From positions 1-64,000 of the forward strand of contig JAVECL010000033.1 in NCBI GenBank assembly GCA_051942245.1: 64,000 nucleotides of DNA, written 5' to 3'. Under the pieces are notes generated by a model. It saw only the letters and a list, made by a program, of their open reading frames with translations, was not told where the DNA came from and did no database searches. Shown here in pieces: positions 1 through 64,000 of the stretch; the first letter of the stretch is position 1, and each line of letters opens with the position of its first letter. The stretch comes from Trypethelium eluteriae (lineage: Eukaryota). The position numbers were made by a program, and so were the translations under genes.

Positions 1-252
1 GTGCCGATTAGGATTCAGGGAGTGGGAGATCGGGCGGAAAGTGATGGCGGAGGGGAGGGGGGAGATGACGTTTTGGCTTTGGAAAGGCCGAGCAGTTGGC
101 AGAGAGTAACGGGGTGGATGAGAGGTTGGGTGCCGAGTCCGCAGCAGAGAGTTGTGGTGAAGGGGCAGGTGAGGCATGGCGGAAATGAGAATGATAATGA
201 AAGGCAGGCTCTGTTAAGAAGAGAAGAGTGGGCGTCGGATGGAGAGGATTAG
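1..252 (+). CDS. 3' end of an unidentified gene running in from upstream of the window
   Basis: Open frame from base 1 to TAG at 250-252 ending ...ERQALLRREEWASDGED; GC-rich coding-like composition; no family motif recognised. Confidence 0.45.
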   Translation: MPIRIQGVGDRAESDGGGEGGDDVLALERPSSWQRVTGWMRGWVPSPQQRVVVKGQVRHGGNENDNERQALLRREEWASDGED

Positions 253-765
253 ATATGGGAGCATCTAAGCGGGAATGCATTGTCGAGTGAGATTTGGCGT
301 TGGTGTCCGTCTATGGCATGAATGGAGTCCGCTGGGTCTACTTGAGCATAATTGCATCTCCCAACGGCATAGTAGGCATTTTTAGGGTGTTTTAATGCTA
401 ATAGTGCAGACGAGATTATGATTTACCATAGCGATTTGAAACAGTCTTTATGCCTGACAAACTCATTACCATTCCATAGGTGCTGAAGGTACAAAACGAT
501 GTTCAGGATCGGAAGGCAAGAGTCAGCAAGTTCTTTCAGGAGCCTCACCTTAAAGATACCTAAGTAAATATCCCTGCTGAGGATGTGTCTGGCTCCTGAG
601 CAAGTGATTCAGTCTCTACAATTACGTTTATGATCATGTAGCAGCTGAAGGCATGATAAGGCAGTAATGAGGAGTAAATCAAGTTCCATCGATTGATACG
701 TAAGTATTATACCTGGATTGGCGCATCGTGCAGAGGATTTATTTTAATAAGTCTATGGCCGGTCA

Positions 766-2330
766 TTAATGATGCAGTGTATTCCTTCTGCTAGGTCCTT
801 CCCTCTCCGCCTTCCTTCCTACAATCGCCTCCAACGCCTGTGTTAACGCCGTAGCATCATACCTCACCCCTTTCCCATCCCTGTTCTTCCTCCCATACAA
901 CTTCACCGACTCAATGCCCAAGCTAGCCAGCTCCTCCCGATCTACCTTTGGCGTATCGGGACTATCAATGTAAATTACATGCGTCACGAACCTAGCGTGC
1001 TCCTTCCTCGCCACCACCTCCTCCCCTTCTATGTCCGTCCCGGTCGCCGCCTTGGCAATCGCGCCCACAAATTCTATCGCCGTCATCGGCGCCCAAGGAG
1101 GTCCCGTCTCCCGATCAATCGACCCATTCAGAATCAGAATCTTAATCCGGATGTTCGGACTGCTCAGTGCCTCGCCGACGCCGCGTGGGATCAGACTCGG
1201 AGCAACGGAAGTGTAGAGGGAGCCAATGCTGTAGATGACGGCTTTCGCAGCATGAAGAGCCTCGAGAACGCGTGGAGAGGCGGGAGGACGGATTTCCTGG
1301 CCGTAGGGATTGATGTACCAGACGCGTTCGATGCGGGCAGGAAGGTCCTCTTCGTCGGCTTTGGAGAAGACGATGTTTTGGCGGCGGAGGGTGGGAAGAG
1401 ATCCGGGGAGATTGGCATCTTCGATGCTGTCATGGAGTTCTGTTTCACGGGTGGGGGTTAGGGTGGCAGGGGTCTCGCCAGAGAGCGAGAGAGCAGTTGG
1501 GGCTGACGGATGGGAGATGGAGTTCTGGCCGACGATGAGGGTGTTGTCGGCGAGTGAGGCGGCGATATGGTGGGTGAAGTTGGTGTTGATGATAGGGAGG
1601 ATCGAGACGTGTGGGGGAATCGTGCAGACACTGCTAAGCAAATAGATGGCGGCTTCGAAACTGCCCGAAAAGAAGCGGGCTCTGCTCGAAGTCAGTGAAT
1701 TTTTCGTCTCTTCTTGTTTAAGATAGCAAACCCTGTTAGAAACATGTTCCCCACGCTTGCTTTTGCGAAATTGAAGACAGAGGAAGGCCTTGCGCGCTTC
1801 ACAATTTCCATGTTGAGGACGTTGAGGAAGCTGCGGATAAGTTCCTTCTTGGGCGATGAAATATCTTTCCAGAGCTCGTGTCTTGCTTCAACTATGTCAA
1901 GCCACTCGTAACGAGCTCGATCGGGTTCGGAGGAGAGACGGTGATTGAAGAAGGTTCTAATTGCCGTTCGCTCTGACGATGAGCCATTGCTAGGAATTAG
2001 ACGAACAAGACGGCCTAGAAATAGATAAGCCTATCTGTAGACTGTTTCTCGGAGAAGGCTCGTTTAAATACTGCGGACGTCTCCAATCCCTATTCATCCA
2101 TCAGTTTCATGTCAAGAGCACGCTCATCGTACCGTACCTGGTCCACCCAAAACCCGGATCAACTCGCTAGAGCTGCCGCCATTATCACTGATAGGAATCA
2201 CATAACTCAATGAGCATCCATTGCCTGTGGAGACCTTTTCGAAGACGTCTACAAGGCTATTCGCTGCAGTTCCTCCAGAGAATATGACGATTCCCTTCGG
2301 ATTCACTGGAGGTAATCCATATGCTTCCAT
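766..2330 (-). CDS. CofD/UPF0052 (YvcK-like) family protein, multi-exon
   Basis: N-terminal IVIFSGGTAANSL and ISDNGGSSSELIRVLGGPG motifs; C-terminal exon with VIYSIGSLYTSVAPSL and KILILNGSIDRET, typical of the fungal UPF0052 family; several GT-AG introns. Confidence 0.85.
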
Positions 2331-3148
2331 TGTATAGAACAGTGAGAAACAAACGCCAACGTCTTGGGCGGATTCTTGCTTCTTCACATCTCCGGTCCTC
2401 TATATACCTCTGCTGCGAACCTGGACATTGGGGTTTAATTGCGTTGCATGACTCTTCATGGTGAGGCTACGTGTCCTTATGTTAGAGTGTCATGCCCGAT
2501 GAGTCAATACGATTGTGCTAGGAGATGCTCCCGCTATTGAAACGAACCATAACGGTATGAAAATGGCCTTGAAGGGAACAGAGATGTGGTGTGAGGATTC
2601 GTCCAGAGTACGGAGTGCTCCACATGGACTGTTAGGTAGTGATCTGCGACATGGATTGTGGGGTAATCTACCTTAGAGGCCCGAGGGGGTTAGTGGATGC
2701 GAGATCCAGATTGTAGCTTCAGACATGCTGCTGCGAAATAGCTTGAAAATAGCCTTGTTCTGATTGGAGATCTTTGATGATGAGACGATAGCCTGATTTG
2801 AAAAATATCAGAAATTAAAGACTGTTGATAGGCTGGATTGTTGAATTTGTAAGGTAGTTGGTAATATAAGCCTATTAAAGAGATAAAAGTGTCAGAATTG
2901 AGTGGTGGGGCCACAACTGTGTGATAGCGTCATCAGCTTATTATTAGCACGTCAGGGGTTTTTATTTATTATAGCCCCTGAATTTCTTGGTGTTCTACCC
3001 CGCACCCTCACCCTCAGTAAAGCTCTCAGCCAATCAGGATCAACGCAAATGAAGATTGAAGCTTAAATTCAGCTGATTTGGGCTAGCATACCTCTAGGAT
3101 CAATGCCGCAGGCCTACCCCTGCGATGCTGTGGATACGTGTCTATATA

Positions 3149-3150
<2 letters not shown>

Positions 3151-3180
<30 letters not shown>
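3151..3180. repeat. (TG)15 microsatellite
   Basis: Perfect TG dinucleotide run, inside the TIR element. Confidence 0.97.
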
Positions 3181-3184
<4 letters not shown>

Positions 3185-3269
3185 CGCAGCTGCAGCAGCT
3201 TCCTGCAGGCCTCCGCAAATTTAGGGTCAAAATGTTGGCTAAAGTAGCCAAAACCCTAGGCAAACAGCA

Positions 3270-3324
3270 GTCTCACAACGCTCTAATGATGCTCTTATAA
3301 TGCTCTCATGATGCTCTAACAACA
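3270..3324 (+). repeat. Degenerate 11-bp minisatellite, 5 units
   Basis: GTCTCACAACG/CTCTAATGATG/CTCTTATAATG/CTCTCATGATG/CTCTAACAACA; many differences are C/T or G/A transitions. Confidence 0.7.
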
Positions 3325-3849
3325 ATAAGAATAACTAACTCCTGATTATTAGGTGTTTCTGATAGTTTCACAGTACCAACTAAGGTTCAGAGACTATTAG
3401 TTACATCGACTTTTATTTTATCAATAGCTGCGCATCAAATTCAGCCTCCTGAGTGTCAGGATCTCGCATCCACTAACCCCCTCGACCTCCAAGGTACTCT
3501 AGCTCCGTCGAGTCCCTGAAGATCCTTTTCCGCCATCGACTCTAGACGAGGAGGCCGAGCCTTCCGCTCCATCTTCTATCGTCAATTGTACAGAATGATT
3601 TTGACCACTTTCTAATTGGTGCATCTGTAGTGCTTGAGACAGCATTTTTCTAATCACTATATGTCCCGATGTATCCATCCTATCTGCTTTCCTTACAAAG
3701 ACCTAAGATACAGTCCAGAATTACTTCTGCTATTCAGAAGCTTAAAGATTTCGACTAACTTGATGGAGAGGTCTGCTATCATATGAGTAGTCATGATTGA
3801 CAGAAAGCACCAAAAAAAAGTTTGTACCAGCTTCTGCGTAAAACAATTC

Positions 3850-4307
3850 AAGCCCTAACCTGTATCCTGACACTGGTCAAGTCCATGGCGAGACCTAGCT
3901 CCATCGTGCATCTCTTGAACCTACACCGTACTGTATCCGCGTCGGTAGCATCGATCCATAAAATCGGGCCGTACTAGCCCTTGTGGTCTTCAGCATATCT
4001 TGATGCTAACTGGGACTTGCCAGTGCCGCCAATGCCATGGACCACAACCGTATGCGGCACACTAGCATTTTCATGATCGATCTTCATCTGCTCTTCTAGT
4101 GATTTGAATAGCTCTTGCTATGGCGTTTGTATCCGTATCGTTTTGAGCGGAACTGCGTAACGGCGCCTGGTTGGCGGCAGCAGTGATTGTAAGATTTCAA
4201 CAGGTTTCGGAACCATCACCAACAGTTGCTATCATACTGAAGATGCTGATGGTAGGGATTAGCTCAGCACCTCTGCGCTGCTCCAAGTGGGCTTGCTTTG
4301 ATGCCAT
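3850..4307 (-). pseudogene. Relic of an NB-ARC (NLR-like) P-loop NTPase gene
   Basis: Minus-strand translation RRYAVPLKTIRIQTP*QELFKSLEEQMKIDHENASVPHTVVVHGIGGTGKSQLASRYAEDHKG*YGPILWIDA: Walker A GIGGTGKS at 4013-4036 followed by LWIDA; in-frame TAG stops at 4118-4120 and 3974-3976. Confidence 0.75.
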
Positions 4308-4985
4308 TGTAATGAGAGCAAGTGAATTCGTATGAACAAGATGAAGGATCGAAGGAGGTCCATTTGGAACGCACAATAAGGGTCAATTTATAAAATCCGT
4401 ACCTGCGAAATAAGGGTTTGCAGCTTGGCATTCATGCGGCATACTGACATGTTGTTCCGCGCAAGTCGTCCGATCTAGCTTGGGGATGATACCATTCCAC
4501 TTTCTTTCTTCAGATGCATCATACGAAGAAGGAATGGGCTACGGATATGCATATCTGACTCTCAAAATATTTGAGACCTGCCAATAAAACTAGCCTGGAA
4601 GAGCAATGTGGAGCGATACAAGAGCGGCTTCCCTCTCTGAGCAAACGGGACATGATGTGGAGATCACTATGCCTGAACAAATGTGAGAGCTGGTAGGCGA
4701 CATATCGTTGTTATCACACCACGTTATCTATCTACCTACCATTGTTGAAAAGTCGGAAGCCGTGTTAGGACCTAAGCTTGCTCTAGGCAGCACGTGGCAC
4801 CCTCCAGGTCTTTGTTTGCTCCATCCTGGCGTCAAAACTTTCTGGCATTTTGGTCCAGCTGAGCACTCTTTTTTAATTCCTTCAACTTAGCCCTTGCAGA
4901 GTCTAGGAGGCTATACGAAATCAACCCACGGCTCCATTCAATTTAGCTCATTAAGAGTACTCATAAATTATTCACAAATCTTCCG

Positions 4986-6058
4986 ATGGGAACTCCGAAG
5001 ATCGTCTTTGGCGCTGGTGGTATTGGAACTACTGCTACTGGCTTCACCTTTACCTGGGACTCGCCGGAAGCTATTTCCGACTTCTTGTCGAAACTCGCAA
5101 GTCTTGGTATCTCAGACCTAGACTCAGTTGCCTCATACCCACCTGGTAATCCTTGGAATACTGAGACACTCCTGGGTCAGGCTAAAGCAGTGGACCAAAA
5201 CTTTGTGATTGATACTAAAGTTGCGGCTCATGACGGGAACAAGCTGAACCATGCGTCAATATCAGCAAGCGTTGATAAAAGTCTCAGCTTATTAGGGACG
5301 CAGAGAGTGCATATTTTGTACTCACACGCACCCGACCCTTCAACCCCGTTGGAAGAGACTGCTGCTGCGTACAATCAACAGTACGTAGCCGGAAGGTTTG
5401 AGAAGGTTTGTAACCATCCCTAGCGTTCGTAATATGCTGATAATGGCAATCAGCTTGGGTTGTACAATCATACTACCGAACAATGGTCAGACTTTCTCCG
5501 AATATGCGATGAGAATGGCTATGTCAAGCCATCAGTCTGCCAGAATCAGTACAATGCTCTCTTCCGCCAGGACGAGGCTACCTTACTGCCTCTGCTCCGT
5601 CAGCATGGTGTACAGTATTATGCATACAGGTTCGTATGTCCGGAGGTGGGACCCTAAGTACGTCTGAGTTGAGCTGAATATGCCACAGCCCCTTGGCCGG
5701 CGGGTTTCTCACTGGTAAAGTGACCTTTGCATCTTTGGGGCCTCCTGAAAGCCTGAGACGTACCCGCTGGGAGGGAGAGAGCGCGTTTCAGATGTATGTC
5801 TCGGTTTACGATAAACCAGAGATGCATGCTGCCATACAAAGCATTCATTCGGTGTGTCAGAGGAACAATCTATCTCTCAGTGAGGTTGCACTTCGGTGGC
5901 TGATGCATCACTCGGAGCTGGGAGCTGGAGATGCTATAATCCTTGGGGCTAAGACCGTTGAGCAGCTGGAAAATAATCTTGCAGATTGCAGGAAACCACC
6001 TCTGCCGGATATGATCGTACAGGCAGTTGAGGATATGTGGACGAGGCTCCAAGGATGA
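4986..6058 (+). CDS. Aldo-keto reductase, aflatoxin B1 aldehyde reductase (AKR7)-like; 3 exons
   Basis: LDSVASYP, IDTKV, ILYSHAPD, QNQYNAL, YAYSPLAGGFLTGK (spliced), ALRWLMHHS, IILGA motifs; introns ~5406-5453 and ~5630-5688. Confidence 0.9.
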
Positions 6059-6488
6059 CTCTCCTCAATACACAATGAGACAAAGTTGTCCTGACTCGGC
6101 CGTCCTGGAGAAGGGCACATTCTTGTAAGATAGGAAAGACTTCTTGGTATCTAAGTTTCAAGTACGGAGGTCCAGTTCTAAAGTTTTGGCCTGCACTAAG
6201 ACTCACCGGGCAACGCTAATATTTTCTGATACACCAATAAGATTGTAGAGTTTGAACTTAGATTTAGCGGAGTTTTCGAGTTGTTATCTACCGCTTGTCT
6301 ACACTGAAGTCTCAGAAATTAGGCTCAGCCGTTCGCGGTGCGCGGTGCAAAATTCGCCTCCCTCACCAAATCTACTAGCAAACCTACAACTTCACCGTTT
6401 TCATACATGTTTCACCACTTTTGCAACTCAGTTTGGCTCCTGAGATATGCGAAATGCGATTCTGGAAAATTCCGAAATTGGATGACTG

Positions 6489-6865
6489 CAGGGCGTCCAG
6501 TGATGCGTTCGATACGATTCGATTCGATTCGGCCGAATCGGATCGAATCGTCCGATGGATTCTGATTCGCTCGCTTAACCACCCATAGGATCCAAACCGC
6601 CACATAATTTAAAAACCCTTGTACACTTATTTTACTTCTTCCTTTAATAAGTTACCTCCAAATTTACTTAGAAAACCAAAAATTAGTTAGAAATGGTTTA
6701 AAATTTAGCTTGGGCTAGAACTAATTTTATTAGGCTGAATTATAGAAATAAAATCGCACTAATTTGGTAGCAAAATAATCAATTCAGACGATCGATTCTC
6801 GATTCAGAGAATCTAGATTATCTAATCTGATTAAATCGATAATTTTAGCATTACTGGACGCCCTG
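6489..6865. mobile_element. hAT-like MITE, ~377 bp
   Basis: 18-bp TIRs CAGGGCGTCCAGT(G/A)ATGC at 6489-6506 and 6848-6865 (1 mismatch); flanking direct repeat GGATGACT(G/T) at 6480-6488 and 6866-6874; subterminal CGATT/GAATCG repeats; very AT-rich interior. Confidence 0.8.
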
Positions 6866-7026
6866 GGATGACTTACAGCAGCTGTGTTCAACATAGGTCA
6901 GGAAATCATCACTTTCCCTCTTGCACAATCTCAGTATCTCAAACGATTACCATAACCTTTGTACCTATAGCTTTCGTCTTCACTGTCACAAAGGAAAACC
7001 CCGGTTATCCCAACGTCATTTGCTCT

Positions 7027-8010
7027 CTACTCAGTCTCTTCACCGATAGACGCTCTCTCAATCATCTCGCTCGCTAGCTCTTCATTGTTTGCGCTTGTCG
7101 ATGTCACCAAAAGCATGAAACTAGCGTCCATGCTGCTGATGGCCAGCATGACAATGCTGGTATCCATCCACCACTGTCCAGACGAAATTCCGTCATTCTG
7201 TAGTATTGCACAGACCCAATTCAAGATAGGTAAGAGCCTGATGAAGAAAGTGAGGGCAACAACAGCCTTCATAGAATCGTGACGGATAGCCAGGTAGTGA
7301 GCCGCATGACGAGGATATGGACGGACCAGCGTATACCAGTGCGGCGTCAAACACAAAAATCGAACAGTCCAGATGCATGTTGCAATCGTGTGGAGACAGA
7401 AGAACAAGGCAATAAAGTATGAGCTCGAGTGGGTTGAGGAAAGGCTGACGATTGTCAACAAGCATGCAGCGAGCATGCAAAGATGATCTGCTATGTCAGA
7501 GACACAACTCTGGTTCTGAGCTTTAAGTCGTCGCGAAGCGGCAACCAGAGCGGAAGGGAGCCGAGGGCCTCTGCGCAGCCAGACGTGCGAATGCGAGCCG
7601 TCTGCTCGAGTTCGTCCGATGGAAATTTTGTTGGAAGGAGGATGTGGTTGGCATACACTTTCGCAGACTTCATAGACGGAGTCATCATCCGAAGAATCGG
7701 AAGTGCTCACACTGGGCGTGTCAGCGTCCGGATTCAGGAAAAAGTTCCAGTTTGAAGAAGAGTTACTGTCCCACGCCGAGGAACTCCGTTCTTTTGTAGA
7801 GGCATTGTCGACGGCGTCTTCCGGAGAGGAGCACTGCCCGATGTAGTTGCCATCAAGGGGCCCCTCGTCGGAACGGAAGGCTGCATTGGCAGATAATGTA
7901 TTACCTTCCTCGAGATCCATCATCGTCGACTCTTGTTGCAAATGCATAGCAAGGAAAGAGATATGAAAAGAACCAAAAAAATCGTCTGTGTGCACGATTG
8001 AGATAGGCAA
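7027..8010 (-). CDS. Hypothetical membrane protein (Ser/Asp-rich N-terminus, ~4 hydrophobic segments C-terminal)
   Basis: 327-codon ORF; true start may be a downstream Met; no family recognised. Confidence 0.5.
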   Translation of the reverse strand: MPISIVHTDDFFGSFHISFLAMHLQQESTMMDLEEGNTLSANAAFRSDEGPLDGNYIGQCSSPEDAVDNASTKERSSSAWDSNSSSNWNFFLNPDADTPSVSTSDSSDDDSVYEVCESVCQPHPPSNKISIGRTRADGSHSHVWLRRGPRLPSALVAASRRLKAQNQSCVSDIADHLCMLAACLLTIVSLSSTHSSSYFIALFFCLHTIATCIWTVRFLCLTPHWYTLVRPYPRHAAHYLAIRHDSMKAVVALTFFIRLLPILNWVCAILQNDGISSGQWWMDTSIVMLAISSMDASFMLLVTSTSANNEELASEMIERASIGEETE

Positions 8011-8399
8011 GGCTAGTTTAGTTTATGAGTGGACGGCGCGTAGTCAACAGAGCCTATCCACGGTTGGTCAATGTCTAAGAGACTCAATGGTTTATACACA
8101 GCCAATAGTGAGATGTCTGATCACTCGAACGTCAGCAAACTTCGGAGGTCACGGTCCTCAAATTTTAGCCACTGGGAATTTTTTTAATGATGAAACCTTG
8201 GAACGGTCTGCAATAGCACTGGGGGTGAACCAGTAGAACTTCTAACCTCCTTTACGTTGCTGTTGATATTGAGACGCAGGAGTGGTATACTAAGGTGTTT
8301 TACTTATCGACATGCAGAAATATGGGGTATCACTAGAAACAAAGGCCGGTGCCTATCTCGTTATGTTTTCGTATAGCATGTCCATCTGTAGTCAGTCAA

Positions 8400-10444
8400 T
8401 CATCTTCTGCTTGCCCGACTCCTAGACCTGCTCCTTTCCCTCTTCTTCATGCTCTCCGCGCGCTCCTCTTCGACCGGCTTGCGGCTGCTTCCACCCGGGA
8501 CGTACCGATCGATCTCCACTGGATGGTATTTTTCTCTCTCGTCCCTGTTACTTCTGTAGTCTCTGCTGCTGCGATATTCACGTTCCCGGTCTCGATCTCG
8601 ATCTCGGTCCCGATCTCGGTCTCGGTCTCGGTCTCGGTCTCTGTCACGATCACGATCACGGTCGCGATATTCTCTATCCTTGTCCCTGTCACGGTATTCG
8701 CGGTCGCGATCTCTCTCCCGAGAATGATCGCGAGGCTTAGCACGAGAGCTTGTGCTGGGTACGTAACGGTCGATATCTACAGGGCTTCGTGACCTGTCAC
8801 GATCGTGATGGTTGGTCCTGCGCGGTGAGCGCTCCCGGGCTCTATCGCGATCTCTGCTCTTCTCGCGGTATCGATGGCGACGCTCATCGTGGTAATCCTC
8901 ATCATTATCATACTTGGAGCGCTTGTAACCCTCGGTGTCACGATCGTATTCGCGTTCCCGCTCCCGCTCCTTACGTATCTTCTCTTTGTAATAATCGCGC
9001 TCTTCGCTATGATCACGGTCGCGCTCCCGCTTGTGGTGGTGGTCATGTCGGGATGAACGCCGGTCATTGTAGTTGTCGTCATGTCGAGAAGAACGCTGAT
9101 CATCATGATCATCATGGCGACTGGAACGCTTCTCGTGGTCGTGATGGTGACGACTTGAACGCTCGTCTTCACGATACACTGCGTGGCTTTGATTTGCATG
9201 TCGTAGATAATCTTGCTCCTGCTTGGTGCTTGGCGTTAGCGGCTCGGCTTTGATAGGTGTGCTTGGCTTTTCTGCGTCACTTTCGGACTTCACATTGAGT
9301 TTGGCAAGTCTCTCAGCCACTGGATCTCGTGGAACAATCGATTTTGGTGGCAGGGTCTTGCGAGGGGGAGGCTCCAGAGAATCTGATCTCTCAAGGGTTG
9401 GCTTGGTATTACGTGATTTGGCCAAGTCTTGCCCTTCTTTGAGCAGAAGTTCCAATGCCTCTTCCTCCAATCGCTTCTCGTCTGGTGGTGATGGAGATCG
9501 GCGCTCGGTACTTGCCCTGATTGGATATCTTTCCCGTTCTTTCTCGTACTCTGCCAACTCCCTCTCGCGTCGCAGCCTCCTTTGCTCCCTCTCGTCTTCT
9601 CGCTCTCGTTCATACTGCTCCCGCCTTTTCCTCTTCTCTTCTTGCGCCTTCTCATATTCTTCTCGCTCCTTTCGTCTCTGCGCTTCCCACTCTGCCTTTT
9701 TCTTCTCTTCATACTCCTTCCTTCTCGCGTCCTTCTTTTCCATTTCCACTCTCAGCTTCTCTTTCTCCTCCTCCAATTTCCTCCTGGCTTCCGCTTCCAG
9801 TGCCTTCTGCTTCTCATATTCTGCTCTTCGCTCCCTATTTCGTTGTTCCTTCCTCGTCCTAGCCTCTGCAGCATAATCGTCCTCTGTCTTATTGCCTCGT
9901 CTTTCTTCCTCGGCCGCAGCCTCCTCGCCGATCTCATGGCGTCTGATTTCACGGAGTTTTGCTTCCAGGTCTGGACCTATCGAATCAATGTGTTGAGCGA
10001 CGAGCTGTTCGACAATCTCTTCAACGCGCGCAAAGATTGTATTGCGTTCGGCCGCACCTTGAAGGAGAGGGGCGGCCAGTGAACGGTTCTTTGAGAGCAA
10101 AGAAGAGTCATGCTCAATCTCCTTTTCCACAAGCTTGCTGAGATTGTCGGTCAGGGTTTGCTTTGCAGGCTGTAGATTGAAATTAATGTTATTACCAATG
10201 CTATCAAGTGAGACGTAACGAGCTGTGTGACGAGAACTATTTCACGTACACCTTCTTCAAATTCCTTGTAGACCTTTTTCCGAATATCATCGAACTCGCC
10301 CTTCTTCTTGGTTGTGTGGAGCATTGAGTCAATGGTAGCACGCTGGGTCGAGTTTATAGGCAAATCCATTAACTTCATCCCTTTGCGGACGAAAAGACCT
10401 TGATTCTTGTCCCTAGGGGGATCTTTGTCTGAATCTTCGGCCAT
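8400..10444 (-). CDS. Shg1/BOD1-domain (COMPASS-associated) protein with coiled-coil and RD/RS-rich tail
   Basis: Exon 1 KKKGEFDDIRKKVYKEFEEG, then long exon with EIEHDSSLLSKNR..AAPLLQGAAER, a charged coiled coil and (RD)n repeats. Confidence 0.75.
8586..8712 (-). repeat. Coding hexanucleotide repeat encoding an (RD)n tract
   Basis: TCTCGG/TCGATC/TCACGA-type units on the + strand; protein RDRDRDRDRD... Confidence 0.85.
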
Positions 10445-10823
10445 TTTGCCCTGTCCGCACAGCAGGTGCTGATGCTCACAGCTCTCAGCAGATTAGGTAG
10501 TGCTATGTCCTGCTTGTGGGAAGTGAGCTAATAGAATAAGAGGGTGTGCAGCGTGCAAGGTTACGCGAACTCGAGCATGTCGCGCTTCGAAGAAGTTGGC
10601 CGAGATTTTCCCGAAGTGAAGTGAAACTTCACGCGATCGGCAACATTAAGGAACCTCACGGGAACACGGAGGTCACGCATCCAGCTCATTTCATCGCATC
10701 TACATGCCATTGTCACTGCAACCCTGGCCCACGAGCTTCAAAAACACCAGGGAAAATCAGCCATAAGCTTCAAATATCTATAAGTTCAATAGTTTCCCCT
10801 CTGGCACCTGAGGCTGAGCTATC

Positions 10824-11238
10824 ATGGTCCACAAAATCCTTTTCTGGACAGGCTTCGGTAAGATTTCGTCTTTTCTTCAAGCACCTTGCGGTCTTCTAAC
10901 AAGAACTTTCAGGTCTCGGCGTACGCTTCTGGCAACTCGGTCTTGAGATGCGCCCCCTTTTCACTCGCGACACCATGTGGGCCTACCCCATTTATGCCGG
11001 CGTTGGAGGTGCCTTCGGCTACTGGCTCCAAGGCGTGGAAGAGCGACAATTCCGCATTTTGACAGATCGACGAGATAGTCTATTGGAGAAGCGGAGACGG
11101 AGAGCCGAAAGAGAGCGAGAAGGTGGAGCAGTAGAAGGGAGCGAGGGATCATTGGGTACGGACAGGCAATTATTGGAGGAGAGCGTCTTGGCCTCAAGTA
11201 CAGCGGTGGTGCCACAAGGACAACCAAGGAACCCATAG
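10824..11238 (+). CDS. NADH-ubiquinone oxidoreductase 14-kDa accessory subunit (NDUFC2-like), 2 exons
   Basis: Exon 1 MVHKILFWTGF(G) 10824-10857, intron 10858-10912, exon 2 LGVRFWQLGLEMRPLF...YPIYAGVGGAFGYWLQGVEERQ; matches my recollection of the fungal complex I subunit family. Confidence 0.75.
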
Positions 11239-11518
11239 ACTGTGGGATGGAGGACTAAATGTAGATGTGATCGGAGCGGCGCTATCCCGGGGAACTGGGT
11301 TTAATGAGTGGAAAGCGGAGAGAATAGAGACAAGCGGTGGTACCATTGTATGTACGATCACGGCATGTCAAACAATAACGAATAGCAGCTAAGTCAAATG
11401 CTGCAACTCCACCTTGATTCTCAACGCATCTCCTCTTATCAATCAGCGGTCATAACATTCTTAGTTTCCTCCATTTCATATTTCACATTCAAGAGCAGAA
11501 GCGCAGCTCTGCTCGACG

Positions 11519-12277
11519 CTAAGCCTCTGCTTCTGCAAGCGCAACGATGCTCAGTCCAATTTCTCCTTCTCCCATTCCCTCCGCGATCTTCAAGAATGGC
11601 CTCACCCCCAAATCCAACGCCCTTTCACTCAACGCATCCTCTCCGTTCCCCAACGCTCCGCGACAAACCGGTCCTCTCATCCCCCCATTCAACTCCCACA
11701 AATTCCCATCGTCCCCCTTCACCAAAGCAATGAAGTGGTTCCCATTCGGATCACTCCTCGCCGGCGCCATCGAATCCCCCAACGCCGCCGCCGCCGCATG
11801 CGCATCCTCGAGCGGCCTCGAATCATACAGCAGCTGCGCGCGGGGCTCTGGAGTCAGGGGCACCGCGTCCTTGAGGATGCCGTCGAGGGGAGAGCCCGGG
11901 GTGACGTGGTGGCGGGCGGCGCCGTTGGAGACGGCGTGCAGGGCGGCCATGGTGCCGCAGGCGTGCCCGATGGTTTGGCGGAACCAGAGGACGGGCTCGT
12001 TGGGCCCAGACCCGGCGTACGGGGTTAGCTGGGCGTCTTCGGCGTCGCGGGCCGGGTGGTAGATGTGCGCGGGCACAATGAGGATCAAGGCGTGGACGGG
12101 GCGCGGGATGAAGTCGAGGAGACCGCTCGAAGCGTCGAGGCTGTAGACGTCGTGGAAGGTGAGGGTTGGGCGGGTGCCGAGGGTGCGGAGGAGGTGGGTT
12201 AGCACTTCTGGGTTATTTTCCAAAGGCACGAAGAATTTGCGGTCAGGGGCTAGCTTGATGCCATCTGTCTCCGCCAT
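11519..12277 (-). CDS. Ubiquitin C-terminal hydrolase, family 1 (UCH-L3/Yuh1-like), single exon
   Basis: PLENNPEV, FHDVYSLD, QTIGHACGT (catalytic Cys), HFIALV (catalytic His), LWELNG. Confidence 0.9.
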   Translation of the reverse strand: MAETDGIKLAPDRKFFVPLENNPEVLTHLLRTLGTRPTLTFHDVYSLDASSGLLDFIPRPVHALILIVPAHIYHPARDAEDAQLTPYAGSGPNEPVLWFRQTIGHACGTMAALHAVSNGAARHHVTPGSPLDGILKDAVPLTPEPRAQLLYDSRPLEDAHAAAAALGDSMAPARSDPNGNHFIALVKGDDGNLWELNGGMRGPVCRGALGNGEDALSERALDLGVRPFLKIAEGMGEGEIGLSIVALAEAEA

Positions 12278-12834
12278 TTCGTGGCTGAAAGGGAGTTGAT
12301 TAGGGCTTTGTTATGTTATTTCCTGGAGCTAAGATGGTTTCGTCCGATTGCGTGGTCGTGTTGCGCTGGATGAGTCATTATCAATCGCTGCCTCCCATAC
12401 AGGTCGCGAGTGACTGCAAAGTATCGTATAACAAAACGGAATCAGCACGGGAGGTAGAATTAAACAAACCTTGACATATAGAAGTTCAACAGATCTAAAT
12501 TTGAAGCAAAAATCCTATGATTGTGAATATGAGTTGTACTATATGAGGTAGGTGCAAATGCGCGCCTGTGAAAGGAGTGGGTCTGAATTAGGTTAGCGTG
12601 TGTGGCTGCCTTTACTCTCGTCTTCATCACCCCTTCCCCTCCCTCCCTCCAATATCATCCACCTCGCGAGATGCTCAGGGAACGTAGTACCTGCCCGTCT
12701 GATGCGACGGCTGAGTAGCTGTTCTGCCTGCTCGCCATGGCGACCTGTGCCCGTTCCTGCTCCTAGCTGGGTCGACGAACATCAAATAGACGGGCCTCCT
12801 GCGGTGTAGTATATGACCCTTGGGTTTATTGATA

Positions 12835-13030
12835 CCTTACGGGGGTAGGGGGTTTCCCAACCGGTAAGTTGCAGACAGTTACAAAGAATTTGCTGTTACG
12901 AGTGCAGTTCTCAGCCTGCCTGTTTTAATGTCTGTGTTAAGCTAGTGTTGACACTGGTAAGGCCAAAAGTTACGCTCATACTTCGTAATTGTCTGCAAAC
13001 TACCGGTTGGGAAACCCCCTACTCGCAAGG
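12835..13030. mobile_element. TA-flanked MITE (~196 bp) with ~55-bp imperfect TIRs
   Basis: 12835-12890 CCTTACGGGGGTAGGGGGTTTCCCAACCGGTAAGTTGCAGACAGTTAC... is the inverted complement of ~12977-13030; perfect 22-bp core GTAGGGGGTTTCCCAACCGGTA; TA at 12833-34 and 13031-32. Confidence 0.8.
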
Positions 13031-13424
13031 TAAGGCCACGAATGTGTGCACGGGCTCACGCACCTCTACATATAAATTAGCTCTACTATTGTCACACTTA
13101 ATACAGCAGCCTGGAATACTTCTTCACTTCCTACCTACGGCGTTTCCATCTCAAGCTATCGTATTCCATCCTATAAGCCTCGATTCGATCCCTAATAACA
13201 CCCCTAATTGCACACTATCTTCCCGGAGACACTACCGTTTAAGGAATCCCCACGCAGTCTTAAGACAACCGTTCAAGAGATCCCACACAGCCTATCCCAA
13301 TCGTGAGACAATTCGCCGGTTACTCAAGGCCTTGCTAACAAGCCCCCAGGAAGCTAGCCCACAAAGCCTATCACGATTTAAACTATTCATAACTAGCGTC
13401 GCTGCTAAGATTTACCAGATCAAT

Positions 13425-13844
13425 ATGTCGTTTACCAACAGACCGGTCTACACTCGTATGGTGGAGGCAGCCTACTCTTTTCTGGTCGCTGCTTTAGGGT
13501 TTGTATCGTTTCTGGCGGGACCAGCCTCGGCGGGACAAACCTCTAACCAGCTGACCTTTGGCAAAGTCAATGTCGGCACACTGGTAGCAGCAATACCATT
13601 TGGCACTCTTATTTCTTTGAGTTTAGCCCTTGGTATCAGCTCCATACTCGAACCGTACTCTCGGTACGCTCGGGATTTACGAACTTGGATAGATCACTGG
13701 TTGGATCCCTGCGTGGACTACTGCAGCTGGATTTTCACATATGTTATCAGGAATATACAAACCTATACAGCCTATTGGCTGGCATGTGGCTTGTGGGCGG
13801 CTCGGTACATCGTTTGGTACATGCGTCAATTGCTCAGACGCTAG
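13425..13844 (+). CDS. Hypothetical small membrane protein
   Basis: ATG at 13425 (MSFTNRPVY...) followed by about three hydrophobic segments; the upstream part of the 299-aa ORF overlaps the MITE and is probably non-coding. Confidence 0.35.
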   Translation: MSFTNRPVYTRMVEAAYSFLVAALGFVSFLAGPASAGQTSNQLTFGKVNVGTLVAAIPFGTLISLSLALGISSILEPYSRYARDLRTWIDHWLDPCVDYCSWIFTYVIRNIQTYTAYWLACGLWAARYIVWYMRQLLRR

Positions 13845-14469
13845 AAGCTATCAAACAGGCATGTGAAAGCTGGAGAGGAAAAAGACAAGCAAGTATTTAA
13901 TGGCTGGGTATTCGAGCCCCTTAAAATCCCAGAAGCCGTTACCGTGCCCGTTTGTAGTCAAACATTCCCCGGTGTACCAAGGCTGGGTAGGTACCGTACA
14001 CATACCTTACCATCCTAGCTCGGGTACTCTCTCATCAATTGCTCACCATAGGCTACCAACCCTGACTCTCAAGACCGATACAAATGAAAGTCACCATGGG
14101 ATTACACCCTGTACAGCCGCGGAGATCCACTTTCAAGGGTCCCCTGAGTAATGGGTGGTATTGATGCTGGGGGACCTCTTTCCTGGTAGAGACGACTGGT
14201 TTGTCTTGCAGTCAACCTCGAGCTTTGGGTGTTTTTTCTTATTTGGGATGATGTCAATGACATATCTCTATTCACTTTTCTCACTCTACTTTAACACATA
14301 GCTTCACTATGAAGCGTTCAGCTTCACATTCCTAGCACGTGCCACATGCAGCTCCTCTCAGTGCCCTAATATTCGGTCTCAGTAATTAGAGAAACCCATA
14401 AACCAACACTAGTCTTACAACTTCAACCTTCACGCCACTTCTTGACGTCCAAACTTGGAGAATTGGGCA

Positions 14470-15459
14470 ATGGTGTGCTTTCTTGATCTCCCACGCGAGC
14501 TGCGAGACCTTATCTATAACGTATTTCTTGACTTGGAGCTCCCTGAGCCGAAAGCACCCTTTCACTGCCGTCAGGCTGGCTACTCACCTTTCGCGTCGTG
14601 TATTCATCGGGGAAACGACGGATGGGGGCCCGTCCATCTGGTTTTAGGTGAACCCGATGATGCTCCGCTCGATTTTACAAGGCCTCGTACTGCATCTTCT
14701 GCACTTTTATGTTCCAACAGGCAAGTACGAGAGGAACTTCTCGAAACTATTCAGCAACAGTCTGAGCATGGAAATTTACGGTACAAACTCGATGTCATCA
14801 TAAGTCATGAAAGGTTCTTTCCCTCGTGGCTTCTCTTGCCGGGACCTGTCTCTCATATCGACATTCTGGAAGTGAACTGCAGAGTCATGCCACAGCTTCA
14901 CTTCAAGCAGGAGATCGAACCATTTGTATTAGACATAACCGATCCAATGCTGGGGGAGCTAGAACTTCCTTTTGGGACAGGATGTCTGGTAGTAGGTCTA
15001 TTCACGCTTCTCACTGACTTGCTTGTCTACGGAACAAATAAACGAACACTCCCTGATGATGGCTTCCTGTGTCGTGTCGGCACTTTGAAGCTTAATTTCT
15101 CGCTTCATTGCGATGTGGCGACCCTCACTAGATAGTGCCGAAGGCATTGGACCTACAAGTCCTTGGGACTCTTGTGGCCTCCAGCAGAGACCCTCCCGGC
15201 TTCGATTTCCGAGGTCTTACGCCCCAATCTTCGCTCACCCTTTACTCGTATGATTGATTTGAAACAAGTCGTGTATTCGGGTCTCCAACAGTCAGCAGGC
15301 TGAGTGGTCCCTGAAGGGGGGCTTTATAGAGGTCGGGTTATTTCATTTGCGCACATGATGGATCGAATCCAAAAGATTCAACTATACATCGAAGGCGAAT
15401 TGGAGAGTGAATGGGATAGAGACAGTTTCCCGAAAGAAAACCCTCTCTATGGCATTTAA
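14470..15459 (+). pseudogene. F-box-like (FLDLPRELRDLIY) protein gene interrupted by two in-frame stops
   Basis: The same reading frame continues past TAG 15133-15135 and TGA 15301-15303 to ...MDRIQKIQLYIEGELESEWD... and TAA 15457-15459. Confidence 0.6.
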
Positions 15460-15874
15460 CCGAGGCTTCTATGGAGCGGCTCGAGCGGAAGACATCGTGC
15501 TTGTTTTCAAGAGGGTGAACCGTCAACAAGTCAATTTCTCCGCATTTAACAAACTCACTTCTACGCCGCAGATAGTCCCTGCAATAAGGTCGCTCGTACC
15601 AGAGCACCCAATCCCTCTCGTGTATAAAATACAGTATTAGGACAAGTGTCCGGGCAACGCCAGCGATTTTCTCGCGCCAGCGAGCGGACACTTTTTCGCA
15701 TGACTGTCGAACACCAGATTTGCCATCAACAGTTCTTGATATACTGCTTTTCCACGACAATATGATTGTAATATTCGTCTGTGCTGAATAGTGCCTTCGC
15801 AATAACAAAGCACCCCCCATTCATTATTCAAATCGGCGCATTGTACGAATGTGGATGGCACAGCCAACAACAGA

Positions 15875-18115
15875 TCAAGACCCGCCGATCTTAACGATAT
15901 CGACCCTACATCTTTCGTAGACTCGATTACCCAATAACTCGCCCCTCTCCCTCTCTTCAACAATCACATTACGAGCATGTACCGTCATTCGGGCATATGT
16001 TCCAGGAGCACGGCGCTTCGAAAGCGTGCCAGGATTGATGACAGTTGTGCCCTGTACGACCTGTGAAACTTTATGTCAGCCTCACTGGGGTAAGAAACCA
16101 ACATGACTCTGCTTGAGCACGGTTCCCCATCGGAGTTTCAGGGAATGGTGACTTTACCTTGGCGAATGGATTCAACACGCTCGGCAAAACCAGCACATCT
16201 GGCCTCACGCCCACAAACTCTCCTAACTTCAAAAACCCCACATCAAGACTCGCTCCAGTCCTCAGCCTCTCCTCATCACCATCCTCACCTTCTCCTTCTT
16301 CCCTTGGGAGCGGCGCCCTCTTCGCAGGCGGAAATACCGGGAAAAAATGCCTCTGCTGCACCACCAACCCAGCCATCCTCCCCAGCACATCCCTCTCCAT
16401 CTTCGCCTTCCCTCCAGTGCAATTCTGTGCCCTAATCTCACTCAGCACGTCCTGGCTGCTCATCCCAATGGCGACGTCATTCAGCGTCAGCGTCACTGGG
16501 TTCGTGACGCACGACACCTGTCGCGCGAGGCCGAGCTCCTTCTTCTGCAGGCGATCTTGAGGCCAGGAGACGTGCTTCGCGATGGCGTCGTCGGTGGAAG
16601 GGACGAGGATGATGTGGATGTGCGGGTGCTGCTGAACGAGGCGGTGGAGGGGCGCAGAGATGTAGTGCCGAAATACGTCGACTAGGGTAGCTTGGTCGGG
16701 AGCGATGGGGGCGGAAGAAGGGAGGTCGAATTCGCCGTGGCGGACGGCGGGGTGAGAGAATGGGAGGAATGGACCCAGCAGGAGGAGGGCGTCAGCTTGG
16801 AGAGTGGCAGCGCGGGTGAGGAGGGCATGGAGGGCGGTGAAGTCCAGTGTAGGAGAGGGAGTGTAGGGCCCGGAGGCGACAAGGATAGTTGTTGGGTGAG
16901 GGGATTCTGACGGCTCATCAGAGTCCTCTGCAGATGCCGAAGATCCTAGACGGGCGTTGATTAAGTCGATATCGGAAGGCAGTGTTGCAGCTTCCGGGAG
17001 GCTGGGGATGCTGATAATTTCAGAGATGCGGAATGCGTCTCCATTGGCATTCATTCCCTTGAGGGCAACGATCTGGCCCGGAAAGAAGTCATAGTTTGAG
17101 TGATCGTCAATCTGCAATGGGATCCGTCGGCCTGCTCCTGTTCGTCTGCTTGTCTCAAGGACTAGATTTGCTGGATGAAGCTTGCCCTCTGTTGCATCCG
17201 ATGCTATTCTTCCAACAGCGACAATTTCACTTGTGCTTGGAGCCGTAGGGTTACCAAAGCTTGACTCGGGAAGAGAGTAGTGCGCCTGAAGTATGGATAC
17301 AAAGTCATCGATCCGGTCATCAAGAGTCTCCGAGGCATCCGAGAGTTTCATGGCCATTGACTTGTATGCAAACTTCTGCATTTCAGTATTCGATTTGATC
17401 TTAATCCGAGGCTCGGATAATTTCGGAGGTGCATCTTCTGGGGCATCGAGATGAGCGTTAATTGTTTCTTGGATCTGGCCAGCACCATCCGTGATGATGC
17501 TCGTCGTTACCCTGCTTAATAGGTCAGCATCTAGGACAGTTTCATTTACGATTGATACTTAGCTCACGGTGTAGTAGAGTCTCCATTTGTATGAGGCGTC
17601 TCGAAACCGCTCGGCGAACTGTTGGCATGTTGCTTGTTGGATTTGACAGCGGGCGTCTCAAAGTTGGATTTCCTCTTGATTGCACTACCATTCACCGCAC
17701 CGGATCGAGGAGTGCTCGACACAAGACCATCTAGCCTTGAGATATGATCTGTTAACAGAGCCTAAGTCTGTGAGACGCAGGCCTCTTACATTCCAAACAC
17801 ATCACCACCACTTCCTATACCAGCCCTCGGTGTTGCTCCGGTTTTCTTGTTTGCACTTGCAACATGAGTCTTTCCTCGCGATTCTCGTTCCAGTATGTCT
17901 TGAAGATCCTTTTTAAAGTCTCGTATAGTCTTTAAATCCAGCTGAGTTGTTTCAGCTCCCATCTTGATACTATAAGACTCCCATTTGTACATGAGCTCTT
18001 GCGGAGATATTGAGTGCAGACGCATGATTGACTGCATTTCGCCGAGAATTTCCGTGCTGAGTCGGCCATCGGGCATGGAGAAGAGCTCATTGAGCTCTGT
18101 CTCGAGATCTGCCAT
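15875..18115 (-). CDS. POL12: DNA polymerase alpha-primase B subunit
   Basis: N-terminal QELMYKWESYSIKM; VGRIASD, FFPGQIVALKG, VASGPYT, LLGPF, RHFFPVFP, RPDVLVLPS; last exon VINPGTLSKRRAPGTYARM; multi-exon. Confidence 0.93.
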
Positions 18116-18486
18116 TTTATGCTGTTGTCGTGTTGGTAATGTGTAGACACCGCGGTGAATGAATAAAGTGCTTTGACGGAAGACGCGTCGCGACGCGGAT
18201 ATGGGTCTGATTGTCGCGTCGGCATCGGGAGTAAGCAAGGTCCGAGCAATGACGTTAATGATCGACTCCAGGGTCCTTACAGGTGCCAGATCATCGGAAC
18301 CCAATGGGAGACTAGGAGGCTGACGGATAAAAAACAACGTCCGTCAAAGAGACGCACCTGTCAATCCGTGGATCTGATCACATTGCCTTGCACGGCTTTC
18401 TGACACCTTCCCCGCTTCTCCCTTTTGTGCATTGAACCTGATCTTTGCGTAATGACATAAATCCAGCGTCAAACCCTCTCGAAATC

Positions 18487-19928
18487 ATGGCTACCACCAC
18501 TCCTACACCACCTCCCCACGATCTCCCAAGCGACAAAACACTCATGGACGAAAAGACAGCTCTCCAGCCCTCTGTCGATAGCTTGAACCCCTCCACAACG
18601 GCTTCGAGCTCTCGCGCCGCTTCCAGCAAATCCGAACTCGTATCCGAAAACCCTTCCCGTGCGTCGTCTTTCGTGTCTGCAGCAGTGGGCGAGAAGATAA
18701 AGGTCCCCTTCACCGATCCACTTCCAGAATGCAAACCAACTCCTACAGTCGACCTTACCCCAGATCAGGAAGCGAAATATGCTGCTCTGCTCGCAGTCGC
18801 CTCCTCTTGGGAGAAGATCCCGACGTCTACCGCTCGAGGAGCGCCGACGGCACCAATTACAGAAGATGAGAAGATGTGGCTGACCAGGGAATGTTTACTT
18901 CGGTACTTAAGAGCCACGAAATGGAATCCTGTAGAGGCACCCAAGAGGATACTTGCAACTCTCACCTGGAGGAGAGAGTACAAGGTCGAAACTTTCACAC
19001 CAGAGTATATTTCCCCTGAAAACGAGACTGGAAAGCAAGTCATCCTAGGTTTCGACAATGAAGCAAGACCATGTCTGTATCTCAATCCCGCAAAGCAAAA
19101 CACCGCAAAAAGCGAGAGACAAATCCAACACCTGGTCTTCATGCTCGAACGCGTAATCGAAATGATGGGTCCTGGCCAGGAAACCACGGCTCTTCTGATC
19201 AATTTCAAGAACTCCAGCGGCTCAAGTAATCCTAGCGTCGGCCAAGGAAAGCAGACTTTGACCATTCTGCAAGGGCATTACCCTGAGCGACTGGGCCGAG
19301 CTTTAATTTCAGAGCGTAAGTCACCTATCCGCGTTCATACTGCCTTGTCGAACCCTTTGGCACATCTTTATCGGTCCACATCATAGCAATGGCTCGATGT
19401 AACCCCAGGAGGACCATCGCCCTACCATTCCTTTCCTACTTCCGGTTCCCTATCTTTTCGTATCCGATTCAATTCAACGTACTGAACTTTCTTTCTCCTC
19501 TAGTTCCCTGGTACGTTACCACCTTCTTCAAGCTCATCTCCCCCTTCATCGATCCGGTCACCAAATCCAAAATGAAATTCAACGAACCTCTCGCGAACCA
19601 CGTGCCCTCCTCCCAACTCTGGTCTGACTACGGCGGCGACGCCCACTTCGTCTACTCCCACGCCGACTACTGGCCGGCGCTGAATCGCCTCTGCACGGAA
19701 CGGAGGACGAGGTATCGAGAACGATGGATTAAGGCTGGGAAGAGAGTGGGAGAATATGAGGCGTATTTAAGGGGAGGAGATCAATTGAGCTTAGGGGAGC
19801 TTGTGGAAGCGGCAGGGAGACTGGACTTTGATGAGGCTGCTGAGGGGATCGGGGCGGCGGAGGGCACAACGGAGCGGGCAAAGGAAGAAGAGAGTGCGGT
19901 GGTGGAGGGGATGAAGGTTAGTGAATGA
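18487..19928 (+). CDS. Sec14-like CRAL-TRIO phosphatidylinositol transfer protein (PDR16/SFH3-like)
   Basis: WLTRECLLRYLRATKW, ENETGKQVILGFD..RPCLYL, LQGHYPERLG; intron ~19316-19503; exon 2 PWYVTTFFKLISPFIDPVTK. Confidence 0.9.
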
Positions 19929-21214
19929 GAGTGAAGAAGGTTTAGCACGCGAACTTGGGAATCCTGTCTTCCGCGGCATGGAGTTTGGCCTCTTTGTGCA
20001 GTGCTTTTCTGAGCCAGTCGGGTAAGGATATTTCCGGGATGCATTGACTTGCATTACATAACCAGGTATGACATAATGTTTCCATAAAACTGTCTCTTAG
20101 GCCAGGAGATGGCTCACCTTCTCATAACACTGAAGACAAAAACTTGGTGATAGTACCTCCCAAAAAAGTGTTCTCTAGGAATCAACTACTTTGGACCCAT
20201 CATGCGTGTTGATCAAGTTTAGTAGTCTTCCAAATTCGGCCAAAGAAAGCATCGACAAAGCGCATATTCTTCGGGTCTGTAGAATTAGGAGCACCCATTA
20301 CCGAATTATTTGGAAATCTTGGCTTTCGAGGTTGGTCGGACTTCGTCACTCCTTTACGTGAGACGATTTATGGACTGGAACAGCTTTTCTGTTCTAGCGA
20401 ATCGACTCTACCTGTCAGTTCTTATGACCATGGGTTGGACTATGTCTTTGTCTTTAATCCCTTTTCTGTTCATTTTGAATCATTCATGAAATTCTATTCT
20501 TCGAACTAGAAGTGATTCCGAAAGGAGCACCCCTCGTCCGTTTCGTGATATTTTCTGAAGAGAAAGTCTGGGGCAAAGTGGGAGTAGGAATCCACTGTGG
20601 GCCGGCCGAAGCGCATAGTACCGCTTGGAATGGACTTTGACCTTTTTTCTTGATTGATACATTATGCTCATTTCTATCAATGAATATCGCTGGATCGAGA
20701 GGCTTACAAGAGTCTTTCCTTAGCCCATTCGTGGCTTTTGGGTTGTCTCCGGCTGTTTCCCGCCATCATCCACACCCTTAGTTTTTGTATTAGGCTTGCC
20801 AATAGGGAGCAACAGTACAATACAATTTGTCCATCACCTCACATGGTCGACAGCTACACTCAAGATCCTCGCTATGATTGTGATAACAATCTGAGTTGAT
20901 CCTTCTCAAGTTACCTTGCGTATGTTTTCACATTTCTTTATGTAGGTGGGGCCTTCGCAGGGGCGCTTCATAGCGCTGGCTAATATCTACCTAGGTAGAT
21001 GCCTATGGGAGGCGAACTCGGCAGCTGGAATGCATAGACTGTGTTCAGATGCATAGATAGCTGAATTTGTTAATTATTTGATGTGTCATGGCATTGCGAG
21101 TCATGATTTCTGGCTGCCGGCTTCCGCTCTGTCCTTCCCTTAATCGGTCCTTTCTCATCATTCGATAAATCGACGAAGCTCCTCTGCATTGCAGCACTGA
21201 TTGCAGTCCTCCAC

Positions 21215-22134
21215 TTAACCAGTCCACACGGAAGGACCGGGGACAACATACGTCGTCTGCGGCCATGGGCTGTAGAGGTTATACAAAATGCCGGGATCTG
21301 TTGGGGTGTAGGCTCCTGGGAATGAAACGGTCGGAGTCGGTTTGCCGGATCCGCCGTTCTGAACGTTGAGTTGGGCGCACGAGAGGTAACTATCACGGAT
21401 GGATGAGCAAGAGCCAAGAGATTTGATAGAGGGGTTTGAGCATATGGTATGGTCAGAGAAGATGAATAGATATTGGACCTTGTTCGTGTGTCCGAAATCG
21501 GCAGATGGTGTTATGAATAGAAAATTAAAAGCCTACAATTGAGCACCGTTCACAGTAGCAGCGTTGTGTACAGCAATATGTTCTATGCGGAGAAGATAGT
21601 CCGCTGTGGGGAGGGCCTTAGGCAAGGTAAAGAAGACTTGGTCTACGCCTTTTTTGCAAATTAGCTTCAGTCCACGGCTTCTTACAATCTCAATATACCT
21701 GTGACGCCTCCTGTCTGATATGGCCACACTGGGCCTGATGCATTGAAAGATGTCGGGCCAGCCTCGAAAATCTTGAACCAAACGGATCCAGACCCATCCC
21801 AGGTAGCAACATCGGTTCCTGATGGAGCCTTTGCCATGTAAACGATCAGCGGGCCTGGATGGTAGAGGCCAGAGGAGGTAGGTTCGACAGTGAAGCCCAG
21901 AGTATCGCCGGCATTGACGGTCGTTGTGTTGGTTCCTATTTTCGTGGTGGTTCCGCCAACATTGCACCGAATATCAAGGCTGGTCACATCGGTCACGGGC
22001 CCATACGTGTAGTAGGTTGTCCACTGGCGAACGTTGGTCCAGTCGGGTGTAGTAACACCATTGTGGATGACTGCAGGGAACACGTAGTGAGCCGAGGCCA
22101 CAGACGCCAAGGCGGCGAGGAATAAGCTCTTCAT
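21215..22134 (-). CDS. AA9 lytic polysaccharide monooxygenase (secreted, no CBM1), 3 exons
   Basis: Signal peptide followed by His1 (SA|HYVFP), YHPGP, WFKI, YLLRIEHIAVH, GAQFYLSCAQLNV (spliced), FPGAY; stop TAA at 21215-21217. Confidence 0.93.
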
Positions 22135-25100
22135 GATGCAAAGCTTTCACTCAGGAGTTGGAGGTAGCCCTGGTTGCATCGCAGCGATTGTCATGCTCGT
22201 TATGTAGTGAAAGCTTCCTCTGTTTCTTTACAAGAGCGTCAACTGCACGTTGCACTCTAGCGCAGCCTTTCGCGGCACCAATATTGATAGGGAAGGATAT
22301 CAGCCGTGGATTTGCAAGGTTTGACCGCGATGGTTAAGAACACTATTTTATAAGACTCGGAAAGCGAGCTTGGAAATCCCAGGAACAGATTAATCCATCA
22401 ATCAATCTTGTAAATAGTGCTTGTGTCGAGCAATTCTGCTGGGATTATTGCTTGCATGTGTGCCTGCAAATACAGGTATTGCATAGAGGCCATTCCTGAG
22501 TCCGCTATCCGGAGGTATACAGTTGACCATGTGACGATTCTGAGAAACAGGCAAAAGTTCCATCGTTTATAATAGATTGCAGGATAAATAGCGGGCGAAC
22601 TTTGTAATTGAGCCGGGACGCGGTAGCACTACTCGACCGTCACAGTTGCACAGCATTAAAGCTGTATTAGCCATTAGTAATGCAAGCTGTTGATGATAAG
22701 CTGCTTGCCAATTTTGCCACGAGAGTTGATGTTGATGTTGCGAAAGAGCGCGACTCTTGGCGAGGACCCAAGTGGGGTGGGCAAGAACCGGCCTCCCTTA
22801 ATAAATTACCTCGACTCTTTCCTCGTTCATAAAGCATCCCGAAAAGCTTCGAGGCTCGCGACTGTTCGAAGCAGGTCCTTGATCTCGTGCCCTTCGAGGT
22901 CCGAACTTATTATCAGGTTTCGTCACCCTAGTGCTGATAAATGAAGGGGAATTTAGGGGACTTCAAAGGTCAAGTTTTTCATACCTACAGTATTACAGAC
23001 GAAAGGGGCTCAGGCAGAGCAGCTTCCTTCTTTGGCCAGCGAAAGGAGGGCACTGAGCACGGACGTCACCGCTCAACCCCATTTTCCAAGACGACGGCTT
23101 GATCAAAGGAGATCCACAGCATCATCCGCAAGCAGGTCGTCACTTCTTGACATGTAGAGTTTCGCGAATCCATCAATCATATGATATTCCTTCAGGAGGA
23201 GTGACTAATTAGAATCCGTCTGCAGAGGTGAGCCATCTGCTGCTACAGTCGAAAGCGACCCCACAAAACATCAGAGAATGCGACATCCAGACGTTTATCT
23301 CACGTACGGACCCTCGTCAGACTTGCCTTCTACAGCCTCCTTGATCATTGGACCAATGCTGAGAGCCCTCATCATCTTTCTCGGACCGCACTCAAACCTG
23401 TCTTATTCGTTTAAATCAGCTTATGGTCTAGTAGAAAGTCGTGACTTAGAAGATGATTTCGAGACAGCCGGCCAAGCCAGATAAAAGACCATCGGGCCTG
23501 ATATAAGGTATCGCACGATTTTTTTAATGGGCCTCGGCTTGTACGCATCGTCCTTTTCCTAATCTTGACTGGCGTAGCTGGTTCTTGCTCTCTTCACATT
23601 GTTCCTGTCGGATTTGCTCTGATCGGCGCACTGGTGTCGTTTCTAACCTATACCAGCAAGTTGAGAAAATACGTGTTGACTTAGAAGAGTGACTGGTGCT
23701 ACACCGCTGTCCTCTCACACACTGAGTATGGCGTTCAATCCTGGCCGAGGCTAGCTATCGAAGCTGTTCTTCCTTGCAAAGCTTCCCTTTAGCCTCGCTC
23801 GGCGAATTTTCCTGGCTTCGCAACTCGGCATCGCGGTTCTTCTCCTGCGTTACCATCTGCCAAATGCAATGCTCCTGCTAAACCTGCAAAATCTGTCGCT
23901 GATGGACGTATCCCGAGAACCTCTACCATCCTTGGGAAGACGGTAATCGAAATGTGTGATGTATCCTTATGGTTTGCGCTCAGTTGGACACAGCTGGCGC
24001 AATTCGCTCGCCCGCTTGCTCGACAACCTATTCCAATTTTTTTTAACATCTCTCATGTGGCAATCGTCGGAGAGTGGTCTGCGGCTCTCGAAGTGCCCCG
24101 ACTTGCTCTGTCTTTCTGACTGGTCTCGAGTTTTCAGTGGCTCTCATTTTTTTCCCTTCTCATTCACGAATGCCTCCCTCTTGATCGCTTCTGCACCTTG
24201 GACGTCACCAAATCCTCTTATCTCCGAAGATGCTATAGATGCTACGGTCGAACTGCGCGAACTATTATACGAAGTCAGTCGTGCTATTCTGGAGTCGAGA
24301 TCCGCGGCGGCAGCGATTTCATTCTGACAGACCAAGGCTGTCCACTCAACGAAGCCAAATTCTGCTTGCACGGAGGCGATCATGCAGGTGCTAAGCCCTC
24401 CGGAGAAGTGCGCTTTCCACCGTATCCTCAGGGAGCCCTACGGAGTTCATTAGCGCTTGAATGGATGGCAATTCAAGCAGAGTCGCGTCGTAGAACCCGA
24501 TCATTCCGTCTGTTCTCGTTCAAGTACCATCAAACTTGGGTTTCGTGCTGGGTCTTTCATCAAGCAGCGGGATAGTAACGAAATTTAGGTTTCTGTTCCC
24601 CATCCTTTGCTACTAGAGTGGCGCAGCGAGTCTGTCTGGAATGTTGCCACCATCACAAAAGAGACACGATAGCAAACCAAAGGCACAAAAGATGCCACCT
24701 ACGATTTTGATGGTGATATCGTCGCATTGTCCTGAACGATGGCCTCGACGTTTCTGTTGGTAGTGAAAGTGTTAGTGCTGAATTTGAGCCATTTCCAGAA
24801 ATATATTATGTGAATTGCTAACCTCTGCAAAGGAACCAGCCCCCTTCAAGCTTTCCAAAGGTTGCTTCACAATCCCGCAGCCCTCATCCTCAACGGCGAT
24901 CGAATCATATCCTGACGACCGCTGAAACTCTCATTCTTGGCCTTCTGTTCGAACCCACACCTACCAAGTCATTCCAGTTATTCCGAGATTCCTGGAGATG
25001 GACCAGATGGAGTGGCCAACAGGGTTCAAAGAGCGAGGAAGTGGTTATACGGGGAAACTGTGTCCTCGTCTGCCTGACTTCTTCGTCGAGAATAACGGTC

Positions 25101-25333
25101 ATTCTCCTCATCTCAACAAGTGCCTATGGTCTCCACACTCATCCTGTAAATTGAACGCAAAGGTTGGCGCTTTCTACAGCTCTTCAGACGGCTTTCCCCC
25201 CTTCATAGCTGTCAGGTGTCGATACCCTGGACTGCTACAGTCGAGACAGGCGGACAATTCAAACCAGGCTCTCTGAAGGAGTATGAAAGAGAGCTCACGA
25301 TGTTGGAGGTGAGCGGGAAGGAAGTTCAGTAAA

Positions 25334-26881
25334 TTAACCCCAGAGCATGATGGTACCATCCCCGCCCGCTGACGCGAGTGTCCCATTTGGTGAAAAGGCG
25401 ATGCCGTAGACCGCTATACCCTCATGGACCTCGAGCGTGTGTAGCGCCTCTCTGGATTGGCTGTTCCAGAACCTGACGATGCCATCAACGCCCACTACCG
25501 CGAGCGTCGTCCCATCTGGTGAGAAGGTTACATCCAGGACGTTACCGCCCTGACGGTTCTTGAGCGTCCGCAGCGCTGCTCTGGAGCGGCTGTCCCAGAG
25601 CCTGACGGCACCATCCCCGCCCGCTGACGCGAGCGTTGTCCCGTCTGGTGAGAAAGCGACGCGGTGCACGTTGTTTGCCCCGTGGCTCGTGAGCGTCTGC
25701 AGCGCCGCTCCGGAGCGGCTGCCCCAGAACCTGACGGTACCGTCCCCGCCCGCTGACACGAGCATTGTCCCGTCTGGTGAGAAGGCTAGGTCTAGGACGC
25801 TAGCTCTGTGGCCCCTAAGCGTCTGGAGCGCCGCCCCGGACCAGACATTCCAGAGTTGGATAATGCTATCCCTACCCGCTGACGCGAGCTTTGTCCCGTC
25901 GGGTGAGAAGGCCACGCAGTAGACGCAGGACTTGTGGCCCTTAAGCGTCTGTAGCGCCACTCCGTACCGAGCATTCCAGAGCCCGACGGTCATGTCAAAG
26001 CCTGCAGAAGCGAGCGTCATACCGTCCGGTGAGAAGGCTACGCTGTAGACGGCGCTCTTATCCCCCTCAATCTTGCACTTCGCTGTCCAGTTCCGCGAAG
26101 ATTTCGCTGAGCACAGATCTATCTTGCCCTTGTACAGATATACCATGCCCTTGTTCTCTTCTTTGTGTATTTCATGCCTAAGCCGATTCATTGCTCTTTC
26201 TCTTCCTTCGCCGTACATGATTGGCATAGTGATTCCAAAGATGCCTAGGAGAGAGTACGCTTCATCTTCCCCGCGCGTAGTATGGCGAATTTTTGCCCAC
26301 AAGAATCGCTCATTAGTTTTAAAGTGGGATATAGGAATTCCCCGAAGAGCTCTAACATCAATTCTAGTGATCTCCTGGACTAGATTTTCTAAATTTTCCT
26401 TATCACCAAGCGACCTGCCCTCTCGGCTGAAAAATTCAACCGCCTGAGGAGCAAGCAATTCTTGAAGGGTCCAGCCTCTGGTGAACCATCTACTTCCCCG
26501 AAAAGCTTGTTCCCAAGCCCACTGATTGTACTGATATGGTGTGGAGACATCGGCCAGGTATACATAGCACTTTGTGGCTCGCTCATACCAGCGAAACATG
26601 GAAATAATTGCCTCTTGAAGCTCTGCGCTACTTGACTTGTTGATACAACAAATATCCACCCAAAAGTGCTGTAAATCATCCCTGGCTGCTTGTTTGCCGC
26701 AGAATACAATCTTCTCATATCCAGCCTTATGACGACCTGTGCCTTCGACCATATCCTTGAAGTTGACCTCGTCTTTAGGATCTCCCCATGTGTGAGAAAG
26801 GACAGCATACGGAGGGATCTCGTTGTCGCGTAAGTCTTCTGTAAGATGGAGGTGTCCCTCACGACGTTGTAAAAGACGCAT
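25334..26881 (-). CDS. HET-domain protein fused directly to six WD40 repeats (HET-E-like, no NACHT)
   Basis: MRLL...PPYAVLSHTWG, FWVDICCINK, MFRWY, SRWFTRGWTLQELLAP, AYSLLGIFG (HET domain), then six ...AFSPDG..LAS.G.D..V.LW repeats in one open frame. Confidence 0.88.
   Translation of the reverse strand: MRLLQRREGHLHLTEDLRDNEIPPYAVLSHTWGDPKDEVNFKDMVEGTGRHKAGYEKIVFCGKQAARDDLQHFWVDICCINKSSSAELQEAIISMFRWYERATKCYVYLADVSTPYQYNQWAWEQAFRGSRWFTRGWTLQELLAPQAVEFFSREGRSLGDKENLENLVQEITRIDVRALRGIPISHFKTNERFLWAKIRHTTRGEDEAYSLLGIFGITMPIMYGEGRERAMNRLRHEIHKEENKGMVYLYKGKIDLCSAKSSRNWTAKCKIEGDKSAVYSVAFSPDGMTLASAGFDMTVGLWNARYGVALQTLKGHKSCVYCVAFSPDGTKLASAGRDSIIQLWNVWSGAALQTLRGHRASVLDLAFSPDGTMLVSAGGDGTVRFWGSRSGAALQTLTSHGANNVHRVAFSPDGTTLASAGGDGAVRLWDSRSRAALRTLKNRQGGNVLDVTFSPDGTTLAVVGVDGIVRFWNSQSREALHTLEVHEGIAVYGIAFSPNGTLASAGGDGTIMLWG
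25337..26070 (-). repeat. Tandem ~126-129-bp WD40-coding repeats (6 units)
   Basis: Recurrent DNA blocks such as CCCGCTGACGCGAG, CCCGTCTGGTGAGAAGG and CCAGAACCTGACG at ~126-129-bp spacing; GC-richer than the HET part. Confidence 0.85.
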
Positions 26882-27704
26882 CGCGGCGAAGACGAGACTC
26901 GGGCGACTGAATTCTTGCAATAGCAATCCGGGGGAGAAGGGTGCGTTGGCCAATACAGGAACTCCACTAACATGTAGATCTAGAGTAGCCGAATCAAGGG
27001 TCTTGTAGTGATAATGACGAGCATTTAGAAGAGGTGGTATCTGCTTGTACTGTGAGAAGGGAGGTGGTAGTCGACGGATTGCTGCGTATTTTTCTACGCT
27101 TAGTCGCAAGGCTGAGCGGCGCTCATCGTAAGACGACGGTGTCCGGTGGAGGTGGAGACCGCACATACGGAGTGCCGCATCGTACCTTAGAGGTAAGGAA
27201 GAATCTTAGGTGATATAATATGGAACAGCAAAAAAGATATAGTTAACAAAAAAGTAGGTTATGGATTATAATTAGTAAGGGAGACTAAGGCAGTTAGATA
27301 TAAAAAAGCCAGAAGGCCGGGCAAGATTGATAATATATACTCTAAGCCAGTTGTGGCCCTTAAGATTAAGGGCGCTGTGCGCATACAAATTAATCTCATG
27401 CAGTGCGAACTATTCAGCTACGACGAGAGTTAGAGCAAACAGTTCTTGGATATCCCTCTACTCGTTGCTCGCAGGCATCTAGATTATGAGGTCCAGAACG
27501 CATATTCTCGATGCTTGTGAGCATGTAAATTTTGGCATCGTAGGGTCACACGGTCGGTACACTCGGGAAGCGAAATGGTGCGAATTGGCCCAAGCGTATC
27601 CTAAGGTACGAACACTACGTAGAAAATCAAGTTCCTAGCCTTCCGAAGCATACTCGTCGAAAGGAAATTCTATTCTAGGCGTGTACTACACATCTATTCT
27701 ATAG

Positions 27705-30700
27705 TTACCCACTGAGCAGCTTCTCAATGATCTGATTTGCCAACTCTTTCGGACTGTTTCCTTTGGCGACCAAATCCGCGAACCTGATGTTCAACCCAAA
27801 CGTCTTCGCTAGCCAGCTGCGCAACTCCACTCCGATCATGCTATCGATGCCAAAGCTCTCCATATTGCGCGTCACGTCAATCTCATCCAATGGCAGAAAC
27901 AGCAATTTTGCCAACCGTTCGACGACAACGCTAAGGGCAAGCTCGCCTAGTGACTGTCCATCCTCGGGCGAAGATTGGCCTCTAGCCTTAACCTTGTCGA
28001 TGTGCGCAAATAGCTCGTCGGCGCCAGTTCCTCCACCCTGCCCAGATATCGCCGCACCATTCTTACGCTGCATCTCGAGATGATAATTCCGGATACCCTG
28101 CATCACGTAGGCGAACCGGCGATCTCTCGCCCACACAAACTCAGCGCCCAGGTGCGACGGATCAAGAGCATGGATCTGGCTTGGCTCTAGACCGCACAGG
28201 AGATGCGCGCCCGCAAGTGGATCGGAGGGGACTGGATCACAGCCGATGGAAGGAGAGCTGGCGAACGCGATGTCGAGGACGCGGAGCAGCTCAGGCTGAG
28301 TGGTGCCGTAGACGCCGTTGCGGGTCAGAGCGCGCTGGATTTCGGGACGACTGCTGGCGAAACCGACATCCAGAATCATTCCAAAGGCGAGCGCTTGTGC
28401 TGGGAGCGACCGTGAGACGCGCATGCGGGCGAAAGCATCTTGAAAGGCATTTGCAGCACTGTAGGCTGACTGAGTCGCGGTGCCAACGAGAGTGACGATT
28501 GAACTGGTCATGGTGAAGAAATCGAGCGGCTGAGTCAGAGTGGCCTCGTGCAAATTGATCGTCCCCTGGACTTTCGGAGCAAGAACTTTCTGCATCTGCG
28601 CAAACGTCATGCTTTCGAAGTTGACGTCCTGTCCAGAGAGTGAGTCACGCCATTCGATTTGAACTTCGACAACGGATATACTACCTCAAATACGGCCGCC
28701 GCGTGAAGGACTCCACGAACTTTTCGATCCTTGGAGCACTTCTTGATCACGGCAAACACTTCGTCCTTGACCGTCACATCGCAAGGAATGACTTTGACGT
28801 CAACTCCTCGGTTGCTTAACTTCTCAAGTCCAACTGTCACTGCAGATGATTGCTTCATGGACCGTGATAGATGGACCAAGTGCCTAGCGCCGCGATCTGC
28901 CATCCAAGAGCTAATTGTTTGTCCCAGACCACCAAGGCATCCGACAAGTATGTATGTAGCAGAAGAGCTAAACGAAGTCCGTGGTGCGGAAGTCAAGACC
29001 TGTCAAGGCTCGTCAGTATCTTAAGGCACCTCATCTTTCCAAGTGCGGACCTTTAATTTGGATTTCGGATCTCGGAAAGTAATAACAATCTTCCCCACGT
29101 GGATTCCCTTCGACATGTACATCATCGCCTGCTCAAGCTCTGAAATGTCAAACGTTGTGATGAAGTCAATGGGCTTTATAATCCCTTGGCGATACATATC
29201 GATAATCTGCTTCATGAGACTGTTCGTAGCTGTCAGCCTCTTTACGTCTATGATGACTTGCTGTCACAGTATCTTCACGATGACAAGGGCGAAAAGCGAC
29301 AGTATGGACCTACCCTCCGACCGTCTGTGGCTTTTGACGATTCATCAAACCAAGATCGAATGATGTAAAGGTCGCATTGCGTTCAAATCCTTCGAGTGGT
29401 AAATTGCCACGATTCAGGACATCCGTCCGCCCAACATCAATGAATCGCCCCATTGGCGCAATGCATCTCCACGCCTCGCGCAAGTGCTCCGCACCTGCAG
29501 AGCACAATATCACATCAATGCCCTTGCCACCCGTCATCTGCCATATCTGCTGGTAGGTGGAGATTTCGCGCGAGTTAAAAATGTGGTCTCGAGGAATGCC
29601 GAATTCCCCTACCAGAAGATCAACTTTGGAAGCGTTTCCGACGGTGGCGTAAATCTCTGCACGCAGGTGCTGTGCAATCCGCATGGCTGCAAGACCGAGT
29701 CCGCCTGTAGCGGATTGGAGGAGCACTGTCTCGCCTTGGTTGAGATGGGCGAGGTGGAGTAACGCGTAGACGGCGGTCATGTAGCTGACGGGTAGAGAGG
29801 CCATTTGCTCCGGTTTGTCTCTCTTGTTTACTTTTTGGACAGTGAAGGCCGGAGCGCGGACGAAGTTGCCAAAGTTTCCTGGTACGGCGCCAACTACGCG
29901 ATCGCCAGGCTGGAGCTCCTTGACTTGGGCACCGACCTTGGAGATAATCCCGCAACATTCGGTACTGAAATTGTTCCAGTCAAAATGGCCTGTCGCCACC
30001 GCTAGATCCTACAAAATGAGCGATGGGTTAGTATGGTCTTATCTACATTTGTGAACAATGTTGTTTGTACCTTTATGTTGAGGCCCATCGCCTCTGTTTT
30101 GATCTCTACCCAGTCATCTCCAAGTTCCGAGCCGAATTCGAGGTCTCGTTGGAATCGAAGTGAACTCAGGCGGCCCAGCTTGAAATCAGCCTTAACAGGC
30201 TCAAGGCTCCCAATCTGTGCCAGTCGAGTCTCCTCGACAATGCCATTCTGAATCTTGAATCGTGAGTTGAGGGTTGAATCCGGAACTATCCTACTGATGT
30301 ATAGACATCCATCATGAACGAGCTGTAAGGTGTCACTCGCTTCATCGCCTCTTTCGAGATGTAGCCTCGCTTCTCTCCCGACGACTATATCGGCGTCGGC
30401 GCGCGAGTGCTCAATATTTGAGCTAAATACAAGGTGGGCGAACTGAACAAGGGGAAACTCACGAGCAATAGTGCCCCAGAAGCCAATATCGAGACCCAAC
30501 TCAGGGTCCGGAGATGATACAAGCCCTCCAATTGATAGCCAGAGGATCGATGACGCTTCCCGCAACACGGACTTTACACCTTCAAACACTTTTTGAACGC
30601 GGAATAGCGTTGCCGGGTCCTCGAGTCCTATGATCGACACCACCCGCGCGCCTTTCGGTACGCGCGCGTCGGATACGGACACAAGAACGGGCTCGAGATT

Positions 30701-33700
30701 CCTCTGGAGCAGAGAGTCTTCGATATAGTGCGCAAATGACGTAGGTTCATTGTTTGTGAGCAGGAAAACGCGCTCCTTAGGTACTAGCCTATCCATGGGC
30801 GCGTCCTTTGGCTCGATCGCCGTGGTCACAAGCACGGAAGCGGTATTTATTCCTTCCGGATAATCGTTTAATGCGAGGTCGATGCCCGAAAATCCATTTC
30901 GTAGAAGGGCGTCGTGCCACATCTCCTTGCTCAGCAGAGGGCTGTCAGCTCTGCCATCATTAACACCGTTCCAGTAGTCAGGCAGAGTTCCCAGTACCAA
31001 GCCCGTCGCTAGATGGGTCCGGGTCAATTCGAGCAGCACCATTTTCCCTCCTGCCTTCAGCAACTTCCGCGCATTTATGACCGTCTCGGCGATTTTGCGG
31101 GTGGCGTGTAGTACCTGCGATGCAATAATCAGATCATACCCGCCGGCCGTGAAGCCCTGCTTAACAGGATCCTGCTCTATGTTCAATTTCCTGTATACAA
31201 CTTCAGCATATCCCGCGAATTCCCGTTCTGCAGCTGCAAAGAAGGCAGACGTAACATCAGTGAAGACATAGCTTCTATACCGCCGGAAGATTTGCTCGGA
31301 TGCAAGCGTCTGGAGGACCAAACGAGTTGTACCTCCGGTCCCAGCGCCGATTTCTAGAATGTCCATGCTCGGTAATTTATGTGCGATCAGGTCGATGATG
31401 CGGTGGACTTGAGGATATGCGCCGGAAATGCCGATGCCAGATATGTAAAGGTTGGTCAGGAGATTATCCGCCAGAGTCAATTGCAGGCCGCTTAATTTGC
31501 TGGACAAGATCGCAGGCATATTCTTGTAGATACGTTTGATGATGTTAGCCTCCACAACCTCACTAAGGCTCTCGAATAGTGCTTCTATTGTCTCTGCCCG
31601 CGTTTGCTCTGAAGCCGAGACTGCCTCTAATCCGTACGATATCTTTCCAGTTCTTGCTGCAGTGTGGCAGCGATGGACCCAATTGCAGAACGCTTTGAGA
31701 GATTCCTCTTCGGGCTCTATTGATGCTGTAACAAAATCCAACGACAGTTGTACAAGTATATAGCACGACAGTCGGTCAAGCTTCTCAAATATTGGACCTG
31801 CGAAGTCGCGTGAACCTACTGGCGGGAATTGGCTTTGCGCCTGCGCACTGCCTAAAGCTTCAAAATCAGGTCTCCACACTAGCCTGGAAAAAGGGTTTTG
31901 CGATGCTCCTGCGTTGTCCGATCCCGCTAATGGATTGCTATAGGAAACGCATTTCAATGCTTGCAGGTCCATGATCAGATTTCCAAACGGGTCGAACAGT
32001 TGAGCTTGGCCGTACACTCCGCGGGGACCTCGGAGTTCGCCCTTTGCGACGCAATAGCCTACAGGGTGGACTGCTTCGGCGCCATGAGCCCAGACGGATA
32101 GCCTATCTATTAATATGGGTATAAAAGCAGACTTAGCCGAATCTAGAATTCCACCATGAGCCGCTATGAGCCCAAGTTGAAGGCAAGTGTCCAGAGTTGC
32201 TGGATGGAGGCAGTATTTCGACTCTCCGTTCATCATGGACGCAGTGGGTATCATATTGACATCGGCGGTAGCGACGTGTTGAAATGGCTGCGCCTGGAGA
32301 TTGGAGAGGCCTTGAAATGCGGGACCATATCCCAATCCTAGCTGTGCAAACTTCTGATACCACCTAGGAGCGCTCAAAGTCTCATAGCAGGCCTCATTCA
32401 CCGTTGAAATATGTTCATAGTCTAAGATGACTGGTTACTCCTAAGGCTAAGAGGTGCAAGATATCCCTACTTACGATTTTTTGACGTCTCAACACAGACA
32501 AGTCCATTACAATGCTCTGTCCAGCTCTCCGTATCCGACTGCAGAGATGTGATTTTGAACTCGTGCCATATGGAGGAGTGCATGCTATTTGTTAGAGCCA
32601 CTTTCTGCAAGTGAAATATTATCTCAATTCCGTATTCGTCGTCAGGTATTTCCAGGGTTGAGTTGATAGACACGTTTCTGAAAGAGTATCCTGCCGGAGT
32701 GACATTTTCTGTGGTTTCACTGTGATATTGATACGCGGCCTCCATGGCCATTGCAAGGAAGCCAGCGGCTGGAAAGGTGACCTGCAGAATGAGCTTGGTG
32801 AATATTAGCCAATCAATGCCAATTATACGGGGCTGATTAACGACGGAATACCTTGTGGTCTTTCAGCCAAGGCACATCCTTCAAACGAAGCATATTTCTC
32901 CAGGTAGGATAAAGTTTTGAACCACCAGCCTGTCTCGCACCAAGAAGATCGTGCCGTAAGTACTTCCGGAGCCTCCATTCTCTGTTCTGCCGATTTTCAT
33001 ACAAAATGCTTGGGCCATAGTGGTAGACATAGTTGGGTAGGCCTATGCATACCGAGTTCTGAATCGCGTTGACATTTCCAGTGGAATGATCGCCCGATGT
33101 ATTTAGCAATCCGGCTTTGAAGGTAAAATTGTTGAGAAACAAAATTCCTCCTAGCTCTAGCATGCATTCTAGTGCATCACCGCCTCTTTTCAAGGTGCTA
33201 AGCAGGATCGGCGATTTACCTGTGGGGAATCGCTTGTTCTGTAATATCTGCTTTACTGAACCTTTCAGTGCTGGATGGGGTCCAATCTCAAGTAGAGCAT
33301 CAAGGGTCTGAAGAGGCAACTGCTCACACGCGTCAGAAAATCTGACAGGAGACTCAAGATTCTCTCTCCAATAGCTGGGTCCTAATTCAAAGGCTGTAGT
33401 ATCTTTCCGTGGGCGAACCGATGATTGCCAAAGTATCGAAGGCAAGAGCGTCTCAGAAACTATTAGATGTTGTATTTCTCTCAATCCGGTGGTGACAGAG
33501 GATTCGTATTCTTCTCCAAGCTCAGCCATGTGATGAGAATGGTACGCATTGCTGCCAGTTTGAAGCGATCTATTGAAAACTCCGTCTCGTTGAAGCTGGT
33601 GAGATATGCACTCTATTTCTGCGGCGTCCCCGGAGAGAGTTACAGCATTTGCGGAATTGATTGCAGCAATACTGACGTGCGCCTCCTGCCCTGCTAAATA

Positions 33701-36299
33701 TGTGAGTACATCATCCGGCCCCAATCCAACTGCAAGCATGCCGCCATTTCTTTTATTATTACCCACAGTTAGTCCTCGAAAGTAGGCTAGCACTATGGCT
33801 TCTGCAGATGTTATGCGGCCGGCCGAATAGGCTGCAGCGATTTCCCCGGAGGAATGGCCGACGACAGCTTCGGGCTTTATCATCCACGAGGAAAGAAGAT
33901 CAACAAGCGCTACCTGTAAAGCTGTACATACTGTCTGAGAAATCTGCGGCTTGTTTATTTGTGATGCAAGTTCTGGTTTGTGTAATACATCCTCGATACG
34001 CCATGACGGCTTCTTAGATAATGTAGTTAGTACTTTGTCCTGATATCGTATCGACTCTCCAAACGTAGCGTATTCGTCCATAAGCTCAGCACCCATTCCA
34101 TGCCATTGAGCGCCTTGGCCAGTGAAAATAAACCCGATTCGCTTCATAGCTACACTAGGAGATTTCTGGTGGGCGACATGTTCCCAAATGAGCGCCTCGG
34201 ATATCCTGTTCGAGGGTACAACGGCGAAGGCTCGTTGTGCGAATTGTGACCTCCGGTCAGAGAGTGTGTAAGCTAGAGCCGCAGCTTGATACTGATGCGA
34301 AACTCTTGAGATTGCATTGAAGTGGTCCTTTAGAGAATGCTCGTTATGAGCCGAGAATATCAACAAAACCAGGCGACGCGTTTGATCGACTACTGACCCA
34401 TTTCGATTGCACGAATCTCGTTGAGCGCCGTTCGCAGCATCAGTTTGGCAGGTCAAAGAAGTATGAGAGTGCTTATTCCGTAGGTTTCCAAGAGACGGTA
34501 GTTGGCTCGTTGAGCTTCCCTTCACGGGAGTAGGATGGGGAAAATGGCCACCAGGGGAATGAAGTCTTTTATGGTTCTCGTAAATGCGATAACCTGGGAG
34601 GATATTATGCACATGGTCTAAGATAAGCTGTTTTGAAAAGGTTGCCGTCAATATCAGCACTGATTTGCTTCTTGAAGGTTTTCTCACATGAGCATTTGCA
34701 CCGCCGTACCCAAAGGAATTGACACTGACACGACGCATAGTCTGTGGAGGCCAGGAGGTCAAGTCAGTGACGACTTTGGTACGAGATTCTTTGAAATTGA
34801 CTGTAGAAGATCAGTCTCTGGACTCATGCTAATTCCCAAAGGAATACGGAACGCACTGGCTGGGTTCAGATTAATTATCCCCCTGGTCGGCGGAATTTCA
34901 CCATGCTCTAGTGCTAGAACAGCTTTCATGATACTGGCAATCGCGCTAGCAGATTCGCTATGTCCAAGGTTCGGTTTTATCTGCACACTCTATAGTAAGC
35001 TAAGACCAACCCAGTCTCTGCAAATTGCCACTGGGAATCATCCGACGTACCGATCCAATATAGAGGTAGTCGCGTTGTTTGTGTTCCGCGAAGACTTTCC
35101 CTATAGCAGAGACTTCAGTTGGATCTCCTACTGCAGTTCCTGTGCCATGACACTCGAAATAGCCAGTGTCAGCTGGGTTCAGGTATCCGGCATTTCTGTA
35201 GGCATCTCTGATAACAGCTTCTTGTCCAGTAGCACTAGGATGAGAAATTCCGTCCGATCGACCATTACTGTACTACATTAGCACAGTGAAACCTGGCCAA
35301 AGAGACATACCTACGTATTGATGGCAATGCCTCGAATCACAGCTCTGATAGGATACTCGCCTTCCACAGCATCGCTCAATCGCAATATGTACAGTGCCCC
35401 GAAGCCGTCGGCTCGGGCGTAGCCATCGGCAGCTGCATCGAATGTGTGGCAGGTAGATGTTGGTGAGATAGCGCCCAGCTTTGTTGTAAAGATTTGCGCC
35501 ACTGGGTCTGTGATTAAATTGCTTCCAGCAACAATTGCACTATCGCAATCCCCACTTCGAAGGCCAGTAACAGCAAGTTGCAAAGCATACATGGATGAGG
35601 AACACGCGGTGTCAATAGTCAGACTTTGATAGAGTTAGCGAGGCTTCTACGGTAAGGATCTGCTGATTCCTCTCTACTTTACCTGGGTCCTCTCAAGTCA
35701 AAAACATAATTAATTCTATTACTTAGTATAGCCACCCCACCACCGGTTGTCGCATAAGGCAAAGGGTAATCAGCGTCACGTAATTGCATGTTCTGGTGAT
35801 CAGCGTTGAAGTTTCCGACGTAAACCCCAGTTCGCGATCCCGCAAACTTTTGCCAAGGTTCGCCAGCATTTTCGAAAGCTTCATAGGTAACTTCCAGTAG
35901 CTTGCGCTGCGCAGGGTCTAAGCTGCGGGTCTCAATAGGACTAATACCGAATAAGCTATGATCAAACAAGGTTGGATCATCGTCTAGGAAAAATCCTCCT
36001 CGTGTATAAAAGCTCCCGGGACGGTGCTGTTCGGGATGATAAAATCCATCTAAGTTGATTCTCTTATTGGAGAATTCGCGGTATCCAGAGCGCTGCGTCC
36101 TCAACATCTCCCATAGGTCGGATTCAGTCGACACGCCACCTGGCCAGCGGCAGCCTTTCTAAATTAATGATCAAGGTAGTGCAAGGAGGAATGCATTTCA
36201 CTTACCCATTCCCACAATGGCGATGGGCTCAGAGCATGATGAGCGCAGCAGGTGGCGATCGGTCACCGACGGCCTTTCTGCTTCAGCCTGAAAACTCAT
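27705..36299 (-). CDS. Highly reducing iterative type I PKS: KS-AT-DH-CMeT-ER-KR-ACP
   Basis: EPIAIVGM start; KS DTACSSS, ECHGTGT, KPNLGHSE; AT GHSSGE and AYHSHHM; DH WLKDHKV and HPATLD; CMeT ILEIGAGTGG and VLHAT; ER LLQSATGGLG; KR ILVGCLGGLG and YSAAN; ACP GIDSMIGVELRSW; no C-terminal TE or R domain; multi-exon. Confidence 0.95.
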
Positions 36300-36466
36300 C
36301 GTGGTGAAGACGGATCCTCAATGCGAGCTTGATCAGGGTTCGCATGGAAACATGCGGACATTCTGGAGAGTCTACATAGATCCATTCGTGATTGCTCGGA
36401 GTTTTTGGAGCTACCCCTTAACTGCTTTTGGCAGAGCTGACATGGTTCTGCGGCAGAATCCGCTGG

Positions 36467-36604
36467 CCGAACAACGTCGGTCATAGCCCGATTACCACAG
36501 GGAATAACTTCTTATTTGAGAAATCAGGACAGCTGACTGAAAAAGCAACTGAGCGGTCATGGTGACAAAGCTTAATTTCTTGTGGCCATGCCGCATGCTT
36601 TCGG
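36467..36604. promoter_or_regulatory. Two CCG-N8-CGG sites upstream of the PKS
   Basis: CCGAACAACGTCGG (36467-36480) and CCGCATGCTTTCGG (36591-36604). Confidence 0.65.
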
Positions 36605-36684
36605 CAAGAGAATTGATGCGCTGCTAGGCTATACATACTAATATCACTACTGATTCAATGTAGAGCAGAGGTTTTATTCGACAA

Positions 36685-38283
36685 CTACCTCTCTTGTACC
36701 CCTAGATGAACCTCTAAGAGCCCCATAGCCCCAGTGCTGTCTACTTTGACCAGCTATTTACTGTGGTAAGCATAGAGTACAGGTGGTATTTGAAGTTAGT
36801 GCTCACTCACTCGAAATCTTGGATCAGCCTCTTTCATGAGCATCTCGAACTCTTCCCTACTCCTCTGTTTTGCGCCTAGCACGACCCACATTCCTATATC
36901 CAACTGCCTCAGCTGGTACTCCTCGAAGCATGTCTTTTCCCCGGGTTCAGGAATTATTGTGTCGTTTATAAGAAGCGGTGTTCCTTTGGGGCATTGCTCT
37001 AGTGCGGGAATGAACGCACGAAAGAGCCGAATGCAATCAACATCAGTCCAATTGTGCATGATTTGACGCATAAAAAACGCGCTTGCATTGTAGATGGGTT
37101 GTGGTTGAAAAAAATCATGCTGCATGAAACGAACCCGATTCTGTAAGTCACCAGCCCACAGTTTGGTACCCTGATCGAGCATGAGTGTGGAGACATCTTG
37201 TATAATGAAGTCGAGATGGGGAAACGCCTGGAAAGTTTTAGCTCCAGCCTACTTTCTCAAGTACATAGTACAACTGAGATAGATGACTACTGGTTTATTC
37301 TACAGTAGTTACTCACGCGAGCTAAGGATATTGAGATATGTCCACTACCTCCACCCACGTCGACAATGCTTCCTTTTGGCAAGGAACCCCAGTCGAATTC
37401 ATCTCGAAGTTCTTTGACTTGACGGTCAACTAAAGGACCAGTCAATGGCTTCTACTGACCAAACTCGGTGGGTATGCTGTGGAGTCACGTACGTTGAGTG
37501 ATACCAGCCATCGCACTTGCGAATCTGGCTGCCTTGTCTCGGTTCTTTTCATAGAATTGGTACAATGACATGCCGTGGCGAGTGCTGAAGGGCGAGTTAA
37601 CCGCATTACTCTCCCATGGGGCGTTGCGCACGCATGTTGAAGTCTGCGAGGCAGCGTTGAACATTTCATCCGCTCTAGAACATGAAAATTGGCATCAAGA
37701 TCAGACAATGTGTACAAAAGAACTGATGGAGACGGTAGAGTATTAGAGAAAGAACTCACTGCATCAAGAACGCGTCTCTCAATGTATGGTCGCGAGCAAC
37801 CATGGCGCTCGCCGCCGTATGTTCGAACATGCCTCTGCAGTCTTTGCCTTCCAGCTCCTTGAACACTCTGTGGGTGCCTAGGAATCTGAGAACCCGGGAA
37901 ACCCGATCCACGTCCATCCCAACCTTGGCGGCAACATCTTCTACTCGCACAGCTCCTTCCAGGGGCACAGCGCCGAAAAAGTTGAGTTCCAAGGCTACTT
38001 GATAAGCAGCAAGATCATAGTGCGTACAGAACAAAGTACGGAATGTATTCTTGGGACCATTGACCAGCCGCAGAAGATCCGTGGCAGTTGTGTTGAGCTG
38101 GGAACGAAGCGACTCATACTTCAGGTCGAGAGGTGGTCCTGATGAAGTGGGTTGGAAACTTGGGCAAGGATGAGAGAGATCCGAGAGGTGAGCGATCAAT
38201 GATTGTGTGAGCGTGAGCACTGACTTGGCCAGAGCAAGCAAATCCGTGCTATTAGATTCCGTGGTGGACTTTGGATGCGTCAT
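36685..38283 (-). CDS. SAM-dependent O-methyltransferase (Methyltransf_2 family)
   Basis: N-terminal dimerisation/wHTH region (RVLRFL..FEHT), IVDVGGGSGHIS, HDFFQPQP, RQIMHNWTD, KQRS..EF; last exon ends LLEVHLGVQER*. Confidence 0.92.
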
Positions 38284-38656
38284 CGTTAGAGACTCTCGGT
38301 TTGAGGGCCGATATTACCTCCAAGAAACGCTACAGAGAGAGAATGTACATTGCAGCAAAGTGGAGAAAGGGCACAATCAAAGAGAAACTGTAGAAACTCG
38401 GATGCTGAAATATACACTCTACCACTCCGAAATTTCAGCCTTGCGTAAGGCCAGAACAGAAATCTGTCGAAGGTCTTCCGCATTTGAGCAAAAAGGATTA
38501 CGTAACTCACTCTCTGTCCAATTAGGATCCATAGATGTGCAAGTTTCCATGGACTCGTCGACCTTGTCGTGGCTTGAAGACATTTCGAATCGCGAAGTCC
38601 CCAGCTCCGAATCCGATTAGTTGGCACTTTACGTTAGACCGAATAATGTAGGCGCG

Positions 38657-38670
38657 CCGGCAGTTTACGG
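38657..38670. promoter_or_regulatory. CCG-N8-CGG site upstream of the O-methyltransferase
   Basis: CCGGCAGTTTACGG; a near-match CCGAATAATGTAGG lies at 38639. Confidence 0.45.
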
Positions 38671-39633
38671 ACATGAAGTCGGCCGTATAATCGTCGAACA
38701 ATCTGAACTAATGGGTCTACCTTAAGCATCAGCCCACATGGTAAGGCACAGAATCTTAGTACGCAGGTTCCCATCGCTGGCAGGGGTGTAAGTCAGTTGT
38801 CAGCCTTTCGTCCATACGATAAGCGGCGCGTTGTGCCCCGTGCACCGCATCCAATTGGGAGCCGAGGGTTGAGCCGGCGCGGCGAAAACACCGAAAAGAT
38901 GAAATCAGAGCTTGGACGCTTGGATAACCTCTTGGCTTGCTTTCAGCAACGGCGGATTGTGACCGTTGGTTGTCAGATCAGCTCTTGCTCTTTGGCTCTA
39001 TCAGACGACACCACGAGAGGCTGACTACATCACCGCGACTCCGTCACGTTTAAAATCACGACGCGGTCGACCCATTGACCAGCGCGATATCATGCAGGCC
39101 AAAATGATACGAATTACGGAGTCAATCGCCAAGACTATGTCCACTTTGTCCAAATGTTCCTGTATCGCGCTTACAGACTCACTCTATATCTCTCTTCTTC
39201 ATAGCCTTCTCGAAGCGGTTCTGGCCGGTTAGTTTTCGCTACAAAGGATGACCGTAAATAAGATAAGGTTGAACTGGCCGACGTTTGGTCTTGTGCGCCG
39301 CTCCACAAAAGTATTACACGAATCAACATAATGCTGTGGATACAGCCCACGTGTTCTGGTGATCACACGCTGGGTACTGCCCTTGTAAAGTTCCTATTGC
39401 GTTGAATATTAGTGCCGAGGGTAAATCTGGCAATAGCTTCATTATCCTGTGGTTCTACGGAGTACGTTGACACTCAATCTAGGTCTACCCGTTTTAGGTT
39501 ACTCTAAGCGTATTCATAAATCGAGCGAATGCTTGGCACTCCATGACATATCGATCCCGTCCAGCAAGTAGAAATTAAAAATAATATAGGGCCATCTCAA
39601 TTGCCATATCCGCCTATTCGACCTCTTTTTGCG

Positions 39634-40990
39634 CTAAAGTGAGCCGGAGCTGTGGTCCACCTGATACCGCCTTGTCACAGTGATTTTGCCTCTATCAGCG
39701 ATCATCGGCTCAGAATCCGCCGGCGCTTCATCGTTGATTCGTTCGTACGACTTCGCCGCCACGGGCGGGCGGTCGATCAGGGGTACTTCATGGTCAATTG
39801 ATCGATTCGATATCTTCGACAGATGGTCGCCTGGCAGATAAGTACGTGTCGTACTCAAGGACGAGCCCGGTTGCTGCTTAGCCTTTGTGGCCCCGCCCGA
39901 GCCCGTCACACTTCGGCGTGTCCAGGCCATGATCCTGCTGTTGGACAGTTTAGAGAAAACGGGAGGCAACATGGGCAGACACGCGCTGATGATTCCGAGC
40001 ATGGGCTCAAGAGGACCGAGAATGGCGAAGTACCAGATAGTGTAAGTGAAATCGTTGTAATCGATCTCGAGAACGTATTTGAGTCGGACACCTGCAACTA
40101 AGCAGATACTGAGATATCTTAGCTGACTATTCCTTCTTCCTGCTATACTTGACTCAGCTCACCCCAAACCAACACTAAAAATACCAGCCGTAGAAATTTT
40201 CTTCCTAAGTGGCATGTTCAGATTCCACAATATTGGGAGCGGCATTCTGTCCGGAATTCTTAGTCATTGTCTTCTTGTATTCTTGGGCGACATACGCAAA
40301 GATGACCAAATCAAGTGCGGTATTTATTACACCCGGAATGAGGTACGCCAGCTGCTCGTTACCACATTTGCCATCAATCTGCTTTGTTCCAGTAAAATCG
40401 CAGCGGTCGACAGATCAAGAACTCTTCGAGAATGAAGGCAGTCATGCAGACAAGACACAGCGCCATCATTCCATACACTAAGAGGCGAAATTGTCGTTGC
40501 TGGCGACCAAAAATGACAAGGTAGAGATGTAATATGGAAACTTTGATCGCGCCAATGGCTAGGTTCCATATGATGTCTGCGACGAAGGCGAGTAGCCCTG
40601 CTGTTTCGAGCGTGGCCGTCCCTCCATGGTACAAGTATATATCTTGCGCGTGGAGGCCAACACCGCCTGCGACGACCACTAACACATCTCAATCAGTCAC
40701 AAAGCCCTTTCGGAATGTCTCCAGAATAGTTCAAATACCTGCTACTTCAGACGCCACCTCTCCGACGATGAATATCTGCAGCTCAATCAGTCTCGATCAT
40801 CCATCGTCTTTTTTAAGAAGCCTATGCTTACTGTTCCAGCGATGATGGCCCAGTCATTCAACTCGAGCGACTTGCTAGTAAGCCTGCGCGCCCAAATCCT
40901 GATCCCGACGGCAAGCAAATCCAGGATCAAGAAAACCGCAAGGATAATTATTAAAGTCCTGCCCCTGTAGTTATTCGCCGCGAGATTCAT
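39634..40990 (-). CDS. PTH11-like (fungal rhodopsin-domain) integral membrane protein, no CFEM
   Basis: LAVGIRIWARRL...LNDW, AIKVSILHLYLVIF, ICRPLRFYWNK, PLRKKIST, EPMLGIISACLPML motifs; multi-exon. Confidence 0.85.
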
Positions 40991-41777
40991 GACAATAGTG
41001 ACTAATAGGAGTTTTGAGGAAAGGTAAAGCCCAAAGTCACAATGTTGAAAAGATATGCTATTGAAGTACCCGAGTCACAATAGAGCAGATTGATCAAGAG
41101 ACGAATGCTAAACTCATACTCGAATGATCAGGATGGTGGTAGAGGGGCACGGAGGGTGCAGGGGTACGGTAGAGGGCTGAACGTTGGAAATAGTATCGAG
41201 ATTACAATGTGTTGGAATCGAACCCTATGGGCACTGTGTGGGAGACCCGATTGGACTAAAGAGAGATCGTGTCTAGCGCAACGACGTGGTGAGGCAGCCA
41301 GGCTTTGTTCATCCCTCCGCCTCTCGTGCTTTGCATGAGAACCCTGTCCTACGTCCTGACTCTATCGCTTCTCGGCCTTGACCTGCCACAAATAATTAGG
41401 TCGAGGGTGGCACCTGGCTTGGCCAACGCGTCATTTTCCCAAATCTAAACCCTGCGTCTCTCTCTCAGCTGCACTGAAACCTTATAAAGCATGCTAACGC
41501 TCGGCAGTAGCGGCGTTTCAGCTCCACCAACAATTACACTCAAATTTCAAAACTCCTTGCCCAGATAGGCAACAGACCGGTGCGGCGTTAAATTTTCACG
41601 CACGGTGTATCAATGGGATGCAGGGCGTAGGGCATAAACTGCCCAGCTACCCTACGCCAATGCATCATGTACATGCATGTCCTCAGGCCTTTCTCTGGCC
41701 AAGTGCGAGAGCTGATCCGATGGTGCTCAATGTATGCAGGATGACATAAGCGGGCGGTTGTAGGGCTGCATGGTAGA

Positions 41778-41791
41778 CCGAAGATTCTCGG
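41778..41791. promoter_or_regulatory. CCGA-N6-TCGG site upstream of the PTH11-like gene
   Basis: CCGAAGATTCTCGG. Confidence 0.6.
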
Positions 41792-42129
41792 GCCCGCCAC
41801 CTACACGTTCTTAGAGTACAGAGATACGGTGAGCCGACCCTATGCTGCTACCGACCGGGACGTCCCAAGCTCTGTCATCACAACGCCACTGTGGGCTGCC
41901 AATCCCGCAGGACCTCGCCATAAGTGGGAGCCTGGCGTTGCAAGGGATACAGAGTTCTCACTGTATTAGCACGCTACTGATCTAGTGAGTGGGTAAGAAG
42001 CTTTGTATTGCTTTGCGTTGCTCGAAATTCAGGATAATATTGCAGGAGTAGGAAAGATAAATTGGACAATCTGTCCTCTGTTGGTTCTATTTCGCAGGGA
42101 AACCGCCACGAGCTGTATCACGGCTTGAT

Positions 42130-43188
42130 TTAGTAGGACGCCAGGCCTCCAGAAGTGTCTTTACGTAGGACGACTAGAGTCTCATCCCACACCCGCCGTT
42201 GCATGGCTTGACCCTCCAGGGAACGTACGTAGTCGGCGGGTCTAAAATATAGTTTTAGCAGCGAATCACTTCAGGCAAATTGCTCTGTAGGAACGAGAGC
42301 ATGAAGCTAACTTTCAGAGACTTACGGACTCGGTTTTTGCTCACTGATATACGCCCCGTGGGTGTCTTGAGGTTGAACCACCGCTGCGTCCACGACTGCA
42401 TGCCCGGCCTGCTCGGCGATCCTCGCGAAAAGTGTGCGGAAAATTCGAAAGACGATAGTGTTGTCCTCGCGGTGTAAATCACTCCAGGTCAGTCCGGGAT
42501 TGACGGTGTTGATAAGGATATCCACCGCTCTTGTGCGGGCCGCGAGCTCTCGGGTCCAGAAGACGTTAAATAGTTTGGTCGTATTATATCTCCATGGTAT
42601 GCTGAATGTGTCTGGCTGATCCATGTACTCCAAAATCGAGTCTGCGTGCCGCTCGTCAAAAGGCGTCCAGAAATGGACTTCGGACGAGACAATCGTTAGG
42701 CGTGACGCGTTTCCATTCATATGAGCGGTTCTGGTGAGCACCGGGAGCAGTAGTAGCGACAGGAATGAGGTGCCGAGGTGGTTGACTTGTAGAGTAGATT
42801 CATGTCCTGTTGGCGATTTTGCGTAATGAATGGGCTTGTTACCAGCATTAAGGATTGTGATATCCAGCCGATCTAGGCTTTCTGCACGCTTGCAGAATGC
42901 GGACATGTTCTCAAAAGAATCGTAATCCAACGGCCAGATTTCTACGTTGATGCCGGAATGCAGTTTTGTGAGTTCAGACTTGGCATTTTCACCCTTTGGC
43001 ATATCACGAACACCAAGGATAATGCGATTCACTTTATGTTGAGCCAGAATCTTGGAGGTTGCTAATCCTATCCCGACATTGGCACCAGTTATGAGGACAG
43101 TCTTTCCTGTCAGATCGACATCGGAGGATATAGGCCGTAAAGGAACGAAAGCTTGACGGTAAAGGAAGTCAAGTGAAAGGTCGAGCAT
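42130..43188 (-). CDS. Short-chain dehydrogenase/reductase (retinol-dehydrogenase-like type)
   Basis: TGKTVLITGANVGIG, LDITILNAG, LQVNHLG, IVSS, YNTTK catalytic motif, VNPG; last exon after an intron ~42243-42324. Confidence 0.9.
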
Positions 43189-43682
43189 CGTCACCAAGCT
43201 TGCCGGAAAAGGTGGTGTCTCCCGAGACGATAAAGAATTGAATGACCTTGAACGGGGACGGTCGGTTGCTGTTGGAATACCATGGATTGTGATAGAGACC
43301 ATCAGTAGTCTAACCTGTCTAGATTACTTAAACGCATTATCCACTCCGCTAGACTCAACCCAGCGATCGATCTTAGAGAAAAGGCGCAACGTGCGCAGCA
43401 ATCCTAGTACGCGCGTAGTCCGAGTTGCATCCACTAAGATACAAGGCTACTTAGATGCCCGTCTTGAGGTGGCAAATAGAATATAAGGCAAGTCACACAT
43501 GGTGACAACAGATTCCAGACGTTTGGTCAAGGTGGACTCAATTTCACTAACTGATGTCCTGGTAATATCCCAGATAATATACACCGGCAAAGCTATGATC
43601 GCATCTCAAAAAAATTTCTGCCTCTAATAAGAGATGATAAATGGTACAGATGAGAAAAGATAAAGTGAAGTCCATATCTGAA

Positions 43683-45424
43683 TCACGCTATTACAGGTGC
43701 AAAAAATCGAAACCGGTTGTAAGGATCCCATTTCGCTTTTAATGCTTTGAGTCTCTCCAATCTCCAAGTATCATAGCCATACAACTCTTGCAACGATTCA
43801 TCGCCATAGGCGTAATTAACGTAAGCGTACAGTTCAGACTGTCCACTGTCTGCATACATATTTCTACGGATAGTGGACCCAAAATCTACTGCGTTCTGGT
43901 CTAGAGAAACGTCGGAAAGATAGGAGATCACGGGAGAGCTAATGGTAGATTAGAACAATGGTCAGGCAAGAGCTAGCAGTCTAATAGAAGGAGAAGCTTA
44001 CACGATAACTTTCGCGCTTCGGTTGGGTACCGCTGTAGACTCCATAGGAACAGCTTGCACTGCTTGGATCGAATAAGCCTCGAATAGGACGAGTGACGTA
44101 TTGAATCCTGACTGCTCGGAAGTTGTCGCATTATATAGATCAAAGATTGATCGTTGGGAAGACACATTATACTGTTGAATGGTCAAAGGGAACTTCAAGC
44201 GGTTATATCCATCTTGACAGATTTGTGAGCTGTCGTCATTGCCAGTGATTGCAGCTAATCCGGGATAGTTACCAGTGCCATTAGTTATTGATAGAGGGGA
44301 TAGGGACCGGTAAGGAGCGGCATATCGTTGACCTGTTGCCATTGGCCCATTGTATAGTACGCTAAATAGCAATACAGCCTAGGGGATATTTCAGTCAACG
44401 AATCATTCATGCAATTGTGTGATCTGGTAGGCTTACACTCTGGGAGTCAACCGTCGGTATACGAATGAATACAGCGTAACTGAGAAGGGCCGGGTCCGTG
44501 TAATTTGCACTCATTTGGTTGGCTTCAGTGAAGACATCCTCGATCTGATCTGCACCAAAAATGAACGTCTCGTAGTACCATGAATCAGCAGAGGCAACAT
44601 CATAGACTCTTAAATCCAGCTGGGTGATGACTCCAAAGTTGTGTCCCGCGCCTCGGAGAGCCCACAACAGGTCAGAATGGCTTGTGGCTGACACTGTAGT
44701 CGCAGTTCCATTCGCTGTGACAAGACGGGCGCTGATAAGGTTGTCCGCGATGAGACCGTAACGGCCCTGTAGGAAGCCATGTCCGCCTCCCAGAAGAGCT
44801 CCCACAAAACCAGAGCATACACCCGCCCCAGACACTATGAAGTGCATTAGACAAATCGATGCAATGTAAGTTTGATAATGTACCAGTCTGCTTCTGGAAA
44901 TTCCAAAGAGCATTAGTCACCTCTCCATTAAGAGCGCCCCCTTGTATAGTTGCGGATTGACTCTCTTTATTAATCTGAATGTTCTTCATCCCTCTCATGT
45001 TTATTTCTATTCCATTATGGAACTTGCCAAGCGACAGGATAGCGCCATGGCCGCCTGACTTGGCAAGAAATGGTATATTATTTTGATTCGCATACTGAAC
45101 CTTGGCAGTTGTTAATTCGCAGCGCAAGTAGATAATGGAGCTTTAGAGACCTACTGTAGCAATCACATCACCTTCTGTCATCACATTTACCGCTGCCGAA
45201 AATGAGGGATCGGCATAGTCCTGCCATCGTTTCGTTGCATTGTCAAAACCGGTTGAATTCGGAAGGAAGATGCTTGCACCGGGAGAAAGCTTGGGGCCAA
45301 GAAGATCAATGATATCTGATCTCCGTTGGAGGTAAGTATTAAATTCCACGTTATACGAAACGAGTGAAATCGCAGCGTGGAAGAAAAAAGCAAAAGACAA
45401 GAGAATGACAGAAAACGATTGCAT
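43683..45424 (-). CDS. Secreted FAD-binding oxidoreductase, BBE-like (no. 1)
   Basis: Signal peptide; KSGGHG covalent-FAD His; GGGHGFLQGRYGLIADN; WALRGAGHNFGV; YVNYA.GDE; LKAKWDP. Confidence 0.9.
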
Positions 45425-45583
45425 TTTTGCACGTCCTGAAACAACTCAAAACCGGTTCAGGGAAAATGTTCAAATAACTTTCGCAGCAGCGTCCGTTTAG
45501 ATCAAAAGCGGTTGCCTCGCCTGTTTGAGAGCTGATGCGAACTCACAGCTGAGCGGCTGTACACCAGGCAGCACAGCTCATAA

Positions 45584-45597
45584 CCGATAATGTTCGG
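45584..45597. promoter_or_regulatory. CCGA-N6-TCGG site in the divergent FAD oxidase 1 / SDR 2 promoter
   Basis: CCGATAATGTTCGG in a ~280-bp divergent intergenic region. Confidence 0.65.
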
Positions 45598-45703
45598 AGT
45601 GTCTGCCTCAGCGTTCCACAATATCAGATGTTATTTAATGAACGGACGATCTACCTATTCACCCAGACTAACACAACCCCTTCCTTATTCGACCTGGATA
45701 CTC

Positions 45704-46516
45704 ATGGCTGATTCCACCAACGTTTTGATTACCGGCCCTAATCGCGGCATTGGCCGTGCGCTTGTCGTAGCCTTTCTGGCCCGCAAGAACACAACCGTTG
45801 TGGCTGGTGTGCGTGATCCCGCTGCGGCTGCGTCCGTCAGCCTGGCCTCGCTGCCGCCCGCCGACGGCAGCAGAATCATCGTCCTTAAGATCGATAGCGC
45901 CTCTGATACGGACGCGAAGGAAGCGGCTCAGCAGCTCTCCTCGACGTACGGCATCACCAAGCTGGACATTGTGGTTGCTAACGCTGGAATCGGCGACACA
46001 GCTGAACCAGTTCGCTCTACCCCGCCCGACGCCATCCGGTGCCACATAGATGTCAACGTCATCAGCGTCTTGACCCTTTTCCAGGCCGTCGAAACCCTCC
46101 TGCATCAAGCGGCCGCGCCAAAGTTCTTTACCATGTCCTCCAACTTAGCTAGCATAGGTCTCATGGAACATCTCCCCGGTCCTTGGCTAGCGTACGGCAT
46201 ATCCAAGGCCGCCCTCAACTTTTTGACCCGCAAGATCCACTTTGAGAATGAGTGGCTTACAGCTGAGGTTCTAAGTCCCGGTTGGGTTCAGACGGATATG
46301 GGGGTATTTGCTGCTAAGGCTATTGGCATGGACGGCGCCCCTGTGACCATGCAGGATAGCATACAAGGCGTCATGAAAGCTGTAAGTTAAGCCTTGCGAG
46401 CTTTCTGCATCTCTGTTGCTAGACCGATGCTAAAGTGGTTATAGATTGACGAAGCCTCTCGAGAGAAGACTTCAGGAGCCTTTATCTCACACGAGGGGCA
46501 ATCAGTCCCATGGTAA
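45704..46516 (+). CDS. Short-chain dehydrogenase/ketoreductase (Nor-1-like)
   Basis: VLITGPNRGIG, LDIVVANAG, MSS, YGISKAALN, PGWVQTDMG; intron 46382-46444; last exon IDEASREKTSGAFISHEGQSVPW*. Confidence 0.9.
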
Positions 46517-46786
46517 ACCGCAGATACGAGCCAGCTTATATGTACCCCTTACAAGAATCAGAGATGCCCAACGTCCGCCTGAGTTTGGTCGCCCATCTCA
46601 TGCTATTTCTCCTGTGTGCTAACTTCCACTCTGGCATTGATGCGCCCCCAAATTCATAGGCAATGCCAATGACAAGAATGATCACCATCGTTCTAATGGC
46701 ATTTACGCACAAAAGGATGGAGTCATCCTGGTTCGCTACCGTAAATACATAGAATAAAGTTCTAATAAGCTTGAAATACCAAACTT

Positions 46787-49315
46787 TTAATCGCCATTGA
46801 AAAGATTGGGCCATTCTTCTAATGTAACATTGTCCAAATCCACTTCAAACAGTGTCGGTCGAGGAGCGGACTGGGACCATCCCGGATCACTGGGTCCACT
46901 TCTTAATCCAGACGACGAGAAATCAGGGCTGGTACCGAGCTCGCCACTGCTTAGTGAGGGACATAGCGGCATCGAGTCGCGAGAATTGCGGGGATTGTGG
47001 TTGACAGGGCCGTTCGGCATAGACCATTGCAAGCCTTCTTCCCCCCTGAATTTTGGAATGGCTTTGCTAGGCGACGTTACTGGAGGTTCCATACCAGACA
47101 GAGCAGGATATGTTTGGAGCATGGTGTCATTGTGCGTGACGTCCTGAACCAATTCAAAGCCCAGCCAGCTGTTCGTGCTAGCCTGGTGACTGTTCATCTC
47201 ATCCTGTGCACGTTGATCCGCTGCAGATGAGAAATGTTCCGTGCTGGAAGGTAAAGTGTCGATTCTGGCAAGGACTTCATGTAATTTTTGCATGCCGATT
47301 TTCGCAATCACATTTGCGTCTTGGAGCGTAGTTAGACGTTCCACTGCCTTTTCAATGTGTGATCGGCAATGAGCTGCTGTAACTGCGCTCCTAGGCATCC
47401 CGTGTAGTGTTGAGAAGGCCATGTCCCGGAAGATGGAGTTGCGTTTGTTCTGTGCTCGAGCTTGAATCAGGACCTTATGGCTTGGTGCTGCACTGATGAG
47501 GCATATAGCGAGCAGCATTGCGGGCTCAAAGGTAAAGAAGCTGAGGAGGAAAAACCGAGCTCGATGCCCGCCCATCAGCTCATGTAATCGGCTGACACTT
47601 TCAAGCAAACATATGGCAGCCCTAACTAATTGTGTGCGGTGTGTCCATATTAAATCCTGCTTATACTGCGGCATTGCTTGACTCTGCTCCAAGGTTAGGT
47701 GTAGGAGGGGCTGAAACAGTTGGCATAGGACTGCAAAAACTGAGATACGGAGCATTTGCCGTTGCCGAGGTAGCATTGGGAACTGATGGTCCCACTGTAG
47801 GTCAGGGTCGTTCAAGTCAAGTACTGGCGGTAGTTGAGCCAGAAATTCATGACACAGGCGTTCGTAAACCTCCTCAACATAGCTTGGATTGTATATTTCC
47901 GAATTGGCCGGCTTCTGTGTAACCGTAGCAAAGCAAAACTTACTAAGTTTAGCCTGAAGGATACGCTCAATGAACACATCCGGAGCATTGACGTTGTTCA
48001 CGTTTTTGGGAAGAACATGCATCTTTGGTAGATCAACACGGTAAGTGTGGTCTTCTGGGATACAGGGCGAACGTCCAAGAACTAGCGAGAGGAAACGATC
48101 CCAGATGTACAGATTCCAGAATGCTCTGCGTCTCATGTCCTTTTCTAGATCATTGATGGGTGTTTGTGATGTCAGCGGCTCTTCGAGGCCGACACTCAAG
48201 TCTTGAAAGACTCTCACTGCAGTTCCGAGAGCATACCAAGCATCCCGTATCGACCCTTCATTTTTGACATAGCAGGCGTGGTAGAACAGTTGATGTACGC
48301 AAGACAGCGACTGTGGACCTTCAAGCTCCCCACATACTCTGTAGAGCCGTGTTGCTAATCTGTTACAATGCGTACGGATAATATCAACAGGGATACCGAG
48401 TAACTCATCTGTAGTGTGGGTTTTGGACGGTATGAATTGTGCGCTATAAGCACAGATACGAAGTATTAGAATTCCAAACTCGAGGCTTTCCTTATTCGAT
48501 CCTGGAAAAGATCTCCACCACTGTTCGTAACGATTCAAGAATAAAGTTGGATGGATCATTTCATATATCCAATTGACCTCCTTGAAGAAGTGCTGGATCA
48601 GGCAGTTGACGACGGAATGCTTTGGATAGTAATCAAGGCACGCGCGAATCTCTGGAAGCATCCGGTCCGGAACAGCAGCTGAAAAGTCTGACCCCAGCTT
48701 TTGGTTATTGAGGAGGTCGAACTATATGCAACAAGGTATATTGTCAGCGCTATAGAGCATGGAAAAAGGCGCAGTTGCTCGAGCAAGTCAAGATTATAGA
48801 GCGATTGGCCCCACTGAATACGAGATATACAAAAGGCCTGAAAGAGCAGCGTTACAAAAATAAAGGTGCTACCCATGCCTTTTCCATAAGACTAAAAAGA
48901 TTCGACTTGCTTCCTTCAAAATAGCCAAGACACGATGACAGGGACGTCTGATACGAGACTTTGCGATCCAGTTCAGAAGTAGCTGGCACTGATGATGATG
49001 CCTGTCGCGACTCGCTAAGTCTACTCGATCTTGCACTCGGGTCTGGAGGATGAGGTCCATTGTGACTCTCTGCGATCAAGTCCGAGTCCTCTGGCTGCGG
49101 TGCTGCGGTGTTGGTGAAAGAGTATGTACAAAGCTCCGGTAGTCTGCGGCGAATACAATTGGAGCATGGATATCCGTGGTTACACTGGACGTGAGGTCAG
49201 CTGTCAGATCCGCCTTGCGCGGCGTTATCACAAAGAAAAGCCTGACTTTCTGCTTCTTCTGGTAGCATTGACTGCACGCGGCTACGCGCTTCCTTTTCGG
49301 GATGTCGGATGGCAT
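46787..49315 (-). CDS. Zn(II)2Cys6 transcription factor with fungal-specific TF middle domain
   Basis: Spliced CSQCYQKKQK|CNHGYPCSNCIRRRLPELC gives six Cys; EKDMRRRAFWNLYIWDRFLSLVLGR in the large exon. Confidence 0.92.
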
Positions 49316-50053
49316 CTAAAGGCGAAGATGCTCGTCGCAAGGTACGCTTAAGATTCTGCTTGTTGGGATAGTCAGAGTTCTTAACCGTCGCACATCCGAC
49401 GCCTGTTGGTTCTAGGTGGCAGGTGCTCTTGCTAATTCCGGTTCCCAATCAACTGTGCCTGCAGCGTACATTAACCCCGCCTCTCGCGTACATCAGCCTC
49501 GTTTCCAACAGTTCAAGGGATATTCGCTCTCCACTAAAGCTCTGGTAATTCTACAGAGAATTGCGGAACTTATCTTTCGACAAGTGAAGACGGGAACCAA
49601 GCACCTTGCAGCAGGCGCTTACGCTGGTTCTTCGGCCCGTCTTGATCTATCCCGATCGATCCCTGCCTACGCCGCTGCGCCATGTCTTCCTCTTCACGAA
49701 ATCACTTCGAATGACCAATCTGGTGGTTGTAAGGGCGCTGATGGAGACCGGATAGTTTTATGTTGTAGTCGAGCCGTAGCGCTGGCTAATGCTCTCTAAT
49801 TTTCTCTGATGCACGGTGTAGGTTATCTGGTACTGTCAACAGCGGTACCGCACGGCTGAGGCTGCGCTTTCCTAGGCACCTAGATAGCCACTTAATCGTC
49901 ACCCGCTCTCAGCAGTAGGCATAGCCCAGACTAGCTCTTACCCACAGTAGACCTAAGAATGATGTCCTCGTCCGCATTGATTAGCGGAAGCACATTAAAC
50001 GCAGCAGTGTAACTTACCTAAGCGTCAAACGATCCATCTGAGAGCCTGGTGCA

Positions 50054-51933
50054 CTACTTCCTGTGAAATAGAATGCTTTTGTTCGGGTCTGGGAAGTTTG
50101 CGTCTGCCCAGTTGAGGTTCTTTGGCCGACTTGCGCCGACTGGCAGCCGAAGCTCGTAACTCTGCACGATATGGCACAGAATGATCTTGCTCTCCAGCCC
50201 AGCAAAGAAACGCCCGGGACACGCAAATCGCCCATGTCCAAAGACAAGGCTTCCGGGGCCAGTCGAGGTAAAGTGGGTAGCTTTTAGCCCCTTCCAGCCG
50301 TCGCCTCGCCGTAGCCGGTCAAACCGAAAGCCATCGAATTCAGCTGGATGCAAAAAATGATCGGCTGACTGTGCATCCGGTCCAGAGGCTACTGCTATGT
50401 AACTAGATCGAACAAGGCTCTGTCCATCAGATAGCTGGTAGTCTGCAAGTAGCTTACGATTAAAGGATACTGCTCATCAAAGGTTAAGACTTCATCGGAT
50501 GGCATATCGTCAAATGACATGAAAGGAGATATTGGACGTACAAGCACTGGGTGGATTGAGACGTTGAGACTCTTTCATAAAACTGTCTAATTTCGACAAC
50601 TTAGTGACGGTGGACTTCAGCATTGTGCCATTGTCGGCTTCTAGAGCCGTCTCAATTTCTTTGATAAGCTCCGGTGCGTATTGATCCCATCGAGCAGCTA
50701 AGTCGTAGATGACATTGGTAAGGTGATTCGTGGTGGTGTGGATGGCCGCGAAACTGAGACCAAGCTGACGATTGACTATGCTTTCCGGTTCGGCATCAGG
50801 CCCCTCCGACATTTCTATCAGCGCGTCCAGCATATCCCGTGGCCTATCTACTCCGTGTCACAATTTCAATTCCACACAAGTTTTGGGGGCGCCATACCTT
50901 GATCTTGCCCATCTTCACGGGCTTGCCGTCGACGTTTGATTTCTGGAATGAGTATCCTTCGTGCGTTATAATGATGGTACCAGATGCGCCAGATATGAGG
51001 ACTCAATAATGCTCCAAAAAGCTGCAGAACTGGTGGTAAGACTTTCAGATACGCTGATGAGAGGAAAACACATGATGCAAAATCAATGGACGTATTAAGC
51101 CATGCTTTGTTTTCAACCAGCTGGTCTCCCACCAGGATGGCTCCCGTGGTACGTCCCACAATCTGTAACAATGTGTGATGCACCGGCACTGATGTCCAGT
51201 CTCGTAAATGTAAGTGGACAGAGCGCATCAAGCCAATAGCAGAAAGGATCAACTGTCTAACCTTTGCAGTCCGGAAACTCCTTCTCAAAAGCCAGCTTGC
51301 AGCGCTCGCTCAGTGGCCTAACTAGCGTCCCCAATTTCTGAGTAAGGTGGCTATGAATCACATTCCAGGTGACCTTTCCCATCATTCTGTAGGCATTGAG
51401 CGAAGTGTAGGACCCAAGAAAATACTAGACCAAAGTTCAGCTAGATCCAAACATATGACGTTACCTTAGACCAAATTAATGGAGAGAAATCCCCTCTAGG
51501 TATTACCTTATCAACAGCAAGAGATGAACTCGCAACAGACTCAGGCTGGCTTTTCAACTCATCAATATACTGCGGGGGAAGAATGAAGAGCTCTGGGTCC
51601 ATCAGAGGCACTTGCACGATTTGGCCATTTTCCTACATGATTCTCCAATGAGTTTCAACAGTCTCAGGCTGTGGAAGGGATGCGTACCTTCTTCAAAAAT
51701 TCGAAGATCATTCGGTAGCCGCTAACCACATACTTAAAGCTCATCCGTAGCCTGCTAAGCCAGCTAGAAGTTGGGGCACACAATATTCTAATTCTTCCAT
51801 TGGCGAGTCTTTCATCATTTGTGTGAACAACACTGACGAATGATAGGTATAATAAGCCTAGAAGTATTATGGCGAATGTCGAAGATTGAAGAACTGAGAA
51901 TGGAAAATGCCAAATCATAATTCTGAAACTCAT
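50054..51933 (-). CDS. Cytochrome P450 no. 1 (ent-kaurene-oxidase-like clan)
   Basis: N-terminal TM anchor; LSFAAIHTT I-helix; LDSFMKESQR (ExxR); FDGFRF; FGHGRFACPG heme motif. Confidence 0.92.
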
Positions 51934-52246
51934 CGTTGCTCTACCGTAACTTCCGATATCTGACTACCACAAGGACCTCGCAGTCTTCCGGTCTTTCACA
52001 TGGTGGGTATCATAACTTCTTTAAGGTAGGCATGCCTTGCTTGAATAGGATTAATGAACGTTCATAAGCATAGATCTCTCAAAAACCGAAGCTAGAACGG
52101 ATCCTGCAGTGTAGCCGACCGAGAAAATCGGCCGCTAGAATTTCAGCTTTAGGGGGCAGAACAGAGCTAGTCCCCAGCAGAAGCTATCCCTTGTAACGCT
52201 GGGCGGCAGCTCAGTTACTAAACGCTACCACTGGTCAACTGTGCGG

Positions 52247-52368
52247 CCGCAAATGTTCGGCGAAAATCCTTCGGCCCATCATCCGGCGCCGATATTGCTC
52301 GGAAATTAGCATTCGGTGGAGTACATACTCCTACGTATTATAAGCAGAGTCCGGCCGAAATTCCTCGG
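52247..52368. promoter_or_regulatory. Three CCG-N8-CGG sites upstream of P450 no. 1
   Basis: CCGCAAATGTTCGG (52247-52260), CCGATATTGCTCGG (52289-52302), CCGAAATTCCTCGG (52355-52368). Confidence 0.7.
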
Positions 52369-53259
52369 GGCCATACTGATGGTGCTCGGGCATACCCGTC
52401 TGGCCATGCAGTTGCCAATCACACTGCCACACTGCTTGATACAGCCAAGCTCGGATATCTACGAAGACAATGACCGATCATGGCGTCGGCGCTGGAAAAA
52501 GCGTTTTCGCACCCGGACTCCAATCATTACTGAAGCTGCGGCATCCGGCAAGCATGGTCTACGACTTATCCCAGAGACATGCTTCCATCACCATGCTCAG
52601 GGCGTACGGAGTACATCATAGGGTAACGAAACCATCTGTACCGCATTCCTGGTCCTCATGATAAGTTTTGCACCAAGAAAGGGCAATTGGGAAACATTCC
52701 CGATAACCGAGAGCTTATGCTTACACTAGAGCTGATGTTCGATCCAAGATGACCATTGAAAAGGATTTCTGAAGATAGGAGACCAAATTCGAAAGGTTAA
52801 GATACTGCGACGAATTGTATATATATAACCCTAAAAAGAAGAACCATGGGAAGAACAGTAGAGTACAATATCTTCGTTTCGTGGAAAAATGGATTATAGA
52901 CAAAAAGTCCTGGCTTTGCCTCTAGAACCACCAAACAGCCTTCCACTCCAAACACAGTATTGCTGTCAACTACGTATTTTCAGCGTCAACTTGAGGTCTT
53001 CACTTAAGCAAAAATTTTGACTTTTCCTGCAAAGAAAAGTCGAAGTGACAGGCGCTGCTCGAGTTGATGAAGCATTGCATAGAGTGTTTCCGAAGCCGAA
53101 ATGCAAGAAATATGTCGAGGCAAGCTGAAACCCAGAATTTTAGCAGAGACTCGTCCAGTACAGTCCTTGAACATTTAACAATGTGCTAATTACTATTAAT
53201 AGATAAAGCACAACGCTTGTCCATACATACTGGGCTGATCTACTTTCTAGACTATAATA

Positions 53260-55135
53260 CTATTTGATCTTGAAGCCTCCGGGTACTTGATGCTGAAACA
53301 TGCCGGACGGGTCATATTTCTGACTCACAGCCTCTAGTTTCTTATAATTGTCAGCACCGTAACCGCGAATTGGGCTTTGAGAGGGAGCAGCATCGTTGAG
53401 GAAGATGAATTCGTCGTAGAGACCTCGCGCCTTCGTGAGAGTCTCTAGTTCAGCAATGGATTCCTCCATGATCTTGTTGACTTTATCGTCATCGCTAGCA
53501 AGCTCGTAGCCAATGTTAAGGGAGAACCCTCATATGACGTTAGCATATCGCTGAATGAGCCAAGTGCCTATTATCTTTCACTTACACATCTGCGGTCTGG
53601 GAGTCAGGCCTAGTGCGTTTCCGCCAGTTTTCTGTGAAGGTGTAATCATGCTTGTGGAGATTGGTTGAGGCATCAGCACATAAGAACCTCCTTCAATGCC
53701 TCTCACTTTCAAGGATTCATTGGTAGATATGTGGCCCAGATCCACATAAGCTTGCTCGTCAAGATAGAGAGTTGTCGATCCCCAAGCCCATCTGTGAATA
53801 ACAGTCAGCTCCATATGATGCACAGAGATGAGCTGCAACTGCTACCTTGGAACGGCGTAATTTATTTGAACATTGTTGGCCAGGTCAATAAAACTATCAT
53901 ACAAGGCGGTCGAGTCTTCCACGACTGGGATGTCATAGAATGGCTGAAACGCGGAGGGCTTCACTTCGTCCCCAAAGCTGACGTAAGTCGCGAAGATTGT
54001 CTGGTTGTTGATTGCCAGATAGGTCAAAAGAGCTGTGCTTGTATCATTCACTTGACCTTGCTTTTGATACGCCGCCAATGCGCTCATGTACTGGTCTTGA
54101 TAGGAATTGTTGTAAACAACAAGCCCACCCCATGCCTTTCCCGAAGGATAAGTCTTAAGGGACATTCGGGTGACAACACCTTATCCTATTCAGTAGATGG
54201 CAAAGAAGCTTCGACATGCAGATATACGAACCGAAGTTACTCGTCCCGCCTTTTAGGGCAAAGAAAAGGTCGGAGTTTGTTTGCGCGGATGCTGAAACGA
54301 CACTGGCGTTTGCTAATACCACCTGTGCTATGCGTCAGTCATACTGTATCGTGACGGATACCGGAGAGGCTCACAGTGAAACTGATTACATTGTCGCAGG
54401 AAAAGCCAAATCGATTCGTGAGATGCGAAAGTCCGCCTAAGTCATGTCAATCGCTCTTTCTTGTAGGTTGGAGTGTGACGTCCAACCTCCGATGGTCAGC
54501 GCAAGGCCTACTTCAGGAACTCTTCCGCCGACAACTATGCGACCGAACCCTTGTAAGTACTCGTACACGTCACCCCATCGATTGCCATATCCAACAGTCG
54601 CGATCTGAGTTATATTGTCGTAATTGAGTTCGGTGACGTCAGACATCGAGATTAGGACACCATCGTCGATATTTGCCCAACCCGCAAGCGGAGAATGACC
54701 CCCGGACCTTATCGCATATGGTGAATTTGTGAATCCCAGAACTTTTATAGCAAAGGCGACGTCGTTGGTGGATGTTGGCAAATATATGCAAGCTGGAGTT
54801 CCCCATGCGGTGGGGGACCTAGATTTGGTTAGCGAGCTGTGCAAAAGAAGTTTAAAAGCTACCATATCTTACCAATTCTCGTCCGCTTGCGCCGTATAGT
54901 TCGCACCATCAGCTGCAACCTCAACCCTTTGGTGTCGAGCAACTGATAGTATAGAGCAAGCCAGTACTGTAGAGCCGTCATTTCTGACGCTGCTCGGGAT
55001 GTCTGCAGGGTCTAATCCGACAGATTCCAGGAATGTGTTGATACTGGTGTTGCTGAGTAGACCGTCTAATGAGGGAATGACACTTGCAGATGCCGCAACC
55101 GCGAAAAACAGAAATGAACAGAAAAAACCTAACAT
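53260..55135 (-). CDS. Secreted FAD-binding oxidoreductase, BBE-like (no. 2; Sol5-like features)
   Basis: Signal peptide; IRSGGHS; VVGGRVPEVG; ALKGGTSNFG; FLNDA; KYDPSGMFQHQVPGGFKIK C-terminus. Confidence 0.9.
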
Positions 55136-55542
55136 TTTCCACAGGCCCAAGGAAGGACAGCGATGCGGGAGGATGAAAATAGTCAAATCCGATGTGTCGT
55201 GTTCAGGGCAATGTCTTATAAAGTCTACTGTAGCCCTCAGGCAGCGTCTCACACGGGCCGAGGATCGTTTACACTAACGACTACTGACCCAGGGGGCACA
55301 GAAGGCAATGACCAACAGACCTTAGTGCAATATGCAGGCGTCCCGTTCCTTCTTTTTGTCAGGTGCCATGTGCGCTACACGTGCGAATGCAGTGATCAAT
55401 ACCGAGCATCTGCACTTACCAAGCCATCTTATGTATTCTTGGGAAGTCAAACAAAGCAGCATTCTCGAGATTGGTTACCAACGAGCAAGAGCTGAGTCGT
55501 TGGTGAGGCATAAAAGCCATGTGAATGACATGGCACCCTGGA

Positions 55543-55556
55543 CCGATAATTCTCGG
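55543..55556. promoter_or_regulatory. CCGA-N6-TCGG site in the divergent FAD oxidase 2 / P450 no. 2 promoter
   Basis: GA-CCGATAATTCTCGG-TC (palindromic arms extend two more bases). Confidence 0.65.
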
Positions 55557-55896
55557 TCGACGGGTTTCACCAATTCTCCATGCGACAATCGTCCGCAATA
55601 GTAAGCGGCACATCAGATGGGACACGGACTAAGAGCCAAAGCGGCATAGAACATGATGATTCTCTTCTCAGAGCGCCAAGCCCATGTCGAGCAGGGTCCA
55701 AGAAAGTTTCTTGAAAATGACGGAGAACCAATTGGAACTGCTGTTTGCTCTAAAGAAACGCACCGGTACTAATCGCGGTATCAGAATCGTCGTCAGCCCA
55801 GGGGCCGCAATATCAGTATAGGGAAGGCTGGTATCCTAATCCTTTACTTTGCTGTAGCAATGGTCTGCGTCTGACGACGATTTGCAAACGAAAGGA

Positions 55897-57977
55897 ATGA
55901 GAGACGCAACCTCAAGTGTTACCATGACATTATTCCTGAGCATTGGTTACCTGAGTGGCAATTTCATCGTCGGACTCGCGGCCTTCGTGTTTCTGCTTTT
56001 GAGGGCCTTTTATCGGCTGTATTTTCATCCACTGGCGAGATGGAACGGTTCGAGAATTGCAGCCATTGATACAGCATGGTAAGAGATGCAGGATTTTCCC
56101 GTGAAACTTGAATGTTACACATGACCGGTATGACTTATCTGCCGTTTCTCGTTCAGGTATGAGTTTTACTGGAATGTTCACCTTCCAGGCCAACTGCTCT
56201 TCGAGATTGAAAAGCTACACAATATTTATGGTAACTACCTTGCGCAGCGCGCTTGCTCTTGAAGACAAAACACTTACCTTCCTAGGACCTGTCGTCCGCA
56301 TCGGCACCAACGAGCTTCATGTGAATGATCCATCTGTCTATCTCGACATAACAAGCGTCGGCTCAGACTTCCGGAAAGAGCCAGATTTCTACCATGGAAT
56401 ATCTCTTGAAGGCACATCGATCGGAGGCACTGATCCGGAAAAGCATCGTGTACGACGACAAGTGCTTGCACCGGCATTTTCAGCCAGCACGATTCAGAAA
56501 CTCGCCCCATTAGTAGAAAACAGTTTTAAGAAGCTGTGTGAAAAGATGGACTCCATAGCATCATCCGTTAATGCAGTCAACGTGAAATTGGCATTCAAGA
56601 GCTTTGCTCTAGACGTGATTAGCGAAATCGTTTTTGGACAAGCATTTGGGGTGATGGAAGAACCGAATTTTCATCATCCATACTTAGACTCTCTCCAAGA
56701 CACAATCAGAGGCGCTTGGATTGCTAGAGCGTTCCCAACTTTAAGTACACTATCTCGATCTTTGCCAAAATCCATATCGGCAGTTCTCTTTCCTTTGTCA
56801 ATCGCCCAATTCTCAAAGGTGAGTCAACTAGACATAGTGGAGATCCTAAGAGTCGCAATATTTAGCCGGTGCTGACGGCTTGGATGACAGGATAATAAAG
56901 CTTTGCCCGATAAATATCTGAAAGAACGGAGATCAGCAATTCAATTGGCTGACGGAAACACTCAGAAGACCTATGGGACTCGAAAGAAAGAGTCCGTAGC
57001 GTTGGAACTGCTTCTCGATATCGATTCAGCCAAAAGACATATAGTACCCCCCCCTGACAAGCTACACGATGAAGCAATGATGCTCCTCACCGCTGGTAAT
57101 GATACAACGTCTAACGCAATGATCCTTGGATTGTATGAGATATGCAAACACCAAGACGTCCACCGCCGTCTAGAAGATGAATTACGGTCTGCAGTGCCCA
57201 CGCCGTCACAAGACATCAAGTACGCGACCGTAAAGAAACTTCCCTACCTAGTAAGCATGCCGAACGAAGCACAATCTCTGCTTTGTTGTATGTACTGAAG
57301 CACTGCGGTAGACAGCAGTCATCAAAGAAGTCCTCCGTTATGCACCCTCCGTGCCAGGACGGCTACCAAGGGTGGTGCCCGAAGGCGGATATGAACTTTA
57401 TGGACAACAACTACCCGCAGGTGTATGTAGCTGCCGAAATCCAGCGCCCTTGACGAAAACTTATGCTGTAGTCTGACAAGTTCAGACCATAATTCATACA
57501 TCAGCGTATCTTTTGAACCGTCACCCATCAATTTGGGGCCCCGATTGTAAAGAGTTCAAACCAGATCGCTGGCTGCTGCCAGATTCGTCTACGCTTGATA
57601 AATATCTAGCGTCATTTCATAGGGGTGCAAGACAGTGTCTCGGAATCAGGTGGGTTTTCTGCAAGATACACTGTGCAAAGTGTGCCTTGCCTTTGCATCC
57701 AGTATGTCCCGCAAAGAAGCATACTAACTTGTAGAAACAAGTCTCGCGTGGTGCGAATTGTATATCGTCTTCGCCACATTATTCCGAAAATATGAAATTG
57801 AAGTCTTCAATACTAGCGATGCGGATATGGAGTGGTCGGACCATCTTCTGCTCTTGTAAGTCGATGTCATCCGGTGTCTTCAGACTTCTACCAGATCGAG
57901 AAACTGCTTGCTAATAGCATATGGATAGGTTCCGCGGTAAAGATCTTCGTGTCAAACTAGAGAGAAAGAAAGATTAG
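55897..57977 (+). CDS. Cytochrome P450 no. 2 (trichodiene-oxygenase-like clan)
   Basis: YRLYFHPLA, GPVVRIGTNELH, LTAGNDTT, IKEVLR, FKPDRW, FHRGARQCLG heme motif; multi-exon; start at ATG 55897 or 55924. Confidence 0.92.
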
Positions 57978-58601
57978 GGAAGGCAGGTATGGGAGCAGGT
58001 CAGTAGCTCTGGGAAAGCGTGCATCAGGGAACACTTCAAGATCATACCTGGCGACTCAACAAAATGGTAAAAGGGACACATATACTCGCAGGTCGTACGC
58101 TGATGCACGAAGCTTGACAAATTACCGAATTCGGTCCTCAAGAGTCTGAGTGATCTTGTAGTAAACATGCGTTTGCAGAACAGGACTTTCGTGAGGTTTA
58201 GAGACCGCGCAGTGATTAAATATCTAGGCAATCGATTTTAAAGATGATATTTGATGGCGTAATTTGATGCTTAGATAAATAAGTAAATGTAAGGGAGTGC
58301 ATTGCGTTCCCGAACCATGACACTACATCTATCAGGATTCACGATATACGCATTGTTCCCTGAGGCAGAATCAGCCACGTAAAATATCTGAAGGAGACTT
58401 AGTCTACGGTCTGTGAGTCAAAAGATTATGCCAAGGAGATGGGTATGCCAATACGGTAAAAAAGTATTGATGACGTCTCTCTGAAAAAGCTAGGCTTGGT
58501 ATCTAACTGTCTAAAAAGGTGATCTATGTCGACCAAATACAACCCTGTCTCAGCCAGCAATCTGTAACCAACATGAGCATAGCATTTTGTGCATGGGCAC
58601 T

Positions 58602-60896
58602 TCATGCCTTGGTCAGACTCTTGCCTTCCTCAGCCTTCTGTATCCCGTATTTTTTAAGACGGATGGCATTGATGTTTATGAAACCGGCTGCGTTTTAGAT
58701 CATCAGTCAGCAAAGCCGTCCGACACGGAGTTTAGGGCTGAAAGCAGTTGACAACTGTGGGAAGGTCGGGAGAGGTGTCAATCTGAATTTGAGAACATAC
58801 TTGTATCTATAGGGCTGAAATCAACCAGTGAGTCCATAGAGGCCTCCTCTGAGGAGTAGAGCTTCTCGGTCTCAGAGTTCCTGCTAAGAACAGACACAGA
58901 GCCTTTATAGCAGCGAAGTCGCACTTCCGCGTTCTAGCCAAGAATTAAGAGTTAGCAGTCAGCTCTGATGCGGTGGGCACGGTTGTAATCAACGTCGTGG
59001 ACAAGAGTCGGGGTTATGACCACATACCACTCGTCTCTGGCTGAAAACCAGAGAGTTCTCAATATACTCTCGTTCCGGTGAAAAGTAGAGTCCTGAATAG
59101 AGGAGCTTCGACCAGTGGTGAGTCACGAACTGATCGCGAAGGGAAATAACTTGGCCGTCCAGGGTCAGGGATTCAGCATCCAGGTGTGCGAGCCTGAGGA
59201 TGGTCATGGCAGGCGAATCGTAACAGCCGCGGCTCTTTAATCCTATAAAGCGGTTCTTAGAACTCAGGTCAGCGGTCTGTGACATGGTGTCGGATTCGTC
59301 CGTTTAGGGACTCCTAGTCAGGGGCCCAAGGCGGCCCGGCCAATCCGGCAAAACGCAACAAACTAGAGAATTATTTTATGACATACCTCAATGATATCAA
59401 TTCTCCCGATACCAGCCCTTTTACCAATATCGTTGAGCGCGATAAAGAGCTCCAGGCTATCTGTATACTCCTTACCACCGACTCGGAGTTTGACTGGCAG
59501 GCCCTGCTCGAAGAGAACAGCAATGTCAATGGGCTCATTAGGCGCGGCTTGGGGATCAACAGTGCGAGTCCACATGTCATCTGGGGGAGGGATGGAGGGG
59601 TCCTCTAGAGCACCCGCCTCATAGCTGCAGTGGGCTATGTTGTCATCCATGCTGTATGGCTTGGCTTTGGTGGACGTCACCGGAATTCCTGTAGCAGCGG
59701 CGTAAGAGATCAAGTCATTGCGACCTTGGAACCGGTTATAGAACTCCGGAACTCTCCAAGGAGCAATGATTTGGATCTTTGGGTTGATAGTGAGGAATGC
59801 CAATTCTGAATAAGTAACCTTGATCAATACGGTGGGCATGAGAGTTGGGAGTAGAATTGAACGCACCGAAGCGAATCTAAATTTGATAGTTAGTGTCAGA
59901 TCGACTTGAGAAGCACAAGGATGGGGAAGCACCTACACCGTCGTTGCCTTTTCCCTACCATTTTTAAGAAGTCAGTCAGATGTATCTCAGTTTTTACGGA
60001 TAAAGATATTGTGAGCATTTCCTCCTGGCGGAGGCGGAGGCGGAAGTGGAAGCAGAAGGTGGAGAAGGAGGTGGAGCAGAAGGCGAAGGGCAAGCATTGC
60101 ACCATTCAAAGGAGCAGGCCTCGCCGACGCCATCTCGTTCCTTGCTGGTTGCCGAGAGGATAGCAGAGATTAGGACAGCCGGAGGCGGCGGTTTCTCCGA
60201 TTTTAATGATTAGAGAAGTACCGACGTAAGAAAAATAATTATCACGGATTTGTGAGGTTTTGTCATCGACATGAAGAATCCAGCGTACTTACGGTGCATC
60301 CATGGCTCACGAAATCACCTTTTAATGTAGAGTAAGTCCGGTGCAATCACTATCACGGGGACCGGTGATTGATCTCAATCAGCCCAGGTAGTAGGATACT
60401 TACAGCCTTCTTCTTGAGCCACGCGCATCTGCGCGCGAGCAATGACCGGACGGGCTAAGCTTGTCCCTAGATAATAAGCAGGCGATGAGCACAAACTTCG
60501 CCGACGAGGGTTTGCAGCGGCAACGCACCAAGCAAGCTGGGCGAGCGCCAATTAGCGAAGACAGGTTCAGAGGGTCAGGAAATTCGTACTATCTTCCTTC
60601 ATATTGCGCGTTACACTGGACCGCACGGAAGCAAAGCTGTTCGACAAACTCGCGGCGCAAGTCCAGGATAACCATCTTCGAGGCACCAATCTTTTTCGCC
60701 TTGGCCCGAACCTCATCCCAGTCTTCCTCTTGGCCCACATCAGCAAGGAAGCAGACGACTTCATAATCCTCGTCCAGGAGCCAGCGCAAAATGCAGCTGG
60801 TGTCGAGCCCACCTGTGAGGTGTCAGTCGAGATTCCCTAAAAGCACGGCGAGTGCAAGAACTGACCGGAATAGGCCAGACAAACTCTGCCCTTCAT
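58602..60896 (-). CDS. ARG1: Argininosuccinate synthase, 11 exons
   Basis: VCLAYSGGLDTS, YLLGTSLARP, SHGCTGKGND, IIAPWR, SYEAG, GRIDIIENRFIGLKSRGCY motifs reconstructed across 10 GT-AG introns; whether this is the orthologue or a paralogue cannot be determined here. Confidence 0.9.
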
Positions 60897-62115
60897 CTTC
60901 GAAGTCACTGGCGTCTTGAGACAGAAAATGATGTGGACTCTAAGGTTGGTGAAATGCTTGGAAAGGTGGGGGAGAAATTTTTTCTCCGCTGGCAACGCCC
61001 TGTGCCTTGACTCACGAACCTTAATGCTTCACACCGAAGACTGGTCCTCACTTTTCAAAATGCTGACTCAGCATATCTCTCCCGGTGTCGGACCCTTAAC
61101 CTGCTACTACATGATGCTCTCCCTTGGCTTGCACGCGTCTAACAATTTACTCTTGTCACAGAGTACTCTATTGAGGGAGCTTGCCGTTCTGCATATTGGC
61201 GACGAGTGCATTATTTACATCTGAAATACTGGAACTGTTAGGTGAATGTTTGCTGATGTTGCTTCGCCATTTTCGGGGACGTGGGCTTGTCTACTTGTGG
61301 GACGGGTCCTACCCACTTTAGAGGTGTCTCTAGAGCGTTACGAAGTATGGAAAGAAAATTAGACGATACTATAAAGGCTAGTCTTGCTCGGGAAATAATT
61401 AGGAGCGGGATGTACTAGCTAAGGGTGCCTGCTATATGCTCCGAACTCATACATTACAATACCTACCAGTTACGTGGCCGCTTGTCGCTGCTGTGTACGG
61501 TGGCCTGTGAGTAAGTCAATCAAGAGAATGCTCATTCCGAGATCAGTCTAGGCTGAAGGTCAAGAGCTATCTCCAACTGTGCTCATATATGCGCTCATTC
61601 AGTGTAGCGGTAACTTCTGTATGTAAACCAATATCCCAGGCGGATGATTTGACTTCAGCGTGATACGTCGCCTCCGGCCGGCTGATCAAGCTAGACGAAG
61701 CAAGGACGACAGTCTTAAGGACCCTGGTGGGGCTTCGATAGTTCGTCAAGGGCTACCATGGGGGGACCGGTCCAACTGCCAGGCTATTTCTTCTCACGAT
61801 TGCATTTGGCCCCATCCAGATTGTGTTGGAAACGAAGTCTTTTCTGCAATCCCATCTCCTTTGATACTCTAGAACAGTCTTCCTTGGCATCGAATACACA
61901 ATCGATAACAATATGAACATTGAGCTCAAACAACTAGCTGTTCTTAATGTGTATAGCACAATGCACATTTCAGAACACTACAGTGCGTTAGTACATGAGT
62001 GCAAGATTTACATTATGTCTATAGATTAGTGAGAGTTACTGCACAGGCCGAGAATCGCTGGGATGTGGCGCTCATTACAGAGGTGTTGCTCTCCGAAAAT
62101 TGTTAGAAGGTTATA

Positions 62116-64000
62116 TCAAGCCCAAGCACACCAGCCTGTTCTCAGGTTAGAAAAAAGATCGAAGTGAGGCCACTCATGGTCTTACCTTGAAACAACATCG
62201 CTAGATTCCTTTCATCCGTCGCTTGTTGGATCAGTTCATTTACCGTTGCAGTTGTGCTAAGCGTTTTGTTCAACTTCCTCTGCACCACACTCAGAGCCCT
62301 ATCTGCCTCTCCCGCATCATTCTTCTTTCGACTTTCCTCTCTCCCTCCAGACACTCCCTTCCCACCCTCACCAGCCGCATCCGCAGGTCTGCTTGCTCCC
62401 GACTGCGCATCTTGCATCTGCTTAGCCTTCAACGGAGATACCGACCAGCTATACAGTGGATCATAGCGCAACACATTCAGCAACGTCATGATGCTACTTT
62501 GCTCTCTCCTCAGCGCATCCAGCATAAACTCACAGCACCGCCGAAACACGCCCTCCACGCCCGTAATCCCCATCCCGTCCACCACGTCTCGTGTCAATCG
62601 AAACGGCACCACCTCTGGCATTGGCAGCACTCGGCCGGTCTCGAAAGCTACGCCCAGGTCGATGTGCACGACCTCACCGCTCCGCTCATCCAGTAGAATA
62701 TTGTGGAGATGGCGATCTCCGAGCCCGAGCACGTGGCCCAGGATGGAGATGGCGGCCGTGCTACGGGTATAGGCAAGGCGTCGGGTAAACCATTCGTCTG
62801 GATCCGTGAAGCGCTCGAGGAAGAAGAAGCGCATGACCGGGCTGAAGCGTGCGGTGATGGCGCGGTAGGCCGCGAGTTTCTCGTCGGGGGATCGCCCGGC
62901 GACTTCGGCGATTTTCTTGCGAGCGGCGTCGTTACGGAGGTCTTTGGGGTGGTACCTTTCATGGCCGGGAATGAGGAACTCGTGGAAGGCTACCGAATTC
63001 TGCACGAATTCGATGATGCCGGCGTTCTTACCATGGGTATGAGAGCTATGCGAAGAATTTCCGTGCGTGTGGTGACCGAGTGGCACAACTTTGTATGTGC
63101 GGATGCGAAGGTTACGACGGCGAGTCTCGCGGTGGTTACGCATGAGATTGCTAACTTCCGCAAATACTTGCTCCATAATGGCGTCTTGGCGTAGCTCATC
63201 AGTTCCGCCTTTGTACTGGTGTAATCGTTAGCAGGAGGTGGAAAGGAGGTGATTGGGAGACTTACCAGTTGCTTGTAGATTCTACCGTCAGTAGCAATTA
63301 CTTTTAGAATCATTGGTGCACTCAATCCTCCGGCGACTTGTATTGTCGAGTCGAACCTGACCATTTTCGGAATGTCTTCATAGCTGCCACTCGGCCGTAC
63401 CTCAATGTCCATAGTAGTAGGCGGCACGCCAAGTCTGGCTGCTGTCTCCCCGGCTGTTACGGCTTCGGGCATATGTCGTGGCGAGAACTTTTTGCCATAC
63501 TTCTTTACGATACTTTCAGTAGGTGAACAAGCCAACTTTCCAAAACACTCATTGGTCTGGAAAATCTTCTTCCATAATTTGCGCGATGGAGACTTCTCGA
63601 GTTGTCCGGCAAGTTTCTTCGCAGCTGAGTTACGAGAAATCGCACTCTCGTCCTTACCACCCGGGGTTTTCATGCCAGCGTAAATGTGGTACATGCCATG
63701 GTAGGGATGTTCGGTGCAGATTCGCAAGACCAGAGATTGTAAGAGAGATTGGAACTTGCTATCCTCATCCTGGATCCTGGAGGATAGCTGGTTCATCAGG
63801 ATCACAAACTTCCAAGACGGCGTCGCTGCAAGATTGCGTTCAACGCTTTCGTTAGTAATGGAAGCATCGGCATTCTCCAGCCATAGCGCAAAAAACCGGA
63901 GAACATCGTTGTCATGGGTATCGCTTCGTGCTAGGGTGCGAAGATAATTCTCCAAGCTATGGCCCAAAAGTATACTTCGACTATCCCGCAAGCGCATATA
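62116..64000 (-). CDS. TEL1: ATM-family PIKK kinase, 3' part (FAT end, kinase, FATC)
   Basis: [84 protein letters not shown]; runs off the window end. Confidence 0.93.

What the first reader, a model, noticed from the sequence alone, without database searches (positions are those of the whole stretch)
27705..57977. Complete ten-gene HR-PKS cluster resembling an expanded solanapyrone-type (methoxy-alpha-pyrone) pathway
Seen: HR-PKS with CMeT and ER but no release domain, immediately next to an O-methyltransferase, plus 2 SDRs, 2 secreted BBE-like FAD oxidases, 2 P450s of different clans, a Zn2Cys6 TF and a PTH11-like protein. All catalytic motifs I could check look intact. Established: the Alternaria solani solanapyrone cluster is PKS (Sol1), O-MT (Sol2), dehydrogenase (Sol3), TF (Sol4), flavin oxidase/Diels-Alderase (Sol5) and P450 (Sol6); nectriapyrone uses a PKS plus O-MT pair. 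Inference: the chain is released as a pyrone, O-methylated, then tailored by twice the oxidative toolkit of the sol cluster, so the product may be a new, more oxidised or cyclised pyrone. No hydrolase, trans-ER or MFS/ABC transporter is visible.
Basis: partly seen in the sequence, partly recalled or inferred. Interest (0 to 1): 0.82.

Follow-up and report, generated by a model that had tools for sequence, protein, structure and literature searches.

The report
Lichen fungus pyrone-type gene cluster
Ten neighbouring genes in a lichen-forming fungus form a co-regulated assembly line that probably makes a small ring-shaped natural product related to the solanapyrones; such clusters are a known kind, but this branch has extra tailoring enzymes and its product is unknown.

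Summary
The cluster is real. Ten genes lie at the stated coordinates. Nine splice to open frames with their motifs intact. The PTH11-like gene has a one-base frameshift in this window, absent from another copy. Database labels name the organism Viridothelium virens. The solanapyrone resemblance is already in print: a 2020 supplement lists this cluster as hit by 6 of 6 sol genes at a lax threshold. Expanded PKS+OMT pyrone clusters are also known (amp). It is not an orthologue of either: the PKS is about 40% identical to AmpB and falls outside the AmpB clade. The cluster reads as a sol-like six-gene set plus a second module (CYP1, nor-1-like SDR, FAD oxidase, PTH11-like gene). That module recurs in other Dothideomycetes, and Delitschia confertaspora is collinear at 9 of 10 positions. 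Added here: a promoter palindrome, CCGA-N6-TCGG, marks both modules, is absent from the flanks, and recurs in four other fungal loci. It is the likely binding site of the cluster's Zn2Cys6 factor. Best reading: a C-methylated 4-methoxy-2-pyrone with extra oxidative tailoring (0.62). No product, expression or Sol1 tree was tested.

The parts
27705..36299 (-). HR-PKS, 13 exons, 2625 aa, KS-AT-DH-CMeT-ER-KR-ACP, no release domain
   Evidence: differs from P0001 at 4 of 2578 aligned residues
36685..38283 (-). O-methyltransferase, 434 aa, same homolog group (MCL007271) as the OMT beside the Sol1-like PKS
   Evidence: 45% to a protein automatically labelled sol2
39634..40990 (-). PTH11-like 7-TM protein (Fung_rhodopsin), conserved member of the cluster family; frameshifted in this window
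40383..40385 (.). One extra base in a 3-base homopolymer that breaks the PTH11-like frame; absent in run X1
42130..43188 (-). SDR1, 324 aa, group MCL010740 (hit by sol genes; Sol3-like by inference)
43683..45424 (-). FADox1, BBE-like, 505 aa, signal-like N-terminus, His and Cys motifs suggesting bicovalent FAD; extra module
45704..46516 (+). SDR2, 249 aa, nor-1-like group MCL000176; extra module
46787..49315 (-). Zn2Cys6 transcription factor, 771 aa, same group (MCL011148) as the TF of the Sol1-like cluster
   Evidence: six Cys read directly
50054..51933 (-). CYP1, 519 aa, small group MCL016264 (10 genes in 101 genomes); extra module
53260..55135 (-). FADox2, BBE-like, 518 aa, signal-like N-terminus, group MCL010359 (hit by sol genes; Sol5-like by inference)
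55924..57977 (+). CYP2, 519 aa, same group (MCL010964) as the P450 next to the Sol1-like PKS
36467..36480 (.). CCGA-N6-TCGG site, 168 nt before PKS (looser CCG-N8-CGG site also at 36591)
38657..38670 (.). Looser CCG-N8-CGG site, 374 nt before OMT
41778..41791 (.). CCGA-N6-TCGG site, 788 nt before the PTH11-like gene
45584..45597 (.). CCGA-N6-TCGG site in the divergent FADox1/SDR2 promoter
52247..52368 (.). Three sites before CYP1 (two strict, one looser)
55543..55556 (.). CCGA-N6-TCGG site in the divergent FADox2/CYP2 promoter

Best explanation
A co-regulated pathway to an oxidised 4-methoxy-2-pyrone polyketide. The HR-PKS builds a C-methylated, partly saturated chain (CMeT and ER motifs intact), leaves the last extensions unreduced and releases the chain by pyrone ring closure, as Sol1 and AmpB do (inferred). 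The OMT methylates the 4-OH (inferred from family and linkage). CYP2 and FADox2 oxidise a ring methyl to alcohol and aldehyde as Sol6 and Sol5 do, with SDR1 in the Sol3 position (inferred from homolog groups). A second module (CYP1, FADox1, SDR2) oxidises, reduces or cyclises the side chain or a second methyl (inferred; no direct evidence for the reactions). The Zn2Cys6 factor switches on both modules through CCGA-N6-TCGG (site enrichment and conservation shown, binding inferred). Chain length and final structure cannot be read from sequence.
For: Intact models and motifs. No release enzyme in the cluster; Sol1 releases by pyrone formation (PMC11686517 section 5). AmpB (pyrone PKS) and Preu9 (product not looked up) were the only labels among the 120 hits listed that I recognised as studied proteins. 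OMT also lies beside the PKS in Pleomassaria and Lophiostoma and in 3 of 4 distinct metagenome loci. Published BLAST: 6 of 6 sol genes hit this locus. Collinear Delitschia cluster; a Delitschia sp. makes 4-methoxy-2-pyranones. Promoter motif in both modules and in homologues.
Against: PKS only 40.4% (global) or 37% (BLASTP) identical to the AmpB record, against 51-52% for Sol1-AmpB, and excluded from the AmpB clade (UFBoot 100). No Sol1, Sol2, Sol5, Sol6, NEC1, Alt5 or CtvA sequence could be fetched, so no direct comparison was made. The published hit threshold is only 50 bits. In the amp cluster the extra oxidases and SDRs did nothing in A. oryzae. The Delitschia pyrones come from other strains than the sequenced one and are not linked to any gene in what I read. 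Of 10 coding differences from run X1, 7 are missense, 4 of 4 in CYP2: too few to judge, but no sign of strong constraint.
Confidence: 0.62

Rival explanations
1. The product is not a 2-pyrone. The chain is released as a 5,6-dihydropyrone, a beta-methoxy acid or lactone, or reductively by an SDR as in salicylaldehyde pathways, and the OMT methylates that.
For: The PKS lies outside the AmpB clade and has no characterised close relative (nearest named hits 50-55%). Two SDRs are present. Pyrone-forming PKSs are not one lineage (PMC7034978 passages), so phylogeny predicts product weakly in both directions.
Against: No cupin or hydrolase is present, which the salicylaldehyde and gregatin pathways need (recalled). 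The same OMT group is linked to the PKS inside and outside the AmpB clade.
Confidence: 0.18
2. A simple methoxy-pyrone from PKS+OMT (perhaps CYP2); the other enzymes are passengers or act only in detoxification.
For: amp precedent: 8 extra genes gave the same profile. NEC1+NEC2 suffice for nectriapyrone. PTH11-like gene broken in this window.
Against: The extra genes keep order and orientation in Delitschia and Lophiostoma, co-occur significantly (8 co-occurrences, P 0.03-0.04) and carry the same promoter palindrome as the PKS.
Confidence: 0.15
3. It is a solanapyrone cluster proper: octaketide triene, with FADox2 acting as oxidase and Diels-Alderase.
For: 6 of 6 sol queries hit the locus; ER motif intact; FADox2 in the sol-hit group.
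Against: Not listed in the table of signature genes at least 70% similar to MIBiG entries, where only Bysci1_c11 (89.86%) stands for solanapyrone. PKS outside the 50-56% shell around AmpB where Sol1 should lie.
Confidence: 0.04

Closest known systems
Solanapyrone cluster sol1-6 (MIBiG BGC0000146), Alternaria solani
   Same: HR-PKS without release domain, OMT, SDR, Zn2Cys6 TF, flavin oxidase, P450; 6 of 6 queries hit this locus at >=50 bits; OMT, TF and CYP2 share homolog groups with the Byssothecium Sol1-like cluster.
   Different: PKS not in the >=70% similarity table; four extra genes (CYP1, FADox1, SDR2, PTH11-like); no direct identity to Sol proteins could be computed.
amp cluster (amphichopyrones), Amphichorda felina, PMC9146101
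   Same: PKS + OMT + 2 P450 + 2 oxidoreductase/SDR + FAD oxidase; 4-methoxy-2-pyrone product.
   Different: PKS 37-40% identical and in another clade; ER NADPH motif degraded in AmpB, intact here; amp has an extra MT and two unknown genes and one FAD oxidase; amp tailoring genes were not compared by sequence.
Nectriapyrone pair NEC1/NEC2, Pyricularia oryzae
   Same: Iterative PKS plus OMT giving a methoxy-pyrone.
   Different: Two genes only; sequences not compared.
Uncharacterised CO-OCCUR families 44, 78 and 149 of PMC7530617 (Delitschia, Lindgomyces, Zopfia, Pleomassaria, Aaosphaeria and others)
   Same: Family 44 is this cluster plus Delitschia; family 78 shares PKS, OMT, FADox2, SDR1 and PTH11-like groups; family 149 shares PKS, OMT, CYP1, SDR2 and PTH11-like groups.
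   Different: Among the rows seen, only this cluster and Delitschia carry both the CYP1 and the FADox2/CYP2 groups; no product is assigned in those tables.

Membership tests
Solanapyrone cluster (sol1-6) | HR-PKS KS-AT-DH-CMeT-ER-KR-ACP with no release domain | tested here: met
Solanapyrone cluster (sol1-6) | Homologues of all six sol genes clustered | tested here: met
   Read from a published BLAST table, not rerun: 6 of 6 at >=50 bits; gene-by-gene mapping inferred from homolog groups
Solanapyrone cluster (sol1-6) | PKS orthologous to Sol1 (>=70% similarity, same clade) | tested here: not met
   Indirect: absent from table SF; 40% to AmpB against 51-52% for Sol1; outside the AmpB clade. Sol1 itself not aligned
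Solanapyrone cluster (sol1-6) | Octaketide triene and oxidase-coupled [4+2] cycloaddition | not testable with these tools
   needs expression and chemistry
amp (amphichopyrone) cluster | PKS in the AmpB clade with degraded ER motif | tested here: not met
HR-PKS + Sol2-group OMT methoxy-pyrone clusters (broad kind) | Release-less HR-PKS stably linked to an OMT of the group found beside Sol1-like PKSs | tested here: met
HR-PKS + Sol2-group OMT methoxy-pyrone clusters (broad kind) | Release as 4-hydroxy-2-pyrone and 4-O-methylation | not testable with these tools
   inferred from Sol1/Sol2, AmpB/AmpC and NEC1/NEC2
HR-PKS + Sol2-group OMT methoxy-pyrone clusters (broad kind) | KS groups with Sol1/NEC1 rather than Alt5/CtvA | not tested
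   reference sequences not obtainable; the KS search returned bacterial modular PKSs; the AmpB record lacks much of the KS and was left out of the KS tree
Salicylaldehyde-type HR-PKS clusters (recalled) | Cupin plus SDRs for reductive release | tested here: not met
   no cupin among the ORFs scanned; defining feature recalled

The most novel reading that the evidence does not exclude
This cluster family is the unassigned pathway to pyrenocine/delitpyrone-type 5-alkyl-4-methoxy-6-methyl-2-pyrones, which the collinear genus Delitschia makes. The CYP1/FADox1/SDR2 module would perform the chemistry that puts the long chain at C5, which sol-type logic does not explain. The conserved PTH11-like 7-TM protein would sense or export the product in place of a transporter, under a TF whose site CCGA-N6-TCGG can now be used to delimit and switch on such clusters.
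Probability: 0.12. Interest if true: 0.68.

Novelty: new variant of a known kind. Interest (0 to 1): 0.38.

Why it matters
It gives a well-bounded, testable pathway from an uncharacterised sister lineage of the pyrone-forming PKSs that is widespread in lichen-forming and other fungi. The promoter palindrome bounds the cluster, argues that the extra enzymes belong to it and predicts the binding site of Sol4-group factors. A culturable fungus with a collinear cluster (Delitschia confertaspora) offers a faster route to the product than the lichen fungus. It does not change general understanding unless the tailoring module proves to do unusual chemistry.

Tried and rejected
KS-domain homolog search: swamped by bacterial modular PKSs, not used. 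Sol1/Sol2/Sol5/Sol6 were not among the listed hits under those names; labels 'Prosolanapyrone synthase' and 'sol2' on other species' proteins are automatic and were not treated as characterised. Atlas and PDB look-ups for FADox2 exons gave only unnamed clusters or distant BBE-like enzymes; PDB and NCBIfam look-ups for OMT, SDRs and FADox1 gave generic families. The OMT exon search against representatives returned unnamed relatives and was not used. No RNA holder listed, so expression is untested. Extending the metagenome loci was not possible. Two tree runs timed out and were replaced by FastTree and a resumed 24-row IQ-TREE run. The 24 rows were hand-picked from 120; FastTree used 65 (KS) and 95 (AT-DH-CMeT) rows after length filters. 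FastTree joined the window group with the Teloschistales and Cordyceps/Talaromyces groups (95); IQ-TREE left that backbone unresolved (45, 67), so no sister claim is made. Cordypyrone cluster rejected as a match: it is HR-PKS + ER + P450. Plain 7-mers showed no promoter enrichment; one 8-mer reached 5 of 10 promoters against a shuffle maximum of 4 and was not followed up. The narrowed motif is not enriched genome-wide (48+33 matches against 55+55 for the control). Multiforisin/islandic acid clusters (recalled as close analogues) could not be read, nor Kim et al. 2015 on Sol4, so I cannot say whether the motif is in print; no search for it was run. PMC7232245 held none of my 4 terms. Earlier findings of the scan: 3 look-ups, nothing shown. 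No fold or complex job was sent.
Full report
Observation. Six-frame reading and Pfam place ten genes between 27705 and 57977. I spliced them by hand; all introns are GT-AG and nine models are open from start to stop. The PKS has KS-AT-DH-CMeT-ER-KR-ACP with the catalytic motifs present and nothing after the ACP. The flanks are a HET-WD40 gene and argininosuccinate synthase, and I saw no hydrolase, trans-ER or transporter ORF between them. The one defect is an extra base near 40383 in the PTH11-like gene. A contig of run X1 covers 38100-58000 in one piece with 14 substitutions and lacks exactly that base (the tool warns that X1 may be this DNA's source). The published model of the gene is also one base shorter. 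The break is therefore local to this copy.

Identity. The DH-CMeT exon finds P0001, labelled Viridothelium virens, which differs from my model at 4 of 2578 aligned residues. The next relatives are far: Pleomassaria 54.8%, Lophiostoma 52.9%, Xylographa 52.3%, Delitschia and Calogaya 50.6% over the whole protein. The pyrone PKS AmpB is 40.4% (global) or 37% (BLASTP) identical; its record is 2427 aa and lacks part of the KS, so the figure is approximate. Sol1 is 51-52% identical to AmpB (PMC9146101, first quarter of the text and Table 1 read). Proteins at 50-56% to AmpB lie inside a clade that excludes the window PKS with UFBoot 100, while the window PKS joins Pleomassaria and Lophiostoma with 99 (24 hand-picked rows; FastTree on 95 rows agrees on the exclusion). 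The backbone between these groups is unresolved (45, 67). Sol1 itself was never aligned, so its place is inferred. The same genome holds a separate PKS-OMT pair on contig C255 that is closer to AmpB (46-68%) than to this PKS (35-48%).

Already in print. The supplement of PMC7530617 (main-text passages and rows of the supplementary workbook seen; the file is cut when stored) lists this cluster as Tryvi1_c32 / Tryvi1_smash101; the PKS and OMT coordinates match the window with a constant offset. Table SG records it as recovered by the solanapyrone cluster BGC0000146 with 6 of 6 queries, at a threshold of 50 bits. It is not in table SF, which needs 70% similarity and lists only a Byssothecium cluster (89.86%) for solanapyrone. 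That Byssothecium cluster shares homolog groups with the window's OMT, TF and CYP2. The SDR1 and FADox2 groups belong to a five-gene family in which every gene was hit by a sol query. So PKS, OMT, SDR1, TF, FADox2 and CYP2 map onto Sol1-Sol6 by inference, and CYP1, FADox1, SDR2 and the PTH11-like gene are the extras. An expanded cluster of this kind is also published: amp has two P450s, two oxidoreductase/SDR genes and a FAD oxidase, and adding its eight extra genes did not change the products.

A conserved family. The extras are not local accretions. The CYP1 group has 10 genes in 101 genomes and co-occurs 8 times each with the OMT, nor-1-like SDR and PTH11-like groups (P 0.03-0.04). Delitschia confertaspora has 9 of the 10 positions in the same order and orientation; 8 are in the same homolog group, its second FAD oxidase is in another, and no SDR1-group gene is listed. 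Lophiostoma keeps PKS-OMT-PTH11-like-SDR2-CYP1 in the window's order. A metagenome scan gave 8 loci that reduce to 4 distinct sequences. By tblastn, OMT was beside the PKS in 3 of 4, SDR1 in 3, the PTH11-like gene in 2, and CYP1, FADox1 and TF in 1 each; the loci are cut at 10 kb, so absences mean little. Of 119 non-self PKS hits, 9 share a contig length with a listed OMT hit and 8 of those are within 3 accession or tag numbers (matched by eye).

A shared promoter element. Of 39 spaced CGG/CCG patterns, CCG-N8-CGG occurs in 7 of 10 500-base promoters (shuffle mean 0.78; none of 300 shuffles reached 7 for any pattern). Two pairs share divergent promoters, so these are five regions. There are 9 sites in 6,769 intergenic bases of the cluster against 4 in 33,727 flanking bases. 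The core CCGA-N6-TCGG, chosen after seeing the sites, occurs 6 times in the window, all in cluster intergenic DNA (shuffle mean 0.81, largest 3). The independent test is the four other loci: 10 sites in 76,429 bases, 8 in 5' regions of homologous genes, shuffle mean 0.82, largest 4, other spacers 0-3. Two sites also precede a paralogous OMT on contig C51. An everted CGG repeat is what a Zn2Cys6 dimer is expected to bind (established knowledge); binding by this TF is inferred. SDR1 and the TF have no site in their 500 bases here; in Ascochyta, sol4 overexpression raised all sol genes except sol3 (PMC11686517, section 5 and passages read), a parallel I note without weight. Whether the motif is published I could not check.

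Mechanism. Most likely (0.62) the PKS makes a C-methylated chain with some saturated positions and sheds it as a 4-hydroxy-2-pyrone. The ER motif is intact here and degraded in AmpB, whose product has no reduced unit. The OMT would give the 4-methoxy ether, CYP2 and FADox2 would take a ring methyl to the aldehyde, and CYP1, FADox1 and SDR2 would modify the side chain. Shown: gene content, intact motifs, conserved linkage, promoter element. Inferred: release mode, every reaction, regulation. Against: the distance to any characterised PKS, the lax published threshold, the amp precedent, and the fact that pyrone-forming PKSs are not one lineage (PMC7034978 passages). The 10 coding differences from X1 (7 missense, 3 synonymous) are too few to read. 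A Delitschia sp. makes 4-methoxy-6-methyl-5-alkyl-2-pyranones and pyrenocine I (PMC13117166 passages and table), and another gives delitschiapyrone A, with no cluster assigned in the passages read (PMC8948627). These are other strains than the sequenced one, so the link is a lead (0.12). Also seen as passages only: PMC8788799 (nectriapyrone), PMC9505148, PMC9946308, PMC8262933. Ten literature searches listed no title that assigns a product to this cluster or its family; most subscription journals are not covered.

Verdict. A real, bounded and almost certainly functional biosynthetic cluster of a known kind, already catalogued as solanapyrone-like, belonging to an uncharacterised sister lineage with a conserved extra tailoring module. 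New variant of a known kind; interest 0.38.

Noticed in passing
G000:C51, about 53500-58300 (L014, L015): A paralogous OMT (62%) and TF (49-54%) pair with two CCGA-N6-TCGG sites before the OMT and no PKS hit in C51:34001-73408; listed as Tryvi1_c42 in PMC7530617. Possibly a satellite or remnant that could cross-regulate this cluster.
   Followed up: partly
G000:C255, about 17400-27800 (L017, L018): A second HR-PKS + OMT divergent pair, closer to AmpB than to the window PKS, next to a FAD_binding_3 monooxygenase.
   Followed up: partly
window 25337-27205 (-): One long open frame with a HET domain followed by WD40 repeats; no NACHT was listed between them. It sits about 500 bases past the PKS stop.
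   Followed up: partly
protein P0241: A 4278-aa database gene model that fuses SDR1, the PTH11-like gene, OMT, PKS and the HET-WD40 gene; an annotation artefact that would mislead domain-based mining.
   Followed up: yes
L007 6748-11678: The PKS homologue there is split over several frames and ends early, beside a TF and SDR1 homologue: a likely decaying copy of the cluster.
   Followed up: no
proteins P0057, P0058, P0109: This OMT-linked PKS group (Talaromyces, Hypoxylon, Cladobotryum) has lost the CMeT His motif, predicting an unmethylated product.
   Followed up: no
L004 15181-18125: An MFS transporter and a second Fung_rhodopsin gene follow the PKS in this homologous cluster, with a CCGA-N6-TCGG site at 15040 that I did not assign.
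   Followed up: no
window 55924-57977: All 4 coding differences between the window and run X1 in CYP2 are missense.
   Followed up: no
window 769-24600 and 58700-64000: Housekeeping flanks: CofD-like, aldo-keto reductase, Shg1, UCH, DNA polymerase alpha subunit B, CRAL-TRIO, AA9 LPMO, argininosuccinate synthase, PI3/PI4-kinase-FATC gene. ORFs at 7030-8022, 12849-13841 and 14446-15132 had no Pfam hit.
   Followed up: no

Follow-up and report, generated by a model that had tools for sequence, protein, structure and literature searches.

A predicted operator for the resident Zn2Cys6 factor of a highly reducing polyketide cluster in Trypethelium eluteriae

The window analysed here, a 64 kb stretch of Trypethelium eluteriae DNA, contains a 10-gene HR-PKS/O-methyltransferase cluster with its own Zn2Cys6 transcription factor (TF1), and it raises the question of what reads the palindrome CCGA-N6-TCGG that recurs in front of the cluster genes. 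A sequence-only reading had noted nine CCG-N8-CGG everted repeats upstream of these genes, six of them exact CCGA-N6-TCGG, and had proposed TF1 as their binder. All nine are present, and the six exact sites are the only ones in the 64 kb, each intergenic and within the cluster (Table 1). From the sequence comparisons below, the motif is very probably the binding site of the resident factor, and we regard it as highly likely that CCGA-N6-TCGG serves as an upstream activating site for the cluster.

Table 1. Cluster genes and predicted operator sites in the window.
Feature	Coordinates	Strand	Remarks
Highly reducing PKS, KS-AT-DH-cMT-ER-KR-ACP	27705..36299	-	Pfam domains
O-methyltransferase (O-MT; PF00891 + PF08100)	36685..38283	-	intact DVGGGSG SAM motif
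PTH11-like membrane protein	39634..40990	-	PF20684 fungal rhodopsin domain
SDR1, intronless short-chain dehydrogenase	42322..43188	-	conserved in the cluster; no site of its own
FAD1, FAD_binding_4/BBE oxidoreductase	43683..45424	-	Pfam/profile match
SDR2, short-chain dehydrogenase	45704..46516	+	Pfam/profile match
TF1, Zn2Cys6 + Fungal_trans transcription factor	46787..49315	-	own promoter without a good site
Cytochrome P450-1	50054..51918	-	Pfam/profile match
FAD2, FAD_binding_4/BBE oxidoreductase	53260..55135	-	Pfam/profile match
Cytochrome P450-2	55897..57977	+	Pfam/profile match
Exact predicted operator	36467..36480	.	167 bp upstream of PKS ATG
One-mismatch predicted operator	36591..36604	.	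291 bp upstream of PKS ATG
One-mismatch predicted operator	38639..38652	.	355 bp upstream of O-MT ATG; overlooked in the sequence-only reading
Weak two-mismatch CCG-N8-CGG	38657..38670	.	matrix score 4.2; probably secondary or chance
Exact predicted operator	41778..41791	.	787 bp upstream of PTH11-like ATG
Exact predicted operator	45584..45597	.	between divergent FAD1 (ATG at 159 bp) and SDR2 (ATG at about 106 bp)
One-mismatch predicted operator	52247..52260	.	328 bp upstream of P450-1
Exact predicted operator	52289..52302	.	370 bp upstream of P450-1
Exact predicted operator	52355..52368	.	436 bp upstream of P450-1
Exact predicted operator, best-scoring site	55543..55556	.	between divergent FAD2 (ATG at 407 bp) and P450-2 (ATG at about 340 bp)

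The specificity resides in the CCGA/TCGG form. Of the 22 copies of the looser CCG-N8-CGG in the window, nine lie within cluster genes, and there a spacing of N8 is not more frequent than N1, N3 or N7. In intergenic DNA N8 gives nine matches and the next-best spacing five. The spacers were described as AT-rich and measure 69% A+T, with W-W at the centre of all six exact sites as against 65 of 284 genome-wide (and in only 7 of 11 held-out sites from the other loci described below); the consensus is RCCGA-NN-WW-NN-TCGGY. The site originally assigned to the O-MT, at 38657, has two mismatches and is rejected as its operator, since it scores 4.2 compared to 10.9 for the one-mismatch site at 38639. 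Our search agrees that exact sites are absent upstream of TF1, SDR1 and the flanking HET-WD and ARG1 genes. A candidate autoregulatory site at 49396 is rejected (score 3.5; the TF promoters are siteless in four of four loci), as is an SDR1 site hidden within FAD1, where nothing scores above 6 in either the window or the homologous locus L002.

Between 36300 and 55892 there are six exact sites where 0.19 are expected at the genome rate (p 5.8e-8), and shuffling the window yields a mean of 0.81, with none of 100 shuffles reaching six. Among 5,376 gapped 4-mer palindromes compared over 6,961 bp of cluster intergenic DNA, CCGA-N6-TCGG ranks first (Bonferroni p 1.3e-6) and no other pattern is significant. 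The 29.03 Mb genome contains 284 exact copies (9.8 per Mb), and N6 is in no excess over N5 (392) or N7 (293); a motif common in the genome at large would have counted against the proposal of the sequence-only reading, and this one is not frequent genome-wide. Four pairs of exact sites lie 60 bp or less apart genome-wide; two are at the window and at a second TF locus on contig C51, and the others (C767, C982) are rejected as operators because they are coding, within long reading frames of unrelated genes. About 275 further exact sites are present, and the seven best-looking ones were picked by hand as top genome sites out of 65. Each of the seven has one exact site per 8 kb, at least four lie in long open frames, and frame inspection found no homologue-like gene set beside any of them; they are thus rejected as trans targets, and the 14-mer alone is insufficient to define a regulon.

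Homologous clusters provide an independent comparison. One metagenome scan yielded six loci (L001-L006) out of 118 candidate stretches; L003-L006 are 99.8-99.99% identical and are counted once (as L004), leaving two independent homologous clusters and one fragment (L001). The homologous loci end inside the PKS, so that genes past it are outside the view (SDR2/FAD1 in L004, and any HET-WD equivalent). Gene order is rearranged among the window, L002 and L004. Conservation of the motif in homologous clusters had been suggested as a check, and it ranks first of the 5,376 patterns separately in L002 and L004, although L002 by itself falls below significance after correction (Bonferroni 0.13). Exact sites in cluster intergenic DNA number six in the window (0.08 expected), three in L002 (0.05) and five in L004 (0.06), and the held-out L002 and L004 together have eight where 0.12 are expected (p 7.6e-13). 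When 13 promoters are compared, the sole cross-cluster alignment is 16 bases over the motif itself. With a matrix trained on 11 non-window sites, ranks one to nine in the window are all cluster-promoter sites, comprising eight of those noted earlier plus 38639 in place of 38657, and leave-one-locus-out matrices likewise place promoter sites at the top in L002, L004 and C51. Promoters without a good-scoring site (one mismatch or fewer) number two of eight in the window (SDR1, TF), three of seven in L002 (TF, SDR1, SDR2/FAD1) and one of six in L004 (TF). The SDR2/FAD1 promoter of L002 is unsited, unlike that of the window. Homologous clusters in Delitschia and Dendryphion are suggested by neighbouring accession numbers.

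On contig C51 of the same genome a sister factor (TF2; 54% identity, tree support 100/98) and a sister O-MT (O-MT2; 64% identity) stand tail-to-tail, the only homologues of cluster genes at this second locus. Two exact sites (C51:53232 and 53276) lie 253 and 297 bp before O-MT2 (p 0.004 even with a 10-kb search space). The idea that the genome contains a further, complete sister cluster is rejected, with the next-best PKS at 34% and SDR1 at 35%. The motif thus accompanies TF1 homologues at two rearranged homologous clusters and at a TF/O-MT paralogue pair, and the 8-bp spacing is the same at L001, L002, L004 and C51.

The zinc cluster of TF1 (type CX2CX6CX5-12CX2CX6-8C) is recognised above cut-off (PF00172 on P0001, residues 13-45, E 6.5e-6), its six cysteines are spread over exons 1 and 2, and a Fungal_trans middle homology region follows (PF04082, E 1.6e-22). 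The recognition segment CxxCY(Q/S)KKQKC is common to the factors of the window, C51, L002 and L004, and judging by this shared segment TF2 very probably binds the same predicted sites as TF1. In a distant paralogue on C656 the segment is altered to CYTRKQKC, and the promoters at that locus contain no CCG-N8-CGG. Between the sixth cysteine and the first conserved block the four same-site factors have an unalignable Ser/Pro-rich stretch of 34, 65, 66 and 76 residues. Under the combined proposal given below, the geometry of the constant spacing would have to come from contact of zinc cluster with zinc cluster, or else the basic N-terminal arms (KRKR/KRRR) would have to read the A/T-rich spacer. 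An AlphaFold model of TF1 (mean pLDDT 52) has no helix at residues 43-100, where pLDDT is below 50, and a search of solved structures gave nothing significant (best E 0.068, Cep3). Because the spacing is constant while the linkers differ greatly in length, the four natural TF/site pairs lend themselves to testing how the distance between half-sites is set by Zn2Cys6 dimers. A combined proposal, in which the subfamily fixes the everted 8-bp spacing without a Gal4-type linker/coiled-coil ruler, TF2 gives the main cluster another switch under separate control and the diverged O-MT2 acts on the cluster product, is unlikely to hold as a whole. O-MT2 is a candidate unlinked tailoring enzyme.

In the favoured model, the two zinc clusters of a TF1 homodimer would each read one CGG half-site in everted arrangement across the A/T-rich spacer. 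The sites stand 100-800 bp ahead of the start codons in one to three copies, with a single copy often serving a divergent gene pair. TF1 would then co-activate the PKS, O-MT, PTH11-like protein, both flavin oxidases, SDR2 and both P450s, and because its own gene has no site, its expression would be set by upstream signals and not by positive feedback. What is observed in this model is that the sites exist, are enriched and conserved, and travel with TF homologues; physical binding, the dimeric state and activation rather than repression are what we infer. Overexpression of TF1 or TF2 is a possible way to wake the cluster.

It is improbable that the reader is instead another, unlinked Zn2Cys6 factor, either a broad conserved regulator or, here, mainly TF2, with TF1 as passenger or partner. 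Sequence alone cannot name a binder, and the recognition segment of TF2 is identical to that of TF1; however, N6 has no genome-wide excess, the motif follows TF1-type genes across loci and species, and it is missing both from the C656 promoters and from the promoter of the genome's closest other PKS and O-MT pair (C255). Slightly less probable again is a version in which TF1 bound to the sites acts as a repressor, or activates the cluster only together with a partner or ligand. TF1 does carry the Fungal_trans middle region, which often gates activity in this family. Against repression, the sites are 100-800 bp upstream and not over start regions, and the nearest Atlas cluster is automatically named as the nscR family; NscR is a cluster activator, as are most cluster-resident Zn2Cys6 factors. 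Chance, post-hoc pattern picking or repeat-element relics can be dismissed, for although the motif was first picked by eye in the window and its loose form is common in coding DNA, it survives correction for 5,376 patterns, the site flanks do not align, and replication in the held-out clusters refutes the chance reading.

The suggestion that the motif marks the cluster boundaries is borne out only loosely. The PKS and P450-2 promoters are the outermost with sites, HET-WD and ARG1 on the flanks being unsited; but the conserved members SDR1 and TF1 are also without sites, and the unlinked O-MT2 on C51 falls within the predicted regulon. The arrangement is that of a CASSIS-type island, with six of eight promoter regions sited, the anchor PKS included, and single gaps at SDR1 and TF1, where the definition allows gaps of up to two promoters. 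CASSIS/MDM islands, as described in an excerpt of PMC4824125, are likewise built on a motif that is rare elsewhere but recurs in most promoters of the cluster, that of the anchor PKS among them, and unlinked 'sub-clusters' under the same factor are expected, which the C51 pair resembles. The predicted site suggests which genes to co-express.

According to the portion of PMC10954478 that deals with them, everted repeats of the form CCG-Nx-CGG make up an established class of Zn2Cys6 sites, which includes Leu3 (CCG-N4-CGG) and Pdr3 (CCGCGG). These too are two-fold symmetric, with CGG half-sites everted at a single fixed spacing, and they stand before co-regulated genes next to a Zn2Cys6 factor, whereas the present motif differs from those described there in its 8-bp spacer, half-site extended to TCGG and A/T-rich centre (PMC10954478). 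A possible further difference is the 34-76-residue stretch of the present factors, in place of a short linker and coiled coil. Intergenic CCG-Nx-CGG has no matches at N0 or N4, and the motif is therefore not a Leu3 or Pdr3 site. The principle of a cluster-specific motif is already well known, with the AflR and GliZ sites as textbook cases; site support here comes from cross-species footprinting as opposed to experiment. Neither the motif (as an exact string) nor the cluster turned up in searches of the main texts of the open-access literature. The case is a well-supported new example of a familiar type of switch and the surprise is modest, but an uncharacterised TF subfamily gains a predicted site and is thereby connected with a family of orphan polyketide clusters in lichen-forming and other ascomycetes.

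The catalytic motifs of the PKS are present (checked on the near-identical database protein P0039), and no TE or R domain was seen with Pfam. This TE-less HR-PKS adjoins an O-MT with an intact SAM motif, as in sol/amp-type alpha-pyrone clusters. Excerpts of PMC9146101 describe the amp (amphichopyrone) and sol (solanapyrone) clusters as likewise having an HR-PKS adjoining an O-MT, and amp as also having two P450s, an FAD-linked oxidoreductase and two short-chain-type oxidoreductases; relative to those excerpts, the present cluster has in addition a second flavin oxidase and the PTH11-like gene. The PKS is 37% identical to AmpB over 2,132 residues, compared to 51-52% between AmpB and Sol1 (PMC9146101), and on this comparison with AmpB is rejected as their orthologue. 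In a KS tree, from which AmpB is absent as its KS aligned too short, it falls closest to uncharacterised PKSs from Pleomassaria, Lophiostoma and Delitschia (support 100/98). Our guess, with a little less than an even chance of being right, is that the product is a C-methylated 4-hydroxy-alpha-pyrone released from the TE-less PKS, with O-methylation preceding oxidation by the P450s and flavin oxidases. Delitschia species make 4-methoxy-alpha-pyrones, tied to no cluster in the portions of the sources concerned, which we take as a lead only (PMC13117166, PMC8948627).

Since an O-MT accompanies the TF at both loci of this genome, we also considered it as a co-activator of the AflS/AflJ type. Such co-activators have a degenerate O-MT fold without the SAM-binding motif, and the role is rejected as DVGGGSG is kept in both O-MTs (window and C51). 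Matches of the O-MT among solved structures are generic. Of the ten structure rows listed, nine are methyltransferases, with a co-activator cluster at row 10.

Nine CCG-N8-CGG everted repeats had been proposed by the sequence-only reading as operators of the cluster's Zn2Cys6 factor (TF1); all nine lie where they were placed, and the six exact CCGA-N6-TCGG copies among them (36467, 41778, 45584, 52289, 52355 and 55543) are the only ones in the window. Shuffled versions of the window contain a mean of 0.81 exact sites, with six reached in 0 of 100 shuffles, and at the genome rate (284 in 29.03 Mb) the 19.6-kb cluster span would hold 0.19 (p 5.8e-8). Because the motif was originally chosen by eye, all 5,376 patterns of four bases, a gap of 0-20 and the reverse complement were scored across the cluster's intergenic DNA (6,961 bp); CCGA-N6-TCGG ranks first (6 versus 0.08 expected; Bonferroni 1.3e-6) with no other pattern significant, and CCG-N8-CGG ranks first among 1,344 three-base patterns. 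The loose CCG-N8-CGG form is not specific, with 22 matches in the window, nine of them within cluster genes, where the N8 spacing of CCG and CGG is not commoner than others. The proposal also held against the genomic background, in which N6 does not outnumber the neighbouring spacings (N5 392, N6 284, N7 293), arguing against a broad regulator. Predicted sites are located about 106-787 bp upstream of start codons, and the divergent pairs FAD1/SDR2 and FAD2/P450-2 have one shared site each.

The gene calls are likewise borne out by Pfam and direct reading, neither of which reveals a release domain in the HR-PKS, and there are no obvious breaks in the exon frames read. The window TF and PKS are ~100% identical to database proteins labelled Viridothelium virens, which places the source lichen fungus in the Trypetheliaceae.

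Features of the window and of related loci
Feature	Coordinates	Description	Basis
HR-PKS		KS-AT-DH-cMT-ER-KR-ACP	Pfam, direct reading
Other cluster members		O-MT, PTH11-like protein, SDR1, FAD1, SDR2, Zn2Cys6/Fungal_trans TF, P450-1, FAD2, P450-2	Pfam
Cluster flanks		HET-WD40 gene and argininosuccinate synthase
HET-WD40 gene	window 25334-27180	intronless, HET + WD40, ~500 bp from PKS end; no NTPase domain seen; WD40 repeats GC-rich, mutually similar
SDR1 behind FAD1, tandem	window 42322-45424	~490 bp
SDR1 behind FAD1, tandem	L002:11480-14180	~170 bp
AA9 LPMO gene	window 21070-22146	5 kb from cluster
331-codon frame	window 12849-14150	no Pfam match; looks like a mobile-element relic
A/T-rich stretch	window 6480-6860	within short inverted repeat (6487-6506 / 6848-6866)
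Extra CCGA/TCGG half-sites	L004:4485-4516, 15941-15960	often fused to putative operators
Two-gene satellite	G000:C51:53232-58343 (L015:3232-8343)	sister O-MT and sister TF, two exact putative operators before O-MT
Negative-control locus	G000:C255:17368-29850	HR-PKS divergent from O-MT, then apparent flavin monooxygenase gene
PKS-less gene group (within 15 kb seen)	G000:C656:5189-14450 (L018-L019)	BBE oxidase, SDR, distant TF paralogue, P450

Homologous loci provide the held-out comparison. Scanning with a TF alignment of 13 sequences yielded six (L001-L006) out of 118 candidate stretches, of which L003-L006 are mutually 99.8-99.99% identical and are counted once, as L004. L002 carries all ten cluster genes in an order unlike that of the window, L004 shows a third order, with eight of the ten genes inside the fetched part, and L001 is a fragment with TF and SDR2 only. 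The best-matching exons mostly share 40-70% identity with the window, and the synteny comparison stops short of the left boundary, as the homologous loci break off within the PKS. Conservation in homologous clusters, a check that the earlier reading had named, is seen: the motif ranks first of 5,376 patterns in both L002 (3 versus 0.05 expected, alone not significant, corrected 0.13) and L004 (5 versus 0.06; Bonferroni 4.5e-5), together giving eight exact sites versus 0.12 expected (p 7.6e-13), and L001 has one upstream of SDR2. BLASTN among 13 promoters gave a single alignment between clusters, which spans 16 bases at the motif, plus an 18-base match within the window. With promoters otherwise unalignable and gene order reshuffled, the motif was kept or regained while the surrounding promoter turned over.

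A matrix built from the 11 exact sites outside the window ranks 55543, 41778, 52355, 45584, 52247, 36467, 52289, 36591 and 38639 highest within it, recovering eight of the nine proposed operators; the proposed O-MT site, 38657, is displaced by 38639. Symmetrising 17 sites gives the consensus RCCGA-NN-WW-NN-TCGGY, with the central W-W present in 6/6 window sites versus 7/11 held-out sites. The second-ranked palindrome in L004 is TCGGCCGA, and the extra half-sites beside putative operators there suggest stacked dimers.

Exact sites, good one-mismatch sites and no site are found in five, one and two of the eight window promoter regions, three, one and three of seven in L002, and four, one and one of six in L004. 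None of the four TF promoters has a good site, so TF autoregulation is unlikely. SDR1 lacks a site of its own in the window and L002, where read-through from FAD1 or shared control is possible; in L004 it faces the PKS promoter and has two sites. The L002 SDR2/FAD1 promoter, without a site, is a plain exception. The motif outlines the cluster, so that the proposed marking of its boundaries holds only loosely, but does not define membership, given the site-less TF and SDR1 promoters.

A second held-out comparison comes from contig C51 of the same genome, which encodes a TF1 paralogue (54% identical; grouped with TF1 in the tree, support 100/98) of a type also found as a protein labelled Trypethelium subeluteriae. 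It lies tail-to-tail with an O-MT (O-MT2) 64% identical to the cluster O-MT, an arrangement shared with L004; no other cluster gene is matched on C51, and genome searches found no close second copy of PKS or SDR1. The two exact sites are 253 and 297 bp upstream of O-MT2 (p 1e-5 if a 500-bp promoter is taken as the search space, 0.004 with 10 kb). Just four exact-site pairs no more than 60 bp apart occur genome-wide, two at the window and C51 TF loci and two in unrelated genes, within long reading frames. O-MT2 departs from the cluster O-MTs at conserved residues close to the active site, suggesting that its substrate has changed. The satellite looks like a retained remnant of a second cluster copy. 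It is flanked by an AA9 LPMO gene, with a GH11 gene further away; we note that the AA9 genes of C51 and the window seem unrelated by eye. Delitschia confertaspora has a second TF copy (P0023), encoded on a different contig, that pairs in the tree with the cluster TF of the same species; this is an independent duplication.

The closest other PKS and O-MT pair, on C255, includes the genome's closest paralogue of the cluster PKS (34%); its three matrix matches of score at least 9 in 22.6 kb all fall within PKS or O-MT, and none outside gene spans. At C656, where a distant TF paralogue (34%) has an altered recognition segment, the two divergent promoters contain no CCG-N8-CGG, and one exact site lies inside the TF gene.

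We consider the predicted assignment of the sites to the TF real and, from these comparisons of sequence, unusually well supported. A published description of the motif or its cluster role was not found in open-access text (supplements aside); motif islands in fungal clusters, unlinked sub-clusters included, are an established principle (PMC4824125, in extract). The CGG triplets recognised by Zn2Cys6 factors can form inverted, direct or everted repeats, with spacing conferring specificity and homodimers the rule; the everted repeats of Leu3 and Pdr3 are spaced by 4 and 0 bp (extracts of PMC10954478 and PMC5082525), rather than the 8 bp seen here. All four motif-associated factors retain the CxxCY(Q/S)KKQKC segment and the RR(L/R)PELC end of the zinc cluster, and very probably a TF1 homodimer would bind each predicted site and co-activate the cluster. 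In the textbook layout a linker and then a coiled coil follow the zinc cluster, whereas here the stretch from the sixth cysteine to the first conserved block (LGYFE) is unalignable and varies (66, 65, 34 and 76 residues in window, C51, L002 and L004) at identical site spacing. An AlphaFold model shows no helix in this stretch, at a pLDDT (<50 for 27-229) too unreliable to weigh. On a bolder reading, the spacing would be dictated by the zinc clusters as such, or by the basic N-terminal arms lying in the A/T-rich spacer.

TF, O-MT and PKS are neighbouring accessions on one contig in D. confertaspora, as are TF and O-MT in Dendryphion nanum, so the cluster family appears spread across several ascomycete groups. 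The nearest PKS relatives are uncharacterised. The amphichopyrone (amp) alpha-pyrone cluster has a similar enzyme mix (PMC9146101, in part), although its PKS AmpB is only 37% identical to the window PKS, and Delitschia species make 4-methoxy-alpha-pyrones (extracts of PMC13117166 and PMC8948627); an O-methylated, oxidised alpha-pyrone is our tentative guess at the product. A 4,278-residue database model (P0186) clusters with PKS, O-MT and SDR1 proteins; in it, a gene caller has probably fused adjacent genes of the cluster.
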